A stretch of DNA of 61,208 nt, taken from positions 1-61,208 of the forward strand of contig CAZWIT010000002.1 of NCBI GenBank assembly GCA_964633905.1, in the 5' to 3' direction. Position numbers and translations under genes: made by a program. Below, one piece after another: positions 1-61,208 of the stretch; within the stretch, counting starts at the first letter, position 1, and each line of letters opens with the position of its first letter. The notes under the pieces were generated by a model. It had not been told where the DNA came from, did no database searches, and worked only from the letters and a program-made list of their open reading frames with translations. The DNA comes from an uncultured Gammaproteobacteria bacterium (GTDB lineage Bacteria; Patescibacteriota; Patescibacteriia; UBA1558; GWA2-36-10).

Positions 1-90
1 TGGCGGAAGGTGAGGGATTCGAACCCTCGGAGGTTTTGACACCTCGCACGCTTTCCAAGCGTGTGCACTCGACCACTATGCGAACCTTCC
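1..90 (-). tRNA. tRNA-Ser(GGA)
   Basis: Reverse complement folds as a cloverleaf: GGAAGGT acceptor, CACGC-TTGGAAA-GCGTG anticodon arm, long variable arm, GGTTCGAATCC T-loop, encoded CCA. Confidence 0.97.
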
Positions 91-330
91 AGGATTAACT
101 AATTTTTTAAATGCTTCTCCACTCTTATATTTTTTTATTTGTTTTTCTCTTAACCATGCTTGGTTTTTGTTCGGAAATATTTCTTGATAAACTAATATCC
201 ACGGTCCTTTATTTTTAGTAGATTTATTAGCCCCAGAATTATGATGTTTTATTCTCTGATTAATATCAGAAGTAATACCAATGTAGTATTTTTTTGTTTT
301 TAAACTTTGAATTATATAAACAATACACAT
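76..330 (-). CDS. Solo GIY-YIG nuclease (84 aa)
   Basis: VYIIQS..YYIGIT..R..HN.G..T....PW..VY.E.......LREKQIK motifs. Stop codon TAG lies at tRNA-Ser nt 13-15. Confidence 0.88.
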   Translation of the reverse strand: MCIVYIIQSLKTKKYYIGITSDINQRIKHHNSGANKSTKNKGPWILVYQEIFPNKNQAWLREKQIKKYKSGEAFKKLVNPGRFA

Positions 331-342
331 ACTTTATTTTAA

Positions 343-418
343 GCTTTTCCCGCCTTTGGCGGGACCCCGCCGTAGGCGGTGGCCAAGCGTGTGCACTCGA
401 CCACTATGCGAACCTTCC
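343..418 (-). pseudogene. tRNA-Ser 5' fragment interrupted in the anticodon loop by a 35-nt insert
   Basis: 383..418 is identical to 55..90 (36 bp). AAAGC at 347..343 continues the tRNA sequence after the insert. Confidence 0.9.
348..382 (-). repeat. Double-hairpin mini-insert, copy 1 (CCACCGCCTACGGCGGGGTCCCGCCAAAGGCGGGA)
   Basis: Hairpins CCGCC/GGCGG and CCCGCC/GGCGGG. Homologous to 26967..26999. Confidence 0.85.
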
Positions 419-433
419 TAAAAAACCAACTAT

Positions 434-486
434 GTTTACCCCGTAAATTAAGACGAATGTCATGAGGAAAAATTGTACGGGGTGAC
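434..486. repeat. ACCCYGT-family imperfect inverted repeat
   Basis: gtttaccccgtaaatt (434-449) versus aattgtacggggtgac (471-486). Confidence 0.65.
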
Positions 487-623
487 CTCTCCCAACTTAG
501 TTTTCCAAAAGACTTAATTTTTAACCTTCGAGGTTGATTTTAAAAAATCCCTATAAATATAATAGATCAAGGTAAAATAGTCAATTTTTCTAGTCTTAAG
601 GCATTTTTTTTGTTATAATATTA

Positions 624-1862
624 GTGTTTATGTTAACTAGAATCTTAAGAGTAGCTCCTAGGTATCAAAATGGCCAATTAAAATTGACCATGATTTTAGG
701 TTTATTTATATTATTTTGGGCATTATTTGATAGTGTAGTTACTTATATCACTCCAATCTTAATTGAAGAGCAGGGCTATTCAGAAACAATGTTAGGTTTA
801 ATTATTGGCAGTAGTTCTTTGATTGGCGGTTTATTTGATTTTGTTTTAAGTAAATTTATGAAGCGCGTTGACTTTCGTCGCTTCTTTTTGTTGATGTTAG
901 CTTTGTCATTTTTACATCCAATAGTTTTATCTCAAGCTCATGGCCTTGGTATTTGGCTACTAGCGATGGCTATTTGGGGACTCTATTATGATTTTTATGG
1001 TTTTGGTCTTTTTGATTATGTTGGTCGTCATAGTAGCATTAATCTGCATGCTCTTAATTTTGGTATTATTCAAACATTTAGATCTTTGGCAGGCGTGATT
1101 GGCCCATTGATAGTTGGCCTCTTGATTGTAGATGGTATTGGTTTAAAAGTTTTTGCTTATCAGTGGCTATTTTTATTAACTAGCACTATTTTTTTAGTAA
1201 GTTTCATTGTTTTGTATAATCGTAAGCCATTAGAATTAAAAGTTAGAAAAATAAAAAATAAACCTTTTTATTTAGAATTAAAATTATGGCGTCGTATTAG
1301 TAAAACTTTATTGCCAGTTTTAATTTTGACTTTGTTTATTTTTATGCAAGAGGCATTTTTTTGGACTTTGGCACCTATTTTTGGAGAAGGGCATCATTGG
1401 GGTGGATTATTTTTGGCAGCTTTTACCTTGCCAAGTTTATTATTGAGTTGGTATGTTGGCACTGTTACTAAAAAGTTCGGTAAAAAAAGAACAGCTTTTG
1501 TAAGTTTACTTTTAGGTTCTAGCATTTTGTCATTTTTTGCTTTGATGCAAAATCATTGGTGGGTGATGATTTTAATTTTTGTATCAGCTTGTTTTTTTAG
1601 CTTTACTTTGCCAGCCATTGATGGTGCTTATGCTGATTATATTAGTGAGACGCCTAGAGTTGAGAAGGAAATTATTGCTTTAGAGGATTTAGCCTTTAAC
1701 ATTGCTTATATTATTGGTCCGATTTTGGCTGGCATTTTAGCAGATATTTTTGATATTGCTAAAGCGTTTAGCATTATTGGCGTTATTGGTGTTTTGGTGT
1801 CTATTATTTTATTAAAAATAACGCCAAAGAGTATCAACATTAATTTAACTAAATTATCATAG
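624..1862 (+). CDS. MFS transporter
   Basis: 412 aa, about 12 hydrophobic segments, motif-A-like VTKKFGKKR. Start may be ATG at 630. Confidence 0.85.
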   Translation: MFMLTRILRVAPRYQNGQLKLTMILGLFILFWALFDSVVTYITPILIEEQGYSETMLGLIIGSSSLIGGLFDFVLSKFMKRVDFRRFFLLMLALSFLHPIVLSQAHGLGIWLLAMAIWGLYYDFYGFGLFDYVGRHSSINLHALNFGIIQTFRSLAGVIGPLIVGLLIVDGIGLKVFAYQWLFLLTSTIFLVSFIVLYNRKPLELKVRKIKNKPFYLELKLWRRISKTLLPVLILTLFIFMQEAFFWTLAPIFGEGHHWGGLFLAAFTLPSLLLSWYVGTVTKKFGKKRTAFVSLLLGSSILSFFALMQNHWWVMILIFVSACFFSFTLPAIDGAYADYISETPRVEKEIIALEDLAFNIAYIIGPILAGILADIFDIAKAFSIIGVIGVLVSIILLKITPKSININLTKLS

Positions 1863-1905
1863 CCTATTTGCTAGCTTAGCCTTATTTGTCTATAATGTGA
1901 ATATT

Positions 1906-2073
1906 ATGTTAGAAGATAAAAAAGTAAATTATCAAGAGAAAACAGACGAACACTTGGTTATTTTAGACACTTTTTTGATAATAGTAGCAGCTTTGGTTGA
2001 TCCTAAAACAGCTTTAGTTTTAGCTGGAGCTTCTTTGTTATTTTTTTATTTGTATAATTTAGCTAAAAAATAA
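1906..2073 (+). CDS. Small membrane protein (55 aa; not in ORF track)
   Basis: MLEDKKVNYQEKTDEHLVILDTFLIIVAALVDPKTALVLAGASLLFFYLYNLAKK; TATAAT at 1891-1896 upstream, terminator downstream. Confidence 0.6.
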   Translation: MLEDKKVNYQEKTDEHLVILDTFLIIVAALVDPKTALVLAGASLLFFYLYNLAKK

Positions 2074-2103
2074 TTTTTAAATGATAATTAGCTGTCAGCG
2101 AGT

Positions 2104-2122
2104 CCGCTTAAAGCGGTTTTTT
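2104..2122 (+). terminator. Intrinsic terminator
   Basis: ccgc-ttaaa-gcgg followed by tttttt. Confidence 0.5.
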
Positions 2123-2246
2123 AGTCCTAGTCAGGCCTAAAATGCTATGCTATTATTGTTAGTTCGGTGGCTAGTCATGCTCGTCAGCAGATGCCGAGTA
2201 GCTGGCCTAGAAATAATAGAAAATCTTAATTTATATTTTTTAATTT

Positions 2247-2951
2247 ATGCTTAAGAATCTTAAAGATGATTTAAGAAAATCATCTAGTCGGACTAGAGCT
2301 ATTAGCTCTTTACGTTTTTTTAAGACAGGCAAAGGACAGTATGGCGAGGGCGATAATTTTATTGGTGTGCCAGTGCCAACAGTCAGAAAAATAGCTAAAC
2401 AATATTTAGATTTGCCACTTAAAGAAGTTATTTTATTATTACATTCTAAAATTCACGAGGAGCGTCTTTGTGCCCTACTTATATTAGTAGATCAATACCA
2501 AAAAGGGGACAGCAAAAAACAAAAACAGATCTTTGATTTATATTTAAAAAATTATAAATTTATAAATAATTGGGATTTGATAGATTTGACGGCGCCACGG
2601 ATAGTCGGAGCTTATTTATTTGATAAGCCAAAAGGTATTTTATCTAAATTAGCAAAAAGTAAAAATTTGTGGCAGAGGCGAGTAGCAATTTTAGCCACTT
2701 TTCAATTTATTTATTATGGTCAAAGTAAAGAAACTATTAAAATTAGCAAAATATTATTACAAGATGAACATGATTTAATCCAAAAGGCAGTTGGCTGGAT
2801 GCTACGGGAAGTTGGTAAGCGAGTTGATGAAAAGATATTGCTTGATTTTTTAAATAAATACTACAAAGTCATGCCACGGACAATGTTGCGCTATGCCATT
2901 GAAAGATTGCCAGAAAAACTGAGAAAAAAATATTTATTAGGTCAGATTTAA
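2247..2951 (+). CDS. alkD: DNA alkylation repair protein, AlkD family
   Basis: NNWDLID, WQRR and KAVGWMLREVGK motifs. Confidence 0.88.
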   Translation: MLKNLKDDLRKSSSRTRAISSLRFFKTGKGQYGEGDNFIGVPVPTVRKIAKQYLDLPLKEVILLLHSKIHEERLCALLILVDQYQKGDSKKQKQIFDLYLKNYKFINNWDLIDLTAPRIVGAYLFDKPKGILSKLAKSKNLWQRRVAILATFQFIYYGQSKETIKISKILLQDEHDLIQKAVGWMLREVGKRVDEKILLDFLNKYYKVMPRTMLRYAIERLPEKLRKKYLLGQI

Positions 2952-3094
2952 ACTAATTTTTTATTAAAAAATTAGTTTTATTATTTTTTACTAGCTGAAT
3001 TTAGCTGGTATTTTTTATTAACATATTATTGTTATGATTTTAGGTAACTTTGTGTTATAATATAGTGGACAAAAATTAAAAATAAATAATATTT

Positions 3095-6000
3095 ATGTAC
3101 AAGCAAGCCTTGCCATCTTGGCGTTTTAGACCTTCTGTTCAAACCAAGCAAAGAATTATAAAAACAGTAGAATTATTCTTTTACTTTCTAGTTTGGCTGG
3201 TTAAAATTGTTAGTTCAGTACTCACAGCTATTGGTTATATTTTATTTATAAGCCTAGTATTTATTACTAAAAATACTTGGCAGTTAATGCCACCATTATT
3301 ACGTTGGCTTCGTTTTAAATCTGCACCTTATTTGCTTAATATTTTACGTTTAACCCTTAAGTTAATTAAAGCTAGCTTTTTATTCATTGGTCGCAAGATA
3401 CCAGTTTTAGAGTTAGCACTACGTTGGCTTTTTAAAAATATTTTTTTAGCTTTTTTCTACGCATTTAAAGGAATTTATTTAGTGCTAGCTACTATATTGA
3501 AAATTATTTGGTATGGTTTTACTATTTTCTTTGTCAAATTTTTAGGATTTTTTGGACCCAAAGCTAGTTATTTGTATGATAATCGGGCAGAAATCAAAGT
3601 CAGGGCAAATAAACAAGTTAAAGAATATAAATTATTTTTACTATGGCTTGCTAAGCCATTTTTACATTTCTTGCCTAAAAAATACGAAAAGAAAATATTA
3701 CCTAAAACTAAGAAAATAAATCAGGCCTTATCTCCAGTTATTGGCTTGTCGGATTTTAAGCATTTATTGCGTGAACCAAAACAAATTTTATTAAGACGGG
3801 CCATTGCCTCTTGGCTGGTATTTTTCTTAGTGATTTCTACCTTTGGTGTGGCTTCTTTAACTCCTTTGTTTAATTGGCTGTTTAGAGACAGACAGCCAGC
3901 TTACGCAGCTACTTTTACTGGTGCAGTTAAAGTTTCAGCTGGCAGCACTACTTTGTCAACTAATGGTAGTTGGTATACGGCCATGGCTTATTCGGGAGAC
4001 GGGATCAATGGTGATGCAGAAGCTGGGACTTTTAATCCTATTCATCCTGGTCCATCAGCAACTGACGGCGCAGCTGGGGCTTTGGCTCTAGGCCACGTAT
4101 CAGTAGCTGCAACTGCGACTTATGCGGCTGCTCAATTTATTGGTTTTAAGCCTAGTGATACTGGTAATTTGAGAGGAGTCCAGTTAATTTTAGAGAATTT
4201 AACTATTACTTCATTGTCAAATGTTGATATAGTAGTCGAACTTTTGAGTTTTCCCACAGCTTCTTGTACTACTTCTTGTACAAATTATGTGACTGGCACG
4301 CAAGGTGCCTATACCTATCCGAGCGATACTGTAGTTTTAAGAAGAGCAGTTAAACAGTTTAATCAAGGATTATCTGGTGAAAATTTAGCCCCTGGACAAT
4401 ATGGTCGTGGTACTTTTGATTTTCGTTTTGATCCAGAAGTGGCAGTCACTGCTGGGGCTCATTATGGTTTTAGGATTATCAATATGGGTGCTGGTACGCC
4501 AGTTTTTGGTACTTGGGCAGCCAACGCTCCTTATGGTGATTTTCCAACGGTTAATGGCACTATTAGGACTATTGGTGCTAATGACATTGATTTGACTAAT
4601 GCGCCCACAATTAATATGCCAAAAGTGTTAGCGGCACATAATGGCTTGACTGCCGCTGCCATGGTGGCTGCCAATTCAGCTGCTGGCGTGGGCTTGCCGA
4701 CAGTAAGGCGTACTCAAAATGAGCATTGGACAGCTACTTATTCTAGCGCTAATGCTAATTGGACTTTGACTGGAACTGTGTCTGGTACTCAGACTAATAA
4801 ATTAACAACACCTACAACTGGCGGAACAGGTGCTGCTTGGGTAAATGATGGTGTTCCGTTTACTACTTTAACAGCTGCTTCTACTGCTAGCACTGTTTTA
4901 TGTGTGGCCTCTACTAGTGGTTTTGCTACTAATCAAACTATTAATTTATGGGATGCAGATACTGCCACTGTTTCTTTGACAGTAGCTTCAGTTACTAATT
5001 CTCATGCTAGCTGTAGTGATGGTCCAGCTATTATAACTACTGCAGCTACGGTAGTTGGGTTTACTCCAGAAAAAAATGCCTCAGTTGCGCAGGCTATTTG
5101 GAAAAATCGTATTGTCCAAGGAGCAATGACTACTTTAACAGCCGATTCAGCTGTATCTACTCGTGTTTGTGTAGCTAGTATTGATGGTTTTTCGGCAGCA
5201 GTTGGTACAGCAGCTAGCGTTCAAATTTGGGACAACGATACAGCGCCAATTGTGACGCATCGTATTGCTAGTACTAATGCTTCGGATGGAGCTTGTCCGG
5301 CTAGTGGTCCGTCTATTATTTTAGCAGCAAATTTAACTACAGCTTTTACAGTAGCTCAAGGAGCTATGATTTCAGAAATCTCAGCTAATATTTCAAATAT
5401 CGGCACACCTTCAGATGGTGATGTCTTACGTTTTACTTCTTATAATTTTACCCAAAATCCGATTGGGTTAAATTCTCAATTAGCACGTACAACTTCAGTA
5501 GTTTTAGCTTATGCTAAGAGTCAAGCTTTGGCTACTTCAAATACTAATTATCCTTTTTTATCCAATCGACATATTTATTTTGTCGCTTATGGTGATGCTA
5601 ATACTACGGCTCCAGCTGATGGAGATATTGTGATAGTAGGTAATGGTAAAAGTAATGCTGATCCTTATGACTCTACAAATTTAACTAATGACTATACTTG
5701 GTTGGCTAAAGAGCAGCACGTGGTCAGTATTGATCGCTCCTGGGACGCGGCCTTAGCTTATACTGGTAATTATGGTGCAGCTATTGGCGATGGCGCTGGT
5801 ACTCGTGGTAATTTTGCTGCTTATTCATTTAATGGCGGTTGGGTTTCAGCTGTTATTACGCCAGGTTCAAAATTAACAATTGCTGATAATACTAATAAAC
5901 ATTATCGTCTGACTATTCCTGGTAAAATAGTTTTGGATTCGGATGCAATTTTAGCCTTTGGGGATAGTACTGATCCATTGCCAGCTTCTACACATGCTGA

Positions 6001-9000
6001 TATTTATTTTGATAATGTCTCACCGGCAGTTTCTTCAAATTTAGGCTCAGACTCAGCCGCTTCTACATCCTTGACCGTAGTATCAACCACTGGTTTTGCG
6101 CCAGGCGATACTATAGTTATTGATGACAATGATTCGCCAGCTATTACCAGGATTATAGCGGCTATTGAAAATTCTACCACCTTGACTCTGACAGCTGCAG
6201 CTGTCACTGGCTATACCACAGCTCAAAGTGCTTTTGCTGCTAAGGGACCACAAACCGAATTACCTACAGGTTCAGATAGAAGAGCGGGCGTTTATACTAT
6301 GACTGGTTTGACTGGCACTGGTGCTGGTACGCAGGATAATAATAGAACTGGTAGAGTTAATATTTATGGTCAAGGCAGCGATAATTTTCGTACCATGAAA
6401 AGCGATTTGGCAGTTGATATTGACGGTAATATTGATACTGGTTATTTGGGAAACAATTCAACCGATGCTGGTAATACTTGGGTTGATGTCAAAGATAATG
6501 TAGTAGGTAATTGGCAGCCACTAGATAATATTGCGGTAGCGGGAGCTACTAATCAAGTAGTAGATAATAATTTGTCTTCCGTAAGAATGGGCGGTAATGA
6601 TGATGCTAGCCAATTTCCAGTTTGGACAGGTCTAGCTGGTTTAGGTCGTAATGCTTTGCCAACTTCTAATATGGAAGTTGCAGAAATTGGCACAGTACCA
6701 ATTACTAATGTTTATAATGCTGATTATAACGGTGGTTCACCTTTGTATTCAGTAAATTATGCTACATCTACTACTTGGACATTGTTTGGTGATGGGGCAA
6801 ACTCTGAACTTAATGATGCGATTTATTTTGGTGATCAGGGTACAAATATGATGTATTCATTGGAAGCTAATCTCGGCACCCTAATGAATGCTTCGGCAAT
6901 TTTTACTTGGGAGTTTTATAATGGAGCTGGTTGGACTGCTTTTACACCGCGTGATGCTTATAAATATCAGACACGTACTGGTCATACCATACCATTGTCA
7001 GCTAATACTACCAGAAATTCATATACAGTATCAGTCACCTCTGGTAATCAGGCAAACTTTGGGGTGGATCAAGTAGTCATGATTGACGATAATGATTCTA
7101 GCCCTATTTATCGGCGCATCAGTGCCGTGGCAGCTGGCGTAATTACTTTTACAGAGCCAGTAACAGCTGATTATACTACTGCTCAATCGGCCAGTATTTC
7201 GCGGCTCAATGGAGGTCAATGGAAATCTTTTGACCCTAGTAATTTTTTTACAGAAAATGGTAATGCTCCGCGTCGTATTTTGAGCTGGACACCTTATGAC
7301 TTGTCTGGTACGCCAGCTAAAACTACCATCAATGGTGTAAATGCTTATTGGGTCAGAGTGAGAATTTCTGGCTTTACTTCTTGGACTACTTCTCCAGTCA
7401 ATCAAAATACTCCAATTGGTATGAGCGGAATCGAGCGTATAGATTCAGGAGCTTTAAATGTGTCTAGCGGTAGTCAAGAAGCAAAAATTAGCCAAATTAC
7501 CACTGGCTTAAGCTATGACCCTAATGAAACATTTACTTTAGAATATGGTAATTCACCCGGCTGGATAGAAACACATAAATATTCAGCTGCTGCCATTGTG
7601 CCGCCCTCAGCTCCCTATGTTTGGCATATTCAGAATGGTCAACTAAATATTAATGAGACTAACTTAACTCATCTTAATATTCAAAATACTAATGTAGACA
7701 CCACTGATTATACAATGTCAGGTTTGGTGTATATGGATATGGTAGCTGATGCTACTAGTCGTCGTCTAGGATTTCTGATGCGCCAAAGTCTTGATGGTAA
7801 TGGTTATGCTGCTTTAATCACTAAAACCAATGCCGCTAATACAGTTGGCTTTTATACAACTTTGGCTGGTGTGCCAACAGTGATTGGAACGCCTACTTCC
7901 AAAGCATTTTCTGACAGTACTTGGTATTGTTTAAAATCACAGGTCTCAGGCACAACTTTGAATGTCAAATTTTGGGCAACGACCGATTGTAATAGTGGTG
8001 AACCTGGCTCGTGGGATTTTACTACTACTAATAGTACTTATACTAGTGGTAAAGCGGGCGTCTATGCAGGCTCTGCGACTTCTGGCTCTGGTACTAAAGC
8101 TATTTTTGACAGCATTAGTTCTGATACTGGCTGGACGGACAATTTTGATGATGTTGATTATTGGCGCTTAACAGGCTCTAGCGCTAGTGTAATTGGTAAT
8201 GCTTATCCAAGTGTTCCTTTTACTAGCTCTTATTTGAATTTTACTATTAAGCATAAAGGCGGCTGGAATGGCACAGTCAGGCCAGAAATAGGAGATAAAA
8301 TATATATTAGTTCTACGGCTATTAGAAGCTACAAAGGCTTGGATAGTTCTGTTGGTATTACTACTAATAATACTAATACTAAATACGAAGTATGGGATTT
8401 CGAATGGAATCCAGCAGCCTCCAACTATACTGTGACTGGTAGCGCTACGGGTGCGGCTGGTACAGCTACGCCAGGAACAACCTATACGGCACCTGATAAT
8501 AAAGTTTCTTTGCGTATTAATTCTGGTACACCAACAGCGACCAAGTTTGGTGATCGGATGTTGCTTTTACAAAATAATTATTTGCGTAATAATGGCGCCT
8601 GGACAGGTGTTAATGGCATGGGTAGTGCGGTTTTGATGCCGCCTACTTGGACTCTGACTGGTAGTCCTATCGCTACTAGATATAATATAGAGGGTATCAG
8701 TGGTACAGCTACAGCTAGACAACACGGTACTATTGATTTTTGGTTTAAGACTAATTATAGTGGTTCACCAGCAACTTCTACCAGTCCTTTTGGGCAGTAT
8801 TTACTGGATTACGCAGCCAATGGTGATACGGATCGTTTGTTTATTAGACATAATACTAATGGCAAATTAGAGGTAGCTATTTATGCTGGCGCTGCTCAGG
8901 GTACTTTGTTACAACAGACTTTTTCGGCTACTGCTGGTCAGTGGTATCACTTGCGTGTGGCTTGGCGTGAAGCAGCTACTGCTTTTAAACGCGCTTGGCT

Positions 9001-12000
9001 AGATGGTGTAGCTTTTGAAACTAACCAGGGTACTACTTTGGGTACTAGAGGTGCTAACGCTGGTTTATTGCGTATAGGTAATAATTGGCAATACAATGGT
9101 GCTTTTGATGGAGCTATAGATGAGTTTAATATTTTTGATGCTGAACTCGATACCTCTGGCTCTTGTAATTGGGGCAATTTTGATGTGCCGACTACGGTTT
9201 GGACAGGGGGTGCTACTCCTGCTAATTGTCCTTCGGCTACTGGTGCTAATATTTATCGAGCTAGTTTTGATACGGCTATGAATCCTCAAGAAGGCTGGGT
9301 TTGGGCAGACTATGCCTATGGCAGTCCTAATATGATTTTTACTAATGGTGCTGATACTGGTAATGAAAGAATCAGAGTTATTACTTATCCGCAGAGAACT
9401 AGAGTGTGGGTAGATAATACTGGAGAAAAGTATACGCCTTCAGCACGTATAAAATATGGTTCTGGTCACGAAGAAAATGGTACGGCCGCTACTCTAGCTG
9501 GTTGGGCGCATAATTTTACTTATCATCATAAAGCTGCTCGTGACTCTAGCTCTGCGCCTACCTATTCACCAGTTTTGAATCTCAAACGTAGTACGCATAT
9601 CTGGTCAGATGAAGAGATTAGTTATACAGGTGCTACTTTAGTAGCTGCCAATATCGTTAATCAGGGTCTTGGTTTTGGCGTATCAGCCGTTGGTTTGGCA
9701 GGTTTATCCAATATGAACTTGAGTCATCTATCAATGGAAAACCAATATAATAATTTTGCCGTGACTACTAACCCTTATACTTCAGTGACGCCTTATCCAT
9801 CACAGACTATTTCCAAATCAGTATTTTATAATTACTTTGATCGTGCCTATACTGTGGTCAGTAAAACTCAGGGTTCGAATATGGTTGGTGCTTATTTTGT
9901 GACTACTCACGTGGGAGCTGCCAATATTGGTACAGGTTATAATGCTTTTACTAGTCAAAATGTTGGTATTGATGGCAGTATTTTTATGGGGCATCGTAAT
10001 GCCTATGTGACTGTGCCACCAGCTGCTGCTGGTGGTGCGGCGACATTTGTGTCTGGTCGTCTTTATACCGTAGCTAATTCCGAATTTTATAATAATGGTG
10101 TGACTGGTGCTGGTACATCAGGAGCTTTAAATTTTGGTGTTGGTGTCGCTAAAGTAAATATTAATAATAATAAGTTTTCTATTAATACTAATGGCATTAG
10201 ATTACATGGTAATGCTTTTGTGGCTATGTCCGATAATGTACTTGACGGGCATGTTTCTGATGGCGCAGTAACAGTTGGGGCTGAATATGGCTCGGGTATT
10301 AGGTCACATCCTTCTTATTCTTCGGTATCAGTGACTGATGATGGTAGTATTTATGGTCGTGGTATGTGGAATGAAGCCGACATTAGTATGCCACCCAATA
10401 CTACTACTTTTGAAGCCGAATCTTTGTTACAGTTTACCGGAGTTGATACCCAGATTTTAAGTCCAGTATTTTTTGGCACCCAAGATTATAATAATATGTC
10501 TCGCTTGGGTGATCATTATATGGCTAGCACTATACCAGGCACTGACATTCGTATTAATTATTCTAGCAGTACTAAAGACATAGTTAATCAAAGTACTTTT
10601 GGTAATATGCGCACTACTGGCGCTGGACTTATAGATACCACTGTGCATACAGCCGGCGGTTACGCTTGGCGTATGGAACCGCAGAGTTCGGATGTGCCAT
10701 TAGAATATAGCGCTAAAGTTATTGGTGTGGCTAATGAACCCTTGGCTGTTACTGGTTATATTCGTGTTAATAGTTATTATGGTTCTAGTAATTTACCAAC
10801 AGTTACTTTGTCGGGCCTTGGCATGACGGGAGCTAATTTAACTTGGACAGCAGCCAATTCAGCTAACGAATGGCAACAATTTGTAGTGTCAGGAACACCA
10901 AATGAATCAGCTTTAGCAGATTTAACTATTTCTAGTCAATCATCTTTCGTAGTGGAAGATGAAGGTAGTAGTGAAGTAATTTTTAATCCGCTAGGTAATT
11001 ATTTACCGCCATGGGTAGAAGATGTAGATAAATCTTGGACACCAAATCAATGGGTTGGTTATTTATTTAAAGATACTTATGGTCGTATTTTTGAAGTAGT
11101 GAAAAATACACCTACTATATTATTTTTGAAGGGCATAGTAGCTCCGCATCTAAAGAGTACAACCATGACTAATGCTACGGCTGGTGATTATCAGCTTTTC
11201 AGGAGACCTTATGTTTATTTGGATGATGTATCGGTTTTATCAGGTACAGTAGATACTGGTACTTTAGATTTTTTCTCAGCTGGGCAGCCAGTTTCACCAT
11301 GGTTATCAACTGGTTTAACAGCTTCTAGTATTTGGGGAGCGCAAATTGGTTCATTTGCTGATATTGATGGCTCGTTTGGACAATTATTAAATGATCGTTT
11401 GGCAGTAAAAAGAGGTTTGGTGAGCGATGTGGCTGCCTCGACAACTTCTTTTGTCACAGATTTAACACAGGCTACATCTAATTTTTATCAAAATCAGACA
11501 GTAGTAATGATGAGTGGTCAAAATGCTGGTATTTCTCGCCGTATTTCTAGTTATAACGGAACAACTAAAGCGATTACTGTAGATGCGGCCTTGCCTTTTG
11601 CTCCGGCTTTTAACGATGAATTTGTTATTTTGAGTCAATATACCAATATTAGTAGTAGTGGCGGTGGTGCTTCAGCTGAAGAAATTGCCCAAGCAGTTTG
11701 GGAATATGTTGATCGAAAATTAACTAGTGCTACTTTGACTAGTGGTGGGGCTTTAGCTACTAGTGCTGAAATTGCCGCTTTGCAGGCTGACGTTACTTAT
11801 ATTAGAAATAAAGTAGATGATATTTATACAGACACTCAATATATTAGTGGTATTGTTGATGATATTTTGGCTAAGTGGGGTATTTATAGTGCGGCTGATA
11901 TTAATACTAGTTTAAACACTGTCTTAACTAGAATCGGGGAGCACACAGATTTATCAAGTGCCAATACTTTATTTGGTCGTAGTAAATATTTGCAAGAAAA

Positions 12001-15000
12001 GTGGGGAACGCAAACAGCTGATACAATTTTTAATAAAGCAGACGATGCTTATAATAAGATTAATTCCGTGCAAACAGAATTGGGTTATAATGGTCAGTCA
12101 ACTACCGCTTATCAAGACTTGCAATCAGTATTGGCTTATGTTGATCAAATGGAGGGCTATGTTGATACTTTAGAAACTTTAGTTGGTTCGCCAGCCGATT
12201 TATCTAGTGCGGATACTTTGTTTGGCAGAATCAAAAAAAATTACGAGGCTATTGAAGCTTTGAATAATTTGTCGGCCCAACAAGTTTGGGAGTATGGTAC
12301 ACGTACTTTGACCGGTGGGGTGACACTTGATGATCCTACTCAGATTTGGGACGTGGCTTCTGCTTTGCTTTCCAATTCTAGTTCAATCGGTAAATTAATT
12401 GTTGATAATTTAGATACTACTATTTCTTCACGCGGCACTAGCAACCTAACAGCAGCTGATGTGTGGTCAGCGGCTACTAGGACTATTACTAATATCGAAA
12501 ATGATGGTTTGGCAGCTTTAGCTGCAGCGGTTTGGGCTAATTCCACCAGGGAATTAACAGCTGGTGATTTAACTGCGCAAAGAGTTTGGGATACTTTATT
12601 AACTTCGATTAATACTATTGGTAGTATTGGCGTATTGTTAGGTACTAATATTGATACTACTATTTCTTCTCGAGCTTCCGCGGCTGATTTAGCTAGCTTG
12701 CAAAGCACATTAAATGGTTTAATTAGTAATTTAATTGTTGCTCAAAAAGCTGTTAACGATCCTAACCCTTCGGCAACAGAGTTTATTACAACTTTGACTA
12801 ATGCTAATGATGATTTTTATAATGATGGTGTCTTGGTCTTTACTTCGGGTGCCAATGCTGGACAGGTTAGAAGGATTACTAATTATGATGGAGCAACTAA
12901 AACAGTTACCGTTGATCCAGCTTTAAATATAGAACCAAATAGTAGTGATACTTTTACGATTTTAGCGTCAACTGCCAATGCTTCTTTAGACCCAGCAGCC
13001 ATTTGGACTTATGCTAATCGTCGTTTGACCAGTGGTAATTTAGATGTAGGTAGTTTGGCTACTTTGTCTGATTTAGAATCTAGCGAAGCAGCTTTAGGAG
13101 CTCAACTGGATACTTTGATTAATAATTTGATTATTACCCAAAAATCTATTAGCGATGCCAACCCTTCTACTACTTCTTTTGTTACTACTTTAACAAATTC
13201 AACTAGTGATTTTTATAAGGATGAAGTCTTAGTCTTTACAACTGGTGCTAATGCTGGGCAAGTTAGGCGTATTAGTAGCTATAATGGAGCTACCAAGTCT
13301 CTTACTATTACTCCAGCTTTATCCAATACACCGACTGATGGTGATGATTTTACTATTTTGGCTTCAACTGCCAATGCATCTTTAGATGCCACAGCAATCT
13401 GGGCTTATGCTAATCGTACTTTGACGGCCGGCACTTTAGATTCTGGTAGTCTGGCGACTCTATCTGATTTGCAATTAACTGAAACTAATTTAACTGACAA
13501 GATTAATGAAAATCAAACTCGTTTGGATAAGATTATTAGTAGCTTAATTGTTGCCGAAAAAGCAGTTAATGATGCCTCGGCTTCTAATGTGACATTTATT
13601 ACTACTTTAGCTAGTGCAGTGGATGATTTTTATAATGATGGTGTCTTGGTCTTCACCTCGGGTGCCAATGCCGGACAGGTGAGAAGGATTACTAATTATG
13701 ATGGGGCAACTAAAACAATTACCGTTGATCCAGTTTTAAGCCTTGCTCCTGGCAATGGAGATACCTTTACTATTCTAGCAGCTACAGCTTCAGCTAGTGC
13801 TAGCTTGGATGCAGCCGCAGTTTGGAATTATGCAACGAGGCGCTTGTCAGACGGCACTTTAGATTCCGGTAGTCTAGCAACTTTAGCTGATTTGCAATCA
13901 ACTGAAGATAACTTAGATCTTAGCATTACAGCGGTAGCTAATGCAGTTGATTTGTTAAGTGATGATTTAATTTCTATTAGGTCAACTGTTAATGAAAATA
14001 CAACCTCCAGCACACTAGCTAGTTTTGCTACTAATTTAAGTTCTTCGGTTAACGATTTATATAATAATGCCCTGATCACTTTTACTACTGGTAATAATGC
14101 CGGTGTAGCACGACGTATCGAAGACTATAATGGTACTACTAAAATTTTGACGATTGAGCCAGACTTGACGACACCACCATTACACGGTGACGGTTTTACT
14201 ATTTTAAAGACTTTAGCGGTGCCAGTTACTAAGATTGATACTATTGGCACTGATGTTGCAGGCATCAAAGATGATGTTAGTACTATCAAGGCTGATATTG
14301 CTTTGATTAAATCTCGTTTAGATAATATTGATGCCAATATTATAGCTTTGGAAACAGCAGTTGATAACATTGAAGTGAGTAGCAGTGGTAGTACTGTTAA
14401 TAATATTACTCGTGTTTATGAAATAAAACCGGAAGAAATGTTTAGCTCCATGAATTCAATTGCTTCCTCTATCCAAAACATAAACTCTACTTTAGGGAGA
14501 TTAGATAACAATACTTTGAGCAATATTTTATCTGTTGCTCAAGAAAATACCACAGATTTAAAATATGTACGCAATAAATTAGCTGACTTTAGGGCAGTAA
14601 GTACAGTGCAGCGACAAGTTTTAGATAATGTTGCAGTACCAGTTGTAAATACTTGGTACACATCTGGTTCGGTTGATCTCAATATTATGGTTTCTAATCC
14701 TGCTCAAACTCCTCAAAAAGTACCATTTAAAATTTATTTACCCAAAGAAGCAAAGTTAGAGCATATTATGGATGATGGCGGATTTAATATTCAGTATGAT
14801 ATTCAGCTAGATACTTTGTATGCTAGTGGTGAATTAGAGCTAGCGCCCGGTGAGTCGGTCAAGAAATTTATAAAGATGCGGGATATTTGGCAGATTCCTG
14901 AAGACGAGACAAAATTAGCTAAATCTCAAGCAGATGAATTTTATAAAAAATTAGTTAAGGGCGCATATTCTTCGCAAGCTTTACTTTTAAAAAATGACAT

Positions 15001-15997
15001 TGATACTAGAGTAGAAAAAATTGTTCGTACTCAGGAAGAAAACATTGCTTCGCCGCAAGACAAAATTATGTCTTATCGTGAAAATAAAGAGAGCTTAGCG
15101 GCAGTAAAAAGTGATTTAGAAGAATTAAAAGCTTTAATAGCACAGGCGGATTCTTCTAAAGGATTTTTAGGTGCCTTAGGTGGCATTCAGACTATTTCAG
15201 TTTGGGGTATCATAATTGCTTTCGTTACAGGTTTTGGTTTATTGGTAGCTATTTTGTTTTCAATGTGGAAACATCAAATGGCTATTGCTAGTGGTCAAAT
15301 GGCCTTGCAGTCACATTTGATGGGCAATAAAGCGATTAATTCAGAAAGAGGCTCTAGTGCTAAAAAGAAAAAGAAAAAAACAAATAGCAAAATTAGGCAA
15401 GAGCAAGTAGCAGCAGATTCTCAAAATCAAGAAACGATTAAGGTAGCTACTAATTTTAAGACTTATGTAAAACAAGCCTTTTCTAAATTATTTGGTAAAA
15501 ATAAAGTATCATTATTAGTATTATTGGCACTATTACTAATATATTTTGCTATTAGGCAATTTAATCTTTGGTCAGTGGTAGCCGGCTTAAATAATAAGCC
15601 AGTTAGCGAAAATCAAATAACAACAGAAACTTCTAGCCCTGATTGGCAGGATAAAACTACGGCTAATTTAAGTGCCGATGATGTTAATCTTTCTTTTGGC
15701 AATGAAGAAGGAGCTCTGGCTACTACTTCTAATCCTAGTATGCTCGCAACTACCACTGTTCCAGAAGAGTCTACTTTATATATTAATATAAAATCTACGC
15801 CCACGGGTTGGTTAAATGTGCGCAAGAGTGCTAGTAAAACTGCAGAAATCTTGACGCAAGTAAATAGTGGTGATAGATTTGAATCTATAGAGAAAAAGAG
15901 TGTTATTGGCGATGATTATGATTGGTATAAAATAAATTTTTCCAAAGACCAATCGGGTTGGGTTTATGGGCAGTATGTTGCGGAGATAGAGGGGTGA
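3095..15997 (+). CDS. Giant (4300 aa) membrane-anchored surface protein: ConA/LamG-like and beta-helix-like regions, internal repeats, coiled coil, two C-terminal TM helices, SH3b
   Basis: Uninterrupted ORF. LamG-like GTIDFW..WYHLRVAW..FDGAIDEFNIFD; C-terminal WLNVR..WYKI..GWVYGQYV (SH3b); five FYN..G.NAG..RRI..Y.G.TK repeats. Confidence 0.85.
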   Translation: MYKQALPSWRFRPSVQTKQRIIKTVELFFYFLVWLVKIVSSVLTAIGYILFISLVFITKNTWQLMPPLLRWLRFKSAPYLLNILRLTLKLIKASFLFIGRKIPVLELALRWLFKNIFLAFFYAFKGIYLVLATILKIIWYGFTIFFVKFLGFFGPKASYLYDNRAEIKVRANKQVKEYKLFLLWLAKPFLHFLPKKYEKKILPKTKKINQALSPVIGLSDFKHLLREPKQILLRRAIASWLVFFLVISTFGVASLTPLFNWLFRDRQPAYAATFTGAVKVSAGSTTLSTNGSWYTAMAYSGDGINGDAEAGTFNPIHPGPSATDGAAGALALGHVSVAATATYAAAQFIGFKPSDTGNLRGVQLILENLTITSLSNVDIVVELLSFPTASCTTSCTNYVTGTQGAYTYPSDTVVLRRAVKQFNQGLSGENLAPGQYGRGTFDFRFDPEVAVTAGAHYGFRIINMGAGTPVFGTWAANAPYGDFPTVNGTIRTIGANDIDLTNAPTINMPKVLAAHNGLTAAAMVAANSAAGVGLPTVRRTQNEHWTATYSSANANWTLTGTVSGTQTNKLTTPTTGGTGAAWVNDGVPFTTLTAASTASTVLCVASTSGFATNQTINLWDADTATVSLTVASVTNSHASCSDGPAIITTAATVVGFTPEKNASVAQAIWKNRIVQGAMTTLTADSAVSTRVCVASIDGFSAAVGTAASVQIWDNDTAPIVTHRIASTNASDGACPASGPSIILAANLTTAFTVAQGAMISEISANISNIGTPSDGDVLRFTSYNFTQNPIGLNSQLARTTSVVLAYAKSQALATSNTNYPFLSNRHIYFVAYGDANTTAPADGDIVIVGNGKSNADPYDSTNLTNDYTWLAKEQHVVSIDRSWDAALAYTGNYGAAIGDGAGTRGNFAAYSFNGGWVSAVITPGSKLTIADNTNKHYRLTIPGKIVLDSDAILAFGDSTDPLPASTHADIYFDNVSPAVSSNLGSDSAASTSLTVVSTTGFAPGDTIVIDDNDSPAITRIIAAIENSTTLTLTAAAVTGYTTAQSAFAAKGPQTELPTGSDRRAGVYTMTGLTGTGAGTQDNNRTGRVNIYGQGSDNFRTMKSDLAVDIDGNIDTGYLGNNSTDAGNTWVDVKDNVVGNWQPLDNIAVAGATNQVVDNNLSSVRMGGNDDASQFPVWTGLAGLGRNALPTSNMEVAEIGTVPITNVYNADYNGGSPLYSVNYATSTTWTLFGDGANSELNDAIYFGDQGTNMMYSLEANLGTLMNASAIFTWEFYNGAGWTAFTPRDAYKYQTRTGHTIPLSANTTRNSYTVSVTSGNQANFGVDQVVMIDDNDSSPIYRRISAVAAGVITFTEPVTADYTTAQSASISRLNGGQWKSFDPSNFFTENGNAPRRILSWTPYDLSGTPAKTTINGVNAYWVRVRISGFTSWTTSPVNQNTPIGMSGIERIDSGALNVSSGSQEAKISQITTGLSYDPNETFTLEYGNSPGWIETHKYSAAAIVPPSAPYVWHIQNGQLNINETNLTHLNIQNTNVDTTDYTMSGLVYMDMVADATSRRLGFLMRQSLDGNGYAALITKTNAANTVGFYTTLAGVPTVIGTPTSKAFSDSTWYCLKSQVSGTTLNVKFWATTDCNSGEPGSWDFTTTNSTYTSGKAGVYAGSATSGSGTKAIFDSISSDTGWTDNFDDVDYWRLTGSSASVIGNAYPSVPFTSSYLNFTIKHKGGWNGTVRPEIGDKIYISSTAIRSYKGLDSSVGITTNNTNTKYEVWDFEWNPAASNYTVTGSATGAAGTATPGTTYTAPDNKVSLRINSGTPTATKFGDRMLLLQNNYLRNNGAWTGVNGMGSAVLMPPTWTLTGSPIATRYNIEGISGTATARQHGTIDFWFKTNYSGSPATSTSPFGQYLLDYAANGDTDRLFIRHNTNGKLEVAIYAGAAQGTLLQQTFSATAGQWYHLRVAWREAATAFKRAWLDGVAFETNQGTTLGTRGANAGLLRIGNNWQYNGAFDGAIDEFNIFDAELDTSGSCNWGNFDVPTTVWTGGATPANCPSATGANIYRASFDTAMNPQEGWVWADYAYGSPNMIFTNGADTGNERIRVITYPQRTRVWVDNTGEKYTPSARIKYGSGHEENGTAATLAGWAHNFTYHHKAARDSSSAPTYSPVLNLKRSTHIWSDEEISYTGATLVAANIVNQGLGFGVSAVGLAGLSNMNLSHLSMENQYNNFAVTTNPYTSVTPYPSQTISKSVFYNYFDRAYTVVSKTQGSNMVGAYFVTTHVGAANIGTGYNAFTSQNVGIDGSIFMGHRNAYVTVPPAAAGGAATFVSGRLYTVANSEFYNNGVTGAGTSGALNFGVGVAKVNINNNKFSINTNGIRLHGNAFVAMSDNVLDGHVSDGAVTVGAEYGSGIRSHPSYSSVSVTDDGSIYGRGMWNEADISMPPNTTTFEAESLLQFTGVDTQILSPVFFGTQDYNNMSRLGDHYMASTIPGTDIRINYSSSTKDIVNQSTFGNMRTTGAGLIDTTVHTAGGYAWRMEPQSSDVPLEYSAKVIGVANEPLAVTGYIRVNSYYGSSNLPTVTLSGLGMTGANLTWTAANSANEWQQFVVSGTPNESALADLTISSQSSFVVEDEGSSEVIFNPLGNYLPPWVEDVDKSWTPNQWVGYLFKDTYGRIFEVVKNTPTILFLKGIVAPHLKSTTMTNATAGDYQLFRRPYVYLDDVSVLSGTVDTGTLDFFSAGQPVSPWLSTGLTASSIWGAQIGSFADIDGSFGQLLNDRLAVKRGLVSDVAASTTSFVTDLTQATSNFYQNQTVVMMSGQNAGISRRISSYNGTTKAITVDAALPFAPAFNDEFVILSQYTNISSSGGGASAEEIAQAVWEYVDRKLTSATLTSGGALATSAEIAALQADVTYIRNKVDDIYTDTQYISGIVDDILAKWGIYSAADINTSLNTVLTRIGEHTDLSSANTLFGRSKYLQEKWGTQTADTIFNKADDAYNKINSVQTELGYNGQSTTAYQDLQSVLAYVDQMEGYVDTLETLVGSPADLSSADTLFGRIKKNYEAIEALNNLSAQQVWEYGTRTLTGGVTLDDPTQIWDVASALLSNSSSIGKLIVDNLDTTISSRGTSNLTAADVWSAATRTITNIENDGLAALAAAVWANSTRELTAGDLTAQRVWDTLLTSINTIGSIGVLLGTNIDTTISSRASAADLASLQSTLNGLISNLIVAQKAVNDPNPSATEFITTLTNANDDFYNDGVLVFTSGANAGQVRRITNYDGATKTVTVDPALNIEPNSSDTFTILASTANASLDPAAIWTYANRRLTSGNLDVGSLATLSDLESSEAALGAQLDTLINNLIITQKSISDANPSTTSFVTTLTNSTSDFYKDEVLVFTTGANAGQVRRISSYNGATKSLTITPALSNTPTDGDDFTILASTANASLDATAIWAYANRTLTAGTLDSGSLATLSDLQLTETNLTDKINENQTRLDKIISSLIVAEKAVNDASASNVTFITTLASAVDDFYNDGVLVFTSGANAGQVRRITNYDGATKTITVDPVLSLAPGNGDTFTILAATASASASLDAAAVWNYATRRLSDGTLDSGSLATLADLQSTEDNLDLSITAVANAVDLLSDDLISIRSTVNENTTSSTLASFATNLSSSVNDLYNNALITFTTGNNAGVARRIEDYNGTTKILTIEPDLTTPPLHGDGFTILKTLAVPVTKIDTIGTDVAGIKDDVSTIKADIALIKSRLDNIDANIIALETAVDNIEVSSSGSTVNNITRVYEIKPEEMFSSMNSIASSIQNINSTLGRLDNNTLSNILSVAQENTTDLKYVRNKLADFRAVSTVQRQVLDNVAVPVVNTWYTSGSVDLNIMVSNPAQTPQKVPFKIYLPKEAKLEHIMDDGGFNIQYDIQLDTLYASGELELAPGESVKKFIKMRDIWQIPEDETKLAKSQADEFYKKLVKGAYSSQALLLKNDIDTRVEKIVRTQEENIASPQDKIMSYRENKESLAAVKSDLEELKALIAQADSSKGFLGALGGIQTISVWGIIIAFVTGFGLLVAILFSMWKHQMAIASGQMALQSHLMGNKAINSERGSSAKKKKKKTNSKIRQEQVAADSQNQETIKVATNFKTYVKQAFSKLFGKNKVSLLVLLALLLIYFAIRQFNLWSVVAGLNNKPVSENQITTETSSPDWQDKTTANLSADDVNLSFGNEEGALATTSNPSMLATTTVPEESTLYINIKSTPTGWLNVRKSASKTAEILTQVNSGDRFESIEKKSVIGDDYDWYKINFSKDQSGWVYGQYVAEIEG
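12809..13733 (+). repeat. Intragenic 112-bp near-identical direct repeat (12809-12920 and 13622-13733)
   Basis: 6 mismatches by eye, 5 synonymous. Confidence 0.9.
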
Positions 15998-16013
15998 AAT
16001 TAATTCAATTTTT

Positions 16014-16985
16014 ATGAATAAAAAATTTTTATACATATTATACATCTTTTTGTTTTTGTCACTTTTATTTAATATTTTATTATTATTTAAGTTGAAACAA
16101 GAACGGGTTGCCTACTCTAAAAAAGATTTAGAGTATAAAAATTTGTTTAATGGTTACAATCTGTTGAGTGATGATATTAAGGTTTTGCCAATTGATAGTA
16201 ATCAAGACCCAGACAGGATTTTGTTGCATTTCGTGCCCCTAAAAGAAAAGATTGTTAATAAAATTAAGAAATATGGTGATAGCAAGAATGTTGGTATTTA
16301 TATTCAAGACTCTACTTCTGGCTCTTGGTTAGGTATTAATGAAGATAATACTTTTGTGCCAGCTAGTTTATTAAAAGTACCTATTGCTATGGCCACCTAT
16401 AAAAGATTTGAAGCTGTTGAAATTAATTTAGATGATCAGTTAATAGTTAGGGAAGAGGATATAGATAAACAAGCTGGCGTGCCAGATCGTTATATTATTG
16501 GCAATAGCTATAAAGTACGTGAGCTTTTAGAATGGATGTTAAAGATTTCTGATAATACCGCTAAAAATATTTTAAAGCGTAATTTAAGTCCAGAAGAATT
16601 AAATTCAGTTTTTACTCACGTGGGTATTCCTAATCCATATACGGAAATTAGTGATAATCAAAATGTTACTCCGCGTCAGTACGAGCGTATATTTAAATCT
16701 TTATATTTTAGTACTTATCTTAAACCAGAAAATTCCCAGGTCTTATTGAATATGATGACTGACACTAGGGTCGAGGGTTTATTATCGGCTAAGTTACCTT
16801 GGGAAATACAAGTATCTCATAAGTATGGAGAACGGCCAGATGCTCTGCATGATTGTGGCATTATTTATAATAAAGATAAACCATATTTTATTTGTGCCAT
16901 GACTGCTAATATAGAAATGGAAAAAGCTAGAGATTTGATTAGTGATATTTCATTAGATGTATATAATTATTTTAATAATAATTAG
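16014..16985 (+). CDS. Class A beta-lactamase-like serine hydrolase with N-terminal anchor
   Basis: SxxK (ASLLK), SDN, HKYG in place of KTG. Confidence 0.85.
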   Translation: MNKKFLYILYIFLFLSLLFNILLLFKLKQERVAYSKKDLEYKNLFNGYNLLSDDIKVLPIDSNQDPDRILLHFVPLKEKIVNKIKKYGDSKNVGIYIQDSTSGSWLGINEDNTFVPASLLKVPIAMATYKRFEAVEINLDDQLIVREEDIDKQAGVPDRYIIGNSYKVRELLEWMLKISDNTAKNILKRNLSPEELNSVFTHVGIPNPYTEISDNQNVTPRQYERIFKSLYFSTYLKPENSQVLLNMMTDTRVEGLLSAKLPWEIQVSHKYGERPDALHDCGIIYNKDKPYFICAMTANIEMEKARDLISDISLDVYNYFNNN

Positions 16986-17462
16986 GTGCCTAAATCAGTT
17001 AGAAATTTAAAATTAAAAAAGGTCACCTTAGTGGAGGATAGTGATAATGCTACTAAAATTGTTATTTTAACAATTGTTTCTTTAATTTCAATATTTTTTT
17101 TAATATTTCTAGAAAAGACAATTTTACCTTGGCCTTGGCTAGTAGAGGAGTTAGCCAAGGCAATTATAATATTTTTTTTCATTTTGCCCATAAATTGTGG
17201 TTTTTGTCGCTGGTTGGGAGTTTTTATTTTTGCTTTAACTTTTGCTATATCAGAAAACATTTTTTATTTTTTAAATTTTATTAATAATAATGATCCTAGT
17301 ATTTATTGGCAACGTTTTGTCTGGCCTTTAGCCATGCATTTGTTAACTACTTTGATAATATTTAGCAGCGTCTTGAAAAAGAAAAAATGGTGGTATTTAG
17401 GTTTAGTTTTAGCTATGGCTATTCACTGGTATTATAATAGTTTTTTGGTAATCAATTTATAA
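16986..17462 (+). CDS. PrsW-like intramembrane metalloprotease family protein
   Basis: VEELAK, FAISEN and HLLT motifs in a polytopic protein; GTG start directly after the upstream stop. Confidence 0.7.
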   Translation: MPKSVRNLKLKKVTLVEDSDNATKIVILTIVSLISIFFLIFLEKTILPWPWLVEELAKAIIIFFFILPINCGFCRWLGVFIFALTFAISENIFYFLNFINNNDPSIYWQRFVWPLAMHLLTTLIIFSSVLKKKKWWYLGLVLAMAIHWYYNSFLVINL

Positions 17463-17468
17463 CACCTT

Positions 17469-18200
17469 ATGTTAAGTGTTAAAGAATTAAAATTTTTACA
17501 AAGTTTGCAAACTAAAAAAGATCGCGATTTAGCAGGGCAATTTTTAGTTGATAATCCCAAAGTAATAGCTGAGAATCTTAAATCCAAGTATTTTAAGAGT
17601 TTATATGTTACGGAAGAAGCAGGCTTAAAGTATCGCGAATATTGGAAAAATGTTAATTATATTACTGTTAGTAATAGTGAAATAAAAAAAATTTCTCCCA
17701 GCAGTACACCACAAGGGGCAGTAGCAGTTTTTGATTTTTTACCAGTTAAAAAGTTTTCTTATCAAGCAGATACGATCCTTTTATTGGATGGTATTCAAGA
17801 TCCCGGCAATGTAGGTACAATTTTGCGTAGTGCTGATTGGTTTGGGGTGAAGGATATATTTTTAAATTTAAATTGTGCTGATATTTATAATTCTAAAACA
17901 GTAGCTAGCTCTATGGGTTCTATTTTTAATATTAATTTTTACCAAAATCAAGACTTAATCAAGCTAGTTCAGGATTTAAAAAAACACGATTACCAAATTA
18001 TCGCTGCCGATAGTCATGGCCAAGATCAATTTAAATCAAAACCAAAGACAGCTATAATTATTGGCAGTGAAGCGCATGGTGTGAGTGAAAGTTTATTAGC
18101 CTTGACTGATTTACGTTATAAAATAAAAGGACAAGGTAAAGCCGAGTCTTTGAATGCAGCTGTGGCAGCAGGCATTATTCTTTATCAATTAAATAAATAA
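17469..18200 (+). CDS. TrmH/SpoU family RNA methyltransferase
   Basis: IQDPGNVGTILRSA, IGSEAHGVS, ESLNAAVAAGI. Confidence 0.93.
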   Translation: MLSVKELKFLQSLQTKKDRDLAGQFLVDNPKVIAENLKSKYFKSLYVTEEAGLKYREYWKNVNYITVSNSEIKKISPSSTPQGAVAVFDFLPVKKFSYQADTILLLDGIQDPGNVGTILRSADWFGVKDIFLNLNCADIYNSKTVASSMGSIFNINFYQNQDLIKLVQDLKKHDYQIIAADSHGQDQFKSKPKTAIIIGSEAHGVSESLLALTDLRYKIKGQGKAESLNAAVAAGIILYQLNK

Positions 18201-18207
18201 TAAATAT

Positions 18208-19116
18208 ATGACAAAAAACAATTCACCAAAATTTGCTTTTTGGTACTTACTATCATTAGTGGCTTTAGTTTTTGTTGCTTTTTCAGTGGGGGCTATTATT
18301 TTCCAGATTATTAATAAATATGTAGCCGATGTCGTGACCAATGTTTATGAATCAAGGGTTTCGATGGATCTATTAAAATTTGCAATTTCTGCCTTGATTG
18401 TAGCAACGCCTTTATATTTTTGGATGCAGAGCTTAATTTTTAAAAATCTAAAATCTGGCGAACTAGATAAAGAAATGGGAGTGCGTAAATGGTTAACTTA
18501 CTTTATCTTATTGATAGCAGCAATAGTAGTTTTAGGCTATTTGATTGCTGTGATTAATAGTTTACTTGATGGGGAAGTAAAAACTAAATTTATTTTTAAG
18601 ACTTTGACTGTTATTGCTATTGCCGCTATAGTATTTTCCTTTTATTTTTATGATATTAAAAGAGAAAATGTTACTCAGGGTAAAGATAAATTGATTATTA
18701 CTTATTTATTTGGTTCTTTGTTTATTATCATTGCTGCTTTAAGTTTTGCTTTTTTAGTTATTGAATCACCTAAAGAAGCTAGAAATAGAAGGATTGATCG
18801 TCAGGTTGTTGATAATTTTTATACAATTAATTCAGCAGTTGATAATTATTATATTGCTAATAAAAAATTACCTGAAAATTTACAAATGTTATTAGAAGTT
18901 GATAATAATTCGTTAATGGAAAGTCAATTAGTCAACCCTCTTAGTAAAAAGAATATAGAATATAAAGTAGTGTCAGATATTCAGTATGATTTATGTACGG
19001 ATTTTTTGACGGACTCTAATCAAGATGAATATCGTACAGAATGGAAATATAAAATTGGTTATGATTGTATTACCATGACAGTTTACAGTGCGCAAGTGCA
19101 GCCAATGATAAAATAA
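18208..19116 (+). CDS. DUF5671-like membrane protein
   Basis: YLLSLVAL..; RKWLTYFILLIA; ESPKEARNRRID pattern. Confidence 0.7.
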   Translation: MTKNNSPKFAFWYLLSLVALVFVAFSVGAIIFQIINKYVADVVTNVYESRVSMDLLKFAISALIVATPLYFWMQSLIFKNLKSGELDKEMGVRKWLTYFILLIAAIVVLGYLIAVINSLLDGEVKTKFIFKTLTVIAIAAIVFSFYFYDIKRENVTQGKDKLIITYLFGSLFIIIAALSFAFLVIESPKEARNRRIDRQVVDNFYTINSAVDNYYIANKKLPENLQMLLEVDNNSLMESQLVNPLSKKNIEYKVVSDIQYDLCTDFLTDSNQDEYRTEWKYKIGYDCITMTVYSAQVQPMIK

Positions 19117-19117
19117 A

Positions 19118-19576
19118 ATGTCTAAATATTTTCAAGATTATTTAAACACACCACTTGGTCTGTTAGCAATTATTGCTACAGACCAATTTGTTTTAGGTGT
19201 TGATTTTGTAAAACGAAAAGATAATACTCTGCCTAATAAAATTACCAAACAAGCCAAGCGAGAATTAGCAGAGTATTTTAAGGGGACTAGAAAAAAATTT
19301 TCTGTACCAATAAAATTAATTGGCTCTGCTTGGCAAAGTTTAGTTTGGCAAAAATTATTAAGTGTGTCCTATGGTTACGTTATTTCTTATCAAGATTTAG
19401 CAAATGCTATTGGCAAAGCGCAGGCAGCGCGCGCTATTGGTGGGGCAGTAAATAAAAATCCCATTGCTATTATTGTGCCTTGCCATCGCGTAGTGGGAGC
19501 TAAGGGGGATTTAGTTGGTTATGCCGGGGGGATGAATAAGAAAAAATATTTGCTTGATTTAGAAAATAAAGTATAG
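19118..19576 (+). CDS. ogt: Methylated-DNA-protein cysteine methyltransferase
   Basis: ARAIGGAVNKNP and IVPCHRV active-site motif. Confidence 0.95.
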   Translation: MSKYFQDYLNTPLGLLAIIATDQFVLGVDFVKRKDNTLPNKITKQAKRELAEYFKGTRKKFSVPIKLIGSAWQSLVWQKLLSVSYGYVISYQDLANAIGKAQAARAIGGAVNKNPIAIIVPCHRVVGAKGDLVGYAGGMNKKKYLLDLENKV

Positions 19577-19652
19577 TTATTTGACAAAAACTATTATTTT
19601 GCTATTTTTAAGATAGTATCCTATTGTCCCTTGCCACTTAAGGAGGTCCGTA

Positions 19653-19820
19653 ATGAAAAGTCGGCTACTAAGCACTTTGAGAGAGGCGTGTGTTGCCATT
19701 GGTGGGGCACTGTTAAGCCTTATTTTCTGTCTGGGTTATGTTGGTTTTATCGTTTTGATGTGGGCGTTGATGTTCATGATTTTTGGCTTTGAAGATTCTT
19801 TTTTGCCGGGCTCACCTTAG
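19653..19820 (+). CDS. SD-led small hydrophobic protein (55 aa; not in ORF track)
   Basis: AGGAGGT at 19641-19647; MKSRLLSTLREACVAIGGALLSLIFCLGYVGFIVLMWALMFMIFGFEDSFLPGSP; TTGACA at 19581 upstream, terminator downstream. Confidence 0.6.
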   Translation: MKSRLLSTLREACVAIGGALLSLIFCLGYVGFIVLMWALMFMIFGFEDSFLPGSP

Positions 19821-19852
19821 AGCATACTTTCATTATGATAATGATTTTTTGT

Positions 19853-19878
19853 AACCGACCATATTGGTCGGTTTTTTT
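19853..19878 (+). terminator. Intrinsic terminator
   Basis: aaccgacc-atatt-ggtcggtt plus T run. Confidence 0.8.
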
Positions 19879-19886
19879 CATAAGTT

Positions 19887-19915
19887 TTGACTAAAAGCCT
19901 TATTTCACCTAAGAT
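19887..19915 (+). promoter_or_regulatory. Sigma70 promoter of dnaG-rpoD
   Basis: TTGACT-17 nt-TAAGAT; the in-frame ATG at 19922 is 6 nt downstream. Confidence 0.6.
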
Positions 19916-21709
19916 ATGAGTATGAATCCCAGTGAAGAAATAAAAGAAAAATTAGATATTGTAGATGTTATTGGGGGCTATTTGCATTTGACTTTGACGG
20001 GCGGTAATTATAAAGCGCCTTGTCCTTTTCATAATGAAAAAACACCTAGTTTTATGGTGTCCCGCGAAAAACAGATTTGGCATTGTTTTGGCTGTGGTAA
20101 GGGTGGAGATATTATTAGCTTTGTCCAAGAATATGAAGGTTTAAGTTTTCCTGAAGCTTTACGTTTGTTAGCGCAAAAAGCTAATATTGTTTTACCAGAT
20201 TTTAAAGATGTTCCTAAAGAAGACCATAGTCGTTTGTATCAGATGAATCAGTTGGCTACTGAGTTTTATCAGCAAAAATTATTTAGTAATTCTACAGTTG
20301 CCAAAAAAGTTTTAGATTATATTAGCAATCGTAAAATAACAGAAGCCAGCATCAAGCAATGGAATTTAGGTTTGTCAGGCGAAGATTGGGATGAATTATT
20401 ATTATTTTTAAAAAGTAAAAATTATCAAGAAGCAGAAATTTTTGCGGCGGGTTTGATAGTGCGCAAAAAATCAGGTGCCGGTTATGTTGATCGTTTTCGT
20501 AAGCGTTTAATGTTTCCAATTGCTGATGCGAGTGGTCGCGTAGTTGCTTTTACTTCGCGAACTTTGACTGGCATTGTTTATCAAGATGAAGATTTTGGTG
20601 GCAAATATATCAATAGTCCACAAACTGCTATTTATGATAAAAGTAAAATTTTATACGGCTGGCATTTAGCCAAAGAAGCGGTTCGCCATAAACAATACTT
20701 GATTATTGTCGAGGGTAATATGGATGCTATTGCTAGTCAGCAAGCAGGAGCTATTAATACCGTGGCCGTATCAGGCACAGCTCTTACTATTGATCAATTA
20801 AAATTAGTAAAAAGATATACCAATAATATTATTTTAGCTTTTGATGGCGATACAGCCGGTAGCCAGGCTGTATTTAGGAGTATTACTTTAGGCTGGGGTC
20901 TTGATTTTAATATTAAAGTTTTGATTTTACCAAAAGATTCTGATCCAGCTGATATGGTCAAAAAAGATATTCAAGCTTGGCGTCAGGCCATAAAAGATTC
21001 TGTTCCGGTTATGGATTATTATTTATCTAGGGTGCTTTCGGGGGTTGATTTAAATCGGGCTGACCACAAAAAAATAGCCGTACAAAAATTATTGCCAATT
21101 ATTAAATTTTTGAAAAGCCAAGTAGAACAAGCGCATTACTTAAAATTACTTTCAGAAAAGATTCAAATTCCTTTGGCTATTTTGCAAAGTGATTTAGCCG
21201 TTAGCAAAGATTTTATTGATAAGCAAGAAAAAACTTGGCAACATTCCTTAGATCAAAAGAAGAATACTTGGCAGCTTTTGAGTGAGCAATTATTATCTTT
21301 GGTGTTTTATAAAACGGAATATTTAAATAAATTAATTGATGATTTGGAGGCAGACTTTATTTTTATGGACCTGCAGCCTCTTTACAAAAAAGTAATAATT
21401 TATTATACTAAGCAACGTAGTTTAGATAATTTTGGCAATAGTTTAGATTTAGAAGGTTTAGAGAAAAATGATTGGGTAAGGCTAGCTGTTACCGGTGAGA
21501 AAGATTGGCGTGAATTAAATGAGCTAGAGCTTAACAATAATTTTAATTATTTAGTTAAGCAACTAAAACAGACTATCTGGCGCAAAGAACGTCAAGGTTT
21601 AATAGATGAATTGCGTCAAGCAGAGTTAAAAAAAGATACAGAATTAGTTGATAATATTAGTCATAAAATCAATATTTTAAATAAAGAAATAAATAATTTG
21701 CAGAATTAA
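19916..21709 (+). CDS. dnaG: DNA primase
   Basis: [17 protein letters not shown] zinc finger, KYINSP, VEGNMD, TOPRIM FDGD. Start may be 19922. Confidence 0.97.
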
Positions 21710-23004
21710 TGCAAAAGAAAACCGGGCTTAAGCCCAAGAAAAAATTGAATAAAACTCACAAAAGTACTGTTAAACACAGTGCTCGTAAAGCACCAAAAGT
21801 GCATCGCTTGGCGAGCAAGCCAACGAAAAAAACTAGCGTCAAAAGTGCGCTCAAAAAACAAAAGAAAATCAACAGTCCTAAAGCTAAAGCTGTCAAAGTA
21901 AAGACAAGTAGCAAGGGAGAGCTAGACAATAGTTTAGTAGATATGTTGATTCGCAAAGCTAACTCACGTGGCTTTATTACTGAAGAAGAGGTCTTGCGGG
22001 TCTTTTCTGAATTAGAGGATTATATACCTAATTTAGAAACTTTCTTAGACAAGCTAGAAGACATGGCTGTCCAGGTTATTATTACCGATGGTAATATTTT
22101 GGATACCAAGAATAAAGGCCAAGAGTTTTTGTCAAAAGCTGGCGTTAGCAATGATCAGCGTCGTGGCGATTTAACTGATATTGCCGCTGATAGTATTCAA
22201 ATGTATTTGCGAGAAATTGGCAAAGTACCACTCTTAAAGCAAGAAGAAGAGATGATGTATGCCAAGCGCAAAGAAAAAGGAGAACTAGAGGCTAAGAAGA
22301 AATTAATTGAATCTAATTTGCGTTTAGTAGTTTCGATTGCTAAAAAATTTACTGGACGCTCTCTTACTTTATTGGACTTGATCCAAGAAGGTAATATTGG
22401 TTTATTTAGAGCAGTAGAAAAATTTGATTATCGCAAAGGTTATAAATTTTCTACTTATGCGACTTGGTGGATTAGGCAGGCAATTACTAGGGCTCTGGCC
22501 GACCAATCACGTACTATTCGTATTCCAGTGCACATGGTAGAAACCATTAATCGTTTTAATCAAATTGAAAGACGCTTAGTCCAAGAATTAGGTAGAGATC
22601 CATTGCCAGAAGAAATTGCTGCTGAAATGGGAGAGGATATTGATAAAATTAGACAGATTATAAAAATTTCTCAAGAAACAGTATCGCTAGAAGCCTCAGT
22701 GGGTGATGATGATGAAGATAGTACTTTGGGGGACTTTATTGAAGATGAAAAAAATATTGGTCCAGACAGGGTAGCTGCCATGAAATTATTGTCTGATCAT
22801 GTGCGTAAAGTAATTCAAGATTTGACACCACGTGAGCAGAAAATTTTAGAAATGCGTTTTGGCCTAACTGATGGAGTAGCACATACTCTAGAAGAAGTTG
22901 GTCAAGAGTTTGGCGTTACTCGTGAACGTATTCGTCAGATAGAAGCAAAAGCTTTAGAACGAATCAAAAAACACGAGGATATGCGCAAATTGCGAGATTA
23001 TTAA
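21709..23004 (+). CDS. rpoD: Primary sigma factor
   Basis: [54 protein letters not shown]. Confidence 0.97.
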
Positions 23005-23018
23005 TAAAAATTAAATTT

Positions 23019-23477
23019 ATGTTCATTACTCCGCATACAGCGGTCGCTTTATGGTTGTCAACTAAAACGGGCAATCCTTACTTAGGCTTTACCTATGGCT
23101 TAGTTTCTCATTTTATTATAGATATTATTCCTCACGGTGATGAAAAAATGGGTTATCATATTGAAGATGAGAAAAAAAGAAGAAATTATATTTTAAAAAT
23201 TGGTTTTGTTGATGTTAGTTTAGCTTTTATTTTGTTATATTTAGTTTGGTTTCGGACTGACATGTGGTCAATCGTTGCTTTTTGGACAGTAGCAGGGGCC
23301 TGGATGCCAGATGGAATTTGGTTGTTAGCAACGGTGATTAAGAGTAAATTAATAAAAAAGTTAGCTCATTTTCATCACCAGACTCATCATTTATTAAATA
23401 AAGAAATAGGCATTAAATCGGGAGTCTTATTGCAATTTGCTTTTACAGTCTTCTTTTTACTTTTGATACTAAAATAA
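23019..23477 (+). CDS. Membrane protein, putative metal-dependent hydrolase
   Basis: N-terminal PHT, SHFIIDIIPH, MPD and HHQTHH within hydrophobic segments. Confidence 0.55.
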   Translation: MFITPHTAVALWLSTKTGNPYLGFTYGLVSHFIIDIIPHGDEKMGYHIEDEKKRRNYILKIGFVDVSLAFILLYLVWFRTDMWSIVAFWTVAGAWMPDGIWLLATVIKSKLIKKLAHFHHQTHHLLNKEIGIKSGVLLQFAFTVFFLLLILK

Positions 23478-23487
23478 TTATAAAATT

Positions 23488-23524
23488 AAAAAACACCGCC
23501 AATAAATTTTAGGGGGTGTTTTTT
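23488..23524. terminator. Bidirectional terminator
   Basis: aaaaaacacc...ggtgtttttt between convergent genes. Confidence 0.65.
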
Positions 23525-23586
23525 AATTTGACCTAAGGTCATCAAGTGGTCCAGGGTGATCTTTTTCCATCCCTTTACATTAATGA

Positions 23587-23859
23587 TTAGATTTTGTCGG
23601 CAAGCATCTTTTCTTTTTTAGTATTTTGCCAACTAAAGTAAGCAGTTGTCAGCATTGTGCCTAAAGCACAGCCGGCTGCATATTGGATAATTACTTGGGC
23701 GTTGGTAATATTATTGACTACGGTTTCTAAGACATAATACCAAATCAATACGTTAACCACTGTTACTAGGCCGCTTAAGATAATTTTAGTTTCGGTAACG
23801 GCTTTATTCCAAGTAGAAATTATTACCATCTCGATGACCCCAATGAAAAATAAAATCAT
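23587..23859 (-). CDS. Small membrane protein (DUF5698-like)
   Basis: FFIGVIEM..YAAGCALGT pattern, three hydrophobic segments. Confidence 0.6.
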   Translation of the reverse strand: MILFFIGVIEMVIISTWNKAVTETKIILSGLVTVVNVLIWYYVLETVVNNITNAQVIIQYAAGCALGTMLTTAYFSWQNTKKEKMLADKI

Positions 23860-24069
23860 AAGGGTTTTTTTCTTAATGGTTTATTAAAACGACCTTTTTA
23901 CCAGACAAAAAAACGCCACTATTGCGTTAGACGTTTATTTTTAGGTACCCCATACTATAGCACGTAAAAGCTTATTTTGTCAATTATTAATAGTACTAGA
24001 CAAATAGCTTGTTTACATAGTGCTTAAAAAGTATTATAATATTAGTGTAAATAAAAATAAATAAATAAT

Positions 24070-24456
24070 ATGTCCAACAAAAAACAAACGAGCAATAAGA
24101 GTCGTGGTCAGAGTTGGTCTCTTTTAAGAGATTGGCTTTTTTTAACGCTGATAATCATGGTAGTATCTTTTATATTACCTGGCGTTGAAGTAGTTAGTTT
24201 TTCGGCAGCCCTAGCCGCCGCATTAATTTTAGGTATTTTAAATGCTGTGTTAAAGCCATTAATGCTATTTTTAACACTACCTATTAATTTTTTAACACTA
24301 GGTCTATTTACCTGGGTAATTAATGCTATTTTAATTGTGATAGTAGCAGCTTTAGTGCCAGGATTCACAGTGTTTAACATTGGCTACGCCATAGTATTTA
24401 GTATCTTTGTTTCAATGTTTACTTATTTAGTTTCTCATCTTTTTAGCACTAGATAA
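24070..24456 (+). CDS. YvlD/4-TMS phage-holin-family membrane protein
   Basis: LGILNAVLKPL..LTLPINFLTLGLFTWVINA signature. Confidence 0.85.
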   Translation: MSNKKQTSNKSRGQSWSLLRDWLFLTLIIMVVSFILPGVEVVSFSAALAAALILGILNAVLKPLMLFLTLPINFLTLGLFTWVINAILIVIVAALVPGFTVFNIGYAIVFSIFVSMFTYLVSHLFSTR

Positions 24457-24477
24457 TTATTGTTTAAATTTAATTCA

Positions 24478-24508
24478 AAAAAACTACTAGCCTGTCTAGT
24501 AGTTTTTT
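24478..24508. terminator. Bidirectional terminator
   Basis: aaaaaactactag-cctgt-ctagtagtttttt. Confidence 0.85.
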
Positions 24509-24523
24509 AGTTAATATTTTTTA

Positions 24524-26035
24524 TTATGATCTAATAAAATTAAATCCGTAAAATTTAAAATTATTAATTTCACTAATATCAGCTTGATAATAATTTTCAA
24601 TGCAGAGAGCTGAGCAATGCCCCTCTAGGTTTATACCAGTAGGTTTGCTACTAGGGTGTAAATATTCGCCTAAAATAATTATTTTTTTGATAGAATTATC
24701 AAAATAAATTTGATTACTATTTCTTTGCTGATAACGGTAATTTTTAGCTTCAAAATATAGATTTTTGACACCAACTAAGTCATAAATTTTATATTGTGGT
24801 AAATAACTAGATAATATCCGAGCATCATCATATTTATAGCTATTTACTTTTTTTTCTTCATCATAATATTGACCACGCAAGCTAATGATCAAAGTGTCTG
24901 CTGGATTTTGTAATTTAGAAATATATAAATAGGTTTTAATGCGTTTATCATGTTCGGAAGTAGCGGCATAACTTAGTCTATTAATGTCTTTATTTTTGAT
25001 AAAGCTTACGGGGATTATAAAAAAATATATTTCAGCAATTATAATAATAGCAACTATTAGATAAGCGAAATAATGTTGAAATATTTTTTGCCAAAAGTTT
25101 AATGATAATAATAAAACAAGGGGGATTAAAGATAGCATGTAGCCGACAACACCTAGGTGTGAAAAAAAGTAAAAAATTAGTACTAAACAAAATAGAGCAA
25201 TGGTAGTTATGCCGATTAAGCGGTTATTTTTTTTAAATGGACCAGCCAAGATTGGTAATATTATAAATGGCCCAGCTGTTACTATAAAACTTTTATAATA
25301 AAAATTAATTAGATTTTGATCAGTAAAAGTTTTTGTTAAGCTAGAGTATTGGTTTTTTAGGATGGTCAGGTAATTATTTATACCATTTGAAAATACCATC
25401 AAAGGAATCAGCCAAGCTAAGCTTAAGATTACAAAAATAACACTTGCCCATAATCCAAAATATTTTTTTCTTTTTATTAAAAGAAAGTTAAAAAATAATA
25501 AAGGTAGGGAAATAATAATTAGTGATGGCCTAAAACCAATTAAAGTAGCAGTTAAGGCAGTGTGAATTAAAAAGTATTTTCCTTGTTTTGCTGTATTTAT
25601 TTTTTGTAAAAAATATAAACCAAGTAGAGGAGCCAGCACTTCAAAGCTATAAGTCAAAGCCACGCTACGGTAGTGCCAAAAGATAGGATGAAAAATTAAT
25701 ATTAAGGAAATTGCAAAAGCAATTTTGTTGTCATAACTTAGATTTTTTGTAATTTTATAAATCAGTAGCGCGCTTAAAGTGCTTACTAAGGCATTAATAA
25801 AAATAAGAGAAAAATTAATATCACGAAAAATAAAGCTAAAAAGCCAGCCTAAAAATAAAAATAAAGGATAGCCAGGAGGGTGGGGTTGGTAGCTATTAAG
25901 ATCAAAATGTTGAATGCCTAGAGCTAGTTGGGCGCTGTCCCAGGCATAGAGATAATGAGAGGCAAAAAATAAGCTACTAGCAAAAGCTAGTATTATTAAA
26001 CTTAGTTCAGCCTTGTATTTATGCCATGATTTCAT
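24524..26035 (-). CDS. GT-C fold membrane glycosyltransferase (DUF2723/PMT-like)
   Basis: WDSAQLAL..QPHPPGYPLF motif, polytopic. Start moved to ATG 26035 (TGTTATAAT 6 nt upstream); the track's extension overlaps tRNA-Asn. Confidence 0.75.
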   Translation of the reverse strand: MKSWHKYKAELSLIILAFASSLFFASHYLYAWDSAQLALGIQHFDLNSYQPHPPGYPLFLFLGWLFSFIFRDINFSLIFINALVSTLSALLIYKITKNLSYDNKIAFAISLILIFHPIFWHYRSVALTYSFEVLAPLLGLYFLQKINTAKQGKYFLIHTALTATLIGFRPSLIIISLPLLFFNFLLIKRKKYFGLWASVIFVILSLAWLIPLMVFSNGINNYLTILKNQYSSLTKTFTDQNLINFYYKSFIVTAGPFIILPILAGPFKKNNRLIGITTIALFCLVLIFYFFSHLGVVGYMLSLIPLVLLLSLNFWQKIFQHYFAYLIVAIIIIAEIYFFIIPVSFIKNKDINRLSYAATSEHDKRIKTYLYISKLQNPADTLIISLRGQYYDEEKKVNSYKYDDARILSSYLPQYKIYDLVGVKNLYFEAKNYRYQQRNSNQIYFDNSIKKIIILGEYLHPSSKPTGINLEGHCSALCIENYYQADISEINNFKFYGFNFIRS

Positions 26036-26072
26036 GTTGTAATTATAACAAAAATAAGTTAAATAAAAAACC

Positions 26073-26196
26073 ACCAAGCAAGGTTGATGATTTCTTAATG
26101 GCTCCGGCAGAAAATTTGGAGTAAAAAATAATTTTCTGCACTTCGCCAAGATTAAAAAAATACCAACTAAGGTTGATATTCTTTTAATGGCTCCGG
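26073..26196 (-). repeat. Degenerate tandem duplication of tRNA-Asn 3' end plus terminator (89-bp offset)
   Basis: ttaatggctccgg at 26095-26107 and 26184-26196; aaggttgat at 26080-26088 and 26169-26177. Confidence 0.75.
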
Positions 26197-26262
26197 GGGA
26201 GGGATTCGAACCCACGACCAATTGGTTAACAGCCAACTGCGCTACCACTGCGCTACCCCGGA
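26188..26262 (-). tRNA. tRNA-Asn(GTT)
   Basis: GTTGG-CTGTTAA-CCAAT anticodon arm, GGTTCGAATCC, CCA; no intron. Confidence 0.97.
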
Positions 26263-26510
26263 ATAAAATTTTTAATAAGATTTTCTTTTTTATTTTTTTT
26301 CCACTTTTTAATTTGTGCTTCGCGCCTCATAGCCTCTATCTTATTTGTAAATCTTTCAAAATATACTATTTTTACTGGTTTTCTATGCTTGGTGTATTTA
26401 GCTCCATTACCACTATTATGTTTTTCTTCCCTTTGTTTTATGTTAGTTGTGTAGCCGGCATAGAGCGTATTGTCTTTGCAGCGCGCAAGGTAGAAAAAAT
26501 ATTTTTGCAT
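26253..26510 (-). CDS. Solo GIY-YIG nuclease (85 aa, UPF0213/YhbQ-like)
   Basis: FFYLARCKDNTLYAGYT..R..KHNSG.GAKYT..RKPV..VY.E....AMRREAQIK. Stop TAG is tRNA-Asn nt 8-10. Confidence 0.9.
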   Translation of the reverse strand: MQKYFFYLARCKDNTLYAGYTTNIKQREEKHNSGNGAKYTKHRKPVKIVYFERFTNKIEAMRREAQIKKWKKNKKENLIKNFIPG

Positions 26511-26542
26511 ATCATTTTTTGAGGTCGTTTTTGTATATACAC

Positions 26543-26673
26543 AATGTCCTTCGGCTCACTCTGTTCGCTCAGGACATTCGCCTCGTCTTTCTTGATGAGG
26601 GGTTGAGGCACTGAACAAAGTGAAGTGCCGAAACCATGAGCGAGGAGGAATGAAATGACGACGAGTCGAATGG
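26543..26673. repeat. REP-like palindrome cluster on the tRNA-Met 3' trailer
   Basis: gtcc-TTCGGCT-N9-CGCTCA-ggac; ggcac...gtgcc hairpin; 40-bp CCA-TTCGACT-N21-CGCTCA-TGG unit (minus strand) at 26634-26673. Confidence 0.75.
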
Positions 26674-26748
26674 TAGCAGGGGTGGGGGTCGAACCCACGA
26701 CCTCGGGCTTATGAGTCCCACGCTCTAACCAAGCTGAGCTACCCTGCC
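26671..26748 (-). tRNA. tRNA-Met(CAT), elongator type (Ile2 not excluded)
   Basis: CTCATAA loop, paired position 1-72, ends TACCA. Confidence 0.9.
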
Positions 26749-26840
26749 ACGAACTATTCGCTACGCTCAAGTTCGTGGCCAAGCCTCTTGGTTTAATACT
26801 AAGTGGCTGTGCCAAAAACCCGAACGAAGTGAGTGGTTTT
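26746..26840. repeat. REP-like palindromes between tRNA-fMet and tRNA-Met
   Basis: ccacgaact-attcgctacgctca-agttcgtgg; aaaacc-cgaacgaagtgagt-ggtttt. Confidence 0.7.
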
Positions 26841-26916
26841 TGGTAGCGGGAGCCGGACTCGAACCGGCGACCTCCAGGTTATGGGCCTGGCGAGCTGCCA
26901 ACTGCTCTATCCCGCG
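26841..26916 (-). tRNA. Initiator tRNA-fMet(CAT)
   Basis: CGCGGGA acceptor with unpaired C1:T72; anticodon arm CCAGG-CCCATAA-CCTGG. Confidence 0.9.
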
Positions 26917-26945
26917 TCGTAAAAAATTTGGCTTAATAATTCATA

Positions 26946-27006
26946 TGGTCGGGGCGAGAGGACTTGCCACCGCCTTTGGCGGGGTCCCGCTCCGCGGGAA
27001 ACCTCT
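26946..27006 (-). pseudogene. tRNA-Pro-type 3' fragment interrupted in the T-loop by a 33-nt insert
   Basis: Removing 26967-26999 gives AGAGG-TTCAAGT-CCTCT-CGCCCCG-ACCA: a perfect T-arm, acceptor 3' strand and CCA. Confidence 0.85.
26967..26999 (+). repeat. Double-hairpin mini-insert, copy 2 (CCACCGCCTTTGGCGGGGTCCCGCTCCGCGGGA)
   Basis: Same stems and ends as 348..382; only the loop regions differ. Confidence 0.85.
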
Positions 27007-27042
27007 TATTATAAATACAGTAAACCTTGTAAAAACTACTCT

Positions 27043-27119
27043 TGGTCGGGGTGACCCGGCTTGAACGGGCGACCTCACGCACCCCATGCGTGCGCGCTAG
27101 CCAACTGCGCCACACCCCG
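27043..27119 (-). tRNA. tRNA-Pro(GGG)
   Basis: CGGGGTG acceptor; CACGC-ATGGGGT-GCGTG; CCA. Confidence 0.95.
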
Positions 27120-27130
27120 TGGACATTTGC

Positions 27131-27237
27131 TGTGCCCTTCGGCTACGCTCAGGGCATTCGACGACCACTATTCTAATTAAATTTAAGCGGTCGAAGACCA
27201 TGAGCGAAGTTTCACAAAGTGAAACGGAGTCGAATGG
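27131..27237. repeat. REP-like palindrome cluster on the tRNA-Ala 3' trailer
   Basis: gccc-TTCGGCT-A-CGCTCA-gggc; 40-bp CCA-TTCGACT-N21-CGCTCA-TGG unit (minus strand) at 27198-27237. Confidence 0.75.
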
Positions 27238-27311
27238 TGGACCGTACAGGGCTTGAACCTGCGACCTCTTCCATGCCATGGAAGCGCTCTAGCCAACTGA
27301 GCTAACGGCCC
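27235..27311 (-). tRNA. tRNA-Ala(GGC)
   Basis: G3:U70 pair; CTTCC-ATGGCAT-GGAAG; CCA. Confidence 0.97.
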
Positions 27312-27335
27312 TTGTAAAAATTTTGGCGGTAAGAA

Positions 27336-27422
27336 TGGTACCGAAGAGAGGACTTGAACCTCCACGACCTTGCGGTCACTGGATTTTGAGTCCAGCGCGT
27401 CTACCAGTTCCGCCACTTCGGC
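27336..27422 (-). tRNA. tRNA-Leu(CAA)
   Basis: CTGGA-CTCAAAA-TCCAG, long variable arm, CCA. Confidence 0.97.
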
Positions 27423-27537
27423 TCTTGTATGATATATATGTTTATCTAATAAACACAGATGATTTTACAATATAAATAATATAAAGTCAATACTAATACT
27501 TTATATTATTTAGTAATTTTTAGGTTTTAAGTAGCCC

Positions 27538-27756
27538 TTAACGTTCTATTTTTCCATATCTAATGGCAAAGGCTTGCTCTTTAGCACTAGCTGGCGTAAT
27601 ACTTCCGTTTTTAACAGCTTCACTTAGTTGTCTAAGTAAATCAAATTCAGAATCGTTATTTCCCATTTGATTACATTCTTGCATCATTAAAGCAATGTAA
27701 TCTAAGGTTTCTTGCATCTCTATTGAGGTAGTTGTTTGTTCAAATTTTTCAGGCAT
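27538..27756 (-). CDS. Small hypothetical protein (72 aa)
   Basis: Fills the intergenic space; TATAAT 10 nt upstream; helical composition. Confidence 0.65.
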   Translation of the reverse strand: MPEKFEQTTTSIEMQETLDYIALMMQECNQMGNNDSEFDLLRQLSEAVKNGSITPASAKEQAFAIRYGKIER

Positions 27757-27887
27757 ATTAAATTTAATTATAATAAGATGATTATATCTGATATTTAATA
27801 TTTTGTCATATTGATTAAATTAAAAATTATGTTATACTAGGATTTCCTTTGTCCTTTTGCTTCGTTTAAACAAAGGAGGTCCGGGTC

Positions 27888-28082
27888 ATGCCTGAGCAGA
27901 CAACTCATCATTCTGGTACTTGGTGGATTTGTACTTGCTCTTGTCATAAAGATGATACTATTAGTTTGAAAAGGCAACATAATCATCACTGTTGTAGTGA
28001 ATGTTCGCAGTGCCATTTAAATATTGCTGGTAGTCTCCAGGTGCATCTGGAAGAATCTCATTCTCGGGTAGCCTCTTCTTGA
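27888..28082 (+). CDS. SD-led Cys/His-rich small protein (64 aa)
   Basis: AGGAGGT at 27874-27880; CTCSCH...HNHHCCSECSQCH; promoter upstream, terminator downstream. Confidence 0.65.
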   Translation: MPEQTTHHSGTWWICTCSCHKDDTISLKRQHNHHCCSECSQCHLNIAGSLQVHLEESHSRVASS

Positions 28083-28090
28083 ATTTTATG

Positions 28091-28121
28091 AACTCGCTCT
28101 GCTTTAGAGGGCGGGTTTTTT
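28091..28121 (+). terminator. Intrinsic terminator
   Basis: aactcgctct...agagggcgggtt plus T run. Confidence 0.7.
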
Positions 28122-28138
28122 GTGCTATAATAATTAAT

Positions 28139-28252
28139 ATGCGCAGTCAACATAAAACAGGTAATCGTAAAGGTAGACCAGCTTTTCGTACGCCCGCTAC
28201 TTTTATTATTAGACGTAGTTTAAAAAATAGACAAAATAAAATAAAAAAATAA
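28139..28252 (+). CDS. Putative 37-aa basic peptide (not in ORF track)
   Basis: MRSQHKTGNRKGRPAFRTPATFIIRRSLKNRQNKIKK; TGcTATAAT 7 nt upstream; stop 1 nt before the xth ATG. Confidence 0.45.
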   Translation: MRSQHKTGNRKGRPAFRTPATFIIRRSLKNRQNKIKK

Positions 28253-28253
28253 C

Positions 28254-29018
28254 ATGGCTACTTTAAATATCATATCTTTTAATGTAAATGGTGTTCGAGC
28301 AATTCAGAAAAAAGGTTTTGGTGATTTTTTAAAAAAATATCAACCAGATATTATTTGTTTACAAGAAACTAAAATATCGGATTCTGCTCGAGAGCAAGCT
28401 AAATTTGATTGGGTTGATTTTCAGGAGTTTTGGCATTCAGCTCTACGGCCGGGCTATAGTGGCACGGCTACTTTAGCCAAAGTAAATTTAAAAGTAGCCA
28501 AAGTTGCCAAGTTGCCCTGGGATAAAGAAGGTAGAGTCCAGGTTTTAGATTTGGGTAAATATTATTTAGTAAATATTTATTTTCCCAATGCTCAAGATGA
28601 TTTAAGGCGCCTGACTTGGAAAATGGATTGGAATAATAAATTATTAGTTTATTTAAAAAGACTAGATAAACAAAAACCATTAATAATTTGTGGCGATTAT
28701 AATGTTGCTCATCAAGAAATTGACTTAGCGCGTCCCAAAGCTAATACTGGCTCGGCTGGTTTTACTCCTCAAGAAAGAGCTTGGATGGATAGATTTTTAG
28801 CTAGCGGTTTCAAGGATACTTTTCGTGAGCTTAATCCTCAAAAAATACAGTATTCTTGGTGGAGCTATCGAGCCGCTGCTAGAAGTAGAAATGTAGGTTG
28901 GCGCATAGATTATTTTTGTGTTTCTAGTAGAATTTTAACTAAAATAAAACAGGCCTATATTTTAAATGAGGTATTAGGCTCTGATCATTGCCCAGTTGGC
29001 ATAGAAATAGAATTTTGA
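28254..29018 (+). CDS. xth: Exodeoxyribonuclease III
   Basis: SFNVNGVRA, CLQETK, GYSGTA, CGDYNVAH, WRIDYF, SDHCP. Confidence 0.96.
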   Translation: MATLNIISFNVNGVRAIQKKGFGDFLKKYQPDIICLQETKISDSAREQAKFDWVDFQEFWHSALRPGYSGTATLAKVNLKVAKVAKLPWDKEGRVQVLDLGKYYLVNIYFPNAQDDLRRLTWKMDWNNKLLVYLKRLDKQKPLIICGDYNVAHQEIDLARPKANTGSAGFTPQERAWMDRFLASGFKDTFRELNPQKIQYSWWSYRAAARSRNVGWRIDYFCVSSRILTKIKQAYILNEVLGSDHCPVGIEIEF

Positions 29019-29107
29019 TGTATCTTGACTAAAGAGAAAATAGTGGTTATATTAGGGTGTAGTTTTGTTTATTATAAAGTTACCTTAACAAGGGAGGGGC
29101 AGTACTC

Positions 29108-29365
29108 ATGTCTAGTAATGCGCGTCCAGTTCGCCCTAAAATCGTTTGTGTCTTAAAAGTAGGCGATTTTGAATCTTGGGATTTGTTTGTAGAATTGTTG
29201 AATCTAGGATTCAGGGTTGATTGTATGCTCAGTTATGATAACGAGTCTTGTCTTACGTCTCATGGCTATACTTATAGAGGATCGCAGTCTTTTCATATGG
29301 CTGCCAGGGGCCTAATCAATGAAATGTTGTCCAGGAAAAATAAAAGACAAAGATCATTATTTTAA
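29108..29365 (+). CDS. SD-led small hypothetical protein (85 aa)
   Basis: GGGAGG upstream; TTGACT-17-TATATT at 29025-29053; hairpin at 29383-29408. Confidence 0.55.
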   Translation: MSSNARPVRPKIVCVLKVGDFESWDLFVELLNLGFRVDCMLSYDNESCLTSHGYTYRGSQSFHMAARGLINEMLSRKNKRQRSLF

Positions 29366-29382
29366 TAAGAATCTTGTTAGGT

Positions 29383-29415
29383 AGTTCTGTGCCAAGGTGC
29401 ACAGAACTTTTATTT
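29383..29415. terminator. Intrinsic terminator
   Basis: agttctgtgc-caaggt-gcacagaact followed by T-rich tract. Confidence 0.7.
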
Positions 29416-30519
29416 TATAAAAATAAAATCAGGATAATAGTTGCGAGCATTCCATAAAAGCCAGCCAGTAGTAGAGCTGGCATTTTCAGTAGCTTTGATT
29501 TGAGCTTCAATTTTATTTTTATCATAAACTGCTCCAATAGAAAAAGCTTGTAGCCAAGGACGGACACTTGCTCGTTTATTTTGCCAGGTGGCCGTAGTAG
29601 TAGCTAAACCATAGCGAATGACCTCTCCTGGATAATCAGCTGGATTTTTAAACCCCAAATAATTATTGGCATAATGGGACGGATACATCATGGGGCAAAT
29701 ATAATCAAAATTGTCAAAAGCAGTTATCAAACGTTGGCCAATACCTAAGTCATATTGAGTATTTATATTATCCATTACTAGGCCAAACATATCGATTGAG
29801 ATGGGGCTCAGATGAGATAGTTGTTGAGATAAGTATTGATAAAATTTTTCTAAAGCCTGACTTTTAGTTTCGTTATTTTCTAGATCATAATTAATGTTAG
29901 CTATATTACCGTCAGAAGGATAACGCATATAGTCAAAATTAATTTCATCAAAACCTAGGCTAATAGCTTCCTGGGCAATAGCTACATTGTATTCCCAAAC
30001 CCCTTTTTCTTTTGGGTCAAGCCAGGCTAAATTATTTTTATCTTTCCAGATCGTTCCAGATTTGGTACTTAGAGCTAAGTCGGGACGTAGGGGTGCAAGC
30101 ACTGGATCCTGAAATACAGTTTGCCGGGCTATTACATAGATATTAATATCGTGAAAATCTTTTATAACATCAGCTACGTTCATTATTTTTTTAAAAGCTT
30201 TGTATTCACGGACACTAGGCACTTGACTATCATATAGTATATAACCAGAATAATCTTTAATATCAATAACAACCGTATTAATTCGGCTGTCTTTCATTTT
30301 AGTAATTAATTGTTGGCGCAATTTGTCATTGCCAGCTGTGGCAGCAGTTAGATAAATACCGCGCACATAGCTTGGTTGGTAAGATTTTTTTGCTTCTAAT
30401 TTAGAAATATCTGTTATTTGTGACGGAGCCTGGACAGGTAAACAGAGTAGTAAAAACACTCCGCCTAAAGTCAGTAACGATAGGCTAATATGGGTAATTT
30501 TAACAGTTGTCCTAAACAT
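29410..30519 (-). CDS. Putative glycoside hydrolase (DUF4015-like TIM barrel)
   Basis: VRGIYLT, INTVVIDIKD, GFDEINFDYMRYP, PMMYPSHY, RPWLQAF. Confidence 0.85.
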   Translation of the reverse strand: MFRTTVKITHISLSLLTLGGVFLLLCLPVQAPSQITDISKLEAKKSYQPSYVRGIYLTAATAGNDKLRQQLITKMKDSRINTVVIDIKDYSGYILYDSQVPSVREYKAFKKIMNVADVIKDFHDINIYVIARQTVFQDPVLAPLRPDLALSTKSGTIWKDKNNLAWLDPKEKGVWEYNVAIAQEAISLGFDEINFDYMRYPSDGNIANINYDLENNETKSQALEKFYQYLSQQLSHLSPISIDMFGLVMDNINTQYDLGIGQRLITAFDNFDYICPMMYPSHYANNYLGFKNPADYPGEVIRYGLATTTATWQNKRASVRPWLQAFSIGAVYDKNKIEAQIKATENASSTTGWLLWNARNYYPDFIFIK

Positions 30520-30584
30520 GCTTATATTATAGCAAATCTATAAAAATTTGCCCAAAAGCTAAAATTTTTGCTACAATATAATTC

Positions 30585-31808
30585 ATGCGTTTAAGTAAAT
30601 CTTTTTTTATTATTTTAGGCATAGTTGTAGTGGGTGGAGCCGCCTATTTTTTTATTTTACCAAAAATTAATTTGAATAAAGAAGTTATTTCTAAACCAGA
30701 AGCACAAGCAGAAACTCTAGATAAAGTTGTGGTAGTGACCGTAGAACCAGATATGACTTTTTCGATTGTTACAGAAAATGCCGGTTTAGATAAAAATTTA
30801 AGTCAGGCATTATTTACCGCTGCGGAATCTGTTTATGATCTTAGCAAAATTCGTGTAGGCCGAGAATTAAAGTTTATCTTTGATCATGATGATACTTTGC
30901 TTAAGCAAGTTGTATATCCGATTGATAGTGAAGAAGAATTATATATTGATAAGCAAGCAGATAGTACTTGGTTGGCTAGTCGTAAGCAGATTGATTATGA
31001 GGTTAAGATAAAAACAGTTAGCGGTACGATCGATTCATCTTTATACGAATCGGCTTTAGCTCAAAATATTGATGAACGAGCAGTGATTGCTTTGGCTGAT
31101 GTTTTTGCGTGGAGCATTGATTTTGGTATGGGTATTTATAAAGGTGATAGTTATAAATTTATTTACGAAGAAAGATATCGTAATGGCGAGTATATAATGC
31201 CGGGGAAAATTTTAGCAGCTCGCTTTATTAATGATGGCAATACAGTAGAGGGTTTTTATTTTTCGGAAGGTAAAGATAAAGACGGGGAATTGATTGAAGG
31301 TTATTTTGCACCCGACGGTAATTCACTACAAAAAATGTTTTTAAAAAATCCAGTAGATTTTCGCTACATTAGTTCTGGTTTTACTACTGGTAAGCGTTAT
31401 ATTTCGGCTTTTAATATTTCGACTGGTCATCGGGCAATTGATTATGCGGCAGCTTTAGGCACGCCCATTAAAGCGGTCGGTGATGGTAAGGTAACTTTTG
31501 CGGGTTGGAGTAGTGCTGGTTATGGAAATTTAGTTAGTATTCGTCATAATTCAACTTATAGCACCAACTATGCTCATCAAAGTAAAATTTTAGTTAAAGT
31601 CGGACAAAGTGTAAAGCAAGGACAGGTGATTGGTAAGGTTGGCTCTACAGGTTTATCGACTGGACCGCATCTGCATTTTGAGATAGTGCAAAATGGTACC
31701 AAGGTTAATCCGATGACAGTTGATATACCAGCTGGTAAAGCAGTAACTAATGATAAAATGGAAGAGTTTAAAAAAGTAGCTCAAGATTATCAAAAACAAT
31801 TAGATTAA
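30585..31808 (+). CDS. M23 family metallopeptidase (MepM-like)
   Basis: HRAIDYAA, YAHQS, STGPHLHFE; N-terminal TM. Confidence 0.93.
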   Translation: MRLSKSFFIILGIVVVGGAAYFFILPKINLNKEVISKPEAQAETLDKVVVVTVEPDMTFSIVTENAGLDKNLSQALFTAAESVYDLSKIRVGRELKFIFDHDDTLLKQVVYPIDSEEELYIDKQADSTWLASRKQIDYEVKIKTVSGTIDSSLYESALAQNIDERAVIALADVFAWSIDFGMGIYKGDSYKFIYEERYRNGEYIMPGKILAARFINDGNTVEGFYFSEGKDKDGELIEGYFAPDGNSLQKMFLKNPVDFRYISSGFTTGKRYISAFNISTGHRAIDYAAALGTPIKAVGDGKVTFAGWSSAGYGNLVSIRHNSTYSTNYAHQSKILVKVGQSVKQGQVIGKVGSTGLSTGPHLHFEIVQNGTKVNPMTVDIPAGKAVTNDKMEEFKKVAQDYQKQLD

Positions 31809-31813
31809 TTTTT

Positions 31814-32077
31814 ATGGCCTACAAACCACCACTGCATATTATTCAAAAAGATAAAGTAGCTCCAGTTGATAAAACAGTAAAACTAGTCAGCAATGAAACA
31901 AAGATATTTAATTTTACCTTATCTTATAGCATCAAAGGCATGGCAATAGGTATTGCTTTATCCTGGTTTTATTGTTATTTTTGGTTAGGAAATTTTTCAC
32001 CTAAGTATTTAATTGCGGGTCCTTTACTTGGTTGGCTTATGGGTTGGTTAGTGGGTAGATTTTTTTATCGAGATTAA
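31814..32077 (+). CDS. Small membrane protein
   Basis: Two C-terminal hydrophobic helices; follows the M23 gene. Confidence 0.65.
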   Translation: MAYKPPLHIIQKDKVAPVDKTVKLVSNETKIFNFTLSYSIKGMAIGIALSWFYCYFWLGNFSPKYLIAGPLLGWLMGWLVGRFFYRD

Positions 32078-32112
32078 TTTTTATTTGTATATTTAGCTTA
32101 AAAATTGTATAA

Positions 32113-32176
32113 TTTACCCCGTGGAATAGCTGCGCATAAGCGCAGCTGCCACTTTGTGGCATTCCACAAGGGTAAA
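32113..32176. repeat. ACCCYGT-family three-way-junction palindrome in the parA leader
   Basis: tttaccccgtggaat/attccacaagggtaaa enclosing agctgcgc-ataa-gcgcagct and gccac-ttt-gtggc. Confidence 0.85.
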
Positions 32177-32193
32177 GGTTGATTTTAGTTTTT

Positions 32194-32961
32194 ATGGCAC
32201 GTATTATCTCGGTAGTTAATCAAAAAGGTGGGGTAGGCAAAACTACTACTACTATTAATTTAGCAGCTTGGCTAGCGGGGTTTGGTCAAAGAGTTTTGGT
32301 AGTTGATATTGATCCTCAGGGCAATGCTTCTTCTGGTTTGGGTTTTAGTCCCCGAGAGCTTGATAAGGGTATTTACGAAGTTTTGATTGATCCGAATATG
32401 CGTTTGACCGATGCGGTCAAATCTTATCAGGCTAATTTTCATCTTGTACCATCAACTCCTGATTTAGCTGGAGCCACAGTTGATTTGGTAGCGCTTGATA
32501 ATCGAGAATATAAATTACAAGAAAATTTACAAGAAGTAGCCGATCTTTATGATTATATTTTGATTGATAATCCGCCATCTTTGGGTCTTTTGACTATCAA
32601 TGGTTTAGTAGCGGCCCGAGAAGTATTGATTCCAGTGCAGTGTGAATATTATGCTCTAGAAGGTTTGTCTCAACTTCTAAATACTATCAATTTGATTAAA
32701 GAGCATTTACAACCAGATTTAAAAATTTTAGGGGCAGTTATGACTATGTATGATAGTCGTAATCGTTTATCTAATGCAGTTTTTCAAGAATTATATAAAT
32801 TTTTTCCAGCCCGTATTTTCCGTTCAGTGATACCGCGCAATGTGCGTATGGCCGAAGCGCCATCACACGGTAAAACAATTAGAGATTATGATCCAGAATC
32901 CCAAGGGTCAAAAGCCTATAAGCGTTTAGCACAAGAGATTATGTGGAATCCTTTTGAATAA
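32194..32961 (+). CDS. parA: ParA/Soj ATPase
   Basis: NQKGGVGKTTT, DIDPQGNAS, PVQCEYYALEG, IPRNVRMAEAPSHG. Start set at ATG 32194. Confidence 0.96.
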   Translation: MARIISVVNQKGGVGKTTTTINLAAWLAGFGQRVLVVDIDPQGNASSGLGFSPRELDKGIYEVLIDPNMRLTDAVKSYQANFHLVPSTPDLAGATVDLVALDNREYKLQENLQEVADLYDYILIDNPPSLGLLTINGLVAAREVLIPVQCEYYALEGLSQLLNTINLIKEHLQPDLKILGAVMTMYDSRNRLSNAVFQELYKFFPARIFRSVIPRNVRMAEAPSHGKTIRDYDPESQGSKAYKRLAQEIMWNPFE

Positions 32962-32964
32962 TAA

Positions 32965-33099
32965 TTCACCCTGTTAAATAATTTTTAAACCCCAGTTTAA
33001 AAATTAAATTTATAGTAATATTAATAGCCTACATAAATAGAAATATATTAAATAAAATATCCCCCTGTATTTTTAAATAAATTTATTTAACAGGGTAAA
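32965..33099. mobile_element. MITE-like element, copy 1 (135 bp)
   Basis: TTCACCCTGTTAAATA ... TATTTAACAGGGTAAA termini; AT-rich non-coding core. Confidence 0.65.
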
Positions 33100-33110
33100 C
33101 AAAAACAAAT

Positions 33111-34001
33111 ATGCCAGCCTTAGGTAAAGGTTTAGGGTCGTTAATACCCAATAAAAGTAAAAATGTTCAAGCCTCGCGTGATTTTTTTTCAGCTAAAGTT
33201 TTTTCTGATGATGAAGAAACATTAGATTTGGATAATAAAAAAATAATTTATTTAGCCTTAGATAAAGTTAAAGCTAATCCTTGGCAGCCGCGTACTAATT
33301 TTGATCACGATAAATTGGCAGAACTAGCTGAGTCTATTAAAAAACACGGCATCATCCAACCACTAGTAGTTACAAAAGAAGCAGGGGGTTACCAGTTGAT
33401 AGCAGGCGAGCGTCGTTTAAAGGCAGCCCAGATTTTAGGATTAACAGAAGTTCCGGTAATAGTAAAAGAAGCTAGTGACCGTGAAAAATTAGAGCTTTCA
33501 ATTATTGAAAATATTCAGCGTCATGATCTTAATGTTTTAGAAGAAGCCAATAGTTATAAAAGATTAATTGAAGAATTTGGATTGTCTCAAGAAGATATAG
33601 CTAAACAAGTTGGCAAAAGTTTATCGACAATTTCTAACATTTTGCGTTTATTAAATTTGCCGATCGCTATTAAAGAAGCCTTGAGTGAAGGTAAAATTAC
33701 TTTTTCGCATGCTAAGGTAATTTTAAGCTACCCTACTAAACAAGAACAAATCAATATTTTTAAAAAGATTTTAAAATCAGATCTGACGGTTAAGCAGTTA
33801 GATGATTTGGCGCATCGGACAGTTTTGCGGGATAAGCTAATAAAAAAACAAGATCCGATTTTAATATCTTATGAGGATAAATTAACTAAAAATTTAGGAG
33901 CTAAAGTGCATATCAACAAACGCGGAGAAAGAGGACAGATCCAAATAGATTTTTATTCTCATGAAGAATTAAAACATTTGTTAGATCGTTTGCAAAAATA
34001 A
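33111..34001 (+). CDS. parB: ParB/Spo0J
   Basis: NPWQPR, GIIQPL, IAGERRLKA, ENIQRHDLN, HTH. Confidence 0.96.
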   Translation: MPALGKGLGSLIPNKSKNVQASRDFFSAKVFSDDEETLDLDNKKIIYLALDKVKANPWQPRTNFDHDKLAELAESIKKHGIIQPLVVTKEAGGYQLIAGERRLKAAQILGLTEVPVIVKEASDREKLELSIIENIQRHDLNVLEEANSYKRLIEEFGLSQEDIAKQVGKSLSTISNILRLLNLPIAIKEALSEGKITFSHAKVILSYPTKQEQINIFKKILKSDLTVKQLDDLAHRTVLRDKLIKKQDPILISYEDKLTKNLGAKVHINKRGERGQIQIDFYSHEELKHLLDRLQK

Positions 34002-34009
34002 GATAAATA

Positions 34010-34059
34010 AAAAACCGCCCGCCCGCCACTGCTTATGCAGGGCGAGGCGGGCGGTTTTT
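34010..34059. terminator. Bidirectional terminator with nested GC-rich hairpin
   Basis: aaaaaccgcccgcc...ggcgggcggttttt between convergent parB and rel. Confidence 0.8.
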
Positions 34060-34070
34060 AGATAGTTAGA

Positions 34071-35516
34071 TTAATTTTTATTTTTTAATTGGCTGCGGAT
34101 TTTATTTTTAGCAAGATTGGTAGCAACAATATTTAGCCAATCTGGGTTAGGATATTTACGAGATTTATTGGTAATAATTTCAATTAGATCGCCAGATTTT
34201 AAAGCTGTGTCTAAGGAAACAATATGGTCGTTTACTTTAGCACCGATGCATTGATTGCCGATATCAGTGTGGATATGATAAGCAAAATCTAGAGGGGTAG
34301 AATTTTCTGGCAATTCAATAACATCACCCTTGGGCGTAAAAACAAAAATCTGATTTAAGAAGAAGTCAGTTTTAATGTGTTTGATAAACTCAGCGTTATC
34401 AGTAATAGTTTTTTGGATTTCAATTAAATTTTTAAGCCACTTGGGTGGATTTTTACGCTTTCCTAAAATACCAATTTCTTTGTAGCGTGAGTGAGCAGCG
34501 ACACCATATTCAGCTTCTTCATCCATGCTCAAGCTGCGGATTTGAAATTCAGCCACTTTACCAAATTCGGTAAAGACAGAGGTATGGAGTGATTGATAGC
34601 CATTTGGTTTTGGTTGAGCAATATAGTCTTTAACCCTACCTTTTAAAGGGGTCCAGCGTTTATGAATCACACCCAGGGCTAAATAACAATCAGCTACTTC
34701 AGGCACGACAATACGTAAGGCAATCAAGTCATAAATTTTATTAATGTCACGACCTTTTTCTAAAAGTTTTTGATACAAGCTGTATAAACTTTTTACTCGG
34801 CCCTTAATTGAGATAAAAGGTACATCATTTTTAGCTAAATCTTTTTGAGCAATTTTTTTTATTTTTTCAATATATTTAGCTTCACTTTTTAAACGATCTT
34901 GAACCAGCTCATTTACCCAAGTATATTCAGAGGGATAAACATAAGGGAAGGCCAGATCTTCTAATTGAACTTTAATACGAAACATGCCCAAACGATTGGC
35001 AATGGGCGCAAAAATGTCTAAAGTTTCGTGGGCAATACGCAAACGTTTTTCTGGCCGCACTCCTTCTAAAGTTTCCATATTATGGAGACGGTCAGCTAAT
35101 TTGATAATAATTACCCGCAAGTCTTTGGACATAAACAAAAACATCTTGCGTAAATTTTCGGCATATCTTTCTAAGCCGCGGTATTTTAAAGTGCCAAGTT
35201 TAGTAACGCCTTTTACTAGGTAATAAACTTCATTACCAAAATTATTTTTAATATCATCATAAGTAAAGTCAGTATCCTCTGGCACATCATGTAAAAGTCC
35301 AGCCGTAATAGTGGGGATATCCATTTTCATTTTAGCTAGATTATAGGCAGTAGCTAGAGCATGATAAATATAATCTTCGCCAGTGCGGCGTTTTTGGCCA
35401 CGGTGCGCTTCGGAGGCAAAATGAAAAGCTTTAATAACTGGACCCAAATCAGCACCATGGTGGTTGGCTTCTAATATTTCTTTTAAATCTTCAAATGTAG
35501 TTAAATTTTCAGCCAT
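34071..35516 (-). CDS. rel: Short RelA/SpoT homolog (HD hydrolase + synthetase + TGS)
   Basis: LLHDVPEDT, KLADRLHNM, YDLIALR, PKPNGYQSLHT, VFTPKGD, DFAYHIHT. Confidence 0.93.
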   Translation of the reverse strand: MAENLTTFEDLKEILEANHHGADLGPVIKAFHFASEAHRGQKRRTGEDYIYHALATAYNLAKMKMDIPTITAGLLHDVPEDTDFTYDDIKNNFGNEVYYLVKGVTKLGTLKYRGLERYAENLRKMFLFMSKDLRVIIIKLADRLHNMETLEGVRPEKRLRIAHETLDIFAPIANRLGMFRIKVQLEDLAFPYVYPSEYTWVNELVQDRLKSEAKYIEKIKKIAQKDLAKNDVPFISIKGRVKSLYSLYQKLLEKGRDINKIYDLIALRIVVPEVADCYLALGVIHKRWTPLKGRVKDYIAQPKPNGYQSLHTSVFTEFGKVAEFQIRSLSMDEEAEYGVAAHSRYKEIGILGKRKNPPKWLKNLIEIQKTITDNAEFIKHIKTDFFLNQIFVFTPKGDVIELPENSTPLDFAYHIHTDIGNQCIGAKVNDHIVSLDTALKSGDLIEIITNKSRKYPNPDWLNIVATNLAKNKIRSQLKNKN

Positions 35517-35569
35517 ATATTATACTATAGTATTTTTGGGCTAAAAGTTCAAATGGAGCAGTATTAGTA

Positions 35570-35598
35570 TTGACAAAATATATATTATATGCTATAAT
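35570..35598 (+). promoter_or_regulatory. Consensus sigma70 promoter
   Basis: TTGACA-17 nt-(TGc)TATAAT. Confidence 0.8.
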
Positions 35599-35736
35599 TA
35601 TTTATTAAATTAGCACATTATAAATTAGCCGATTTATAGCCTTAGCAGCTAGAATATATCAATTATTATGTAATTTAGCTGCTACGGCTATTAACACACG
35701 GACGTAGCTCTAAACCCGATTCCCAGGAGGAAAGAA

Positions 35737-35805
35737 ATGAAGAAGCTGTTTACCCTCGTCGTCATCGCCCTGCTGACCAGCGCTCTCCAGACCGGCAAGA
35801 AGTAA
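35737..35805 (+). CDS. 22-aa hydrophobic peptide, type I toxin-like (not in ORF track)
   Basis: AGGAGG at 35725-35730; MKKLFTLVVIALLTSALQTGKK; 20 of 22 codons end in G/C. Confidence 0.6.
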   Translation: MKKLFTLVVIALLTSALQTGKK

Positions 35806-35830
35806 CGGCAACAACGCCGCTGCTTGATGT

Positions 35831-35887
35831 GAGGCTGGTCTCAATTCACTCGATCCTGAGTGAAGCGAGACCAGCCTCTTTTTCTTT
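35831..35887 (+). terminator. Long hairpin terminator
   Basis: gaggctggtctc/gagaccagcctc plus tcactc/gagtga, then T run. Confidence 0.85.
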
Positions 35888-35938
35888 TTTTAAAAAATAA
35901 AAAAGCCAGCCGCGTTAAACACGGCGGGCTTTAATTTT

Positions 35939-38134
35939 TTATTTAGTATAATCGCAGGCTTCACACTTGATACTATCCTTTGGTCCTAAGATTAAAAGTT
36001 GTTTACAATTAGGACAAAGTTCACCAGTGGGTTTTGACCAAACAATGTGTTCACATTTTGGATACTGATCACAAGAGTAAAAGAATTTACCACCGCGGCC
36101 TTTGCGAGCAGACATTTCACCTTCGCCACACTTTGGGCATTTGACGCCTGTGCCTTGATTCACACGTTTAGTAGTTTTACAAGTAGGATAATTGGAGCAA
36201 GCTAAGAATTTGCCAAAACGACCATGTTTGAAAATCATTGGACTAGAACAATTAGGGCAGACTTCTTTTGTTTCTTCTGGCGCTTCGGCTTTGCCATCAT
36301 CGCCAATCTGTTTAGTATTTTTACATTCTGGATAATTAGAGCAAGCTAAAAATTTACCAAAGCGACCAAGCTTAATCACCATGGGTGATTTACATTTTTC
36401 GCAAACTTCATCAGTAGCAGTTTCAGTAATTTCTTTTTTGTCTAAAATTTGTTCTTTTTCTTTTAAATTTTTAGCAAAAGGCATATAAAATTCTTTAATA
36501 ATTGGTTGCCATTTTTTTTCACCATTGGCGACGGCGTCCAAATCATCTTCCATTTGGGCAGTAAAATTATAATCAACAATATCTGGAAAATGTTCAACTA
36601 ATAAATTATTTACAATAATGCCAATTTCAGTAGGCGTTAAGCGCTTATCAATTTTTTCAATATATTTACGGTTAACTAAAGTAGCAATAGTAGGGGCATA
36701 AGTAGAAGGACGACCAATGCCTTTTGTTTCCATAGCATGTACTAGGCCAGCTTCAGAATAGCGAGCGGGTGGCGTAGTAAAATGCTGTAAAGCATCTATT
36801 GATTCTAATTGTAGTTTATCACCAGTTTCTAGTTTTGGTAAAATTTGTTCTTCAGATTTGGTTTGATAAACTTTTTGCCAACCAGAGAATTTGATTACTG
36901 AACCAGTTGTTTTTAAAGTCCAAGGAGTGTCTTGAGCTTCTATTATAATAGTAGTAGTTTCAATAATAGCATTGGTCATTTGGGAAGCAAGAGCTCTTTG
37001 CCAAATCAAAGTATAGACTTTTAATTGTTTACTATCTAAATGATCTTTAATAGATTCAGGAGTGTTATTTAGATCAGTAGGGCGAATAGCCTCATGCGCT
37101 TCTTGAGCTAGTTTGGCTTTTTTAGTATGTATTCTACCGCCCTTGGTCACAAAATCAGCACCAAAATTATCTTTAATATAGTCTTCAGCACTAGCTGTAA
37201 ATTCAGGGGAAAGATTATGTGAATCAGTACGCATGTAAGTAATTAAACCAACATGGCCAGCACTGCCTAAAGCAATACCTTCATACAGTTGTTGAGCTAA
37301 CATCATAGTTTGGCGAGCAGAGTAACCAAAGCGACGGTTAGCTTCTTGTTGTAAAGTAGAGGTAGTAAAAGGAGCAGGGGCATTTTTACTCATTTCTTTA
37401 GCACCAACTTCAGCGATTATTAGTTGAGCATTTTTAATGTCAGCGACTGCCTGGTCAGCTTGGTTTTTGTCTAAATCAAATTTATCTAAAGTTTTATGAT
37501 CCTTTTGCCAAACAGTAGCTTTAAAAGCATCAGCTTGGTCTTTTTTAACTAAGCCTTCTACTGTCCAGTATTCTTGTACTTTAAAATTATTACGTTCATT
37601 TTCACGATCAACTATCAAGCGTAAAGCAGCTGATTGAACGCGACCAGCTGATAAGCCTTTGGCCACTTTTTTCCAAAGCAAAGGTGAAAGTTTATAACCA
37701 ACTAAACGATCTAAAATACGACGTGCTTGCTGAGCGTCAACTAAATTAATATCCAAATCCCGTGGGTGTTCAAGCGCCGCTAAAATTGCTTTTTTGGTAA
37801 TTTCATGAAAGGCAATTCTTTTTTGTTTTTTGGCTGGTACTTTTAGTAAGTATTGTAAGTGCCAAGAAATAGCTTCTCCTTCGCGGTCTTCGTCAGTCGC
37901 GAAGTAGACATTATCAGCTTTAGCAGCTAAAGTTTTTAGCTTGGTAACAACTTTTTTAGCTTTCATCGGCACAGCGTAAGTTGGCTCAAAATTATTTTCA
38001 ACATCAACGCCTAGTTTGCTCTTAGGTAAATCGCGGACATGACCAAAACTAGATTCTATTTTGTAACCCTTGCCCAAAAAACCGCTAATAGTTTTAGCTT
38101 TAGTGGGGGACTCAACTATAATTAAATCAGACAT
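35939..38134 (-). CDS. topA: DNA topoisomerase I with C-terminal zinc ribbons
   Basis: IVESPTKA, ATDEDREGE, SAGRVQS, ITYMRTDS, AHEAIRPT, CPxC repeats. Confidence 0.97.
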   Translation of the reverse strand: MSDLIIVESPTKAKTISGFLGKGYKIESSFGHVRDLPKSKLGVDVENNFEPTYAVPMKAKKVVTKLKTLAAKADNVYFATDEDREGEAISWHLQYLLKVPAKKQKRIAFHEITKKAILAALEHPRDLDINLVDAQQARRILDRLVGYKLSPLLWKKVAKGLSAGRVQSAALRLIVDRENERNNFKVQEYWTVEGLVKKDQADAFKATVWQKDHKTLDKFDLDKNQADQAVADIKNAQLIIAEVGAKEMSKNAPAPFTTSTLQQEANRRFGYSARQTMMLAQQLYEGIALGSAGHVGLITYMRTDSHNLSPEFTASAEDYIKDNFGADFVTKGGRIHTKKAKLAQEAHEAIRPTDLNNTPESIKDHLDSKQLKVYTLIWQRALASQMTNAIIETTTIIIEAQDTPWTLKTTGSVIKFSGWQKVYQTKSEEQILPKLETGDKLQLESIDALQHFTTPPARYSEAGLVHAMETKGIGRPSTYAPTIATLVNRKYIEKIDKRLTPTEIGIIVNNLLVEHFPDIVDYNFTAQMEDDLDAVANGEKKWQPIIKEFYMPFAKNLKEKEQILDKKEITETATDEVCEKCKSPMVIKLGRFGKFLACSNYPECKNTKQIGDDGKAEAPEETKEVCPNCSSPMIFKHGRFGKFLACSNYPTCKTTKRVNQGTGVKCPKCGEGEMSARKGRGGKFFYSCDQYPKCEHIVWSKPTGELCPNCKQLLILGPKDSIKCEACDYTK

Positions 38135-38195
38135 ATTATGATATTTTTTGTTAAATTAGTGCTGACTATACAATAAATTGTTTTTTTTGGCAAGG

Positions 38196-39275
38196 CTAGC
38201 TAAGCTCTACTTGATTAAATATGTTTATTTTAACTAAGCCTTTTAGCTCTAAATTAGAGATAATCGTTTGTAAATCAGCTAGGCTAAATTGTAGTTTTTG
38301 GGCAATAATTTCTTTAGGTAAGGCTTCAATTTCTAATATTTTAATAATTTTTTGTTCAATAGGGTTTAAGTTAGGATTTGGGTTTTTATTATTATTTAGC
38401 TTATAGAAACTTAAAATATCATTAGCATCTAGTAGTATTTGTGCACCTTGGGCAATTAATTGATTTGGACCTTGGCTTAAAATCTGATTAATATTACCAG
38501 GCAGAGCGTAGACTTCACGGCCAGCATCTAAGGCAAGTTGAGCAGTGATTAAGGTACCGGATTTTTTGGCTCCAGAAATAATAATAGTTAAAGGGCTAAG
38601 GCCTGCTAGGATACGATTACGTTTAGGAAATTGATAAGTAGCAGCTTCAGTGTCTGGCGGGTACTCGCTTAATATTAGTCCATTTTGGGCAATGATTTTT
38701 TTTGTTAATTCAAAATTACTTTTTGGGTAAAGTACCTGTGGAGCAAAGCCAGATCCTAAGACAGCAATGGTGGCTAGATTATTTTCCAAAGCAGATTTAT
38801 GTACCTGGGTATCAATACCTAGAGCTAAACCACTTACTAAAACTAGAGGAGTGCCTTGCAGTTGGCTAATAATTTTTTGACTTAAAATTTGGTGATAGGA
38901 GCAAAAAGTACGTGAGCCAACAATAGTCAGTAGATAATTACTGGTTAACAATTTTTTATTACCTTGGTAAAATAAAAATAGCGGTGGGTCATAAATATTT
39001 TTTAGAAGTCGCGGATAATCAGAGTCTAAAATAGTACAGTAATCAACGTTGATCTGGGACCATTCTATTTTTGTATTTTTAATAAAATTTTTGTCTTGCT
39101 GTTTTTCCTGAATAATAACAATAGTTTTTTTGTCTAGGAGTTTATTATTTTCTAGTACAGCTAAATAAAATTTTTCAGCACTGCCAAAAATTTGTAAGTA
39201 GTGGTAAATAGTTTTTAAACCTAGGCCTTTTAGTTTGTAAAAGAAAAATAAAAAATAATCGTTTTTCTTGTTCAT
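38196..39275 (-). CDS. dprA: DNA-processing protein
   Basis: IVGSR, VSGLALGID, FPKRNRILAGL, SGTLITA, GPNQLI. Confidence 0.95.
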   Translation of the reverse strand: MNKKNDYFLFFFYKLKGLGLKTIYHYLQIFGSAEKFYLAVLENNKLLDKKTIVIIQEKQQDKNFIKNTKIEWSQINVDYCTILDSDYPRLLKNIYDPPLFLFYQGNKKLLTSNYLLTIVGSRTFCSYHQILSQKIISQLQGTPLVLVSGLALGIDTQVHKSALENNLATIAVLGSGFAPQVLYPKSNFELTKKIIAQNGLILSEYPPDTEAATYQFPKRNRILAGLSPLTIIISGAKKSGTLITAQLALDAGREVYALPGNINQILSQGPNQLIAQGAQILLDANDILSFYKLNNNKNPNPNLNPIEQKIIKILEIEALPKEIIAQKLQFSLADLQTIISNLELKGLVKINIFNQVELS

Positions 39276-39435
39276 CCTTTTAAGATTAATTATTAAAGGA
39301 TGCCTGTTTTTTATTTAATAATCAAATAATAATACAAATGAATTTATTTGTAAAATTTGAACATTTTACTTTTAGGTTTAAAATTGCTATTATTAAAACA
39401 ATTAAATTATTATTATTTATAAAATTTTTAAAATT

Positions 39436-39954
39436 ATGCCTCGTGCTAAAACTACAGCCGCTGTCAAAGCTGCTCCTAAAAATTCCGCAGATTTAATGGA
39501 CTTTGATCAATTTGTTTCTCAAAAAGTTTCATCTAAATCAGCTAAAAAATCTTACAATCTATTGGCCTATATTTTAGTTTTTATCGTTTTACTTTTATTG
39601 GGAATGATGTGGTGGTCAATGGAAAAACAATCTAAAGTAGCAAAGATTTTGCCTTATAAGGTAGTTTATCTAGACAATAATCAGTATTACTATGCTAAAG
39701 TTGCCAAAGAAGATGCAAACTATATTTATTTAGATGATGTTTATTATTTGCAGACTGAGCAAAAAACTATCCCAGCCGAAAAAGAAGGCGATGAACCGCA
39801 GGTAGTGGAAGTGCCAGTTTTAGTCCGCCGTGGCCAAGAAGTGCATCAACCTACTGGTTTGTTGCAAATCAGTCACGATCGAGTAGTGGCTATAGAAGAG
39901 ATTGGCACTAGTTCAGAAATCTATAAAGAAATAATTAAAAGCAAAGGGCAATAA
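39436..39954 (+). CDS. Single-TM hypothetical protein
   Basis: TM then VYLDNNQYYYAKV..LDDVYYLQ..LVRRGQEVHQP; pattern recalled from CPR conserved proteins. Confidence 0.75.
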   Translation: MPRAKTTAAVKAAPKNSADLMDFDQFVSQKVSSKSAKKSYNLLAYILVFIVLLLLGMMWWSMEKQSKVAKILPYKVVYLDNNQYYYAKVAKEDANYIYLDDVYYLQTEQKTIPAEKEGDEPQVVEVPVLVRRGQEVHQPTGLLQISHDRVVAIEEIGTSSEIYKEIIKSKGQ

Positions 39955-39984
39955 TTTTTAGTTGCCCTTTATTTATTTTTTACA

Positions 39985-40720
39985 GTGAAAAAGGACAATC
40001 TCAATACTAAATTAGTTTTTACTACTACCAAGGTAAAATTAATCTTGCATATTTTTTTTATAATTTTACCAATTTTATTATTATCTCTATTTTTTGATTT
40101 TCGTTTACGTCAAAATATACAATATCGTGCTAGTGAAAATTTCTTGAGTGTTATCCAAATTTTATCCAAACAACACGAGCAGTCGATTCACGATGCTCAA
40201 CAATTATTACACGTTCTCTCCCACACATGTTTTGGTAGCTTCTCTAGATTTGGAATGGATCAATAAAAGTGTGGCCAACTTTAATTTACCTAGCAACCGT
40301 TCTTTATTAATACTAGATAAGAGTGGTAATATTTTAGGTGGTTTTTGGTCTGAAGAAAAATTAATCGGGCACTCCTTAGCACAAACAACTATCTTTAAAA
40401 ATGTGGTTAACTTAGGTGGAGAGGGATCTTTGGAGAGTTCGGAGCTAGATGGAATTGACAAGTTGTTTATCTTTACCAATTTAAAGGGCTTGCCTAATGA
40501 TCACAAGATTTATATGCTTTTGGGTATTCCACAAAAAGAAATAAATGAATTATCAAGAGTTAGCTATTTTAACCAATTGATTGCTTGGCTCTTGGGTTTA
40601 TGTTTGTTATTTTTGGTTGTTTATATAAGTATCAAGTTTATCATGGATCATTACTTTGTTGGTTTAATAGAGCGTCATGATAATCAAGATTTTAGTATAG
40701 TCAAGAAGAAAAAATCTTAA
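39985..40720 (+). pseudogene. Frameshifted, internally deleted Cache-type sensor remnant
   Basis: Frame 1 gives TM1 plus ..AQQLLHVLS; frame 2 gives VLVASLDLEWI..LLILDKSGNIL..TM2. No output domain. Confidence 0.6.
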
Positions 40721-40770
40721 ATTAATTTTTAACAACTAGCCCAGCTTGTATTAAAGGCTGGGTTTTTTAT

Positions 40771-40830
40771 TTATCCACAACCATAAAGTATAAAGTAGCA
40801 CTTTACACTTTATAGTTTATGTTTTATAAT
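40771..40830 (+). promoter_or_regulatory. Promoter/operator of the MerR-type gene plus one DnaA box
   Basis: TTATCCACA 40771-40779; palindrome 40783-40813; TTTACA-17-TATAAT. Confidence 0.6.
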
Positions 40831-40842
40831 TATATTGCTTTT

Positions 40843-41082
40843 ATGGTCAAAGTAGGGGATAAAAATAATCTAGTAAAAATTGGCGAGCTAGCTCGTCGTT
40901 TTTCTGTTTTGCCTTCTACTATTCATTTTTATACTCAAGAAGGATTACTCAAGGCCGATAGTGTAAGTAAAGGTGGTTATCGTCTTTATAATCCTGATAA
41001 AGCCTTAGCCCGTCTACGTAAAATTGAATGGCTACAAAGCAAAAAACGTCTCACCATTGGTGAGATCAAAAAGTTGCTATAA
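40843..41082 (+). CDS. MerR-family HTH protein (DNA-binding domain only)
   Basis: KIGELARR..STIHFYTQEGLL..GGYRLY. Start set at ATG 40843, downstream of the -10. Confidence 0.88.
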   Translation: MVKVGDKNNLVKIGELARRFSVLPSTIHFYTQEGLLKADSVSKGGYRLYNPDKALARLRKIEWLQSKKRLTIGEIKKLL

Positions 41083-41085
41083 ATG

Positions 41086-41126
41086 CCTCTTAAAGCTTCC
41101 TACCATGCTTCGGGAGCTTTAAGAGG
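41086..41126. terminator. 15-bp-stem hairpin after the MerR gene
   Basis: cctcttaaagcttcc / gggagctttaagagg. Confidence 0.6.
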
Positions 41127-41337
41127 TTTATAGATATATATTTTATAAAATTTATGCGTAAAAAATTAGACAAAATTTTTTCTCTACCCACTAATTGCCA
41201 GCCCAAAGTTTATGTAGCCAGGGGCAAGAAAAAACAAAAAAAGAGCTGGTGGCAGCAAGTTTATTCTTTATTTTTTTAAGTTGTCAAACTCGTCTTTTTG
41301 GGTTAAAATAAGCAACACTTAATAAATATTATATATT

Positions 41338-44307
41338 ATGGTAAATTTTTCAGAAAAAGAACAGGCAATTCTTAAATTTTGGCAAGATCAAGATATTTTT
41401 CAAAAGACATTGACTAAAGATAATAGTCGGGGCAATTTTGTTTTTTATGAAGGACCACCGACAGCTAATGGTAGGCCAGGCATTCATCACATTTTAGCTA
41501 GATCATTTAAGGACGCTATTCCCAGGTTTAAAACCATGCAAGGGTATAAAGTAGAGCGTAAAGCTGGTTGGGATACGCATGGTTTGCCAGTGGAACTAGA
41601 AGTAGAAAAAAAATTAGGTTTAAAAAATAAACTTGATTTAGAAACTTATGGTATTAAAGAATTTAATGAGCAATGTAAAGCAAGTGTTTGGCAGTATCAG
41701 GAGGAATGGGAGAGACTCACTAATCGCATTGCTTATTGGATTGATTTAAAAAATCCTTATATTACTTATAACAATGATTATATCGAATCTTTGTGGTGGA
41801 TCATCAAACAGATTCACGCTAAAGGTTATTTGTATAAGGGCTACAAGGTAGTACCACAATGTCCGCGTTGTGAAACCGCCTTATCTTCTCATGAAGTAGC
41901 ACAAGGCTATAAAAATGTTAAAGAAGATTCAGTTTATATTAAATTTAAAATAAAAAATAAGGCAGATGAATTTATTTTAGCTTGGACTACTACTCCCTGG
42001 ACCTTGCCAGGCAATGTGGCTTTGGCAGTCGGTGAAAATATTGATTATGTAAAAGTTAAAGATCATTTTATTGAAGGTCAAAACATTGAAGCATTATCTA
42101 ATACAAATCCACCTAGTTTAGATAATAAAGTTGTATATTACATTTTAGCTAAAGAAAGACTTCCTCTGTTAAAGGATAAATTTAAAAATGCAAAAATAGA
42201 AGATTTTATAGTAGAAAAATTTAAAGGTAAAGATTTAGTAGGTTTAGAATATGAGCCGCTTTTCCCAGGAGTGATTAAAGAAACAGATCAGAATTTTCAA
42301 AACGCTTTTAAAGTTTATGCGGCTGATTTTGTGTCTACCGAAGATGGTACTGGTATTGTGCATACGGCCGTGATGTATGGAGTTGATGATTATAATTTAG
42401 GAGAAAAAATCGGACTACCTAAAGTGCATTCCGTAAATCTAAATGGTACCTTTAATGAATTGGTGCCTCAGTGGCAAGGTAAATTTGTTAAAAGTGTAGA
42501 ACCAGAAATTATTCAAGATTTGCGGAGCAGAGATTTATTATTTAATGTTGTGCCTTATGAGCATGACTATCCTTTTTGTTGGCGTTGCAGTACTCCCTTA
42601 TTATACTATGCAAAAAATTCTTGGTATTTTAAGATGAGTGCTTTGGCCAAACAATTATTGGCAAGCAATCAACAAATTAATTGGGTACCAGAACACATTA
42701 AAGATGGTCGTTTTGGTGAATGGCTAAAAGACGTAAAAGATTGGGCAATTTCTCGAGAAAGATATTGGGGTACGCCTATGCCAATTTGGCAGTGTGCTAA
42801 ATGCGATAATATTAAAGTAATTGGTTCGCGTGAAGAATTAAAGTTAGCTAAAGATTTTGATTTACATCGACCTTTTATTGATGAAATTAAATTAAGCTGT
42901 GACTGTGGTGGGGAGATGAAGCGGGTTTTAGAAGTCATGGATTGTTGGTTTGATTCGGGAGCTATGCCTTTTGCTCAAGTGCATTATCCTTTTGAAAATA
43001 AGGAATTAATTGACAATGGTCAGGCCTATCCAGCTGATTTTATTTCGGAAGCAGTTGATCAGACTAGGGGTTGGTTTTATACCTTACTAGCTGTGGCTAC
43101 ACTTTTGGATAAACCGGCACCTTATAAAAATGTGATTTGCTTAGGGCATATTTTGGATAAAAATGGCCAGAAAATGTCTAAATCAAAAGGTAATGTAGTT
43201 GATCCTTGGTTGATGATTGATAAATACGGAGCAGATAGTTTGCGTTGGCATTTTTATACTATCAATCAACCAGGTGAACCAAAACGTTTTGATGAGCAAG
43301 CGCTAAAAGAAACCACTAAAACATTTATGACCTTGCTTAATGTTTTTAGATTTTATCAGATGTTTGCCCAGGAAGCCAAAGAAGTTTTAGTAATCAAAGA
43401 TGTAAATTCTTTAAGTCATGTTTTGAATAAATGGATAATTTCCAAAACTAATATATTAATCAAGGAAGTGACTGATAAATTAGAGCAATATGACATTATC
43501 AGCGCTACCAGAAAGATTGAAGAATTTATCGATGATCTTTCGGTTTGGTATATTAGGCGTTCGCGTGATGCCTTTAAAGATAAGGAGTCTGGTGCTAGTC
43601 AAGAATTTATTGGCACTTTAGGTAAAGTATTATTTGATTTGGTTAGATTAATGGCTCCTTTTGTTCCTTTTATTAGTGAGGATATTTATCAGCAGTTAAA
43701 TAAAAATTGTGGTAGCTTAAAGGAATCTGTGCATTTGGAAGATTGGCCAGTGGCTAACAATGATTTTATTGATCATCAAGTTTTGGATCAGATGCTTTTA
43801 GTCAGACAAGTAGTCGAAAGATCGCATGCTTTGCGCGCTGGTGCTGGTATTAAAGTCCGACAACAGTTGGCTACCTTGCAAATTCAGTTAAGTGAAACTA
43901 CCAAATTAACCGAGGATTATCTGGGTATTTTAGAGGACGAAATTAATGTGGAGCAAGTTGAGTTGGTAACTAAATTGAATAAAGCGACTGGTTGGCAAAT
44001 AGATGAACAGGGTTTGGCGATTGCTTTAGACACCAATATTACACCCGAATTAAAAGATAAGGGAGTAATTAGAGAAATTATCCGTACGATTAATGCTTTG
44101 CGTAAAGCTGCTGGCTTGCAACCTCAAGATAAACCAGTAGAAGTTTATCAAACTGATTCTCAATATCTTAAAACTTTGGTAGAAAAATATCAGGCAGAGT
44201 TAATCAAAGGAACTTCGGCTGGAGATTTAGTATTAATGAATGAAAAACCCACTCATCAAAGTGAGCTAGAAATTGAGGGGGAGAAAATTATTTTAGGAAT
44301 TAAATAA
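41338..44307 (+). CDS. ileS: Isoleucine-tRNA ligase (type 2)
   Basis: FYEGPPTANG.PGIHH, GWDTHGLPVE, WTTTPWTLP, DQTRGWFY, KMSKSKGN. Confidence 0.97.
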   Translation: MVNFSEKEQAILKFWQDQDIFQKTLTKDNSRGNFVFYEGPPTANGRPGIHHILARSFKDAIPRFKTMQGYKVERKAGWDTHGLPVELEVEKKLGLKNKLDLETYGIKEFNEQCKASVWQYQEEWERLTNRIAYWIDLKNPYITYNNDYIESLWWIIKQIHAKGYLYKGYKVVPQCPRCETALSSHEVAQGYKNVKEDSVYIKFKIKNKADEFILAWTTTPWTLPGNVALAVGENIDYVKVKDHFIEGQNIEALSNTNPPSLDNKVVYYILAKERLPLLKDKFKNAKIEDFIVEKFKGKDLVGLEYEPLFPGVIKETDQNFQNAFKVYAADFVSTEDGTGIVHTAVMYGVDDYNLGEKIGLPKVHSVNLNGTFNELVPQWQGKFVKSVEPEIIQDLRSRDLLFNVVPYEHDYPFCWRCSTPLLYYAKNSWYFKMSALAKQLLASNQQINWVPEHIKDGRFGEWLKDVKDWAISRERYWGTPMPIWQCAKCDNIKVIGSREELKLAKDFDLHRPFIDEIKLSCDCGGEMKRVLEVMDCWFDSGAMPFAQVHYPFENKELIDNGQAYPADFISEAVDQTRGWFYTLLAVATLLDKPAPYKNVICLGHILDKNGQKMSKSKGNVVDPWLMIDKYGADSLRWHFYTINQPGEPKRFDEQALKETTKTFMTLLNVFRFYQMFAQEAKEVLVIKDVNSLSHVLNKWIISKTNILIKEVTDKLEQYDIISATRKIEEFIDDLSVWYIRRSRDAFKDKESGASQEFIGTLGKVLFDLVRLMAPFVPFISEDIYQQLNKNCGSLKESVHLEDWPVANNDFIDHQVLDQMLLVRQVVERSHALRAGAGIKVRQQLATLQIQLSETTKLTEDYLGILEDEINVEQVELVTKLNKATGWQIDEQGLAIALDTNITPELKDKGVIREIIRTINALRKAAGLQPQDKPVEVYQTDSQYLKTLVEKYQAELIKGTSAGDLVLMNEKPTHQSELEIEGEKIILGIK

Positions 44308-45041
44308 TGGCTTTTAAGACTGAGGCTTTTGTTTTGCGTAGTCGGCCTATGTCACGGGCAGATCGATTTTATGATTTATATTTGCCCCAAGAAGGAATCG
44401 TATCGGTAATTTTGCGTTCGGCTGCCAAACCAGGTAATAAACTAGCGGGACATATGTTGCCTTTTGCTAAAGTTAGAGTAATGATTGGCAGAGGCAAGCG
44501 TGATCATTTAGCAGGAGTTACTATCTTAAAAGATTTTAATAATTTGCGGACAGATTTAAAGCTTTTGACTTTAGCTTCGGCAGTGGTTGAAATGCTTTTG
44601 CATGATCATAGCTTAGGGCATAAATTTAAGGAATTTTTATTAGTAGATAATATTTTAAATTTATTGAATGAAACCGAATTATCGCTTACTAAAAAAAATT
44701 TATTAGTACGTACTTTTTTATGGAAATATCTCGGCCTCTTGGGTTATGCTCAGCAATTAGATAAGTGTTTGGTTTGTGGTAAAGCACGTCCAGAGCAGAC
44801 TAACTATTATATGCCTGGTCGTGGTATAATATGTCAGGAACATGGTCAGGGTCAGGTTTGGCCAATTAGTCAAGATTTAGTTGTTTGGCTAAAAAATATT
44901 TTACAGCAAGATTGGCGGGAACTCCTAGATTCTGATTTATCACTTAGTTTAAATAAAGAGTGGGGACAGATATCACAAATTTATTATCAAACTGTTTTTG
45001 AAAGTTCACCGCAAAGTTTTAAACTACTAGCTTACGTATAA
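44307..45041 (+). CDS. recO: DNA repair protein RecO
   Basis: TEAFVLRS..ADR..; CxxC..CxxH zinc motif. Confidence 0.88.
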   Translation: MAFKTEAFVLRSRPMSRADRFYDLYLPQEGIVSVILRSAAKPGNKLAGHMLPFAKVRVMIGRGKRDHLAGVTILKDFNNLRTDLKLLTLASAVVEMLLHDHSLGHKFKEFLLVDNILNLLNETELSLTKKNLLVRTFLWKYLGLLGYAQQLDKCLVCGKARPEQTNYYMPGRGIICQEHGQGQVWPISQDLVVWLKNILQQDWRELLDSDLSLSLNKEWGQISQIYYQTVFESSPQSFKLLAYV

Positions 45042-45054
45042 TATATATAAAATA

Positions 45055-45194
45055 TTCACCCTGTTAAATAAAATTTAAACATAGTTTAAATTTTAAATTT
45101 AATTTGTGGCTATTAAAATCATTTTAGTTTATAATTTAAATATTAATTTATAAATCTTCCAATATATTAAATTAAATTTATTTAACAGGGTAAA
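45055..45194. mobile_element. MITE-like element, copy 2 (140 bp)
   Basis: Same 16-bp termini as 32965..33099. Confidence 0.65.
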
Positions 45195-45195
45195 T

Positions 45196-46965
45196 ATGGG
45201 CAAAAATTTAGATGGAGTAAAAGTAAATACTAGTCGCAGAAGTAAAATTCAGGAAAAAGAAATTAAGCGGCCAGTTCCTAGTGAATATAGATCGCTAGTT
45301 AAGCCAAAGCGGAACCGTGCTGGTTGTTTGTGGTTTTTATTTTTATTATTTATTGCGGCTGTTGGTGGTTTTTATTATTGGAATCAGCGTCCAGCAATCA
45401 AAATTAATGATAGTTTAGAGTTAATAGTAACAGGTCCTAGTGAGATTATTTCTGGCGATCAGGCTGTTTATAAAATTAAATACAAGAATTTGGATTTAGT
45501 GCCATTAAAGAAAATGGAATTAAGCGTTAAATGGCCGGCTGGTTTTTATTTTGATGAAAGTACTATTGAGCCTAGCGATATTAATGCCACTACTTGGGAT
45601 CTAAAAGATTTAAACCCAGGTCAAGAAATGGAATTTGAAATCAAGGGACAATTAGTTGGTAATAAGGATGAGGAACTGCTAGCTAATTTTATTATGTATT
45701 ATCAGCCTGATAATTTTTCTTCTGATTTTAATTTAGGGCAAGAGCTTAGTACTAAAATTAAGGATAGCAAATTATCTTTAAGCCTTGAGGGGCCAGATAA
45801 GACTTTGATTAATACGGAACAAGAATTTCAGGTTAAATATAAAAATTTAACTAATGAAATAATCACCGGCTTATCTTTAGATATTTTATATCCAGCTGAT
45901 TTGGAAATAAAAGAAGTCAGTCAAAATAAAGAAGGTGATTATTGGCCAGTGGAACTACAGCCCAACGAAGAGAAAGTAGTGACAATTAAAGGTAGCTTTA
46001 GTTCTGATGCTAAGCCTGAGCAAAAATTTGTAGCGGAATTAGGTAGTAAAGTCAATGATAAATTTCGTCGTTTAAGTAGGTCAGAAAAAAATATTGCCAT
46101 TATTAATCCACAATTTACCGTTAATTTAAAAATAAATAATCGTCCAGATAATCAGACTGTTAATTGGGGGGATACTTTACGCTATGAGCTGGAGGTAGTT
46201 AATAATAGTGATACGGATATTAATGATGTGGTAATTTCTGCTCTGCTTGATGGTTTGGTTTTAGATTGGTCAAGTCTAGATACTATTGCCCAACATGATG
46301 GTTCTAAATTAGTTTGGGATAAACAAGTAGATAAAGAGTTGTCTACTTGGAGCAAGGGGCAGACTAAAAATTTTACTTGGCTGGTAAAGGTGGTTGCTAA
46401 TCCGCAAGCTGATCGTATGTTAGATAATATTATTAAAATAAATATTGAGGGCTTGCCTGCCTGGGAGCAAGTTGGCGAACCAGTGACTTTAACAGTGGGC
46501 GAGAGCATTACTTTTAATAATGGTATTTATTGGGATTTAGCAGGTCGGCGCGTGGGCAGCGGCTTGGTGCCACCACAAGTAGGTGTAGAAACTCGTTATC
46601 TAGTAGTTTGGTCTTTAAGTGAACAGACTGGTGATTTTGACACAGTTAAAGTAGAAAGTACTTTGCCACCCAATGTTTCTTTTGTAGAAGTAACTGATGT
46701 ACAGGAGGGCGAGCTGAGCTTTGATTCTGATACTAGAAATCTAGTTTGGGATTTGCCTAAATTTGATAAAGTAATTTTGCCGACGGCTGTTTCTTTTTTG
46801 ATTGAGATTAAGCCAAGCGCAGAAGACCAGGGTCAGGCTATGTCATTACTAAATTCTACTATTGTTACAGCTTCTGGCTTGGAAGAAGTAAAAATTAGAT
46901 CAAAATTATTAAAAACTTCTGATGTAGTTTCAAATAGCTCAGAGCCAATTGGTATTGTTAGATAA
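45196..46965 (+). CDS. Single-TM exported protein with Ig-like (DUF11-like) repeats
   Basis: TM then repeated GDxxxYxIxYxN..LPxxxxF beta-sandwich patterns. Confidence 0.7.
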   Translation: MGKNLDGVKVNTSRRSKIQEKEIKRPVPSEYRSLVKPKRNRAGCLWFLFLLFIAAVGGFYYWNQRPAIKINDSLELIVTGPSEIISGDQAVYKIKYKNLDLVPLKKMELSVKWPAGFYFDESTIEPSDINATTWDLKDLNPGQEMEFEIKGQLVGNKDEELLANFIMYYQPDNFSSDFNLGQELSTKIKDSKLSLSLEGPDKTLINTEQEFQVKYKNLTNEIITGLSLDILYPADLEIKEVSQNKEGDYWPVELQPNEEKVVTIKGSFSSDAKPEQKFVAELGSKVNDKFRRLSRSEKNIAIINPQFTVNLKINNRPDNQTVNWGDTLRYELEVVNNSDTDINDVVISALLDGLVLDWSSLDTIAQHDGSKLVWDKQVDKELSTWSKGQTKNFTWLVKVVANPQADRMLDNIIKINIEGLPAWEQVGEPVTLTVGESITFNNGIYWDLAGRRVGSGLVPPQVGVETRYLVVWSLSEQTGDFDTVKVESTLPPNVSFVEVTDVQEGELSFDSDTRNLVWDLPKFDKVILPTAVSFLIEIKPSAEDQGQAMSLLNSTIVTASGLEEVKIRSKLLKTSDVVSNSSEPIGIVR

Positions 46966-46967
46966 TT

Positions 46968-48071
46968 ATGTTTAAGTTAATTAAAAGTTCAAATAAATCT
47001 CAAGCAAGAATCGGGGTGCTTACTACGGCTCACGGCAGTATCAACACTCCTTTTTTTATGCCCATTGCCACCAAAGCAGCAATTAAAAGTTTGACTGTAA
47101 ATGAAGTAAAAGATTTGGGTGCGGAAATTATTTTATCTAATACTTATCATAATTATTTACGGCCCGGTCTAAAAATTTTTAAAAAATTTGGGGGTTTACA
47201 TGAATTTATGGACTGTTCTTTGCCGATTTTGACTGACTCGGGCGGTTATCAAGTTTTTAGCTTGTCCAAAATGAGAGAGATTAAAGGTGAGAATATTACT
47301 TTTACTTCTTATCTTGATGGCTCAAAGCATATTTTAAATCCCAAAAAAGTAATTGATATCCAAGTTGCTTTAGGTAGCGATATTATGATGGTCTTAGACG
47401 AGTGCGTTGGTTTACCTAGTACTAAAGAAAAAATAATGCAAGCTCTAGAGCGTACCAGTGATTGGGCGCTTAAGGCTTATTACTATAAAAAAAGTTTAGA
47501 GAAAAAAAATAAAAAAGTAAAAAAACAATTATTATTTGGTATTGTCCAAGGTGGCGACGATAAGATTTTACGGGAACGTTCAGCTCAAGAACTGACCCAG
47601 ATAGCTTTCGATGGTTTTGCAGTAGGCGGACTGGCAGTTGGCGAAAGTAATGAAACAATGTATCAAGTTTTAGATTATACTGTACCATTATTGCCTGTTA
47701 ATAAACCCCGGTATTTAATGGGGGTTGGTTATCCAGAAAATATTTTAGAAGCAGTTAAAAAAGGCATTGATATGTTTGATTGCGTTATTCCGACTCGTGA
47801 AGCGCGGCATGGCAGATTGTATTTATGGAAGCAGAAAGATTTAAGCAAAAAAAATTTTTACGAAACTATCAATATCACTAATGCTAAATTTACTAATGAT
47901 TTGACGCCGATTAATCATACTAATTTAAAACAATATTCTCGGGGCTATTTGCATCACTTATTTAAATCTCAAGAACCATTAGCTCTGCGTCTGGCAACTC
48001 TAAATAATTTGGCTTTTTATCTAGATTTGATGAAGGAGATTAGAATTGGCATTAATAGTAAAAAAATATAA
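46968..48071 (+). CDS. tgt: Queuine tRNA-ribosyltransferase
   Basis: NTYH, TDSGGYQVFS, FGIVQGG, RYLMGVG, DMFDCVIPTR. Confidence 0.96.
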   Translation: MFKLIKSSNKSQARIGVLTTAHGSINTPFFMPIATKAAIKSLTVNEVKDLGAEIILSNTYHNYLRPGLKIFKKFGGLHEFMDCSLPILTDSGGYQVFSLSKMREIKGENITFTSYLDGSKHILNPKKVIDIQVALGSDIMMVLDECVGLPSTKEKIMQALERTSDWALKAYYYKKSLEKKNKKVKKQLLFGIVQGGDDKILRERSAQELTQIAFDGFAVGGLAVGESNETMYQVLDYTVPLLPVNKPRYLMGVGYPENILEAVKKGIDMFDCVIPTREARHGRLYLWKQKDLSKKNFYETINITNAKFTNDLTPINHTNLKQYSRGYLHHLFKSQEPLALRLATLNNLAFYLDLMKEIRIGINSKKI

Positions 48072-48136
48072 CACTATTTGCTAATTTACCAAAAAGAGCA
48101 AAATATGTTATTATATAGGTAATTAGTAAAAATACT

Positions 48137-48973
48137 ATGCTTACTAAAAAAATAAATAAATGTCCTCGTTGTACTATGCGTAAAAAATGTGTTTGGCATA
48201 AAAATGTATTAGGCTTCAATTTAATTGAGCTAATTATAGTTGTGGCTGTGGCTGCTATTTTGATGGCCGCTATCTTCTTAAATGAAGATCCTTTGGCAAG
48301 AGTTGGTAAGGCAAAAGATGCGGAAAGATTACAAGAGGTGCAGAGCATTGCAAAGGCTATAGAGATTTATGGACTTGATAATGGTAGTATTCCTTCTGAT
48401 CTTAATAGCACTAATATTAGCCAGGGTGAAATTTTAGTATTATGTAGTGCGGCTGGTACAGCCGAATGTGCTGGTCATTCGAGAGAGTGTTTAGTAGTGA
48501 GTGATGCTAATTTTTTGAAATATTTAAATACTTTACCAGTTGACCCGGAAAAGACTTCGACAACTAATACTGGTTATTATATTACCAGAACAGCTAGTAA
48601 TGCCGTTAAGGTTGGCGCTTGTAATTCTTATGATGCTGATTTGGAAATTTCGGTAGTAGCTAAAGCTACTTTACCAGCCGAAACATCCACTTGCGGTAAC
48701 GGTGTTGTAGAAGGTGCAGAGGTTTGCGATGATGGTAATAATATTAAAGAACAGTGTAGCGACGGAGTAGTGCAAGTCGGTGCTTATTGTAGGCATGATT
48801 GTTTAGCTATTATAAACCTTAATGAAGTTTGTGATTATTATCAATGGACTCACGATTGTGATTATAATGGTGGTGAATACACTATTTCAGATGTTGGTGT
48901 TGGCGATTTTTGTAAGGATGATTGTTCAGAAACTACCGTAAGTTGCAATATACCACAGGTACCAGAGCCTTAA
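48137..48973 (+). CDS. Type IV pilin-like protein with C-terminal Cys-rich repeat
   Basis: G|FNLIELIIVV class III signal; LPVDP; CGNGVVEGAEVCDDGN. Confidence 0.85.
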   Translation: MLTKKINKCPRCTMRKKCVWHKNVLGFNLIELIIVVAVAAILMAAIFLNEDPLARVGKAKDAERLQEVQSIAKAIEIYGLDNGSIPSDLNSTNISQGEILVLCSAAGTAECAGHSRECLVVSDANFLKYLNTLPVDPEKTSTTNTGYYITRTASNAVKVGACNSYDADLEISVVAKATLPAETSTCGNGVVEGAEVCDDGNNIKEQCSDGVVQVGAYCRHDCLAIINLNEVCDYYQWTHDCDYNGGEYTISDVGVGDFCKDDCSETTVSCNIPQVPEP

Positions 48974-49004
48974 ATATTTAATTTTATTATCTTAGATATT
49001 TTGT

Positions 49005-49934
49005 ATGTTTAAGCCTAGATTAGCCTTTAGCTTACTAGAGGTTATTATTGTGGTAGCTATCGTAGTAGCAATGGCTAGCTATTTTTATGTTTCTGCTAAG
49101 CCAGCTAAGCGTCTAGGTGAAGCTGCTGATCTGCAGCGCAAATATGATGTTGAATCTATTGAAAAGGCAATTAAATTAGTGGCTACTGATAGCGGTAGTT
49201 TGGCAGCTGCCTTAAGTGACTTAAATGATGCTACTCCTTATATGCTTGTAAAAGCTGGAGGTGATACGGTAGGTACTTATACTTGTACGGCAACGGGCAC
49301 TAGTATAGCAAAAGCTGATATTTCTACGGCCATTTCTTCAGTTATGCCTAATTTACCAGTTGATCCTGATTTAATAGAGTCAAGTAACGACACTGGTTAT
49401 TATTTAGTTAAAAATGGCAATAGTTATAATATTGAAGCTTGTGATAGTTATGAGTTAGCCGCTACTATTGGCAATAAACAACAATGTGGTGATGGCTATT
49501 GTGGCAATACGGAGTCTTGTAGTACTTGTACAATAGATTGTGGCGATTGCGCTGTGCCCGTCTGTGGTAATGGTATAGCCGAAGCTGGCGAGCAGTGTGA
49601 TGATGGCAATTTAGTTAATACGGATGATTGTCTTAATACTTGTTTGACTCCGACTTGTGGTGATAGCTATGTTTGGGCTGGCAATGAGACCTGTGACGAT
49701 GGTAATGCTGTTACGGAAACTCAAACCTGTGGTAATGCTATAAAAGAAAATGGTAGTTATTGCAATGCTTCTTGTTCTGGCAGCATAACTTTAACTGAAG
49801 CCTGTGATTATGTCGGTGATAGTCATTGTGGTAGCGGGATTCCTAGTAATCCTTATGAGAACGCTGTTGGTTGTGCCTCAGCTAATTACTGCAATGTAGG
49901 CTGTGGTTCATGTGTTAAGACTTGTCCGCTGTAA
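49005..49934 (+). CDS. Type IV pilin-like protein with Myxococcus-type Cys-rich (DUF4215-like) repeats
   Basis: A|FSLLEVIIVV; LPVDP; CGNGIAEAGEQCDDGN, CGDSYVWAGNETCDDGN. Confidence 0.85.
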   Translation: MFKPRLAFSLLEVIIVVAIVVAMASYFYVSAKPAKRLGEAADLQRKYDVESIEKAIKLVATDSGSLAAALSDLNDATPYMLVKAGGDTVGTYTCTATGTSIAKADISTAISSVMPNLPVDPDLIESSNDTGYYLVKNGNSYNIEACDSYELAATIGNKQQCGDGYCGNTESCSTCTIDCGDCAVPVCGNGIAEAGEQCDDGNLVNTDDCLNTCLTPTCGDSYVWAGNETCDDGNAVTETQTCGNAIKENGSYCNASCSGSITLTEACDYVGDSHCGSGIPSNPYENAVGCASANYCNVGCGSCVKTCPL

Positions 49935-50016
49935 AACTTTATATAAAATTTAATATTTAAAAAGTTAATATTAGCTTAACTTTTTTTATTTTACTAAAAA
50001 TGTTATAATTTAAGTA

Positions 50017-50397
50017 ATGTCAAACAATATTTTGATCAAAGCTTTTAAGGCATTATTTCTAGATTTAGTAGCGGAGATTTTGTATTTCCCTTTGTGGTGG
50101 TATAGTGTAGGTCTTAAAAGTATCTTGCTTAATTTTTTTGCTAACTTGAGAGAAGCTCAAAGAAACTTGGGCTTAGGCTTATTATTTAGAAACATGTTTC
50201 AGCCTATGTTTGGTCAATCTGATCGGGCGGGTAGGATTATTAGTTTTTTTATGCGTTTGCTGATTGTGGCTTATAAATCTATTTTGTTTTTGGCACAATT
50301 TATTTTATATTTTACGATTGTAATATTTTGGGCGGCTTTGCCAGCTTTAGTAGTAGTTGGCTTACTTTATAATGCAGTTGGTATATGGCAGAAATAA
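50017..50397 (+). CDS. Membrane protein overlapping the Clp ATPase start
   Basis: YFPLWWY..; QPMFGQ.D..GRIISFFMR; hydrophobic C-terminus. Confidence 0.75.
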   Translation: MSNNILIKAFKALFLDLVAEILYFPLWWYSVGLKSILLNFFANLREAQRNLGLGLLFRNMFQPMFGQSDRAGRIISFFMRLLIVAYKSILFLAQFILYFTIVIFWAALPALVVVGLLYNAVGIWQK

Positions 50398-53072
50398 GAT
50401 TACAAGCATGTGAAAATTGTCAGGGCTTGGGTCAAGTAAATAATAAATCTTGCCCAGCTTGTTTTGGCTACAGACGTTTTTATTTTACTAATAATAATTT
50501 TTATTATTGGGACCACCCGATTGATTATTTACATATTTTTGTACGCGAGCTTAAAGAAACTGTTAATTTAATAATAAATATTTTTTTAATTGGCGCTAGC
50601 GTTTTTACTATGATTTTATTGTACTTGATTCTAAACCAAGTACAGTTTGATCCAATGCGTTTAGTTGATTTTTTTTCAAAGCCGCAAGTTGATAGTTTTT
50701 GGTTGTTTATTTTAGTGGCTTTAGATATGTATCTATATTATCGTTTGAAATATCCACTCTTAAGAGAAGAAGCTAGACAGAAAAAATTAAAAAGTAGTGA
50801 TGTTTTTATAAAACATAATTTAGCCAGCAGTTTAAATAAAGAAACCATTTTAGTTTTGGACAAAGCTTGGCTGTATGCTCAGTATAAAAAAGTTTTTCCA
50901 GTTGGCGTTTGGCAAGTCTTATATGAATTACTTAACGATAAAGACATTAAATTAGTTTTGGCGCGGCTTGGTCTAGGGTCTGAAAATTTGCAGCAAGTGA
51001 TTAATGATAATATTACTAAGCTTGTTAAAATTGATGGTGATAATGAAGTTTTACACGCAGATTTAAAAGATGCCTTACTTAATGCTTATTTACACATGTT
51101 GAGTCGGCGTGATCAGAGGATTATTGAAGTAGATTTATTATATGGCCTAGTTGTTTCTAGTTCAGAAATTCGTAACTTTTTTTATGATTTTAATGTTGAT
51201 GAAGATAAGATTGATAATGTTATTGCCTGGCTTACTATCAATAAGGAATTGTATAAAAATTATCAACTTTTTCGAAGCCGTGCTCGTTATAAGCCAAAGG
51301 GTAATGTTAATCGGGCTTGGACCGCTATTGCTACGCCAATTTTAGATGCTTTTTCTGAAGATTTGACCATGCAATCTCGAGCTGGTCGTTTGGGTATTTG
51401 TGTGGCTAGAGATAAAGAAATTGGTGCTATTTTGGAAACAGCCGAGAGCGGTATTTCTAGTGTTATTTTGGTAGGTCCACCAGGAGTTGGTAAGACCAAT
51501 ATTATTGAAGGCCTGGCTAATTTAATGACAGCTGAAGAAGTGCCAAGCTTATTTCAAGATAAAAGATTGGTATCTATTTCAGTGCCATCCTTAGTTTCTG
51601 GTGCATCTGGCGCTGGTCAAATGGAAGAAAGGCTACTTGCTATTTTGCAGGAAGTGGCTATTTCGGGGAATATTATTTTATTTATTGATAATATTCATAA
51701 TTTAATAGGCGTATCTTCGCAGAGCAATAAAGGTATTGATTTGTCAGAAGTTTTGGCTAGCGAAATTAGGCAAAATAAGATCATAGTGCTGGCTACTACC
51801 ACCCAAAAACATTATGTTGAAACAATTGAAAATACCGAGCTAGGCAATTCTTTTAAAAAGATTATAGTAGGCGAGCCAGATAAAAATCAGACAATCAAAA
51901 TAATGGAGGCGCACGTTGGTCAAGTAGAAAATAAAAATAATGTTTATTTTACTTATGAGGCTTTAGAAAAGATTTATGAATTGTCTAATCGCTATATGCC
52001 TGATAGTGCCTTACCACAAAAAGCAATTGAGCTTTTAGACGAGGTTGGTATTATGATAGCGCAAACGCGTCGTCCTAATAAATTAATTAGCGCTGAAGAT
52101 GTAGCTAAGCTTGTGAGTAAAAAAACAAACATACCATTAACTCAAGTTACTACTCAAGAGTCAGCTAAATTATTAAATATCGAAGCAGAAATTCATCAGC
52201 GCATCATTGGTCAGGACGAAGCGGTTAAGTATGTGTCTTCAGCCTTACGTCGGGCTCGGGCAGAACTTAGGGATAAGAAAAGACCAATTGTTAACTTATT
52301 ATTTTTGGGGCCAACTGGTGTCGGTAAAACAGAACTAGCAAAAACCGTAGCTCAAGTTTATTTTGGTGACGAAAAAAATATGATCCGTCTTGATATGTCA
52401 GAATATCAGACGCAGAGTTCTTTGCCTCGTTTGATTGGCGCTTTAGAAAATGGTGTGCCAGGGCTGCTTACAGAAATGGTGCGCCACAAGCCTTTTGCTT
52501 TGTTGCTTTTAGATGAAATTGAAAAAGCTCACAAGGATATTTTAAATATATTTTTGCAAGTTATGGACGATGGTCGCTTAACTGATGCTTTGGGTCGCAC
52601 GGTTGATTTTACTAATTTAATTGTGGTTGCCACTTCAAACGCTGGCACTTCTTATATTCAAGATCGTATTAATGAAGGCAAAACTGTTGATAGTTTTAAA
52701 GATGATTTAATTAAAAATGAAATTCGGCCGATTTTTAGCCCAGAATTTATCAATCGTTTTGATGGTGTCATTGTTTTTAAACCTTTAAACACTGAAGAAA
52801 TATTTAAGATTACTGGTTTAATGATCAAACAAGTTAAACAGCGTTTAGAATCTAAAGGTATTTTCTTTGAGATTACTGAAGAAGCCCAAAGAGAATTAGC
52901 TACAATTGGTTTTGATCCAGTTTTTGGTGCTCGGCCTTTACGCCGTGTAATTCAGGAAAGGGTAGATGATGCTTTGGCTAACTTTTTATTGACTGGTAAA
53001 GTTGGTCGGCGCGATATTATTATGTATGATGTAGGTGGCAAGATTACTGTTAAAAAAGTACAAGGCTATTAA
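50385..53072 (+). CDS. Membrane-anchored ClpA/B-family AAA+ ATPase (degenerate D1)
   Basis: CENCQGLG..CPACFG, two TM segments, GPPGVGKT, GPTGVGKT, LLLDEIEKAH, GARPLRR. Confidence 0.9.
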   Translation: MAEIRLQACENCQGLGQVNNKSCPACFGYRRFYFTNNNFYYWDHPIDYLHIFVRELKETVNLIINIFLIGASVFTMILLYLILNQVQFDPMRLVDFFSKPQVDSFWLFILVALDMYLYYRLKYPLLREEARQKKLKSSDVFIKHNLASSLNKETILVLDKAWLYAQYKKVFPVGVWQVLYELLNDKDIKLVLARLGLGSENLQQVINDNITKLVKIDGDNEVLHADLKDALLNAYLHMLSRRDQRIIEVDLLYGLVVSSSEIRNFFYDFNVDEDKIDNVIAWLTINKELYKNYQLFRSRARYKPKGNVNRAWTAIATPILDAFSEDLTMQSRAGRLGICVARDKEIGAILETAESGISSVILVGPPGVGKTNIIEGLANLMTAEEVPSLFQDKRLVSISVPSLVSGASGAGQMEERLLAILQEVAISGNIILFIDNIHNLIGVSSQSNKGIDLSEVLASEIRQNKIIVLATTTQKHYVETIENTELGNSFKKIIVGEPDKNQTIKIMEAHVGQVENKNNVYFTYEALEKIYELSNRYMPDSALPQKAIELLDEVGIMIAQTRRPNKLISAEDVAKLVSKKTNIPLTQVTTQESAKLLNIEAEIHQRIIGQDEAVKYVSSALRRARAELRDKKRPIVNLLFLGPTGVGKTELAKTVAQVYFGDEKNMIRLDMSEYQTQSSLPRLIGALENGVPGLLTEMVRHKPFALLLLDEIEKAHKDILNIFLQVMDDGRLTDALGRTVDFTNLIVVATSNAGTSYIQDRINEGKTVDSFKDDLIKNEIRPIFSPEFINRFDGVIVFKPLNTEEIFKITGLMIKQVKQRLESKGIFFEITEEAQRELATIGFDPVFGARPLRRVIQERVDDALANFLLTGKVGRRDIIMYDVGGKITVKKVQGY

Positions 53073-53098
53073 AGTAATAAATATTTTTAAAACATAAG

Positions 53099-53132
53099 AC
53101 CGTCATTTAGTCAATTCTTGATAAATGGCGGT
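53099..53132. terminator. Hairpin after the Clp gene
   Basis: accgtcattta / taaatggcggt. Confidence 0.55.
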
Positions 53133-53178
53133 TAATTAGTTATAATTTCGTTATTAGTTAATCAGTTTTAAAGCTATT

Positions 53179-54561
53179 ATGGCAGCAGAAAATAAATTTG
53201 ATAAAATCGTAAATTTAGCTAAACAACGAGGATTTATCTATCCTTCTTCCGAAATTTATGGTGGTTTAAGCGCCGCTTATGACTACGGTCCTTTAGGTGT
53301 GGAGCTAAAAAATAACATCAAACAAGCTTGGTGGCAGATGTTTGTGACTAATCGATCAGACATGGTCGGTCTTGATGCTGCTATTATTATGAATCCTAAG
53401 GTTTGGGAGGCCTCTGGTCATTTAGAAAATTTTTCTGATCCTTTGGTAGACTGTAAAAATTGTCATCATCGTTTTCGTCAAGACCATTTATTAGAAGATA
53501 AAGGTTCACAGCCAGCTTATGATAAATCAAAGCCGCGTGCTCCTAAGGATTTAAAATGTCCTGATTGTGGTGGTGAGCTTACTGCCTCTCGACAATTTAA
53601 CTTAATGCTAAAAACTTTTTTAGGGCCAGTGGAAGATAGCGCTAATATTGCTTATTTACGTCCCGAGACGGCTGGCGGCATTTTTGTGAATTTTAAGAAT
53701 GTTTTAGAAAGCATGCGTCTTAAATTACCTTTTGGCATTGCTCAAGTTGGTAAATCTTTTCGTAATGAAATCACTACTGAAAATTTTATTTTTAGGACTC
53801 GTGAGTTTGATCAATTAGAAATAGAATATTTTATCAAAGCGGAAAATTGGGAACAACATTTTAGTGAGTGGCAAAAAGTAATGAAGAATTGGTGTCTATT
53901 TTTAGGTTTGTCCCAAGATGACTTAGTGGAGCATGAAATCTCTGCTAAAGATCGGGCTTTTTATTCTAAACGTACTATTGATTTTGAATATAAATTTCCT
54001 TTTGGACAAAAAGAACTATATGGCTTAGCCTATCGCACTGATTATGATTTAAAACAGCATCAGCAATTTTCAGGAGCAGATTTGTCTTATACTGACCCAA
54101 TCACTAAGGGAAAATTTATTCCCCACGTCATTGAACCTTCTTTGGGCTTAGATCGAACAGTGCTGGCAGTTTTATGCGCGGCTTATGATGAAGTGCAAGG
54201 TGGTCGTAGTACTACTACTGAATCAATTAAAGAGGCAGAAGTAGTTTTGCGTTTGCCTTATAGGTTGGCACCAGTAAAAGTCGCGGTTTTGCCATTATCC
54301 AAAAAAGAAAATTTATCAGAATTATCACGCAGTATTTTGTTGGATCTCAAGAAAAAATGGAACAGTGTTTATGATGAGACTGGCAGCATTGGTAAACGTT
54401 ATCGTCGGCAAGATGAAATTGGTACACCTTATTGCGTAACAGTTGATTTTGAAAGTTTAGAGGATAAAAAGGTTACTGTTCGTGATCGCGATACTATGCA
54501 ACAAGAAAGGATAGCTATTGTTGAACTGGCAGCTTATTTAGAAAATAAATTTAATTTTTAG
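53179..54561 (+). CDS. glyQS: Glycine-tRNA ligase (alpha2 type)
   Basis: YDYGPLG, YLRPETA, FRNEIT, FRTREF, SIGKRYRRQDEIGTP. Confidence 0.96.
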   Translation: MAAENKFDKIVNLAKQRGFIYPSSEIYGGLSAAYDYGPLGVELKNNIKQAWWQMFVTNRSDMVGLDAAIIMNPKVWEASGHLENFSDPLVDCKNCHHRFRQDHLLEDKGSQPAYDKSKPRAPKDLKCPDCGGELTASRQFNLMLKTFLGPVEDSANIAYLRPETAGGIFVNFKNVLESMRLKLPFGIAQVGKSFRNEITTENFIFRTREFDQLEIEYFIKAENWEQHFSEWQKVMKNWCLFLGLSQDDLVEHEISAKDRAFYSKRTIDFEYKFPFGQKELYGLAYRTDYDLKQHQQFSGADLSYTDPITKGKFIPHVIEPSLGLDRTVLAVLCAAYDEVQGGRSTTTESIKEAEVVLRLPYRLAPVKVAVLPLSKKENLSELSRSILLDLKKKWNSVYDETGSIGKRYRRQDEIGTPYCVTVDFESLEDKKVTVRDRDTMQQERIAIVELAAYLENKFNF

Positions 54562-54575
54562 TTATTTTATAATAT

Positions 54576-55841
54576 ATGTTTAAACGTTTGGTAAGAAAAG
54601 ACGGGAGTGTAGTTTTGTTGGTCCCTAAAAAAGATACGCAGGCTACTACTTTTGAAGTATTATATAAAGTTGGTTCTCGACAAGAGCCAGCTCATTTAAG
54701 TGGTGTTTCTCATTTTATTGAGCATCTAATGTTTAAAGGCACGGTCAAACGTCCGCATACAGCTGATATTGCCAGAGAACTTGATAGCGTAGGCGCAGAG
54801 TATAATGCTTTTACTGGTAAGGAACACACTGGTTATTATGTTATGGCTGATCACGGCCATTTACCTATGGCTATGGATACGCTGTCTGACATGCTGCATA
54901 ATTCTAAATTGGATATTGAAGAAATAAATCGAGAAAGAGGTGTGATTATTGAGGAGATTAATATGTATGAAGATAACCCCTTAATGTATATTGATGATGT
55001 GTTTGAAAATTTATTATATCAAGCTTCGGTTTTAGGGCGATCTATTGCTGGCACTAGGGAGATTATTAAAGGAGTATCAAGACAGTCTCTGTGGAATTAT
55101 TATCAAAAATATTATTATCATGGCAATGCTGTTTTTGGTGTAGCTGGTAATTTTGATCAAGCAAAATTTTTACGTCTTTTAGATAAGTTATTTCCAATTA
55201 GCAAAAAACAAGCTCGTACTACAATTAAGCCAGTTAGAATTCCTAAACAAACAAAAGCAGCCTTGGCCTTGGTTAATCGCGAAGTAGAGCAAGTGCAATT
55301 AATGCTTGGCTTTAGGACCATGCCGGGTACTGACAAAAGATTTTTAGCTTTGCAGCTACTAGCTAATATTTTAGGTGGCACTATGAGTTCAAGGTTGTTT
55401 ATAAAAATTAGAGAACGTTCTGGTTTGTGTTATTTTATTCGCACCGAGGTTAATGCTTATGAAGATATTAGTTTAATGGCCGTGCATGCTGGCTTAAATA
55501 AGGATAAAATTTATGAAGCCTTGGAAGCTATAAAAGAAGAATTAAATCGAGTGCAAATCGAAGGAGTAACTCAAGCAGAATTACGTCAAGCCAAAGATAA
55601 TATTCGAGGTCGTTTAATTTTACGCTTAGAAAGTTCCCATAGTTATTTAAGCTTTTTATCAGCTCAAGAATTATGGCGTCAGCCAATTAAAGATTTAAAT
55701 GTTACCTTGAAAGAACTGGAGTCTGTGAGTTTAAGTCAGGTAAATAAATTAGCTAAAGATATTATTGCTTGGCCGCAGAGCAATTTAGCAGTTATTGGAC
55801 CTTTTGACTCTGATAATAAATTTTTAAAAATTTTAAAATAA
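54576..55841 (+). CDS. M16 family zinc peptidase
   Basis: SHFIEHLMFKGT (HxxEH), YNAFT, ERGVIIEE, MSSRLF. Confidence 0.93.
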   Translation: MFKRLVRKDGSVVLLVPKKDTQATTFEVLYKVGSRQEPAHLSGVSHFIEHLMFKGTVKRPHTADIARELDSVGAEYNAFTGKEHTGYYVMADHGHLPMAMDTLSDMLHNSKLDIEEINRERGVIIEEINMYEDNPLMYIDDVFENLLYQASVLGRSIAGTREIIKGVSRQSLWNYYQKYYYHGNAVFGVAGNFDQAKFLRLLDKLFPISKKQARTTIKPVRIPKQTKAALALVNREVEQVQLMLGFRTMPGTDKRFLALQLLANILGGTMSSRLFIKIRERSGLCYFIRTEVNAYEDISLMAVHAGLNKDKIYEALEAIKEELNRVQIEGVTQAELRQAKDNIRGRLILRLESSHSYLSFLSAQELWRQPIKDLNVTLKELESVSLSQVNKLAKDIIAWPQSNLAVIGPFDSDNKFLKILK

Positions 55842-55856
55842 TAATTAATTAAAATT

Positions 55857-56888
55857 ATGCCAAATAACAATCAATTGGCCATCACTAATGACACTATCTG
55901 GCGTTTCTTAGGGATAGTATTATTATTAGTTTTGGTATTTTTAGTCAAAGACGTTCTGGCTTTATTTTTTGTAGCCATTATTTTATCAGCTGCTTTTGAC
56001 CCTTGGGTAGATTATTTAACTAGGTTTAGGATACCTAGAGCCTTAGGTTTAGTTTTGGTTTATATTGTCTTTATTTTAGTGGTGGGGGGAGTAATTTATT
56101 TACTGACTGGTCCGATTGTTGAGCAGATCAAAGACATGTCGCGAGCTTTTCCAGATTTGTATTACAAAATTAATCACTGGTTAAAAGATTTAAATCGTTT
56201 GCCTGGTGATAATGTTAGTACTTTAACAGGGCCAAATTTAGCCGAAGTTACTAAATGGTTAAGTCAAGCTAGCTCCAGTTTATTTGGTTTTGTTAGCTCT
56301 TTATTTGGCGGTATTGTTAGTTTTTTTGCAATTTTAGTTATTACTTTTTACTTGACCGTTGAAGAAGACGCTAATAAAAAATTTATTGAAGCTTTAACTC
56401 CAGTTAAAAATAGAGTTTATATCAAACAATTGGTTGATAAAATGCAACTACGAATCGGCTATTGGTTTAGAGGTCAGCTTTTACTTTCAGCTATTATATT
56501 TACAGCTGTTTATATTGGTCTAAGTATTTTGCATGTAAAATATGCCTTATTGCTGGCACTACTAGCTGGTATTTTTGAAATCATTCCTTTTTTGGGACCA
56601 TGGTTAGCTGCTATTCCTGGTATCTTTTTTGCTTTTGCTGATAGCCCAATCAAGGCTTTTTGGGTAGCAATAGTTTATTTAGTCATTCAACAATTAGAAA
56701 ACCAATTGATTGTCCCTAAAGTGATGGGTAGAAGCACTGGCTTAAATCCTTTAGTTGTTATTTTAGTGATTTTAGCAGGCGGTAAACTAGCCGGCGTTAT
56801 GGGGGCACTACTGGCTGTGCCGGTAGCTACAGCTCTGGCAGTATATTTAGAAATTTTAATGGCTAAAAATAAAGATAGTAATTTATAA
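55857..56888 (+). CDS. AI-2E family transporter
   Basis: EIIPFLGP, QQLENQLIVPKVM, GALLAVP. Confidence 0.9.
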   Translation: MPNNNQLAITNDTIWRFLGIVLLLVLVFLVKDVLALFFVAIILSAAFDPWVDYLTRFRIPRALGLVLVYIVFILVVGGVIYLLTGPIVEQIKDMSRAFPDLYYKINHWLKDLNRLPGDNVSTLTGPNLAEVTKWLSQASSSLFGFVSSLFGGIVSFFAILVITFYLTVEEDANKKFIEALTPVKNRVYIKQLVDKMQLRIGYWFRGQLLLSAIIFTAVYIGLSILHVKYALLLALLAGIFEIIPFLGPWLAAIPGIFFAFADSPIKAFWVAIVYLVIQQLENQLIVPKVMGRSTGLNPLVVILVILAGGKLAGVMGALLAVPVATALAVYLEILMAKNKDSNL

Positions 56889-57565
56889 TGGCGAAACTTT
56901 ATATCATTGCTACGCCAATAGGCAATTTAGAAGATTTGACTTTACGAGCTTTACGTATTTTAAAAGAAGTTGATTTTGTTTTAGCTGAAGATAAAAGAGT
57001 AACTACTAAATTATTAAACTTTTATCAGCTAGATAAAAAATTATTAACTTGGCAACAACACAGCAAAGACACTGATTGGCAAGCAATTAAAAAGTTATTA
57101 GTTTCTGAAAAAGATTTGGCTTTGGTTTCTGATGCTGGTACGCCAGGTATTTCTGATCCAGGTGGAAAGTTAATTGAATTAATTTTAAGTGAACTACCAA
57201 GTGTTGAGATTATTCCTATTCCTGGGCCTTCGGCTTTGGCAGCTATTATATCAGTAGCTGGCGTGGCCATGGATAATTTTAGTTTTTATGGTTTTTTACC
57301 ACACAAAAAAGGTAGGCAAACTTTAATCAATGAAATAAAAAATTTAGATCAACCAGCTATATTTTTTGAATCAGTGCACCGAATTGAAAAAGCTTTAGAA
57401 CAATTATCCGATTGTAAAAAACAATTAATTGTCGGCAGAGAGCTGACCAAACAATTTGAAACAGTTTATCGTGGCACAGCGGAAAGTATTTTGAAGATCT
57501 TAAAAGATAAACCGCAGCAATTAAAAGGGGAGTTTGTAATTATTGTTGATAAAAAACAAGTATAA
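56888..57565 (+). CDS. rsmI: 16S rRNA C1402 2'-O-methyltransferase
   Basis: ATPIGNLED, VSDAGTPGISDPG, RELTK, KGEFV. Confidence 0.95.
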   Translation: MAKLYIIATPIGNLEDLTLRALRILKEVDFVLAEDKRVTTKLLNFYQLDKKLLTWQQHSKDTDWQAIKKLLVSEKDLALVSDAGTPGISDPGGKLIELILSELPSVEIIPIPGPSALAAIISVAGVAMDNFSFYGFLPHKKGRQTLINEIKNLDQPAIFFESVHRIEKALEQLSDCKKQLIVGRELTKQFETVYRGTAESILKILKDKPQQLKGEFVIIVDKKQV

Positions 57566-57582
57566 GCAAATAAAATAATTTT

Positions 57583-57861
57583 ATGAATGAAAATAATTTT
57601 TTTGAACAAAATCAAGTTCCAGAAAAATCCGATCATGAAAAAATTTTAGAAGAAGTTTTTGGTTGTTCAGTAGCTGATTTTATTACTAAAGTAAAAGCAG
57701 AATTGCCAGAAAATAGACAAAATAGAATACCATTTTTACTCACAGCTGCTATGCATATTTTGGATCAAGAGCAATTAATAAAAGGTGGCGAGCTGGCTGG
57801 TGATGCTAAAACTTTTGGTGCTATTTTACGGGAAGCTTTTGAAAATCATTTACAACAATAA
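57583..57861 (+). CDS. Hypothetical protein (92 aa)
   Basis: Fits between rsmI and the next gene without real overlap. Confidence 0.6.
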   Translation: MNENNFFEQNQVPEKSDHEKILEEVFGCSVADFITKVKAELPENRQNRIPFLLTAAMHILDQEQLIKGGELAGDAKTFGAILREAFENHLQQ

Positions 57862-57895
57862 TATGCCAAGCAATCATCGTGTAGCGAGATCCCGT

Positions 57896-58159
57896 ATGCG
57901 GGAAAAACAATTAGGTACTATCACTATTTTAATAGAGGATAGGCAGACGCATGCGGCTGATGTTCAGCAAATCTTAACTGATAATGGGCATTTGATCTTA
58001 GCCAGATTAGGTGTCAATGTTCAGCCAATGTGTATTGATCATTGTACTGGTTTAATAGTAGTAGCTATTGCTGCTACTAATAAACAGATTAAAGATTTAA
58101 CTAGTAAATTAAACAAATTGTACGGTATTGTAGCCAAGAGTAGTATCGTTAGTAAGTAA
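57896..58159 (+). CDS. TM1266-like ACT-fold protein (iron-only hydrogenase regulator family)
   Basis: LGTITILIEDR..VQQILT..ILARLGV..LTSKLNKL.GI pattern. Start 57896 or 57863 rather than 57785. Confidence 0.7.
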   Translation: MREKQLGTITILIEDRQTHAADVQQILTDNGHLILARLGVNVQPMCIDHCTGLIVVAIAATNKQIKDLTSKLNKLYGIVAKSSIVSK

Positions 58160-58160
58160 T

Positions 58161-59615
58161 ATGAAAAAAGATAAAGAAAAATTTTACATTAGCACACCTA
58201 TCTATTATATAAATGATAAGCCCCATATTGGTCATGCTTATACTACAGTAGTGGCTGATATCATGGCCCGGTATTATCGTTTAAAATTGGGTGATGCACA
58301 GACATATTTTTTGACTGGCACAGATGAGCATGGTATGAAGGTTGCAGAGGCAGCTAAAAAACAAAATTTAGCAGTGCCAGATTTTTGCGATAAGGTTAGC
58401 ACTCAGTTTAAAACAGCTTGGGAAAATTTAGATATTCACTATAATCATTTTATTCGCACTACGGATAAAGAACACGAAGCAATAGTTGTTGATATTTTAA
58501 ATAAACTAAAAGATAAAGGTGTTTTATACGAAGCAGATTATCATGGTTTGTATTGTGTTGCTTGTGAAAAATTTATTTTAGAAAGCGAATTAGTAGCTGG
58601 TTTGTGTCCAGATCATAAAATTGCCCCCCAACCACTTACGGAAAAAAATTGGTTTTTTAAACTAAGTGATTTTTTGCCAAGAATTAAAAAGGCTATTGAG
58701 GCTGAAGAGTTAGAAATTTATCCAAAAGTCCGTAAAAATGAAGTTTTGGGTTTAATTGACAAACAACACTTGCCAGATTTTTCTATTTCTCGCTCAGCTA
58801 AAAGTGTTTCTTGGGGTATTAATTTGCCTTGGGATAAAAATCAAAAAGTTTACGTTTGGATTGATGCATTGTCAAATTATATTACTGCTTTAAATTATCC
58901 TAAAGGTGCTGATTTTGAAAAATTCTGGCCAGCCGATATTCAGGTTTTGGGTTTAGATATTTTAAAATTTCACGCTCTATATTGGCCGGCAATATTACTA
59001 GCTTTAGATTTACCACTACCTAAGCGTCTAGCTATCCATGGTTATTTTACCATCAATGGTCAAAAGATGAGTAAAACAATCGGCAATGTAATTGACCCTA
59101 ATGAATTAGTAGCTAAATTTGGCGCTGAAGCGACTAAATATTTATTAGTATCACCATTTTCTTTTGGCTCGGAGTCAGATATTAAACAAAGCGACTTTGT
59201 TATTAAATATAATGCGGACTTAGTGAATGGTTTAGGTAATTTAGTAAATCGGGTTACTAATATGATCGAACAATATTTAGGTGGCGTTATTGATAAGCCG
59301 CTTACTAGTGACTTACCTGAGCAAGTGGGGCAATCTTTAGAACAATTAAAACTACGGGAAGCACTGCTGGCTATTTGGTCAGTGGTGCAGACTGCTAATG
59401 AAATTATTGATAAGCAACAACCTTGGGCTTTGTATAAAGCGGGCAAAACAGAAGAAGTTAAAAATATTTTGCAGAATTTAGCCAGTGACCTTTATAGCGT
59501 TGCTTTAGCTATTAAGCCATTTTTACCGCAAACAGCTTCTAGAATTGAGCAAATTATTTTAGCTTCTAAGGTAGTTAAACCAGTTGAACCATTATTTAAG
59601 CGACTAAATATTTAA
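58161..59615 (+). CDS. metG: Methionine-tRNA ligase (no C-terminal dimerisation domain)
   Basis: YYIND.PHIGHAY, GTDEHG, YVWIDAL, KMSKTIGN. Confidence 0.95.
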   Translation: MKKDKEKFYISTPIYYINDKPHIGHAYTTVVADIMARYYRLKLGDAQTYFLTGTDEHGMKVAEAAKKQNLAVPDFCDKVSTQFKTAWENLDIHYNHFIRTTDKEHEAIVVDILNKLKDKGVLYEADYHGLYCVACEKFILESELVAGLCPDHKIAPQPLTEKNWFFKLSDFLPRIKKAIEAEELEIYPKVRKNEVLGLIDKQHLPDFSISRSAKSVSWGINLPWDKNQKVYVWIDALSNYITALNYPKGADFEKFWPADIQVLGLDILKFHALYWPAILLALDLPLPKRLAIHGYFTINGQKMSKTIGNVIDPNELVAKFGAEATKYLLVSPFSFGSESDIKQSDFVIKYNADLVNGLGNLVNRVTNMIEQYLGGVIDKPLTSDLPEQVGQSLEQLKLREALLAIWSVVQTANEIIDKQQPWALYKAGKTEEVKNILQNLASDLYSVALAIKPFLPQTASRIEQIILASKVVKPVEPLFKRLNI

Positions 59616-59631
59616 TTTTAAATAAAAAATT

Positions 59632-60138
59632 ATGAATTTATTTGATGTAATTTTATTGGTAATTTTATTAATTTTTGTCTGGCAGGGATTTCGCACAGGC
59701 TTAATTGGTGCTATTGGTGGATTTTTTGGTATTATTGGCGGCATAGTCTTGGGTGGTCAATTTATGTCAGTATTAGGAGCAAATTTGGCCAAGTTGGTTA
59801 ATATTGATAATGTTAATTTAGCTAACATCTTAGCTTTTATCTTAATTTTTATTGGTGTTAATTTAGTGGTTAGTTTATTAGTAAAATTAATTAATACTAT
59901 TTTTCATATTATTCCTTTTATTGATTTAGTTAATAAATTATTAGGTGCGGTAGTTGGTTTGATCGGCGGTGTATTTGCAGTAGCGTCTATGGTTTATTTA
60001 ATTTCACTTTTCCCGATTAGCGAAACTATTAATAAGTCTTTAGTACAGTCTAGCGCTGCACCAGTAGTTAAAAATGTTTCAGTTGTAGTTAGACCATTTT
60101 TACCAGAAGCAGTAAAAAATTTAAAATCAATTTTATAA
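59632..60138 (+). CDS. cvpA: CvpA family protein
   Basis: N..DVILL..GFRTGLI; NKLLGAVVG. Confidence 0.85.
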   Translation: MNLFDVILLVILLIFVWQGFRTGLIGAIGGFFGIIGGIVLGGQFMSVLGANLAKLVNIDNVNLANILAFILIFIGVNLVVSLLVKLINTIFHIIPFIDLVNKLLGAVVGLIGGVFAVASMVYLISLFPISETINKSLVQSSAAPVVKNVSVVVRPFLPEAVKNLKSIL

Positions 60139-60147
60139 TAATTTTAA

Positions 60148-60957
60148 ATGTTATTTGATTCCCATAGTCATCTTAATTTTAAAGCTTTTGATGAAGACCG
60201 AGAGCAAGTGATTGAGCGTTGCCGACAAGCCGGCATGAGCGTGGTTAATGTTGGGGCAGCTTATGACACTAGTGAAAAGGCAGTGCAAATTGCTGACGCT
60301 AAGCAAATGTATGCCTCGATAGGCTTACACCCCATTCATGTATTTGATGAAGAATTTATTGTGACTGATTATCAAAAATTAATTGATGCCAATCAAGCTA
60401 AGGTAGTAGCCATGGGAGAAACGGGTCTTGATTATTTTCATTTAGACATGAGTTTTGCCAAGGGGGCAAAGTCTGTATCGGAAATAAAATCTTTACAAAA
60501 GCAAGTTTTTTTAAATCACTTAGAGCTAGCTAAAAAAAATAATTTGGCAGTTATCGTGCATGGACGCAATGGTAAAGATGAGCCAGAAGCTTATCAAGAT
60601 ATTTATCAAACGCTAAAAGATTTTGCTTATACTAGAGGCGTAGTGCATTGTTATGGTGGTAATTTAGCAGAAGCTAAAATGTTTGTAGATCTTGGATTTT
60701 ATTTAGGTTTTACGGGAATTGTCACCTTTGACAAAACTGGTGTTTTGGAGGAAATTATAAAATGGATGCCAATTGATAAAATCTTAATCGAAACTGATGC
60801 GCCCTATCTGTCTCCCGAACCATATCGAGGTAAAAGAAATGAGCCAATTTATGTGCAGTATGTGGCTGAAAAAATTGCTAAAATAAAAAGTCAAACTACA
60901 GCAGAAATAATAACTATCACGGGTAATAACGCGCTTAAATTATTTAACCTAAAATAA
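60148..60957 (+). CDS. tatD: TatD family nuclease
   Basis: DSHSHL, GLHP, GETGLDY, VHCY, ETDAPYL. Confidence 0.95.
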   Translation: MLFDSHSHLNFKAFDEDREQVIERCRQAGMSVVNVGAAYDTSEKAVQIADAKQMYASIGLHPIHVFDEEFIVTDYQKLIDANQAKVVAMGETGLDYFHLDMSFAKGAKSVSEIKSLQKQVFLNHLELAKKNNLAVIVHGRNGKDEPEAYQDIYQTLKDFAYTRGVVHCYGGNLAEAKMFVDLGFYLGFTGIVTFDKTGVLEEIIKWMPIDKILIETDAPYLSPEPYRGKRNEPIYVQYVAEKIAKIKSQTTAEIITITGNNALKLFNLK

Positions 60958-60958
60958 A

Positions 60959-61208
60959 ATGCAGACCTTTTCTTTGTTAGTATTTATCATATTATTAGTA
61001 GGCTTAGCTATAATAATTTATTTGTTAATGCAAAATCGTAAACCAAGCGATGATAAATCGTTATTGCTTTTGCAGTCGCAGATTTCCGATTTAACCAAGC
61101 AGTTAGGGGAGAAAATAGATTCCACTACCCATCAGTCCGCCAAAATGTTGCAGGATCAATTTATGGAAACTTCTCGTATTTCTAAAGACATGACGGAAAA
61201 ACTTTTGA
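60959..61208 (+). CDS. Partial ORF running off the window edge, possibly RmuC-family N-terminus
   Basis: MQTFSLLVFIILLVGLAIIIYLLMQ.. TM followed by coiled-coil-like LLLLQSQISDL; no stop before the edge. Confidence 0.45.
   Translation, partial: MQTFSLLVFIILLVGLAIIIYLLMQNRKPSDDKSLLLLQSQISDLTKQLGEKIDSTTHQSAKMLQDQFMETSRISKDMTEKLL

Follow-up and report, generated by a model that had tools for sequence, protein, structure and literature searches.

Organization of the locus

The window, by which we mean the whole 61,208-nucleotide stretch of DNA that was analysed, begins exactly at the 3' end of a tRNA-Ser gene, and the locus is read on one side of this tRNA only. All the parts described below lie on the minus strand. 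The intact tRNA-Ser(GGA), here called the W-type allele, occupies positions 1-90 (ARAGORN; Rfam RF00005, 55.2 bits, E 1.2e-10) and overlaps an open reading frame (ORF) of 84 amino acids at 76-330, with its ATG at 330, which encodes a GIY-YIG nuclease. Bases 1-15 of the tRNA double as coding sequence for the last five codons of the ORF (GRFA) with its TAG stop. Ahead of the ATG come a 12-nt spacer (331-342), the bases AAAGC (343-347), a 35-nt insert, CCACCGCCTACGGCGGGGTCCCGCCAAAGGCGGGA, forming a GC-rich double hairpin (348-382), and a displaced copy of tRNA bases 1-36 (383-418); the spacer was delimited from the sequence and from a comparison of 21 modules. The displaced copy is identical to 55-90 at 36 of 36 positions (repeat search; BLAST E 9e-15) and the two constitute the sole long direct repeat in the first kb. 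By count the repeat reaches the second anticodon base, and the hairpin splits the displaced copy between the second and third anticodon bases. Read in the direction of the gene, the order is thus tRNA 5' copy, hairpin insert, AAAGC, spacer, ORF and intact tRNA, and the cassette measures about 330 bp with the ORF as its single gene. The features named in the sequence-only reading are all there, where it had placed them.

Farther upstream lie an older remnant of an ancestral "L-type" tRNA-Ser (425-492), recognized by alignment with the loci L089 and L090, and a promoter-like site, TTGACT-17-TATATT (556-584), which is a consensus match from a promoter scan and is conserved in the alignment. This site is kept ahead of the tRNA in both L089 and L090, and ahead of the displaced copy in L001; the cassette therefore separates the ancestral promoter of the tRNA from the intact gene.

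The neighbours of the cassette are an MFS transporter, a DNA-alkylation repair protein, a protein of 4300 amino acids, whose first 1302 residues have no Pfam match, and an ORF of 124 amino acids at 7031-7405 on the minus strand. These are the ORFs of at least 110 amino acids starting in the first 10 kb (reaching 15,997); no integrase was found among the first three of them, nor in the flanks of L001. An Rfam scan of positions 1-2000 at E <= 1 returned the tRNA and chance-level matches, with no intron, ribozyme or known hairpin RNA, and PADLOC gave no meaningful defence-system match. The earlier description of a nuclease-only element without integrase, nested in a tRNA gene with the displaced 5' part upstream and the intact gene after the ORF, is thus borne out.

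The nuclease

The protein scores 66.5 bits on the GIY-YIG profile of Pfam (PF01541), for which the curated cut-off is 22.6 (E 2.7e-18). Residues R26, H30, N31 and E62 do not vary among 31 homologues, and Y5 and Y16 occur in 90% or more of them; the catalytic residues of the superfamily (the Tyr of GIY, the Tyr of YIG, Arg, His and Glu) are thus conserved. Its closest sequence matches in the PDB are 1ZG2 (E 1.8e-8) and 1YWL (E 0.005). A Foldseek search with the AlphaFold2 model of the 84-aa protein (pLDDT 87.5) placed 1ZG2 on top and Slx1 entries next (TM-score 0.65-0.72), which assigns the nuclease to the UPF0213/Slx1-type branch of the GIY-YIG superfamily. It consists of the catalytic domain alone: this domain fills all 84 residues, with no separate DNA-binding domain. 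PHROGs returned weak generic homing-endonuclease matches only, and the group I intron endonuclease match in NCBIfam was below threshold.

The family is large, with 6101 clusters at 50% identity (E <= 1e-3), and many of the "longer" GIY-YIG proteins in the databases are hairpin sequence that has been translated. Viral contigs gave one weak protein match (31% identity) and no hairpin match; the family being essentially absent from them, carriage by phages was dropped as a candidate. Among the cassettes, the DNA of the ORF is 60% identical, and its third codon positions 44%.

The GC-rich double hairpin

The 35-nt insert is no mere filler. Its sequence in the window, CCACCGCC-TAC-GGCGG GG TCCCGCC-AAA-GGCGGGA, is a strongly conserved double hairpin, and the identical 35-mer is found in L001, L003 and L013 despite ORFs only 60-78% identical at the DNA level. 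Hairpin DNA is 88% identical, as against 60% for the ORF. Covariation supports the structure, with 95.8% of cells paired, compensatory changes in 6 of 12 pairs and 0 of 500 shuffles doing as well. An all-GC hairpin lies within 200 nt of the ORF in 79 of 82 loci, at a density of 2.8 per kb versus 0.38 per kb elsewhere, and the double hairpin is the hallmark of the element. The idea that it serves as a palindromic operator in double-stranded DNA was set aside as unlikely because the stems are constant and the loops range between 3 and about 25 nt in length; a role at the RNA level is conceivable.

The place of the hairpin varies among cassettes. Insertion in the anticodon arm, as proposed from the window, is right for the window itself; the relatives use the D-loop (after nt 14), the position after nt 23, a replacement of the anticodon arm, or the T-loop. 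In Patescibacteria the hairpin lies upstream of the ORF, at a fairly constant distance of about 10-30 nt before the ATG, and in Bacteroidota downstream of the ORF, in place of the D-arm. It is found in either orientation and mostly on one side of the ORF, L073 having it on both. The AAAGC that follows it equals tRNA bases 37-41 but also belongs to a motif, AAAGC[TT], constant in the 21 modules compared, and AAAGCTT follows the hairpin even in L016, where the local tRNA reads AAAGGC. The AAAGC is thus partly constant cassette sequence.

Only two GC hairpin clusters of this type exist in the 61-kb window. At 26945-27000 of the window, as in L088, the hairpin occurs in a tRNA remnant without an ORF. 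In about 300 kb of flanks, no double hairpin was found more than 350 nt from a GIY-YIG ORF. A pattern scan of metagenomes with 4-nt loops (those of the window have 3 nt) retrieved at least four loci, L085-L088, of which L087 and L088 are tRNA contexts; L085 and L086 are hairpins without an ORF that lie in intergenic DNA of non-tRNA context, flanked by short direct repeats.

Recurrence at tRNA genes of other bacteria

Homologous loci were examined for the best 80 of 185 genome matches, whose carriers include Patescibacteria, Bacteroidota, Omnitrophota, Thermotogota and others; dozens of unrelated bacteria have this design next to a tRNA gene. A tRNA was counted as adjacent when ARAGORN called one starting between -20 and +60 nt relative to where the protein homology ends, for which we roughly estimate a chance expectation of about 0.2% per locus. 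A same-strand tRNA or tRNA-like gene was found at the end of the homologous ORF in 57 of the 80 loci; of the other 23, 18 were read out, and each of these has in that place either a tRNA copy disrupted by a hairpin or the end of the contig within a tRNA. The expectation that homologous GIY-YIG genes would be enriched beside tRNA fragments, on which the sequence-only reading had staked its case, is therefore overwhelmingly confirmed.

Across the ORF lies a second copy of the same tRNA, partial or disrupted, which begins exactly at tRNA base 1 and bears conserved CCGCC/GGCGG hairpins in a tRNA loop. This copy is often 100% identical to the local tRNA, although the tRNAs differ between hosts. The closest neighbours by protein are often located at another tRNA, which differs in anticodon in 24 of 57 cases and in isotype in 14 of 57. 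Bacteroidota carry tandem arrays of ORF plus tRNA-like units, with frameshifted ORF copies inside them (L031); ARAGORN labels the hairpin-bearing tRNA copies as ordinary tRNA-Pro genes, and the tRNA counts of Bacteroidota are therefore probably inflated. Independent JGI, ENA, Logan and NCBI MAG assemblies show this architecture again, in many cases with the 35-nt insert unchanged, which speaks against chance and answers the earlier concern that the repeat might be an assembly artefact; the architecture is also present in the draft genome of a cultured strain (L062). Flavisolibacter ginsengisoli DSM 18119 is a cultured carrier. Full-text literature searches gave no account of a small GIY-YIG cassette lying within a tRNA gene and accompanied by GC hairpins, which is no proof of novelty.

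Empty site, tRNA alleles and nested remnants

An empty orthologous site, of the kind that the sequence-only reading proposed to look for, is provided by L089, where the promoter is followed by the tRNA with neither ORF, hairpin nor repeat. Its MFS gene encodes a protein 95% identical to that of the window (89% at the DNA level), and the nuclease gene, which is free-standing with no intron match, is thus present or absent at the same locus in close relatives. L089 could be a revertant instead of a naive site. The tRNA-Ser of the window is only 77% identical to the empty-site allele, against 89% for the neighbouring gene. The two alleles, W and L, also diverge in the 3' half, something that the simple insertion of a 5' part alone would not explain.

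The remnant at 425-492 consists of GGAGAGGTC, a 49-nt long-loop hairpin insert (ACCCCGTA...TACGGGGT) and CATAGTTGGT (bases 11-20). It is a third, older tRNA piece, of the L type and at the orthologous position, and the locus is nested. In L001 the arrangement is reversed: the promoter is followed by a W-like remnant, and the intact tRNA beyond the ORF is of the L type. Nested remnants exist elsewhere too (L046, L073, L051, L020). The upstream fragments of L010 and L014 have the canonical D-arm of a tRNA-Ser, and the intact tRNAs have the cassette-type D-arm TCGCATAG, which provides the stop codon of the ORF; from this mismatch it follows that the new 5' part travels with the ORF. The proposal that the gene is restored by a newly supplied 5' part consequently holds for the D-arms of L010 and L014 and falls short in the lineage of the window, where the whole tRNA differs.

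A proposed selfish cassette carrying its own tRNA

At the loci described above, the resident tRNA 5' part remains beside the promoter, broken by the hairpin, and the nuclease gene is placed between this promoter and a complete, working tRNA. Because a complete tRNA follows the ORF, the insertion is not lethal, and because the nuclease gene lies between promoter and tRNA, the cassette is hard to lose without harming an essential gene. Judging from these comparisons of sequences, our preferred reading, to which we give a probability of about one half, is that the window holds one copy of a widespread, integrase-free selfish cassette that would invade cognate tRNA genes by nuclease-stimulated homologous recombination, bringing a working tRNA with it. 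It would point to a route, seemingly not described before, by which nuclease genes can spread with no help from an integrase. We infer that the moving unit would comprise the double hairpin, a few tRNA-derived bases, the short spacer, the GIY-YIG gene of about 80 amino acids and a tRNA segment fused to the 3' end of the ORF, this segment covering at minimum the 5' part as far as the place of the hairpin and often, it seems, the whole tRNA.

Under such a scheme, the nuclease would nick or break a cognate tRNA gene that lacks the cassette, in one of the exposed loops (D, anticodon or T), and the homologous recombination of the host would repair the damage with a filled allele as template, or with a copy that has been excised or taken up. 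The tRNA sequence itself could provide the homology arms, for a homing-like gene conversion or an "ends-in" integration, and the target would be set by the carried tRNA pieces and not by the 80-aa protein. The double hairpin may act as a cis-acting structured site for a structure-specific nuclease, either to start recombination or to protect the leftover copy.

Several observations do not fit easily. A classical homing mechanism requires that the filled allele is immune, yet the intact tRNA equals the displaced copy around the junction (36/36). The hairpin lies on one side of the ORF in some phyla and on the other side in others, and in either orientation. Between 4 and 10 tRNA bases after the hairpin are unaccounted for, and the 14-nt homology arms of the D-loop class are very short for RecA-type recombination.

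Alternative explanations

Another way to look at these loci is to take the 35-nt double hairpin as the mobile entity, inserting into hairpin loops by structure and mobilized in trans by the GIY-YIG nuclease, with the tRNA duplications and their ORF as the survivable products of insertion into essential genes. We consider this unlikely, even if several traits speak for it: double hairpins are nested in each other's loops (L045, L053, L015, L059), AT-rich inserts of about 22 nt occur within hairpin loops (L023, L003, L066/68, L051, L076), the insertion sites are always loops or hinges of the cloverleaf (positions 14, 23, 35 and about 55), both orientations occur, copies without an ORF exist in intergenic DNA (L085, L086) and in tRNA remnants (L088 and 26945-27000 of the window), and free loops of 3-25 nt on fixed stems fit an extruded hairpin, not a palindrome in double-stranded DNA. 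The confinement of double hairpins to the surroundings of the ORF in the flanks, and the mere two copies in the window, argue on the other hand against free dispersal; the tRNA sites show no consistent target-site duplication, and a GIY-YIG hydrolase has no known chemistry for pasting DNA. A variant in which a new type of mobile system is made up of both the double hairpin and the Slx1-like nuclease of 80 amino acids is put forward tentatively, as a possibility: the nuclease would read extruded hairpins or cloverleaf loops in DNA and not a sequence, host repair would do the pasting, and the broken essential tRNA would be rebuilt or replaced, which would secure both survival and addiction. The hairpin would then be a loop-targeting insertion, which would explain its self-nesting.

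The cassette might also serve its host or be immobile at present, as a domesticated repair or structure-specific enzyme co-transcribed with the tRNA or as a SegB-like tRNA amplifier, the hairpins then acting at the RNA level (mRNA stabilizer, processing site, attenuator or operator). The position of the ORF between tRNA promoter and tRNA implies that it would have to be co-transcribed, the distance of the patescibacterial hairpin from the ATG is fairly constant, the family is large with conserved catalytic residues, and the tandem arrays of ORF plus tRNA-like units recall the SegB-driven segmental amplification of a tRNA-Tyr plus segB unit (PMC13096335). This reading is nevertheless rather improbable in view of the presence or absence of the gene between close relatives, the replaced tRNA allele, the nested remnants, the switch of associated tRNA between closely related proteins, the hairpin position and orientation that vary between phyla, and the frameshifted ORFs of the arrays; the extra tRNA copies are moreover disrupted and bring no gain in tRNA dosage. 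Two further readings, that the tRNA is split and trans-spliced as in Nanoarchaeum or that the nuclease removes a tRNA intron, were rejected, since an intact tRNA is always present and the hairpin of Bacteroidota replaces the D-arm. An origin as the remnant of a tRNA-targeting integrative island (attL/attR) deprived of its integrase, or as a degenerate group I intron with its homing endonuclease, would account for a direct repeat that belongs to a tRNA gene and for a break in the anticodon loop, where the group I introns of bacterial tRNAs sit. It is already contradicted by a repeat of the 5' and not the 3' part, by the lack of an integrase here and in relatives, by the lack of an Rfam intron or ribozyme in the scan cited above and by the intact, uninterrupted tRNA after the ORF; with the 328-bp unit of identical minimal design repeated in 80 loci, and a 5' fragment ending in G where a group I 5' splice site expects U, we hold it to be very improbable. 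The chance that the duplication is a mis-join of the assembly at a repeated tRNA is practically negligible. Related contigs do end inside the tRNA (L003, L004, L011, L043, L054, L063), a sign that assemblers struggle at the repeat, but the 36-nt repeat is shorter than typical reads and the ordered architecture, with host-specific tRNAs, is found in many independent long contigs from various projects and assemblers and in the cultured strain.

Relation to known systems

The closest known system is SegB of phages T4 and T6. According to two reports, SegB is a free-standing GIY-YIG homing endonuclease in a tRNA gene cluster that cuts within tRNA genes and drives the preferential inheritance of the tRNA region; its homologues are statistically associated with tRNAs in phages, its sequence preference is RAWTSGAAC and truncation of its C-terminus abolishes toxicity (PMC2330249; PMC13096335). 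The second report adds that SegB causes a unit of tRNA and segB to be amplified in tandem, in a manner that depends on recombination (PMC13096335). Like segB, the cassette gene stands free, outside introns and beside tRNA genes. SegB is longer, however, whereas the cassette protein is a catalytic domain of about 80 amino acids from the UPF0213/Slx1 branch, and the present cassettes reside in cellular chromosomes, their family being essentially absent from viral contigs. The cassette ORF is also nested in a tRNA gene that holds its stop codon, with a displaced partial tRNA copy, and the cassettes always carry the conserved GC double hairpin, of which the sections consulted on SegB make no mention.

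The I-TevI-type endonucleases of introns share the catalytic fold (Foldseek match 1LN0). Together with group I introns, which in bacterial tRNAs sit in the anticodon loop, they resemble the cassette in the interruption of this loop and in a spread that would proceed by break repair from a filled allele; the cassette, in contrast, contains neither ribozyme nor intron nor DNA-binding domain and restores the tRNA by duplicated sequence, not by splicing. Slx1 and UPF0213 proteins (YhbQ/BH0048) are the closest relatives of the cassette protein in both sequence and structure. Slx1 cuts branched and stem-loop DNA by structure and not by sequence, which would fit a target defined by loops and hairpins. 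It differs in requiring Slx4 and in possessing a RING domain, and the UPF0213 structures are annotated just as hypothetical proteins. No link of Slx1 or UPF0213 to tRNA genes or mobile cassettes was found in the literature.

Islands and prophages with tyrosine integrases likewise insert in tRNA genes, carry a replacement segment and leave a partial tRNA repeat, but the islands have an integrase, usually a 3' duplication and a length of kilobases, whereas the cassette has no integrase, a 5' duplication and about 330 bp. The element is no member of IS200/IS605 either: its sole ORF is the GIY-YIG gene, with no HUH (Y1) transposase, and its hairpins are usually one-sided, with the exception mentioned, unlike the subterminal hairpins found at both ends of these insertion sequences. 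In Allomyces, a mobile endonuclease ORF reportedly brought a foreign end of atp6 with it, the original piece being displaced and left in place as a remnant, which would follow the same logic of replacing part of a host gene. The GC clusters of yeast mitochondria and the double-hairpin elements of Allomyces are described as small GC-rich sequences of AT-rich genomes that move by a mechanism not yet known, with organellar endonucleases proposed as helpers of their movement (PMC4478555, citing Paquin et al. 2000). The cassette, too, has two adjacent GC-rich hairpins, and their nesting suggests that they may be mobile, but the mitochondrial elements are organellar and widely dispersed, no sequence relationship was seen, and the cassette hairpin lies in tRNA loops within a few hundred bases of its nuclease gene.

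Significance

If the preferred reading is true, the cassette would be, at about 330 bp, the smallest self-contained route yet seen for a nuclease gene to colonize bacterial chromosomes. It would need no integrase, intron or DNA-binding domain, the universal conservation of tRNAs offering ready-made homology, and its position between tRNA and promoter would make it hard to delete. Should the hairpin and the nuclease instead form a mobile system of their own, they would represent a counterpart in bacteria, open to experiment, of the GC clusters and double-hairpin elements of mitochondria; the cultured carrier Flavisolibacter makes the movement of GC-rich hairpins a tractable subject. The large UPF0213/YhbQ-like family, whose function is unknown, gains a concrete biological context, and cassettes of this type may explain the sharp differences in tRNA alleles between closely related Patescibacteria.

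The tRNA-Ser cassette of the window

An intact tRNA-Ser(GGA) gene occupies positions 1-90 of the minus strand (ARAGORN; 55.2 bits with the Rfam tRNA model), and its 5' part is present a second time: positions 55-90 and 383-418 are identical at 36 of 36 nucleotides (BLAST E 9e-15), and the first kilobase has no other long direct repeat. Read along the minus strand, the locus consists of tRNA bases 1-36, up to and including the second base of the anticodon (418-383), a 35-nt insert (CCACCGCCTACGGCGGGGTCCCGCCAAAGGCGGGA, 382-348), the motif AAAGC (347-343), a 12-nt spacer (342-331) and an 84-aa ORF (330-76) with a GIY-YIG domain (Pfam E 2.7e-18), whose final codons (GGA AGG TTC GCA) and TAG stop are also bases 1-15 of the intact tRNA. 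The sequence-only reading had described this arrangement exactly. No integrase was found near the cassette among the neighbouring genes checked here and at L001, a related locus.

The nearest solved sequence relatives of the nuclease are the UPF0213 proteins BH0048 and EF2693, and its AlphaFold model (pLDDT 87.5) best matches UPF0213, followed by the Slx1 nuclease domain and then by the catalytic domains of I-TevI and UvrC. The catalytic residues are conserved among homologues, and the 84-aa protein contains no DNA-binding domain. The family comprises 6101 clusters at 50% identity and was essentially absent from the viral contigs searched.

Recurrence at tRNA genes

Many of 60 homologues (46-76% identity, chiefly from Patescibacteria) terminate in G-(E/R)-(V/F)-A-stop, so their ORFs likewise read into a tRNA 5' end. 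L001 (protein 69% identical) presents the same order of parts and an identical 35-nt insert, and its upstream tRNA piece differs from its own intact tRNA; another relative, L003 (76% identical), has the same insert and two more GC hairpins within the upstream piece. Scanning one genome per species, we found 185 loci and examined the best 80: in 57 of these 80, ARAGORN called a same-strand tRNA or tRNA-like gene at the ORF end (gene start -20 to +60 nt from the end of the protein homology), of type Ser (four anticodons), Tyr, Pro, Glu or Cys. Among the remaining 23, all 18 that were read out contained a hairpin-disrupted tRNA copy at this place or a contig end inside the tRNA. The ORF is flanked on its opposite side by another copy of that tRNA; this copy begins exactly with base 1 and in many cases matches the local tRNA at 100% identity, despite tRNA sequence differences among hosts, which include Patescibacteria, Bacteroidota, Omnitrophota, Thermotogota, Endomicrobia and others. 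Nearest protein neighbours frequently reside at different tRNAs (the anticodon differs in 24/57 cases, the isotype in 14/57), which argues that the carried tRNA pieces, and not the protein, would choose the target.

The window has a second small GIY-YIG ORF (26253-26510, minus strand), which encodes 85 aa (Pfam E 5.8e-19), shares 37% identity with the first and is closer to typical YhbQ-type proteins. Its TAG stop lies within the 5' end of a tRNA-Asn (26188-26262, minus strand), and relatives of this type adjoin tRNAs in L040, L045, L059 and L068. The spacers after tRNA-Met and tRNA-Ala (26511-26670 and 27120-27234, minus strand) have in common a different hairpin-rich leader, with TTCGACTC...TCGCTCATGG straight after CCA and then CGAATGYCCTGAGCG...CCGAAGGRCA; similar sequences come after tRNAs in L021, L038 and L053, and this leader may be the signature of the second GIY-YIG family, which would insert at tRNA 3' ends. 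Elsewhere, positions 3095-15997 (plus strand) form one 4300-aa ORF whose first 1302 residues have no Pfam match.

Presence or absence of the cassette and replacement of the tRNA allele

An MFS transporter gene (624-1862) lies beside the cassette and has an orthologue on the related contig L089 (protein 95% identical, gene DNA 89%). There, a conserved TTGACT-17-TATATT, promoter-like by consensus match and conservation, is followed directly by tRNA-Ser(GGA), with no ORF, hairpin or repeat; the empty orthologous site that the sequence-only reading had proposed looking for is thus present. The L089 tRNA (L-type) is only 77% identical to that of the window (W-type), with differences across all stems, compared with 89% for the adjacent gene, which means that one tRNA allele has taken the place of another. 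An L-type remnant persists in the window at the orthologous position (425-492, minus strand: bases 1-9, a 49-nt long-loop hairpin, bases 11-20) and is common to the relative L090; together with the cassette, it makes the locus nested, the product of at least two events. L001 is the mirror image: behind its promoter stands a W-like remnant, and its ORF is followed by an intact L-type tRNA. L010 and L014 combine a remnant that has a canonical Ser D-arm with an intact tRNA that has a TCGCATAG D-arm, the source of the ORF stop codon, which indicates that the ORF carries the tRNA 5' part along with it. At five loci (L073, L051, L088, L046, L076), 3' remnants starting 2-3 nt before the hairpin are found downstream.

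Other insert types also interrupt tRNA-Ser copies (425-492, minus strand, in the window; L090 1-110; L020 2740-2845): a 46-49-nt long-loop hairpin after base 9 (ACCCCGTA...TACGGGGT), and an AT-rich insert of ~68 nt after base 35 with a recurrent CTTG|TTCCC junction, behind which L020 has a further intact tRNA-Ser allele, with no ORF.

The hairpin

The hallmark of the cassette is the presence, in every class, of GC-rich hairpins with CCGCC/GGCGG-type stems on the extra tRNA copy. Insertion in the anticodon arm, as the sequence-only reading had it, holds for Ser-GGA (as at 1-418), Tyr and Pro, where the hairpin sits in the anticodon loop; elsewhere it follows base 14, within the D-loop and in inverted orientation, or base 23, takes the place of the anticodon arm (Glu) or lies in the T-loop. 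In Bacteroidota it replaces the D-arm of a full-length tRNA copy downstream of the ORF; ARAGORN calls these copies tRNA-Pro all the same, and the units form tandem arrays. At L031, L038, L070, L065 and L062 (Bacteroidota, Thermotogota), the D-arm is replaced by CCCCGCC-N4-GGCGGGG in what ARAGORN calls a normal tRNA-Pro; some members of the tandem tRNA-Pro arrays annotated in genomes of this kind are probably pseudo-tRNAs.

An all-GC hairpin lies within 200 nt of the ORF in 79 of 82 loci, at a density of 2.8/kb near the ORF versus 0.38/kb elsewhere; with a strict pattern, no double hairpin was found more than 350 nt from the ORF in ~300 kb of flanks, and the 61-kb window has only two double-hairpin clusters. 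Over 66 locus pairs, identity is 88% for the hairpin, 60% for the ORF DNA and 44% for third codon positions. Among 26 hairpins, 95.8% of cells are paired and compensatory changes occur at 6 of the 12 pairs, a level reached by 0 of 500 shuffles. Loop length ranges between 3 and about 25 nt, and hairpins are nested within one another's loops. Such pairing and compensation, combined with free loop length and nesting, point to selection for an intrastrand hairpin (ssDNA, cruciform or RNA). The 35-nt insert, previously left without a role, thus appears from these comparisons to be a functional part of the cassette and not filler.

The only other double hairpin of the window (26945-27000, minus strand; 92% match to 359-383) occupies the T-loop of a 3' fragment resembling tRNA-Pro, AGAGGTT[T+hairpin]CAAGTCCTCTCGCCCCGACCA, 44 nt past an intact tRNA-Pro(GGG), and no ORF accompanies it; an earlier tRNA-Pro allele seems to have left this 3' piece behind as a displaced remnant. 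The double hairpin of the cassettes, in a form with 4-nt loops, is also present between genes in L085 (205-241) and L086 (4702-4738), where the flanks are not tRNA-like, short direct repeats lie on either side (AAATGA; AATTATGAA) and no GIY-YIG gene was found on the contigs, a hint of independent insertion by the hairpin. P0005, P0030 and many database homologues carry 20-50 extra N-terminal residues (e.g., ...RSLGHRLRRGPASGGKS...), which are GC hairpins translated from gene calls begun upstream; these long N-termini are likely mis-annotated starts.

Proposed mechanism and relation to known systems

We propose that a structure-specific nuclease would break a cognate tRNA gene lacking the cassette, at one of its exposed loops, and that host recombination would copy the cassette in, tRNA sequence serving as homology on both sides, with arms as short as 14 nt. 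The resident 5' part would be left behind its promoter and a working gene rebuilt by the tRNA segment fused to the ORF; with the cassette placed between promoter and tRNA, its loss would be costly. Recombination within the tRNA from a small excised circle or from taken-up linear DNA would yield the same product. In the break-and-copy scheme, the filled allele would have to escape cutting, and the hairpin might serve the nuclease as a cis-acting site, shield the leftover copy or be the mobile unit itself; a few tRNA bases follow it in the cassettes. The earlier proposal, in which an element made of a nuclease alone splits a tRNA gene and restores it, was largely right but incomplete: it did not fully cover the hairpin, the variety of insertion sites, the replacement of the whole tRNA and the nesting.

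The cassette does not pass the tests that define integrase islands, group I introns or IS200/IS605-type elements. Among described systems, SegB of phages comes closest: this free-standing GIY-YIG endonuclease, encoded in the tRNA cluster of T4/T6, cleaves within tRNA genes, biases inheritance, causes tRNA-Tyr and segB to be amplified in a recombination-dependent manner, and is statistically associated with tRNAs in phages (PMC2330249; PMC13096335). Compared with SegB as described there, the cassettes are cellular, belong to the minimal Slx1/UPF0213 branch, are nested within a tRNA gene with a displaced copy, and carry a hairpin, whose nearest analogues are mitochondrial GC clusters and double-hairpin elements (PMC4478555). 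Searches of the literature turned up no account of a small GIY-YIG cassette nested in a tRNA gene with a hairpin. We rate the cassette as an apparently undescribed variant among free-standing homing endonucleases, and there is a real chance that hairpin and nuclease together represent something more novel.

Follow-up and report, generated by a model that had tools for sequence, protein, structure and literature searches.

A GC-rich double-hairpin element associated with GIY-YIG nuclease/tRNA-Ser cassettes in CPR bacterial chromosomes

We show that a GC-rich double hairpin of 33–37 nt, hereafter referred to as M, belongs, as a conserved cis component, to small cassettes in which the gene for a solo GIY-YIG nuclease is fused to a tRNA-Ser gene. 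M is a member of a very large and widespread family of such double hairpins in ultra-small CPR/Patescibacteria, a family that is apparently undescribed so far. With about as much doubt as confidence, we propose that M is a selfish, non-coding element of CPR chromosomes that is tied to these homing-type cassettes and would be mobilised through them.

Two copies of M in the window

The pattern CCACCGCC-N-GGCGGGGTCCCGC-N-GCGGGA was found exactly twice in the window (the whole 61,208-nt stretch of DNA analysed here), against 0.00 matches expected from 100 shuffles, in agreement with the original prediction of two double-hairpin modules at these sites (Table 1). The window has a GC content of 33%, and the two M sites are its only GC-rich islands outside tRNAs and terminators. 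Folded as single-stranded DNA, both copies formed two adjacent hairpins at −12 to −14 kcal/mol (z = −3.4 to −4.1; −13.9 kcal/mol for copy 1 and −12.1 kcal/mol for copy 2). Copy 1 and its homologue in L183 are 100% identical, and copy 2 differs from the orthologous copy in L052 by one loop nucleotide. Both loops and the length of the stems differ between the two window copies, and hence neither was recently copied from the other.

Table 1. Features at the two M sites of the window
Feature	Position	Strand	Description	Basis
Intact tRNA-Ser(GGA)	1..90	(-)		ARAGORN; Rfam tRNA model, 55 bits
Solo GIY-YIG nuclease ORF	76..330	(-)	84 aa	Pfam PF01541, E = 2.7e-18
AAAGC	343..347	(-)	tRNA-Ser nt 37–41, directly after M	right-hand match 5 nt
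M copy 1	348..382	(-)	35 nt, type A, ends GCGGGA; CCACCGCCTACGGCGGGGTCCCGCCAAAGGCGGGA	exact pattern match
Displaced tRNA-Ser(GGA) nt 1–36 copy	383..418	(-)	5′ half up to anticodon position 35	36/36 identical to intact tRNA positions 55–90
Second solo GIY-YIG ORF	26253..26510	(-)	85 aa, reads into tRNA-Asn	Pfam PF01541, E = 5.8e-19
Pro-type tRNA 3′ piece	26946..26966	(-)	T-loop 3′ part, T-stem 3′ strand, acceptor 3′ strand, CCA; CAAGTCCTCTCGCCCCGACCA	direct reading; same fragment in L052
M copy 2	26967..26999	(+)	33 nt, antisense to interrupted tRNA fragment; CCACCGCCTTTGGCGGGGTCCCGCTCCGCGGGA	exact pattern match
AGAGGTT	27000..27006	(-)	T-stem 5′ strand and first two T-loop bases	AGAGG pairs with CCTCT across M
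Intact tRNA-Pro(GGG)	27043..27119	(-)	36 nt upstream of interrupted Pro-type fragment	ARAGORN

Both sites consist of a partial tRNA copy that adjoins an intact tRNA of the same type, without target-site duplication. The tRNA pieces had been taken for free fragments; they are instead partial duplicates beside an intact gene, in which M always lies 5–12 nt from the inner end. The adjoining intact genes, tRNA-Ser and tRNA-Pro(GGG), had been overlooked by the original prediction.

On the minus strand, the first site has the order displaced tRNA-Ser 5′ half, M, 17 nt, GIY-YIG ORF and intact tRNA-Ser. The tRNA copy is broken between anticodon positions 35 and 36; as its nucleotides 1–36 precede M and nucleotides 37–41 follow, deleting M restores 41 contiguous tRNA nucleotides with no duplication. 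Beyond AAAGC, the tRNA match ends and gives way to the 5′ leader of the ORF, which starts 17 nt after M and whose stop codon, TAG, falls within the D-loop of the intact tRNA-Ser. The site is the conserved left junction of a GIY-YIG/tRNA-Ser cassette, and the intact tRNA-Ser is the functional copy. That the fragment, M and the intact tRNA-Ser bracket this ORF had also gone unnoticed.

The second site, which reads on the minus strand as AGAGGTT, the reverse complement of M and CAAGTCCTCTCGCCCCGACCA, is a mirror-image junction: intact tRNA-Pro, spacer, 7 nt, M and the displaced tRNA 3′ end. Its T arm has five paired stem positions. The tRNA copy extends only 7 nt beyond M, with nothing tRNA-like upstream of AGAGGTT, and sequence comparison revealed that the fragment differs from the intact tRNA-Pro(GGG) in the T arm and the acceptor stem. 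The second GIY-YIG ORF, 43% identical to the first, is without M; a different hairpin element is located at 26548–26573, 37 nt upstream of it.

The M family and its insertion sites

M has the general form CCACCGCC-loop-GGCGGGGTCCCGC(C)-loop-(G)GCGGGA, with GCGGTGA as the 3′ end of type B, and is built from four alternating copies of a GCGGG/CCCGC unit. A metagenome search with the exact M stems yielded at least 120 loci, a set within which stem conservation is imposed by the search pattern; CCA and GCGGGA/GCGGTG ends are found, without being forced, in all low-GC genome matches. Hairpin 2 is extended by a pair that is Watson–Crick in 81 of 94 copies, as compared with 40% expected, and is of three types, and a compensatory stem variant, TTCCGCC/GGCGGAA, occurs in L241 and L247. 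The same stem was found in MAGs labelled Parcubacteria, Saccharibacteria, Kerfeldbacteria, Nomurabacteria and Magasanikbacteria; viral contigs gave 0 matches. The genome and metagenome matches bear out the proposal that both window inserts belong to a single, genuine family of ultra-short, non-coding double hairpins that is dispersed.

Tabulation of the copies gave the target consensus yTTG^AAA, a preference that involves both flanks, and the flanks are thus non-random, as had been predicted. Among type A copies, position −1 is G in 66 of 85 and positions +2 and +3 are A in 68–69 of 85. The 41 type A copies outside tRNAs keep the motif (G at −1 in 28; A at +2 and +3 in 35 and 34, respectively), while the D-loop and acceptor-stem sites, TAG^TGCG and CAG^TTGG, are outside it. 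The insertion is also precise and free of target-site duplication, as claimed: tRNA sequence picks up exactly after M in 16 loci, and comparison of a filled LigA gene (L166) with an empty one (L257; 73% identical protein) shows an insert of exactly 36 nt that separates G from AAA at a GAA codon.

Of the predicted targeting of tRNA loops, a strong bias towards tRNA, and especially tRNA-Ser, stands: an intact tRNA is found no more than 300 nt from 36 of the 128 copies and is tRNA-Ser for 22 of the 36. However, most copies are not at tRNAs, about one-quarter are in frame within conserved protein genes, such as those for LigA, UvrA, LepA, CopA and CysRS, and the complementarity of flanks expected from loop targeting is only weakly enriched.

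Association of M with GIY-YIG cassettes

In the approximately 0.9 Mb of sequence around the 128 copies, GIY-YIG is the sole protein family that recurs near M (21 loci), and in at least 17 of the 128 contexts M is followed at 15–46 nt by the start of a GIY-YIG ORF. Cassettes that were sampled by GIY-YIG protein similarity, independently of M, carried M or a variant of it at a partial tRNA-Ser copy in seven out of seven cases; the variants in L249 and L250 could be assembly collapses. Against a tie of M to the nuclease, some 85% of the M copies lack a GIY-YIG gene in the 1.5 kb around them. Comparison of homologous cassettes showed M to be 83–100% identical, with differences that are confined to loops or compensatory, as against 64–80% for the ORF DNA, 47–68% for the spacer and 39–62% for the upstream DNA. 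The catalytic residues of the GIY-YIG proteins (Y, YxG, R, H/N and E) are invariant across 25 relatives.

L247/L248 and L252 have the order A′-M-ORF-A-B-spacer-a-M-B′. In L247/L248, A′ (GGAGAGG) pairs with B′ (CCTCTCC), and the inner tRNA has an acceptor stem of its own, GGAAGGG/CCCTTCC. Contigs related to these differ only by the cassette blocks. Of the two mobilisers that the original prediction put forward, the solo GIY-YIG protein is physically linked to M, and RAYT is unsupported. As cleavage, transposition and homing were not observed, the link between the nuclease and M is one of association only.

Possible routes of spread and comparable known systems

The cassettes may behave like free-standing homing-endonuclease elements. 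A cassette would enter a resident tRNA gene and bring a replacement tRNA portion, by which the resident half would be pushed aside, with M left at the junction. Because only 17 nt separate M and the start codon, the GIY-YIG ORF would probably be transcribed from the promoter of the resident tRNA, and M would form part of its 5′ leader. Solo copies could arise when a break at sites like the tRNA-Ser anticodon loop, CTTG(G)^AAA(A/G)C, is repaired from the M copy of a cassette, with the short tRNA-derived flanks as microhomology (‘ectopic homing’). Against this model, the 80–85-aa GIY-YIG protein has no DNA-binding domain to account for sequence-specific homing, the intact tRNA of the cassette retains the presumed target, so that the model does not account for immunity to self-cleavage, and neither the flank duplications at some copies nor the 5–12 nt position rule follows from it.

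The original prediction had invoked HUH single-strand transposition. M would then be a minimal IS200/IS605-like or REP-like element, made up of a left-end and a right-end hairpin only, and would be inserted 3′ of a short motif in trans by a Y1 transposase or RAYT from another part of the genome. Like the REP/REPIN–RAYT and IS200/IS605 palindromes, M is a short, GC-rich, high-copy hairpin inserted without target-site duplication; it has a similar hairpin at each end and a conserved 5′ flank that ends in G, often TTG, and its strictly conserved stems suggest recognition by a protein. Nevertheless, no Y1_Tnp or other transposase is present among the ORFs of 100 aa or more that are annotated in the window, the 4300-aa ORF at 3095–15997 excepted, and no transposase family recurs around the 128 copies. 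IS200/IS605 elements have a strong strand bias, whereas M occurs in both orientations at 21:18 relative to GC skew, and the 3′ AAA is preferred as strongly as the 5′ flank, contrary to one-sided target recognition. M further differs from REP sequences in having neither the GTAG/CGTC tag nor the inverted REPIN doublets and in not being restricted to extragenic DNA, many copies being within genes. These findings do not sustain the prediction, and we give HUH transposition little credence. We can hardly credit at all that M is a small intron or intervening sequence, removed from tRNA and mRNA. Its positions, at the anticodon-loop break and in D and T loops, are like those of tRNA introns, and its removal restores the tRNA sequence; neither a bulge-helix-bulge nor a group I signature is present in it, and it has no match in Rfam. 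Splicing of the insert, which had also been suggested, is contradicted, and M is retained in transcript and protein. It is absent from sole functional or full-length tRNAs, all interrupted tRNAs being truncated copies beside an intact gene, and its 35-nt copies in CopA, CysRS, GyrB, SufS and others keep the frame only with M included.

It is also unlikely that M is a functional structural signal first, such as a stabiliser or insulator of the GIY-YIG mRNA 5′ leader, an RNA-processing signal near tRNAs or a site bound by a conserved host protein, with spread being secondary. The stems are invariant where the neighbouring non-coding DNA has diverged to near randomness, M is at a fixed place 15–46 nt upstream of the ORF start, and the window copy must be in the transcript leader, given the mere 17 nt to the ATG; a role as processing signals has been proposed for the GC-rich palindromes that flank tRNA genes in mitochondria. 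A signal of this kind is, however, difficult to reconcile with the two orientations of M, including its inversion relative to the ORF in L162 and L245, with its presence inside unrelated housekeeping coding regions, to whose proteins it adds 12–13 arbitrary residues, with intergenic copies that share no common neighbour and with the lack of an Rfam match. Alternatively, M might spread without a dedicated enzyme, through template switching that its hairpins induce during replication or through short-patch gene conversion between copies, a mechanism that has been put forward for the GC clusters of yeast mitochondria. The GIY-YIG link would then exist only because leftover tRNA fragments provide safe landing sites with the ideal target. 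This reading agrees with the microhomology at both M junctions, with the locus-specific direct repeats of at least 10 nt across M (17% of copies, about 1% in controls) and with the pseudo-tRNA fragments that contain several M-type inserts (L145, L137, L170 and L250). The presence of M or a variant in all seven independently sampled cassettes, its fixed distance from the duplicate end rather than random targets within it, its conservation above that of the ORF and the sharing of one stem by MAGs with five different lineage labels, which would be difficult to keep up unless some factor recognised the stem, make this improbable in our judgement.

The proposed homing-type spread of the cassettes has a parallel in phage T4, whose SegB is a free-standing GIY-YIG homing endonuclease in a tRNA gene cluster (PMC2330249). 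As with SegB, the GIY-YIG gene lies between or against tRNA genes, related genomes differ in its presence or absence, and spread may occur when a break is repaired by copying in the nuclease gene together with markers next to it. Unlike SegB, the cassettes, known here from sequence, encode an 80–85-aa GIY-YIG catalytic domain alone, carry a replacement tRNA portion, leave the displaced half and have a conserved double hairpin at the junction. The Rickettsia palindromic elements (RPEs) of Ogata and co-workers (work of 2000 and 2002) are reportedly selfish palindromic repeats that lack their own transposase and are tolerated in frame in protein genes and in RNA genes, with their peptides in surface loops or termini. 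M similarly has no transposase of its own and has in-frame copies in LigA, UvrA and the other proteins named above; RPEs are 100–150 bp, as compared with 33–37 nt, and differ in sequence and host phylum. To our knowledge, RPEs have neither a linked nuclease family nor a target motif, and M has both.

In mitochondria, the double-hairpin elements (DHEs) of Allomyces and Schizosaccharomyces and the GC clusters of yeast are presented, in the accounts that touch on them, as GC-rich islands of about 30–40 nt in an AT-rich genome that fold as two hairpins (PMC10085805; PMC2800124, citing Paquin et al. 2000; PMC4478555). The same accounts place them in intergenic DNA, structural RNA genes and ORFs and describe them as lacking flanking duplication, staying in transcripts and having copies identical across species (PMC10085805; PMC2800124; PMC4478555). 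M is likewise a short GC-rich double hairpin that is found across intergenic DNA, RNA genes and ORFs, without flanking duplication, and is not removed. One Allomyces DHE reportedly borders the insertion of a mobile endonuclease that brings with it a replacement for part of atp6. Common descent is not implied by these likenesses. In contrast to the DHEs, M resides in bacterial CPR chromosomes, is unrelated in sequence, prefers a defined target, TTG^AAA, is strongly biased towards tRNA-Ser, is conserved in GIY-YIG/tRNA cassettes and has many copies in frame in housekeeping proteins.

The double-hairpin module and its occurrence

The pattern CCACCGCC-N-GGCGGGGTCCCGC-N-GCGGGA matches exactly twice in the window and did not match in the shuffled window sequence. 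The original prediction, which described one double-hairpin module (M) inserted into two different tRNA fragments, proved to be accurate for both inserts (sites 1 and 2 in the table). The GC content of the window is ~33%, and the two M sites are its GC-rich islands, besides the tRNAs, one terminator-like hairpin and a few ORF stretches unlike M. Both copies, located on opposite strands in one replichore, fold as single-stranded DNA into two adjacent hairpins (-12 to -14 kcal/mol, z ~ -3.4 to -4.1). Two features had been overlooked: both interrupted tRNA pieces are partial duplicates adjoining an intact gene, and site 1 brackets a GIY-YIG gene. At site 2, the tRNA piece follows the intact tRNA-Pro(GGG) at a distance of 36 nt, and no tRNA-like sequence was found there upstream of AGAGGTT. 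Because the two copies are complementary at the RNA level, we considered a split tRNA joined by trailer/leader pairing, as known in Nanoarchaeum. This was ruled out, as the acceptors GGAAGGT and CGCCCCG belong to different tRNAs and the intact genes lie alongside.

Features of the window at and around the two M copies
Feature	Coordinates (strand)	Description
M, site 1	348-382 (-)	in the partial copy of tRNA-Ser(GGA)
Copy of tRNA-Ser(GGA) nt 1-36, site 1	(-)	GGAAGGTTCGCATAGTGGTCGAGTGCACACGCTTGG; exact match to the intact tRNA-Ser(GGA)
AAAGC after M, site 1	(-)	tRNA-Ser nt 37-41
84-aa GIY-YIG ORF, site 1	330->79 (-)	ATG 12 bases past AAAGC; TAG stop within the D-loop of the intact tRNA-Ser
Intact tRNA-Ser(GGA)	90->1 (-)	
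M, site 2	26967-26999 (+)	
Pro-type tRNA T arm, 3' acceptor strand and CCA, site 2	(-)	AGAGGTT, M (reversed), CAAGTCCTCTCGCCCCGACCA
Second solo GIY-YIG ORF	26253-26510 (-)	85 aa, 43% identical to the first; runs into tRNA-Asn
tRNA-Asn	26188-26262 (-)	
Other hairpin	26548-26573 (-)	AATGTCCT-GAGCGAACAGAGTGAGCCGA-AGGACATT; 37 nt upstream of the start of the second GIY-YIG ORF
Structured spacer motif	27120-27234 (-), 26550-26670 (-)	downstream of tRNA-Ala and tRNA-Met
4300-aa single ORF	3095-15997 (+)	13 kb of the window
GC-rich hairpin	34014-34054	-43 kcal/mol; A and T runs at flanks; between parB and a relA/spoT-like gene

The hairpin next to parB looks like a bidirectional terminator unrelated to M. 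The spacer motif, also present after tRNA-Ser in one retrieved locus (L123), reads CCATTCGACTC...hairpin...CGCTCATGG...CGAATGyCCTGAGCG...CGAAGGrCA, with CGCTCA complementary to TGAGCG; its sole Rfam signal was a sub-threshold hit to GA-cis (18.9 bits; gathering score 34.7).

Scanning of reference genomes with the loose pattern CGCC-N3-6-GGCGGGGTCCCGC gave at least 120 matches, mostly chance matches in GC-rich actinomycetes, with about 12 usable loci of low GC or from CPR (Patescibacteria) among the matches listed. All of the low-GC matches turned out to be the full module, including the 5' CCA and the 3' GCGGGA or GCGGTG that the pattern had not forced; where the record title was known, the source was a MAG labelled Parcubacteria, Nomurabacteria, Magasanikbacteria or Gammaproteobacteria, or one of two bacterial MAGs without classification. 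The full module was also present in higher-GC matches from Saccharibacteria and Kerfeldbacteria (L015 and L021, respectively). A stricter scan of metagenome contigs yielded at least 120 loci with M, and the two scans combined gave at least 128 distinct contexts; viral contigs contained no copy. Loci L183 and L052 are orthologous to sites 1 and 2, respectively. The insert family is real and more general than originally described.

All listed copies are 33–37 nt long, start with CCAC and end with GGGA or GTGA, the end being GCGGGA in 85 (type A) and GCGGTGA in 36 (type B). M is built of four alternating copies of one GCGGG/CCCGC unit, which by folding can form two hairpins or else a single long one. 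As the search pattern fixed the stems in the 128-context set, stem conservation was judged from other data: the pair extending hairpin 2 was Watson-Crick in 81 of 94 copies, as compared with the 40% expected, and C-G, T-A and A-T were all used. A fuzzy search for degenerate M returned almost exclusively reverse strands of type B and about six near-exact variants. Type B copies differ little from their own reverse complement and have an in-frame TGA at the end when read CCA-CCG-CC.... Rfam and sensitive searches with M found no matching family and no intron match. Full-text search of a limited literature collection found no account of the motif or of palindromic or MITE elements in CPR, and nothing relevant on COG2827/YhbQ-type GIY-YIG proteins near tRNAs. 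The repeat probably breaks short-read assemblies; the start of contig L169 coincides to the base with that of an M copy, and a 4.9-kb Logan contig with the neighbouring genes (L256), the only one reached through a neighbouring gene, ends, judging from gene coordinates, at ~389 of the window, a few bases from M.

Insertion sites and retention in protein genes

At 16 of the listed loci, a copy of the 5' part of a tRNA carries M and is followed closely by the intact tRNA itself. The copied sequence halts at M and picks up exactly past M for 5–12 nt, and the insertion is therefore precise and free of target-site duplication. The distance from M to the inner end of the duplicated tRNA stretch is always 5–12 nt. 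The flanks of the listed copies conform to the consensus yTTG^AAA(A/G)C (^, insertion point), of which the TTG^AAA part is kept in 41 type A copies without a nearby tRNA. The preference is two-sided, with a loose (T)TG in the 5' flank and an equally favoured AAA on the 3' side.

The original prediction held that M targets tRNAs, and specifically their loops. The tRNA bias is real and not exclusive: 36 of the 128 listed copies are located within 300 nt of an intact tRNA, which is tRNA-Ser in 22 of the 36, while the background in those loci is ~0.1 tRNA per kb. Within tRNA copies, M occurs most commonly in the anticodon loop between positions 35 and 36, but also in the D loop, the T loop (site 2) and, once, the acceptor stem. 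Flank complementarity across M was weakly enriched (a stem of at least 5 bp in 14% vs 6%), mostly through tRNA arms. Sequence therefore describes the preference better than loop structure does, and we ruled against loop targeting.

About 33 of the 128 listed copies lie inside ORFs that continue for 150 nt or more to either side of M. Their hosts, in which M occurs in both orientations, include CopA, LigA, CysRS, UvrA, LepA, the CCA-adding enzyme, SufS, GyrB, and ELP3-like and ClpB-like proteins, with M always at variable loops or termini. For 35-nt copies in protein genes, the upstream and downstream homology fall in one frame only when M is counted, and M is therefore translated. In the LigA of locus L166, M lies directly upstream of the KxDG adenylation motif, and this protein has 17 additional residues as compared with PDB 1B04 and exactly 12 (36 nt) as compared with a 73%-identical orthologue. 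The empty site reads ...CAG/GAAAAAAAC... and the filled site ...CAAG, the 36-nt M, AAAAAAAC...; this pair independently confirms the precise, duplication-free insertion.

No full-length tRNA carrying M was found among the listed loci, each interrupted tRNA being truncated and having an intact neighbour. A tRNA intron, of the bulge-helix-bulge or group I type, was ruled out by the confinement to truncated copies, the lack of an Rfam intron match and the in-frame retention of M. At locus L160, an M-containing insertion disrupts the UvrB frame between RP...QVEDL motifs; the upstream frame ends 39 nt past M, and the downstream part begins anew at an ATG. A split gene, a pseudogene or a sequencing error may account for this.

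Locus-specific direct repeats of at least 10 nt were found across M in 17% of copies and in ~1% of controls. Locus-specific, AT-rich short tandem repeats (TTGTAAAG, GGATTTG, AAATTG) often surround M (for example L193, L139, L226, L144, L194, L209 and L177) and swell in-gene insertions to 100–150 nt, a pattern that suggests local slippage or duplication around the hairpin.

Coupling of M to a GIY-YIG nuclease gene

The two small ORFs of the window encode GIY-YIG catalytic domains (Pfam PF01541, E = 2.7e-18 and 5.8e-19) and run into tRNA-Ser and tRNA-Asn, respectively. The catalytic residues (Y, YxG, R, H/N and E) do not vary among 25 ORFs. In most loci the proteins have 79–89 aa, and Pfam finds the catalytic domain alone, with no DNA-binding domain for a long recognition site. 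Clustering of ORFs over ~0.9 Mb around the 128 listed M copies revealed this GIY-YIG family, at 21 loci, as the sole strongly recurrent one near M; no transposase, integrase, HUH protein or RAYT was among the recurrent families. At least 17 contexts have a GIY-YIG ORF that begins 15–46 nt past M, is oriented like M and terminates at or within a tRNA, which is tRNA-Ser in most of them.

As an M-independent sample, we retrieved the loci of seven relatives of the window protein identified by protein similarity. All seven had M or a variant of it at the edge of a partial tRNA-Ser copy. Two had the exact M, and two had a compensatory variant in which TCCCGCC/GGCGGGA of hairpin 2 is changed to TTCCGCC/GGCGGAA; the remaining three had, respectively, a reversed type B copy in the D loop, a longer variant with the ORF downstream of the intact tRNA, and the second hairpin only (TCCCGC-ATTTT-GCGGGA, in a MAG labelled Marinimicrobia). 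In homologous cassettes, M is 83–100% identical to the window copy, with differences that are loop-only or compensatory, while the ORF DNA is 64–80%, the spacer 47–68% and the upstream DNA 39–62% identical. The identity of M above that of the ORF, spacer and upstream DNA, taken together with the covariation and the invariant catalytic residues, shows that M is a constrained part of the GIY-YIG cassette and no chance passenger. M and the GIY-YIG nuclease gene are coupled both physically and evolutionarily.

In the Marinimicrobia-labelled MAG, which is outside CPR (L253/L254), the ORF of the GIY-YIG homologue adjoins tRNA-Ser and is flanked by two copies of tRNA nt 1–27, each followed by the second hairpin of M only (TCCCGCATTTTGCGGGA). 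The second GIY-YIG ORF of the window is without M and has the other hairpin upstream of it. L052 has the same GIY-YIG/tRNA-Asn arrangement with that hairpin, and each GIY-YIG subfamily may have a hairpin partner of its own.

The full order of the cassette, seen in L247/L248 and L252, is a displaced tRNA 5' half, M, a short leader, the ORF, an intact tRNA, a spacer, a piece of a few to 22 nt from the tRNA 5' side, M again and a displaced tRNA 3' half. In L247/L248 the acceptor strand of the 5' half (GGAGAGG) pairs with that of the 3' half (CCTCTCC), and the inner tRNA has a separate acceptor pair, GGAAGGG/CCCTTCC. The outer halves thus seem to derive from one resident tRNA, which an incoming unit with its own tRNA would have split. 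Closely related contigs differ solely by the block running from the tRNA 3' part through the spacer and the short piece to M, or by the short piece, M and the displaced 3' half; these differences may be due to assembly collapse. L165 follows the same logic, with a tRNA-Ile/GIY-YIG/tRNA-Pro unit between inverted M copies. By its order, site 1 is a left cassette junction, and the sequence past its tRNA-Ser falls outside the window. Site 2 has the order of a right junction, with the intact tRNA-Pro followed by a spacer, 7 nt, M and the displaced 3' end, and has no ORF.

Displaced tRNA 5' fragments upstream of GIY-YIG ORFs gather extra hairpin inserts (L137/L161/L134, L170, L145, L250). These are a divergent double hairpin (TTCCGCCTTTGGCGGAACTCCGCTAAAAGCGG), single hairpins (TCCCGCCAAGGCGGGA), a reversed M and a collapsed one-hairpin form (CCACCGCCTTGTGCGGGA), and M-related families and decay products therefore exist.

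Mobilisation and relation to known systems

The reading of M as a mobile element is supported. Mobilisation in trans by an HUH transposase, of the IS200/IS605 or RAYT kind, was one of the two routes originally proposed. IS200/IS605 elements have a Y1 transposase, insert without duplication 3' of a fixed tetra- or pentanucleotide, bear subterminal hairpins at both ends and show an orientation bias towards the lagging-strand template. Subterminal hairpins of this type are present, the two adjacent ones making up the whole of M. A scan of the annotated ORFs of 100 aa or more in the window, except the 4300-aa one (3095-15997), detected no Y1_Tnp (Pfam), HUH or other transposase, and M had no orientation bias relative to replication (21 vs 18 copies at loci with strong GC skew). 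REP sequences have a conserved terminal GTAG or CGTC tag beside the palindrome (PMC3733652), which is absent from M in all listed copies. REPINs are extragenic, inverted doublets, and RAYT genes are flanked by REPs (PMC3337134), whereas about a quarter of the listed M copies are those inside long ORFs, the copies are solitary and no RAYT was found nearby. M lacks defining features of both REP/RAYT and IS200/IS605, and HUH/RAYT mobilisation is unsupported, there being no transposase in the scanned ORFs, no strand bias and a motif on both sides.

The other proposed route, mobilisation by the solo GIY-YIG proteins, stands as to the physical linkage with M; mobilisation itself is inferred from that linkage, which favours it and leaves it unproven. 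The GIY-YIG/tRNA cassettes would be homing-type elements that enter tRNA genes and bring a replacement tRNA portion, with the ORF presumably read from the promoter of the resident tRNA. At site 1 the gap between M and the ATG is only 17 nt, so M must lie in the transcript leader. The flanks of solo M copies resemble those of M in the cassette, CTTG(G) and AAA(A/G)C, and such copies may have arisen from breaks at sites like the tRNA-Ser anticodon loop, repaired from the M of a cassette. As a speculation, the ability of M to pair either way would suit a structure-specific nuclease.

We rate M as a selfish palindromic repeat of miniature size that is coupled to a minimal GIY-YIG/tRNA cassette. 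It is possible, although we consider it rather unlikely, that a catalytic-only GIY-YIG nuclease of ~80 aa and a 35-nt double hairpin with interchangeable stems constitute a hitherto unrecognised minimal mobile system of bacteria. The hairpin would be the cis site of the nuclease, which would be structure-specific, the unit would colonise tRNA genes with a replacement tRNA piece and borrow the tRNA promoter, and the bare hairpin would be scattered in trans over CPR genomes, seeding 12–13-residue insertions in essential proteins throughout the radiation.

CPR genomes are small and streamlined, and to our knowledge little is known of their mobile DNA. One almost invariant 35-nt element is found here in MAGs labelled Parcubacteria, Saccharibacteria, Kerfeldbacteria, Nomurabacteria and Magasanikbacteria, where it lies in remnants of tRNAs, between genes and, in frame, within core proteins (ligase, UvrA, LepA, CopA, CysRS). 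M is a source of protein length variation, and as an annotation marker it explains unusual peptide insertions, breaks in assemblies and spurious tRNA fragments. If the link to the nuclease is true, it would offer a tractable, very small nuclease-plus-hairpin mobile system and a bacterial counterpart of the mitochondrial double-hairpin/GC-cluster elements, and the old question of what mobilises the latter could be tested with one small protein and one short DNA.

Rickettsia palindromic elements (RPEs), of 100–150 bp, insert in frame in protein genes. M likewise lies in frame in conserved protein genes and is retained in the product, but has 33–37 nt; the likeness is one of behaviour only, and we claim no sequence relationship. 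Mitochondrial double-hairpin elements and yeast GC clusters are GC-rich, ~35 nt long, without flanking duplication, unspliced and identical across species (PMC10085805, PMC2800124, PMC4478555). M resembles them as a ~35-nt GC island in AT-rich DNA with two hairpins, inserted without duplication and unspliced. We know of no identified activity that mobilises these elements. T4 SegB is a free-standing GIY-YIG homing endonuclease of a tRNA cluster (PMC2330249). The cassette resembles such endonucleases in that its GIY-YIG catalytic domain is intact. Homing cassettes are copied into the cassette-free allele after its site-specific cleavage; for the present cassettes, the displaced halves of a resident tRNA around a unit with its own tRNA and the block differences between related contigs would be indirect signs of this. 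I-TevI and the Seg proteins owe their long recognition site to a DNA-binding domain, whereas the M-cassette proteins have, by Pfam, the catalytic domain alone. The mitochondrial double-hairpin elements and yeast GC clusters, together with the RPEs, are closest to M in behaviour, and the free-standing GIY-YIG homing endonucleases are closest to the cassette.

Follow-up and report, generated by a model that had tools for sequence, protein, structure and literature searches.

Why would a nuclease gene end inside a tRNA gene? The window analyzed here, a 61-kb stretch from an ultra-small CPR/Patescibacteria bacterium, carries two small GIY-YIG genes, and both take their stop codon from the tRNA gene that follows (Table 1). 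The initial annotation had proposed that tRNA maturation removes this stop codon and thereby damps the expression of a potentially toxic nuclease. We compared the window with about 160 related loci, and the comparison leads us to favor a different explanation. Probably, the two ORFs are selfish, recombination-prone solo-domain GIY-YIG cassettes that CPR bacteria carry at the 5' edge of tRNA genes, with the stop overlap as a by-product.

TABLE 1 Features of the window at and around the two GIY-YIG genes (DHE, double-hairpin element)
Feature	Position	Strand	Remarks
tRNA-Ser(GGA)	90..1	minus	Intact; 55.2 bits
GIY-YIG gene 1	76..330	minus	84 aa; CPR-specific clade
DHE, class B, 35 nt	348..382	minus	55.6 bits, E 2e-10 (covariance model)
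tRNA-Ser remnant, nt 1-36	383..418	minus	36/36 identical; direct repeat of 55-90
Promoter-like match TTGACT-17-TATATT	556..584	minus	Upstream of remnant, DHE, gene 1, and tRNA-Ser; consensus match only
Second tRNA-Asn 3' end (CCGGAGCCA) with its hairpin/T-run trailer	26064..26107	minus	Repeat family D3
tRNA-Asn(GTT)	26262..26188	minus	Intact, CCA encoded; 70.9 bits
GIY-YIG gene 2	26253..26510	minus	85 aa; UPF0213/YhbQ-like solo catalytic domain
Spacer, tRNA-Met to gene 2	26511..26670	minus	Holds a conserved ~120-nt element that follows tRNA genes
tRNA array Leu(CAA)-Ala(GGC)-Pro(GGG)-[Pro remnant + hairpin]-Met-Met	26671..27422	minus	Same strand, upstream of gene 2
tRNA-Pro 3' remnant (AGAGGTT / DHE / CAAGTCCTCTCGCCCCGACCA)	26946..27006	minus	Interrupted by the DHE, without 5' half; repeat family D4
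Second DHE of the window	26967..27000	plus	40.9 bits, E 3e-7; within T-loop of the tRNA-Pro remnant
Sigma-70-like promoter match TTGACT-17-TAAAAT	27462..27490	minus	Consensus match only; sole one for the array

Stop codons inside tRNA genes

Gene 1 ends with ..GGA AGG TTC GCA TAG, the TAG (78-76) being nt 13-15 of tRNA-Ser, and gene 2 ends with ..ATT CCG GGG TAG, the TAG (26255-26253) being nt 8-10 of tRNA-Asn. Stop included, the final 15 nt of gene 1 are tRNA-Ser nt 1-15 and the final 10 nt of gene 2 are tRNA-Asn nt 1-10. Coordinates and codons are exactly those that the initial annotation had given.

Is this more than the crowding of a small genome? A same-strand tRNA gene lies directly 3' of the ORF in 63 of 76 distinct members of the gene 1 clade but in only 11 of 357 other ORFs (Fisher p = 8e-51), counting tRNA starts within -45 to +100 nt of the ORF stop and using as controls the other ORFs of at least 100 aa from the same loci. 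The partners of this clade comprise twelve tRNA species, Ser(GGA/CGA/GCT/TGA), Tyr, Pro(GGG/TGG/CGG), Gly, Gln, Glu, and Cys. When we scanned the junctions at which an ORF end falls -100 to +45 nt from a tRNA start, the tRNA was overlapped by 41 of 62 GIY-YIG ORFs and by 3 of 38 others (66% versus 8%; p = 5.5e-9), so the overlap frequency is not that of tRNA-adjacent ORFs in general. Two of the three control overlaps are apparently spurious ORFs across tRNA arrays, and the third is an HNH_3 small nuclease gene (in locus L082). Given these controls, we rejected pure chance or compaction. The tie to the tRNA 5' boundary that the initial annotation had suspected has been conserved, departs strongly from randomness, and is seen specifically with these small nuclease genes.

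What, then, does the overlap do? RNase P cleaves at tRNA position +1, and non-stop mRNAs are rescued by tmRNA. If damping were the selected function, this cut would remove the stop codon, ribosomes would stall, and tmRNA would tag the toxic nuclease. For the pair of genes in the window, it is plausible that RNase P cleavage leads to a loss of the stop codon. The overlap is real; it is frequent (45 of the 63 tRNA-adjacent members of the gene 1 clade, counted from the ORF side) and conserved, with the -15 geometry in 31 distinct ORFs and the -10 geometry at tRNA-Asn in four genomes, the window and the gene 2 orthologs in L082, L163, and L164. In addition, ORF and tRNA are not separated by any promoter or terminator match, and one promoter-like site stands upstream of each unit, which fits co-transcription. 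SegB, a phage GIY-YIG enzyme, is toxic when overexpressed (PMC13096335).

However, several observations speak against damping as the reason for the arrangement. The remaining 18 of the 63 tRNA-adjacent clade members (~30%) have their own stop 1-90 nt, mostly 1-17 nt, ahead of the tRNA, and these variants are interleaved with the overlapping ones on the protein tree; the syntenic copy of gene 2 in L003 also has its own stop, 13 nt ahead of tRNA-Asn. The tRNA-derived tail and stop persist where the downstream tRNA is a dead or displaced fragment (L081, L125, L129, and L165), which RNase P is not expected to process as a tRNA. The C-terminal residues merely follow the local acceptor-stem sequence (GEVA, GRVA, GGVA, GRFA, and GCVA; IPG or IPR). 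Moreover, any tRNA dictates these stop positions. For an ORF abutting a tRNA, the commonest first in-frame stops fall at nt 8-10 (48 of 142 tRNAs) and nt 13-15 (49 of 142) because of the conserved bases U8-A9-R10 and A14-R15. The geometry shared by the two genes, which the initial annotation had emphasized, is therefore real and recurrent, but it follows from the abutment of ORF and tRNA. Finally, the first ribosomes could presumably terminate normally ahead of full transcription and folding of the tRNA. Taken together, these points make it unlikely that the overlap was selected for damping.

tRNA fragments and double hairpins

Gene 1 is preceded by a piece of the same tRNA that follows it. 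The remnant breaks off past the second anticodon base, the DHE comes next, tRNA nt 37-41 (AAAGC, 347-343) stand directly after the DHE, and the ATG of gene 1 lies 17 nt past the DHE end. We saw the order remnant, hairpin, GIY-YIG gene, and tRNA again in more than 60 CPR contigs, with Ser, Tyr, Pro, and other tRNAs; the contigs are metagenomic and a single repeat-rich region could be misassembled, but the pattern recurs in more than 60 independent contigs. In the window, the genes adjoining the cassettes encode an MFS transporter, a PMT-like glycosyltransferase, and exonuclease III.

Most loci have a partial 5' copy of the adjacent tRNA (nt 1-36 or nt 1-14) at 43-90 nt ahead of the ATG, with tRNA nt 1 as the start of the repeat. 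The remnant is 36/36 identical to the neighboring intact tRNA in 9 of 12 distinct class-B loci; compared between class-B loci, the same nt 1-36 segment shows only 85% identity. Other loci are rearranged more heavily. We found a mirror form with the order intact tRNA, GIY-YIG gene, and disrupted tRNA (L085), a cassette flanked by tRNA-Pro on each side (L125), four copies of tRNA-Ser (L129), and three 236-nt units in tandem (L100). Among the gene 2 relatives, one locus has the ORF with Asn(1-14), then 62 nt, and then tRNA-Asn (L081), and in another a tRNA-Ala fragment forms the ORF end and a hairpin is present (L165). On the protein tree, Tyr-associated members are nested within Ser groups three times, which shows that gene 1-type cassettes have switched between tRNA species.

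The DHE is a conserved GC-rich double hairpin of 35-36 nt, and the copy at 348..382 reads CCACCGCC tac GGCGGGG T CCCGCC aaa GGCGGGA. Its fold has 12 pairs (99.1% paired cells). Four pairs changed on both sides (27 cells), and 0 of 500 shuffles reached the observed covariation score; two adjacent hairpins are kept by compensatory changes. About 85 DHE sites are present in 267 kb of gene 1-clade loci, nearly all of them 6-49 nt ahead of an ATG. With the covariance model, we found only two sites in the window, each in a tRNA remnant, and 0 across 458 kb of other loci, which rules out a dispersed REP/MITE-like palindromic repeat. The hairpin class matches the protein tree in 44 of 48 nearest neighbors (shuffle maximum, 36) and is thus co-inherited with the protein phylogeny.

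The insertion points of the DHEs fall exactly within tRNA loops, namely, the D-loop, the T-loop, and the anticodon loop (where anticodon base 3 is split from base 2). Their junctions are clean, and inspection by eye revealed no target-site duplication there. This placement could mean that they are intron-like parts, or parts of split or permuted tRNAs, that are removed from the pre-tRNA with the GIY-YIG protein as a processing or homing factor. The covariation, a sign of selection on a single-stranded fold, would agree with such a role, as would the hairpin-bearing copies in L088 and L100 that retain the tRNA 3' half. Nearly all hairpin-bearing copies, however, are truncated (without the 3' half or nt 1-14), an uninterrupted tRNA copy adjoins the hairpin-bearing one in the loci examined, and the insertion points vary (tRNA 12/13, 14/15, 24/25, 36/37, and 55/56). 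Three Rfam scans with gathering or E-value thresholds gave only tRNAs, and nt 1-36 are duplicated; we therefore rejected a group I intron or another known RNA family. We know of no protein-dependent tRNA splicing of such a kind in bacteria, and we consider a role in pre-tRNA processing very improbable.

Could the repeats be scars of classical integrase-mediated islands or prophages, which target tRNA genes? Inserted DNA does lie between direct repeats of tRNA segments, and a tRNA 3' end is duplicated downstream of tRNA-Asn and of several tRNA-Ser genes. Yet no integrase, transposase, or other recombinase gene is near either cassette, the insert measures just ~330 nt, and the same module of ORF and hairpin recurs in more than 60 contigs. 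Moreover, the wrong half of the tRNA is duplicated: the repeat takes in the 5' part, beginning with nt 1, and so mirrors integrase att sites. Such an origin is extremely improbable.

A solo catalytic domain and the surroundings of gene 2

Both proteins match PF01541 (E 6e-19 and 3e-18), with 68.6 and 66.5 bits where the curated cut-off is 22.6. They share 44% identity and align to the domain over residues 1-68 and 3-77 of their 84-85 aa. The Pfam search thus found a catalytic domain of ~80 aa only and no second, DNA-binding domain in either protein. Alignments of ~80 homologs show no variation at the GIY-YIG catalytic positions (Y, Y, G, R, H, N, and E), so the nuclease is predicted to be intact.

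The nearest solved structures for both clades are the UPF0213 proteins BH0048 (1ZG2) and EF2693 (1YWL), followed by SLX1. The similarity is high for the gene 2 profile (E 4e-27 and 4e-25, respectively), in keeping with the resemblance to UPF0213/YhbQ that the initial annotation had noted, and lower for the gene 1 profile (E 1e-11 and 7e-9). By size (~80-100 aa) and by similarity to these structures, both are single-domain proteins of the UPF0213/YhbQ type; on the protein tree, gene 1 represents a divergent, CPR-specific sister clade. PHROG homing-endonuclease matches (E 4e-5 to 2e-4) place the similarity to SegB at the superfamily level only. A phage origin was rejected, as the only phage homologs, from Rhizobium jumbo phages (~40% identity), do not adjoin tRNAs. 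Firmicutes UPF0213 genes have a tRNA within 400 nt in 0 of ~60 loci; these tRNA-free copies rule out tRNA linkage as a trait of all UPF0213 genes.

Gene 2 lies between tRNA-Met and tRNA-Asn, and the only predicted promoter match stands upstream of the whole tRNA array, which suggests a single transcript from tRNA-Leu through tRNA-Met and gene 2 to tRNA-Asn. The spacer element ahead of gene 2 has the pattern CCA-TTCGACTC..CGCTCATGG..CGAATG[CT]C..GAG.. and no match in an Rfam scan; further copies occur at 27120-27234 and in L164, L165, L003, L006, L009, and L083. Downstream of tRNA-Asn, the repeated 3' end is 82% identical to 26153-26196 and marks a displaced older tRNA-Asn end; L082 has a layout matching that of the window.

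The position of gene 2 between Met and Asn is kept in at least six genomes (the window, L003, L081, L163, and L164; in L082, a hybrid tRNA replaces Met), with 65-74% protein identity, and its cassette has no double hairpin of its own. Given this fixed position and the UPF0213 genes without tRNA linkage in Firmicutes, gene 2 may be an old resident, possibly domesticated, and not an active element.

Would the same hold for both genes? They could be ordinary resident UPF0213 genes with a housekeeping or repair function in tRNA operons, immobile and brought to overlap the tRNA by deletion bias. The clear UPF0213 membership and synteny of gene 2 fit this proposal, as do the wide distribution of its family, which is under purifying selection, and the compactness of CPR genomes. 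However, other tRNA-adjoining ORFs in the same compact genomes almost never overlap the tRNA (3 of 38), and the Firmicutes relatives have no tRNA nearby. Compaction does not explain the tRNA fragments, hairpin insertions, tandem units, hybrid tRNA, and varied tRNA partners, and deletion bias should erase remnants. We therefore regard purely resident genes as an improbable explanation.

How the arrangement may have arisen

The unit that we take to be a selfish cassette is set in duplicated tRNA sequence: a broken copy, in most cases a 5' fragment split by a DHE, lies to one side, and an intact copy that would keep the cell alive lies to the other. An ORF fused to tRNA nt 1 reads into the tRNA and halts at the first in-frame stop; conserved tRNA bases provide this TAG, at nt 8-10 or, in the other frame, at nt 13-15. 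Given this fusion and genome compaction, the "borrowed" stop would be a structural by-product. The fusion would also guarantee co-transcription and co-inheritance with an essential gene. Presumably, the nuclease cuts the DNA of the tRNA gene or of the hairpin, and double-strand-break repair or homologous recombination between the tRNA repeats would then spread or amplify the unit. RNase P cleavage at +1 would leave a stop-less mRNA, possibly lowering expression as a side effect.

How well do the cassettes compare with a SegB-like homing endonuclease? As in that case, the gene adjoins a conserved target gene, here the tRNA directly 3' of the ORF, and the cassettes occupy different or ectopic targets, with duplications of flanking target sequence. 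A separate DNA-binding domain for long-site specificity is missing, as the Pfam match covers the catalytic domain only, and this counts against the selfish-cassette explanation: SegB and I-TevI need such a domain for site recognition. In addition, the intact tRNA copy retains every candidate cleavage site, so that immunity of the carrier allele is not accounted for. For gene 2, the fixed Met-GIY-Asn site, the tRNA-free UPF0213 genes of Firmicutes, and the lack of a double hairpin argue against a mobile cassette.

A more specific version is possible, if rather doubtful. The unit could be a previously undescribed, CPR-specific minimal mobile element made of an ~84-aa solo GIY-YIG nuclease, structure-specific as are its relatives SLX1 and UPF0213, and a cognate 36-nt dyad-symmetric double hairpin. 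The substrate of the nuclease would be DNA extruded at tRNA genes as a hairpin or cloverleaf, and this action would explain why breakpoints fall at tRNA nt 1 as well as within the loops (D, anticodon, and T). A unit of hairpin, ORF, and tRNA(1..k) would invade a tRNA gene and regenerate the tRNA from its own 5' copy. The unit would be transcribed from the promoter of the host tRNA, and RNase P cleavage, by taking away the stop codon, would make its expression self-limiting.

If selfish cassettes are the correct explanation, CPR tRNA genes host a widespread family of miniature nuclease cassettes that reshape tRNA loci and leave fragments, tandem copies, and hybrid tRNAs; in the literature, of which our coverage was incomplete, we found no description of this arrangement. 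The SegB paradigm would then extend to cellular chromosomes and to a nuclease without a DNA-binding domain. The cassettes would also provide a testable lead on the function of the large uncharacterized UPF0213/YhbQ family and a natural system for asking if tRNA processing governs the translation of an upstream ORF. They also matter for annotation: the ORFs overlap tRNAs, tRNA finders pass hairpin-disrupted pseudo-tRNAs (e.g., in L125), and gene callers extend ORFs N-terminally by translating the hairpin.

Comparison with known systems

Yeast GC clusters and the double-hairpin elements of Allomyces are mobile GC-rich hairpins of mitochondria. Paquin, Laforest, and Lang (1994, 2000) reportedly described the Allomyces elements and a GIY-YIG ORF carrying a piece of atp6; such elements are also mentioned, e.g., in PMC4478555. 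The CPR loci share with these systems short GC-rich double-hairpin elements with many insertion sites in an AT-rich compact genome and, with Allomyces, an endonuclease ORF that moves with a host-gene fragment and leaves the displaced fragment behind. They differ in residing on a bacterial rather than a mitochondrial chromosome; there is no sequence relationship, and the CPR hairpins are not dispersed but restricted to tRNA fragments that adjoin one nuclease clade.

As in tyrosine-integrase islands and prophages, direct repeats of a tRNA segment stand on both sides of the insert, and the tRNA is restored in intact form; unlike them, the CPR cassettes duplicate the tRNA 5' part from nt 1 and not the 3' part, have no integrase, and are ~0.33 kb long. 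UPF0213/YhbQ proteins (COG2827) and eukaryotic SLX1 resemble the CPR proteins in fold family, size, and conserved catalytic residues. The Firmicutes members, however, lack the tRNA linkage, and SLX1 requires SLX4 and cuts branched DNA.

GIY-YIG ORFs also occur in non-intron insertions of CPR rRNA genes, often at stem-loop tips (PMC11270868). Those cases were judged to be sparse and probably not spread by homing, and tRNAs were not mentioned (PMC11270868). The bacterial group, the location of GIY-YIG genes in or beside structural RNA genes, and the absence of group I/II introns are common to both situations, but the insertions are in rRNA genes (PMC11270868), whereas the present cassettes are at tRNA genes.

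SegB, a free-standing GIY-YIG homing endonuclease, is encoded within the tRNA gene cluster of phages T4 and T6 (PMC2330249, PMC13096335). It recognizes the tRNA T-psi-C motif and homes along with its tRNA region (PMC2330249), and it drives tandem amplification of a unit of tRNA-Tyr and segB; the junction of this unit arises through microhomology of the segB 3' end with the tRNA 5' end and truncates the ORF at that point (PMC13096335). SegB is longer than the catalytic-domain-only CPR proteins of 84-85 aa, and its C-terminal part matters for activity: a 28-aa C-terminal truncation abolished its toxicity (PMC13096335). Moreover, SegB belongs to phages whereas the CPR genes are chromosomal, and it has no conserved double hairpin, no fixed repeat of a tRNA 5' fragment, and no wild-type stop inside a tRNA. 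Common to both are a GIY-YIG gene amid tRNA genes and co-inherited with the neighboring tRNAs, a statistically strong association with tRNA over many genomes, tandem units of tRNA and nuclease gene in which the nuclease 3' end is joined to the tRNA 5' end, and a target, presumed for the CPR proteins, in the DNA of tRNA genes.

Two GIY-YIG genes that end inside tRNA genes

The window holds two short GIY-YIG genes, gene 1 (before tRNA-Ser) and gene 2 (before tRNA-Asn). The initial annotation had placed both stop codons inside the downstream tRNA, and this proved exact to the base (see the table). The sole promoter-like matches lie upstream of each GIY-YIG-tRNA unit. Homologs of the window proteins carry names such as Patescibacteria, Parcubacteria and similar; this places the window in a CPR bacterium. 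A mechanical listing also gives a 574-aa ORF (24524-26248, minus strand) that starts within tRNA-Asn; the true gene, one for a PMT/TMEM260-like glycosyltransferase, has its start most likely near 26035, downstream of the duplicated tRNA-Asn 3' end.

Positions of the features discussed, in the window unless a homologous comparison locus (L number) is named
Feature	Position	Strand	Remarks
tRNA-Ser(GGA)	90..1	minus	ARAGORN and Rfam
GIY-YIG gene 1, 84 aa	330..76	minus	ends GGA AGG TTC GCA TAG; TAG is tRNA-Ser nt 13-15
Double hairpin at gene 1	382..348 (35 nt)		GC-rich; directly after the tRNA remnant; CCACCGCC tac GGCGGGG T CCCGCC aaa GGCGGGA
tRNA-Asn(GTT)	26262..26188	minus	ARAGORN and Rfam
GIY-YIG gene 2, 85 aa	26510..26253	minus	ends ATT CCG GGG TAG; TAG is tRNA-Asn nt 8-10
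Second double hairpin	26967-27000		in the T-loop of a tRNA-Pro 3' remnant, between tRNA-Pro(GGG) and tRNA-Met
Post-CCA element, ~120 nt	26511-26670, 27120-27234	minus
Post-CCA element, other loci	L164:47-200; L165:760-900, 1357-1400; L003:2420; L006:2602; L009:2891; L083:2446

Both proteins match PF01541, the GIY-YIG catalytic domain, and share 44% identity. The catalytic residues are kept in both clades. Among solved structures, both clades are closest to two solo-domain UPF0213 proteins, BH0048 and EF2693, and then to SLX1. The resemblance of protein 2 to UPF0213/YhbQ, pointed out in the initial annotation, is that of a bona fide UPF0213 member, and gene 2 may be a resident of long standing, possibly a domesticated one. 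Protein 1 has weak matches to phage homing endonucleases. A DNA-binding domain was found in neither window protein, and no integrase or transposase near either gene.

Linkage to tRNA genes

We measured the distance from the ORF stop to the nearest tRNA at 80 loci from species-representative genomes, gathered with a gene 2-type profile, and at 80 metagenome loci gathered with a gene 1-type profile, adding individual contigs with close gene 2 orthologs. The contigs are metagenomic. In the gene 1 clade (51 to 76% identity), a tRNA on the same strand starts within -45 to +100 nt of the stop in 63 of 76 distinct ORFs, compared with 11 of 357 control ORFs from these loci that are 100 aa or longer (p = 8e-51). 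Forty-five of the 63 overlap the tRNA, 31 by exactly the 15 nt seen in the window. A separate junction scan covered ORFs of at least 60 aa ending -100 to +45 nt from a tRNA start. Here 41/62 GIY-YIG ORFs overlapped the tRNA versus 3/38 others (p = 5.5e-9), which contradicts the chance explanation that overlap is as frequent in any tRNA-adjacent ORF. Two of the three overlapping controls are seemingly spurious ORFs over tRNA arrays, and the remaining one, in locus L082, is an HNH_3 endonuclease gene. The GIY-YIG-tRNA linkage is real. Within 400 nt of UPF0213 genes, a tRNA is usual in CPR genomes and absent in Firmicutes.

L082, L163, and L164 show the same 10-nt overlap of gene 2 and tRNA-Asn, and among gene 2 orthologs a change of the acceptor stem from TCCGGGG to TCCGAGG changes the protein tail from ..FIPG to ..FIPR. 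For an ORF butted on a tRNA, the first in-frame stop falls at nt 13-15 in 49/142 tRNAs and at nt 8-10 in 48/142, the two commonest positions; conserved tRNA bases create both. The geometry common to genes 1 and 2 thus follows from abutment and needs no further explanation.

A tRNA remnant and a double hairpin precede gene 1

Upstream of gene 1, tRNA-Ser nt 1-36 are present a second time without a mismatch, so that 55-90 and 383-418 form a 36-nt direct repeat; the last base of the 383-418 remnant is the second anticodon base. The double hairpin that follows is succeeded by tRNA nt 37-41 (AAAGC), 12 further nt, and the ATG. This module is present throughout the gene 1 clade, either with tRNA nt 1-36 before the hairpin (class B) or with nt 1-14 before a related hairpin, [TC]CACCGCC nnn GGCGGG[AG] CCCCGCT nnn AGCGGTGG (class A); some loci have both (L096-L101, L100, L106). 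In an alignment of 29 distinct 36-nt copies, 99.1% of cells in the two adjacent hairpins are paired, and four pairs show compensatory changes (27 cells), a covariation score reached by 0/500 shuffles. The element is dyad-symmetric over its full length.

A covariance model found only two copies in the 61-kb window and about 85 sites in 267 kb of gene 1-clade loci, nearly all 6 to 49 nt before a GIY-YIG start codon. It found none in 458 kb of gene 2/UPF0213 loci, and gene 2 has no double hairpin. Nearest neighbors in the protein tree share the hairpin class in 44/48 cases (shuffle mean 24, maximum 36); hairpin class therefore tracks protein phylogeny, and hairpin and ORF are inherited together. 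The remnant is identical to the adjacent intact tRNA at 36/36 positions in 9 of 12 distinct class B loci; from one locus to another, identity over this segment falls to 85%. The match within each locus suggests that the segment was duplicated recently or that gene conversion is ongoing there. The double hairpin could block re-cleavage of the redundant tRNA copy or offer a structured DNA substrate to a nuclease without a binding domain; other possibilities are a non-autonomous passenger spreading through gene conversion and an mRNA 5' stabilizer.

Some database homologs (P0125, P0139, P0150, and similar) have N-terminal extensions (e.g., VRSLGHRLRRGPASGG) that look like translated upstream remnant and hairpin, with start codons that are probably mis-called.

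Rearranged loci

Proteins of the gene 1 clade occur at twelve tRNA species. In the protein tree, Tyr is nested three times within Ser(GGA) groups, Ser isoacceptors are intermixed, and overlapping (-15) and own-stop (+6 to +13) forms are interleaved. L085 has a mirror order: intact tRNA-Ser, 17 nt, a GIY-YIG ORF with its own stop, and a hairpin-disrupted tRNA-Ser copy. At L125 an intact tRNA-Pro lies upstream, and the ORF stops within a downstream tRNA-Pro copy in which a CCCCGCC gtc GGCGGGG hairpin replaces the D-arm. L129 has four tRNA-Ser copies, three with hairpins (nt 12/13, 24/25, and 24/25); the copy fused to its ORF is dead, and the live tRNA follows after another 90 nt. Behind an intact live tRNA-Ser, L100:2829-3505 carries three near-identical tandem 236-nt units (spacer, tRNA-Ser nt 15-36, double hairpin, tRNA-Ser nt 37-88), an array suggestive of either segmental amplification or a small unit that integrated repeatedly.

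Relatives of gene 2 are rearranged as well. L081 has the ORF with tRNA-Asn nt 1-14, a 62-nt insert, and a complete tRNA-Asn; in L165 the ORF ends in a tRNA-Ala fragment (nt 1-13) followed by another hairpin. The tRNA-Asn 3' end and trailer are duplicated 89 nt downstream in the window and in L082. The HNH_3 gene (L082:1871-2484) has its TAA stop at nt 8-10 of a hybrid tRNA with an apparently defective T-arm, Lys(TTT)-like in its 5' two-thirds and identical to the window tRNA-Met in its last 31 nt; a second small-nuclease family is thus fused to a tRNA 5' end.

ARAGORN calls a tRNA-Pro with the CCCCGCC-gtc-GGCGGGG hairpin as D-arm at L125:2740-2815, L126, L155, and L156. These are probably disrupted pseudo-tRNAs; therefore, tRNA finders can be misled at these loci.

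Other elements in the tRNA spacers

A conserved element of ~120 nt directly follows the tRNA CCA end (TTCGACTC .. CGCTCATGGTCTT .. GTCGAATGCC.GAG .. CGArGGGCA) in tRNA-tRNA or tRNA-GIY-YIG spacers. It has a long-range helix (TTCGACTC/GAGTCGAA) and a terminal hairpin, and an Rfam search with it gave no matches. The spacer between two tRNA-Met genes (26749-26840, minus strand) contains a long inverted repeat (CCACGAACT..AGTTCGTGG) and a second hairpin; its sole Rfam match, mir-934, is weak and was judged spurious.

Discussion

Why would a nuclease gene end inside a tRNA? The initial annotation proposed damping of the nuclease by RNase P and tmRNA. Cleavage by RNase P at +1 would leave both window mRNAs without a stop codon, and tmRNA rescue is established biology. 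As the reason for the arrangement, damping is weakened by the own-stop variants, by the tRNA-derived tail that persists in front of dead tRNA copies, and by tail residues that merely track the acceptor stem. Damping may be a side effect.

Fusion itself would yield the tRNA-internal stop as a by-product, and would secure co-transcription from the tRNA promoter and co-inheritance with an essential gene. Between genomes, the flanking tRNA fragments could be the only conserved sequence that provides homology arms. We infer these steps, as we do the roles of the double hairpin.

In the literature searched, neither solo GIY-YIG cassettes that abut tRNAs in CPR bacteria nor their double hairpin and repeated tRNA 5' fragments are described; GIY-YIG ORFs are mentioned, but not tRNAs, in a paper on insertions in CPR rRNA genes (PMC11270868). 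Of the systems studied by experiment, phage SegB comes closest: this free-standing GIY-YIG homing endonuclease of the T4/T6 tRNA cluster recognizes a T-psi-C motif of tRNA and is co-inherited with neighboring tRNAs (PMC2330249). SegB brings about tandem amplification of a tRNA-Tyr+segB unit, a process that depends on homologous recombination, with a junction that joins the tRNA 5' end to the segB 3' end, where the ORF is truncated (PMC13096335). The CPR loci show all corresponding genomic outcomes, namely, ORF-tRNA 5' fusions, duplicated or truncated tRNA copies, tandem units, and hybrid tRNAs. On this likeness we read both window genes as SegB-like nuclease cassettes, most likely selfish, that lie within duplicated tRNA sequence. 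The CPR double hairpin has formal analogues in the double-hairpin elements and GC clusters of mitochondria, and homing-endonuclease-like elements at tRNA genes are of a kind already known.
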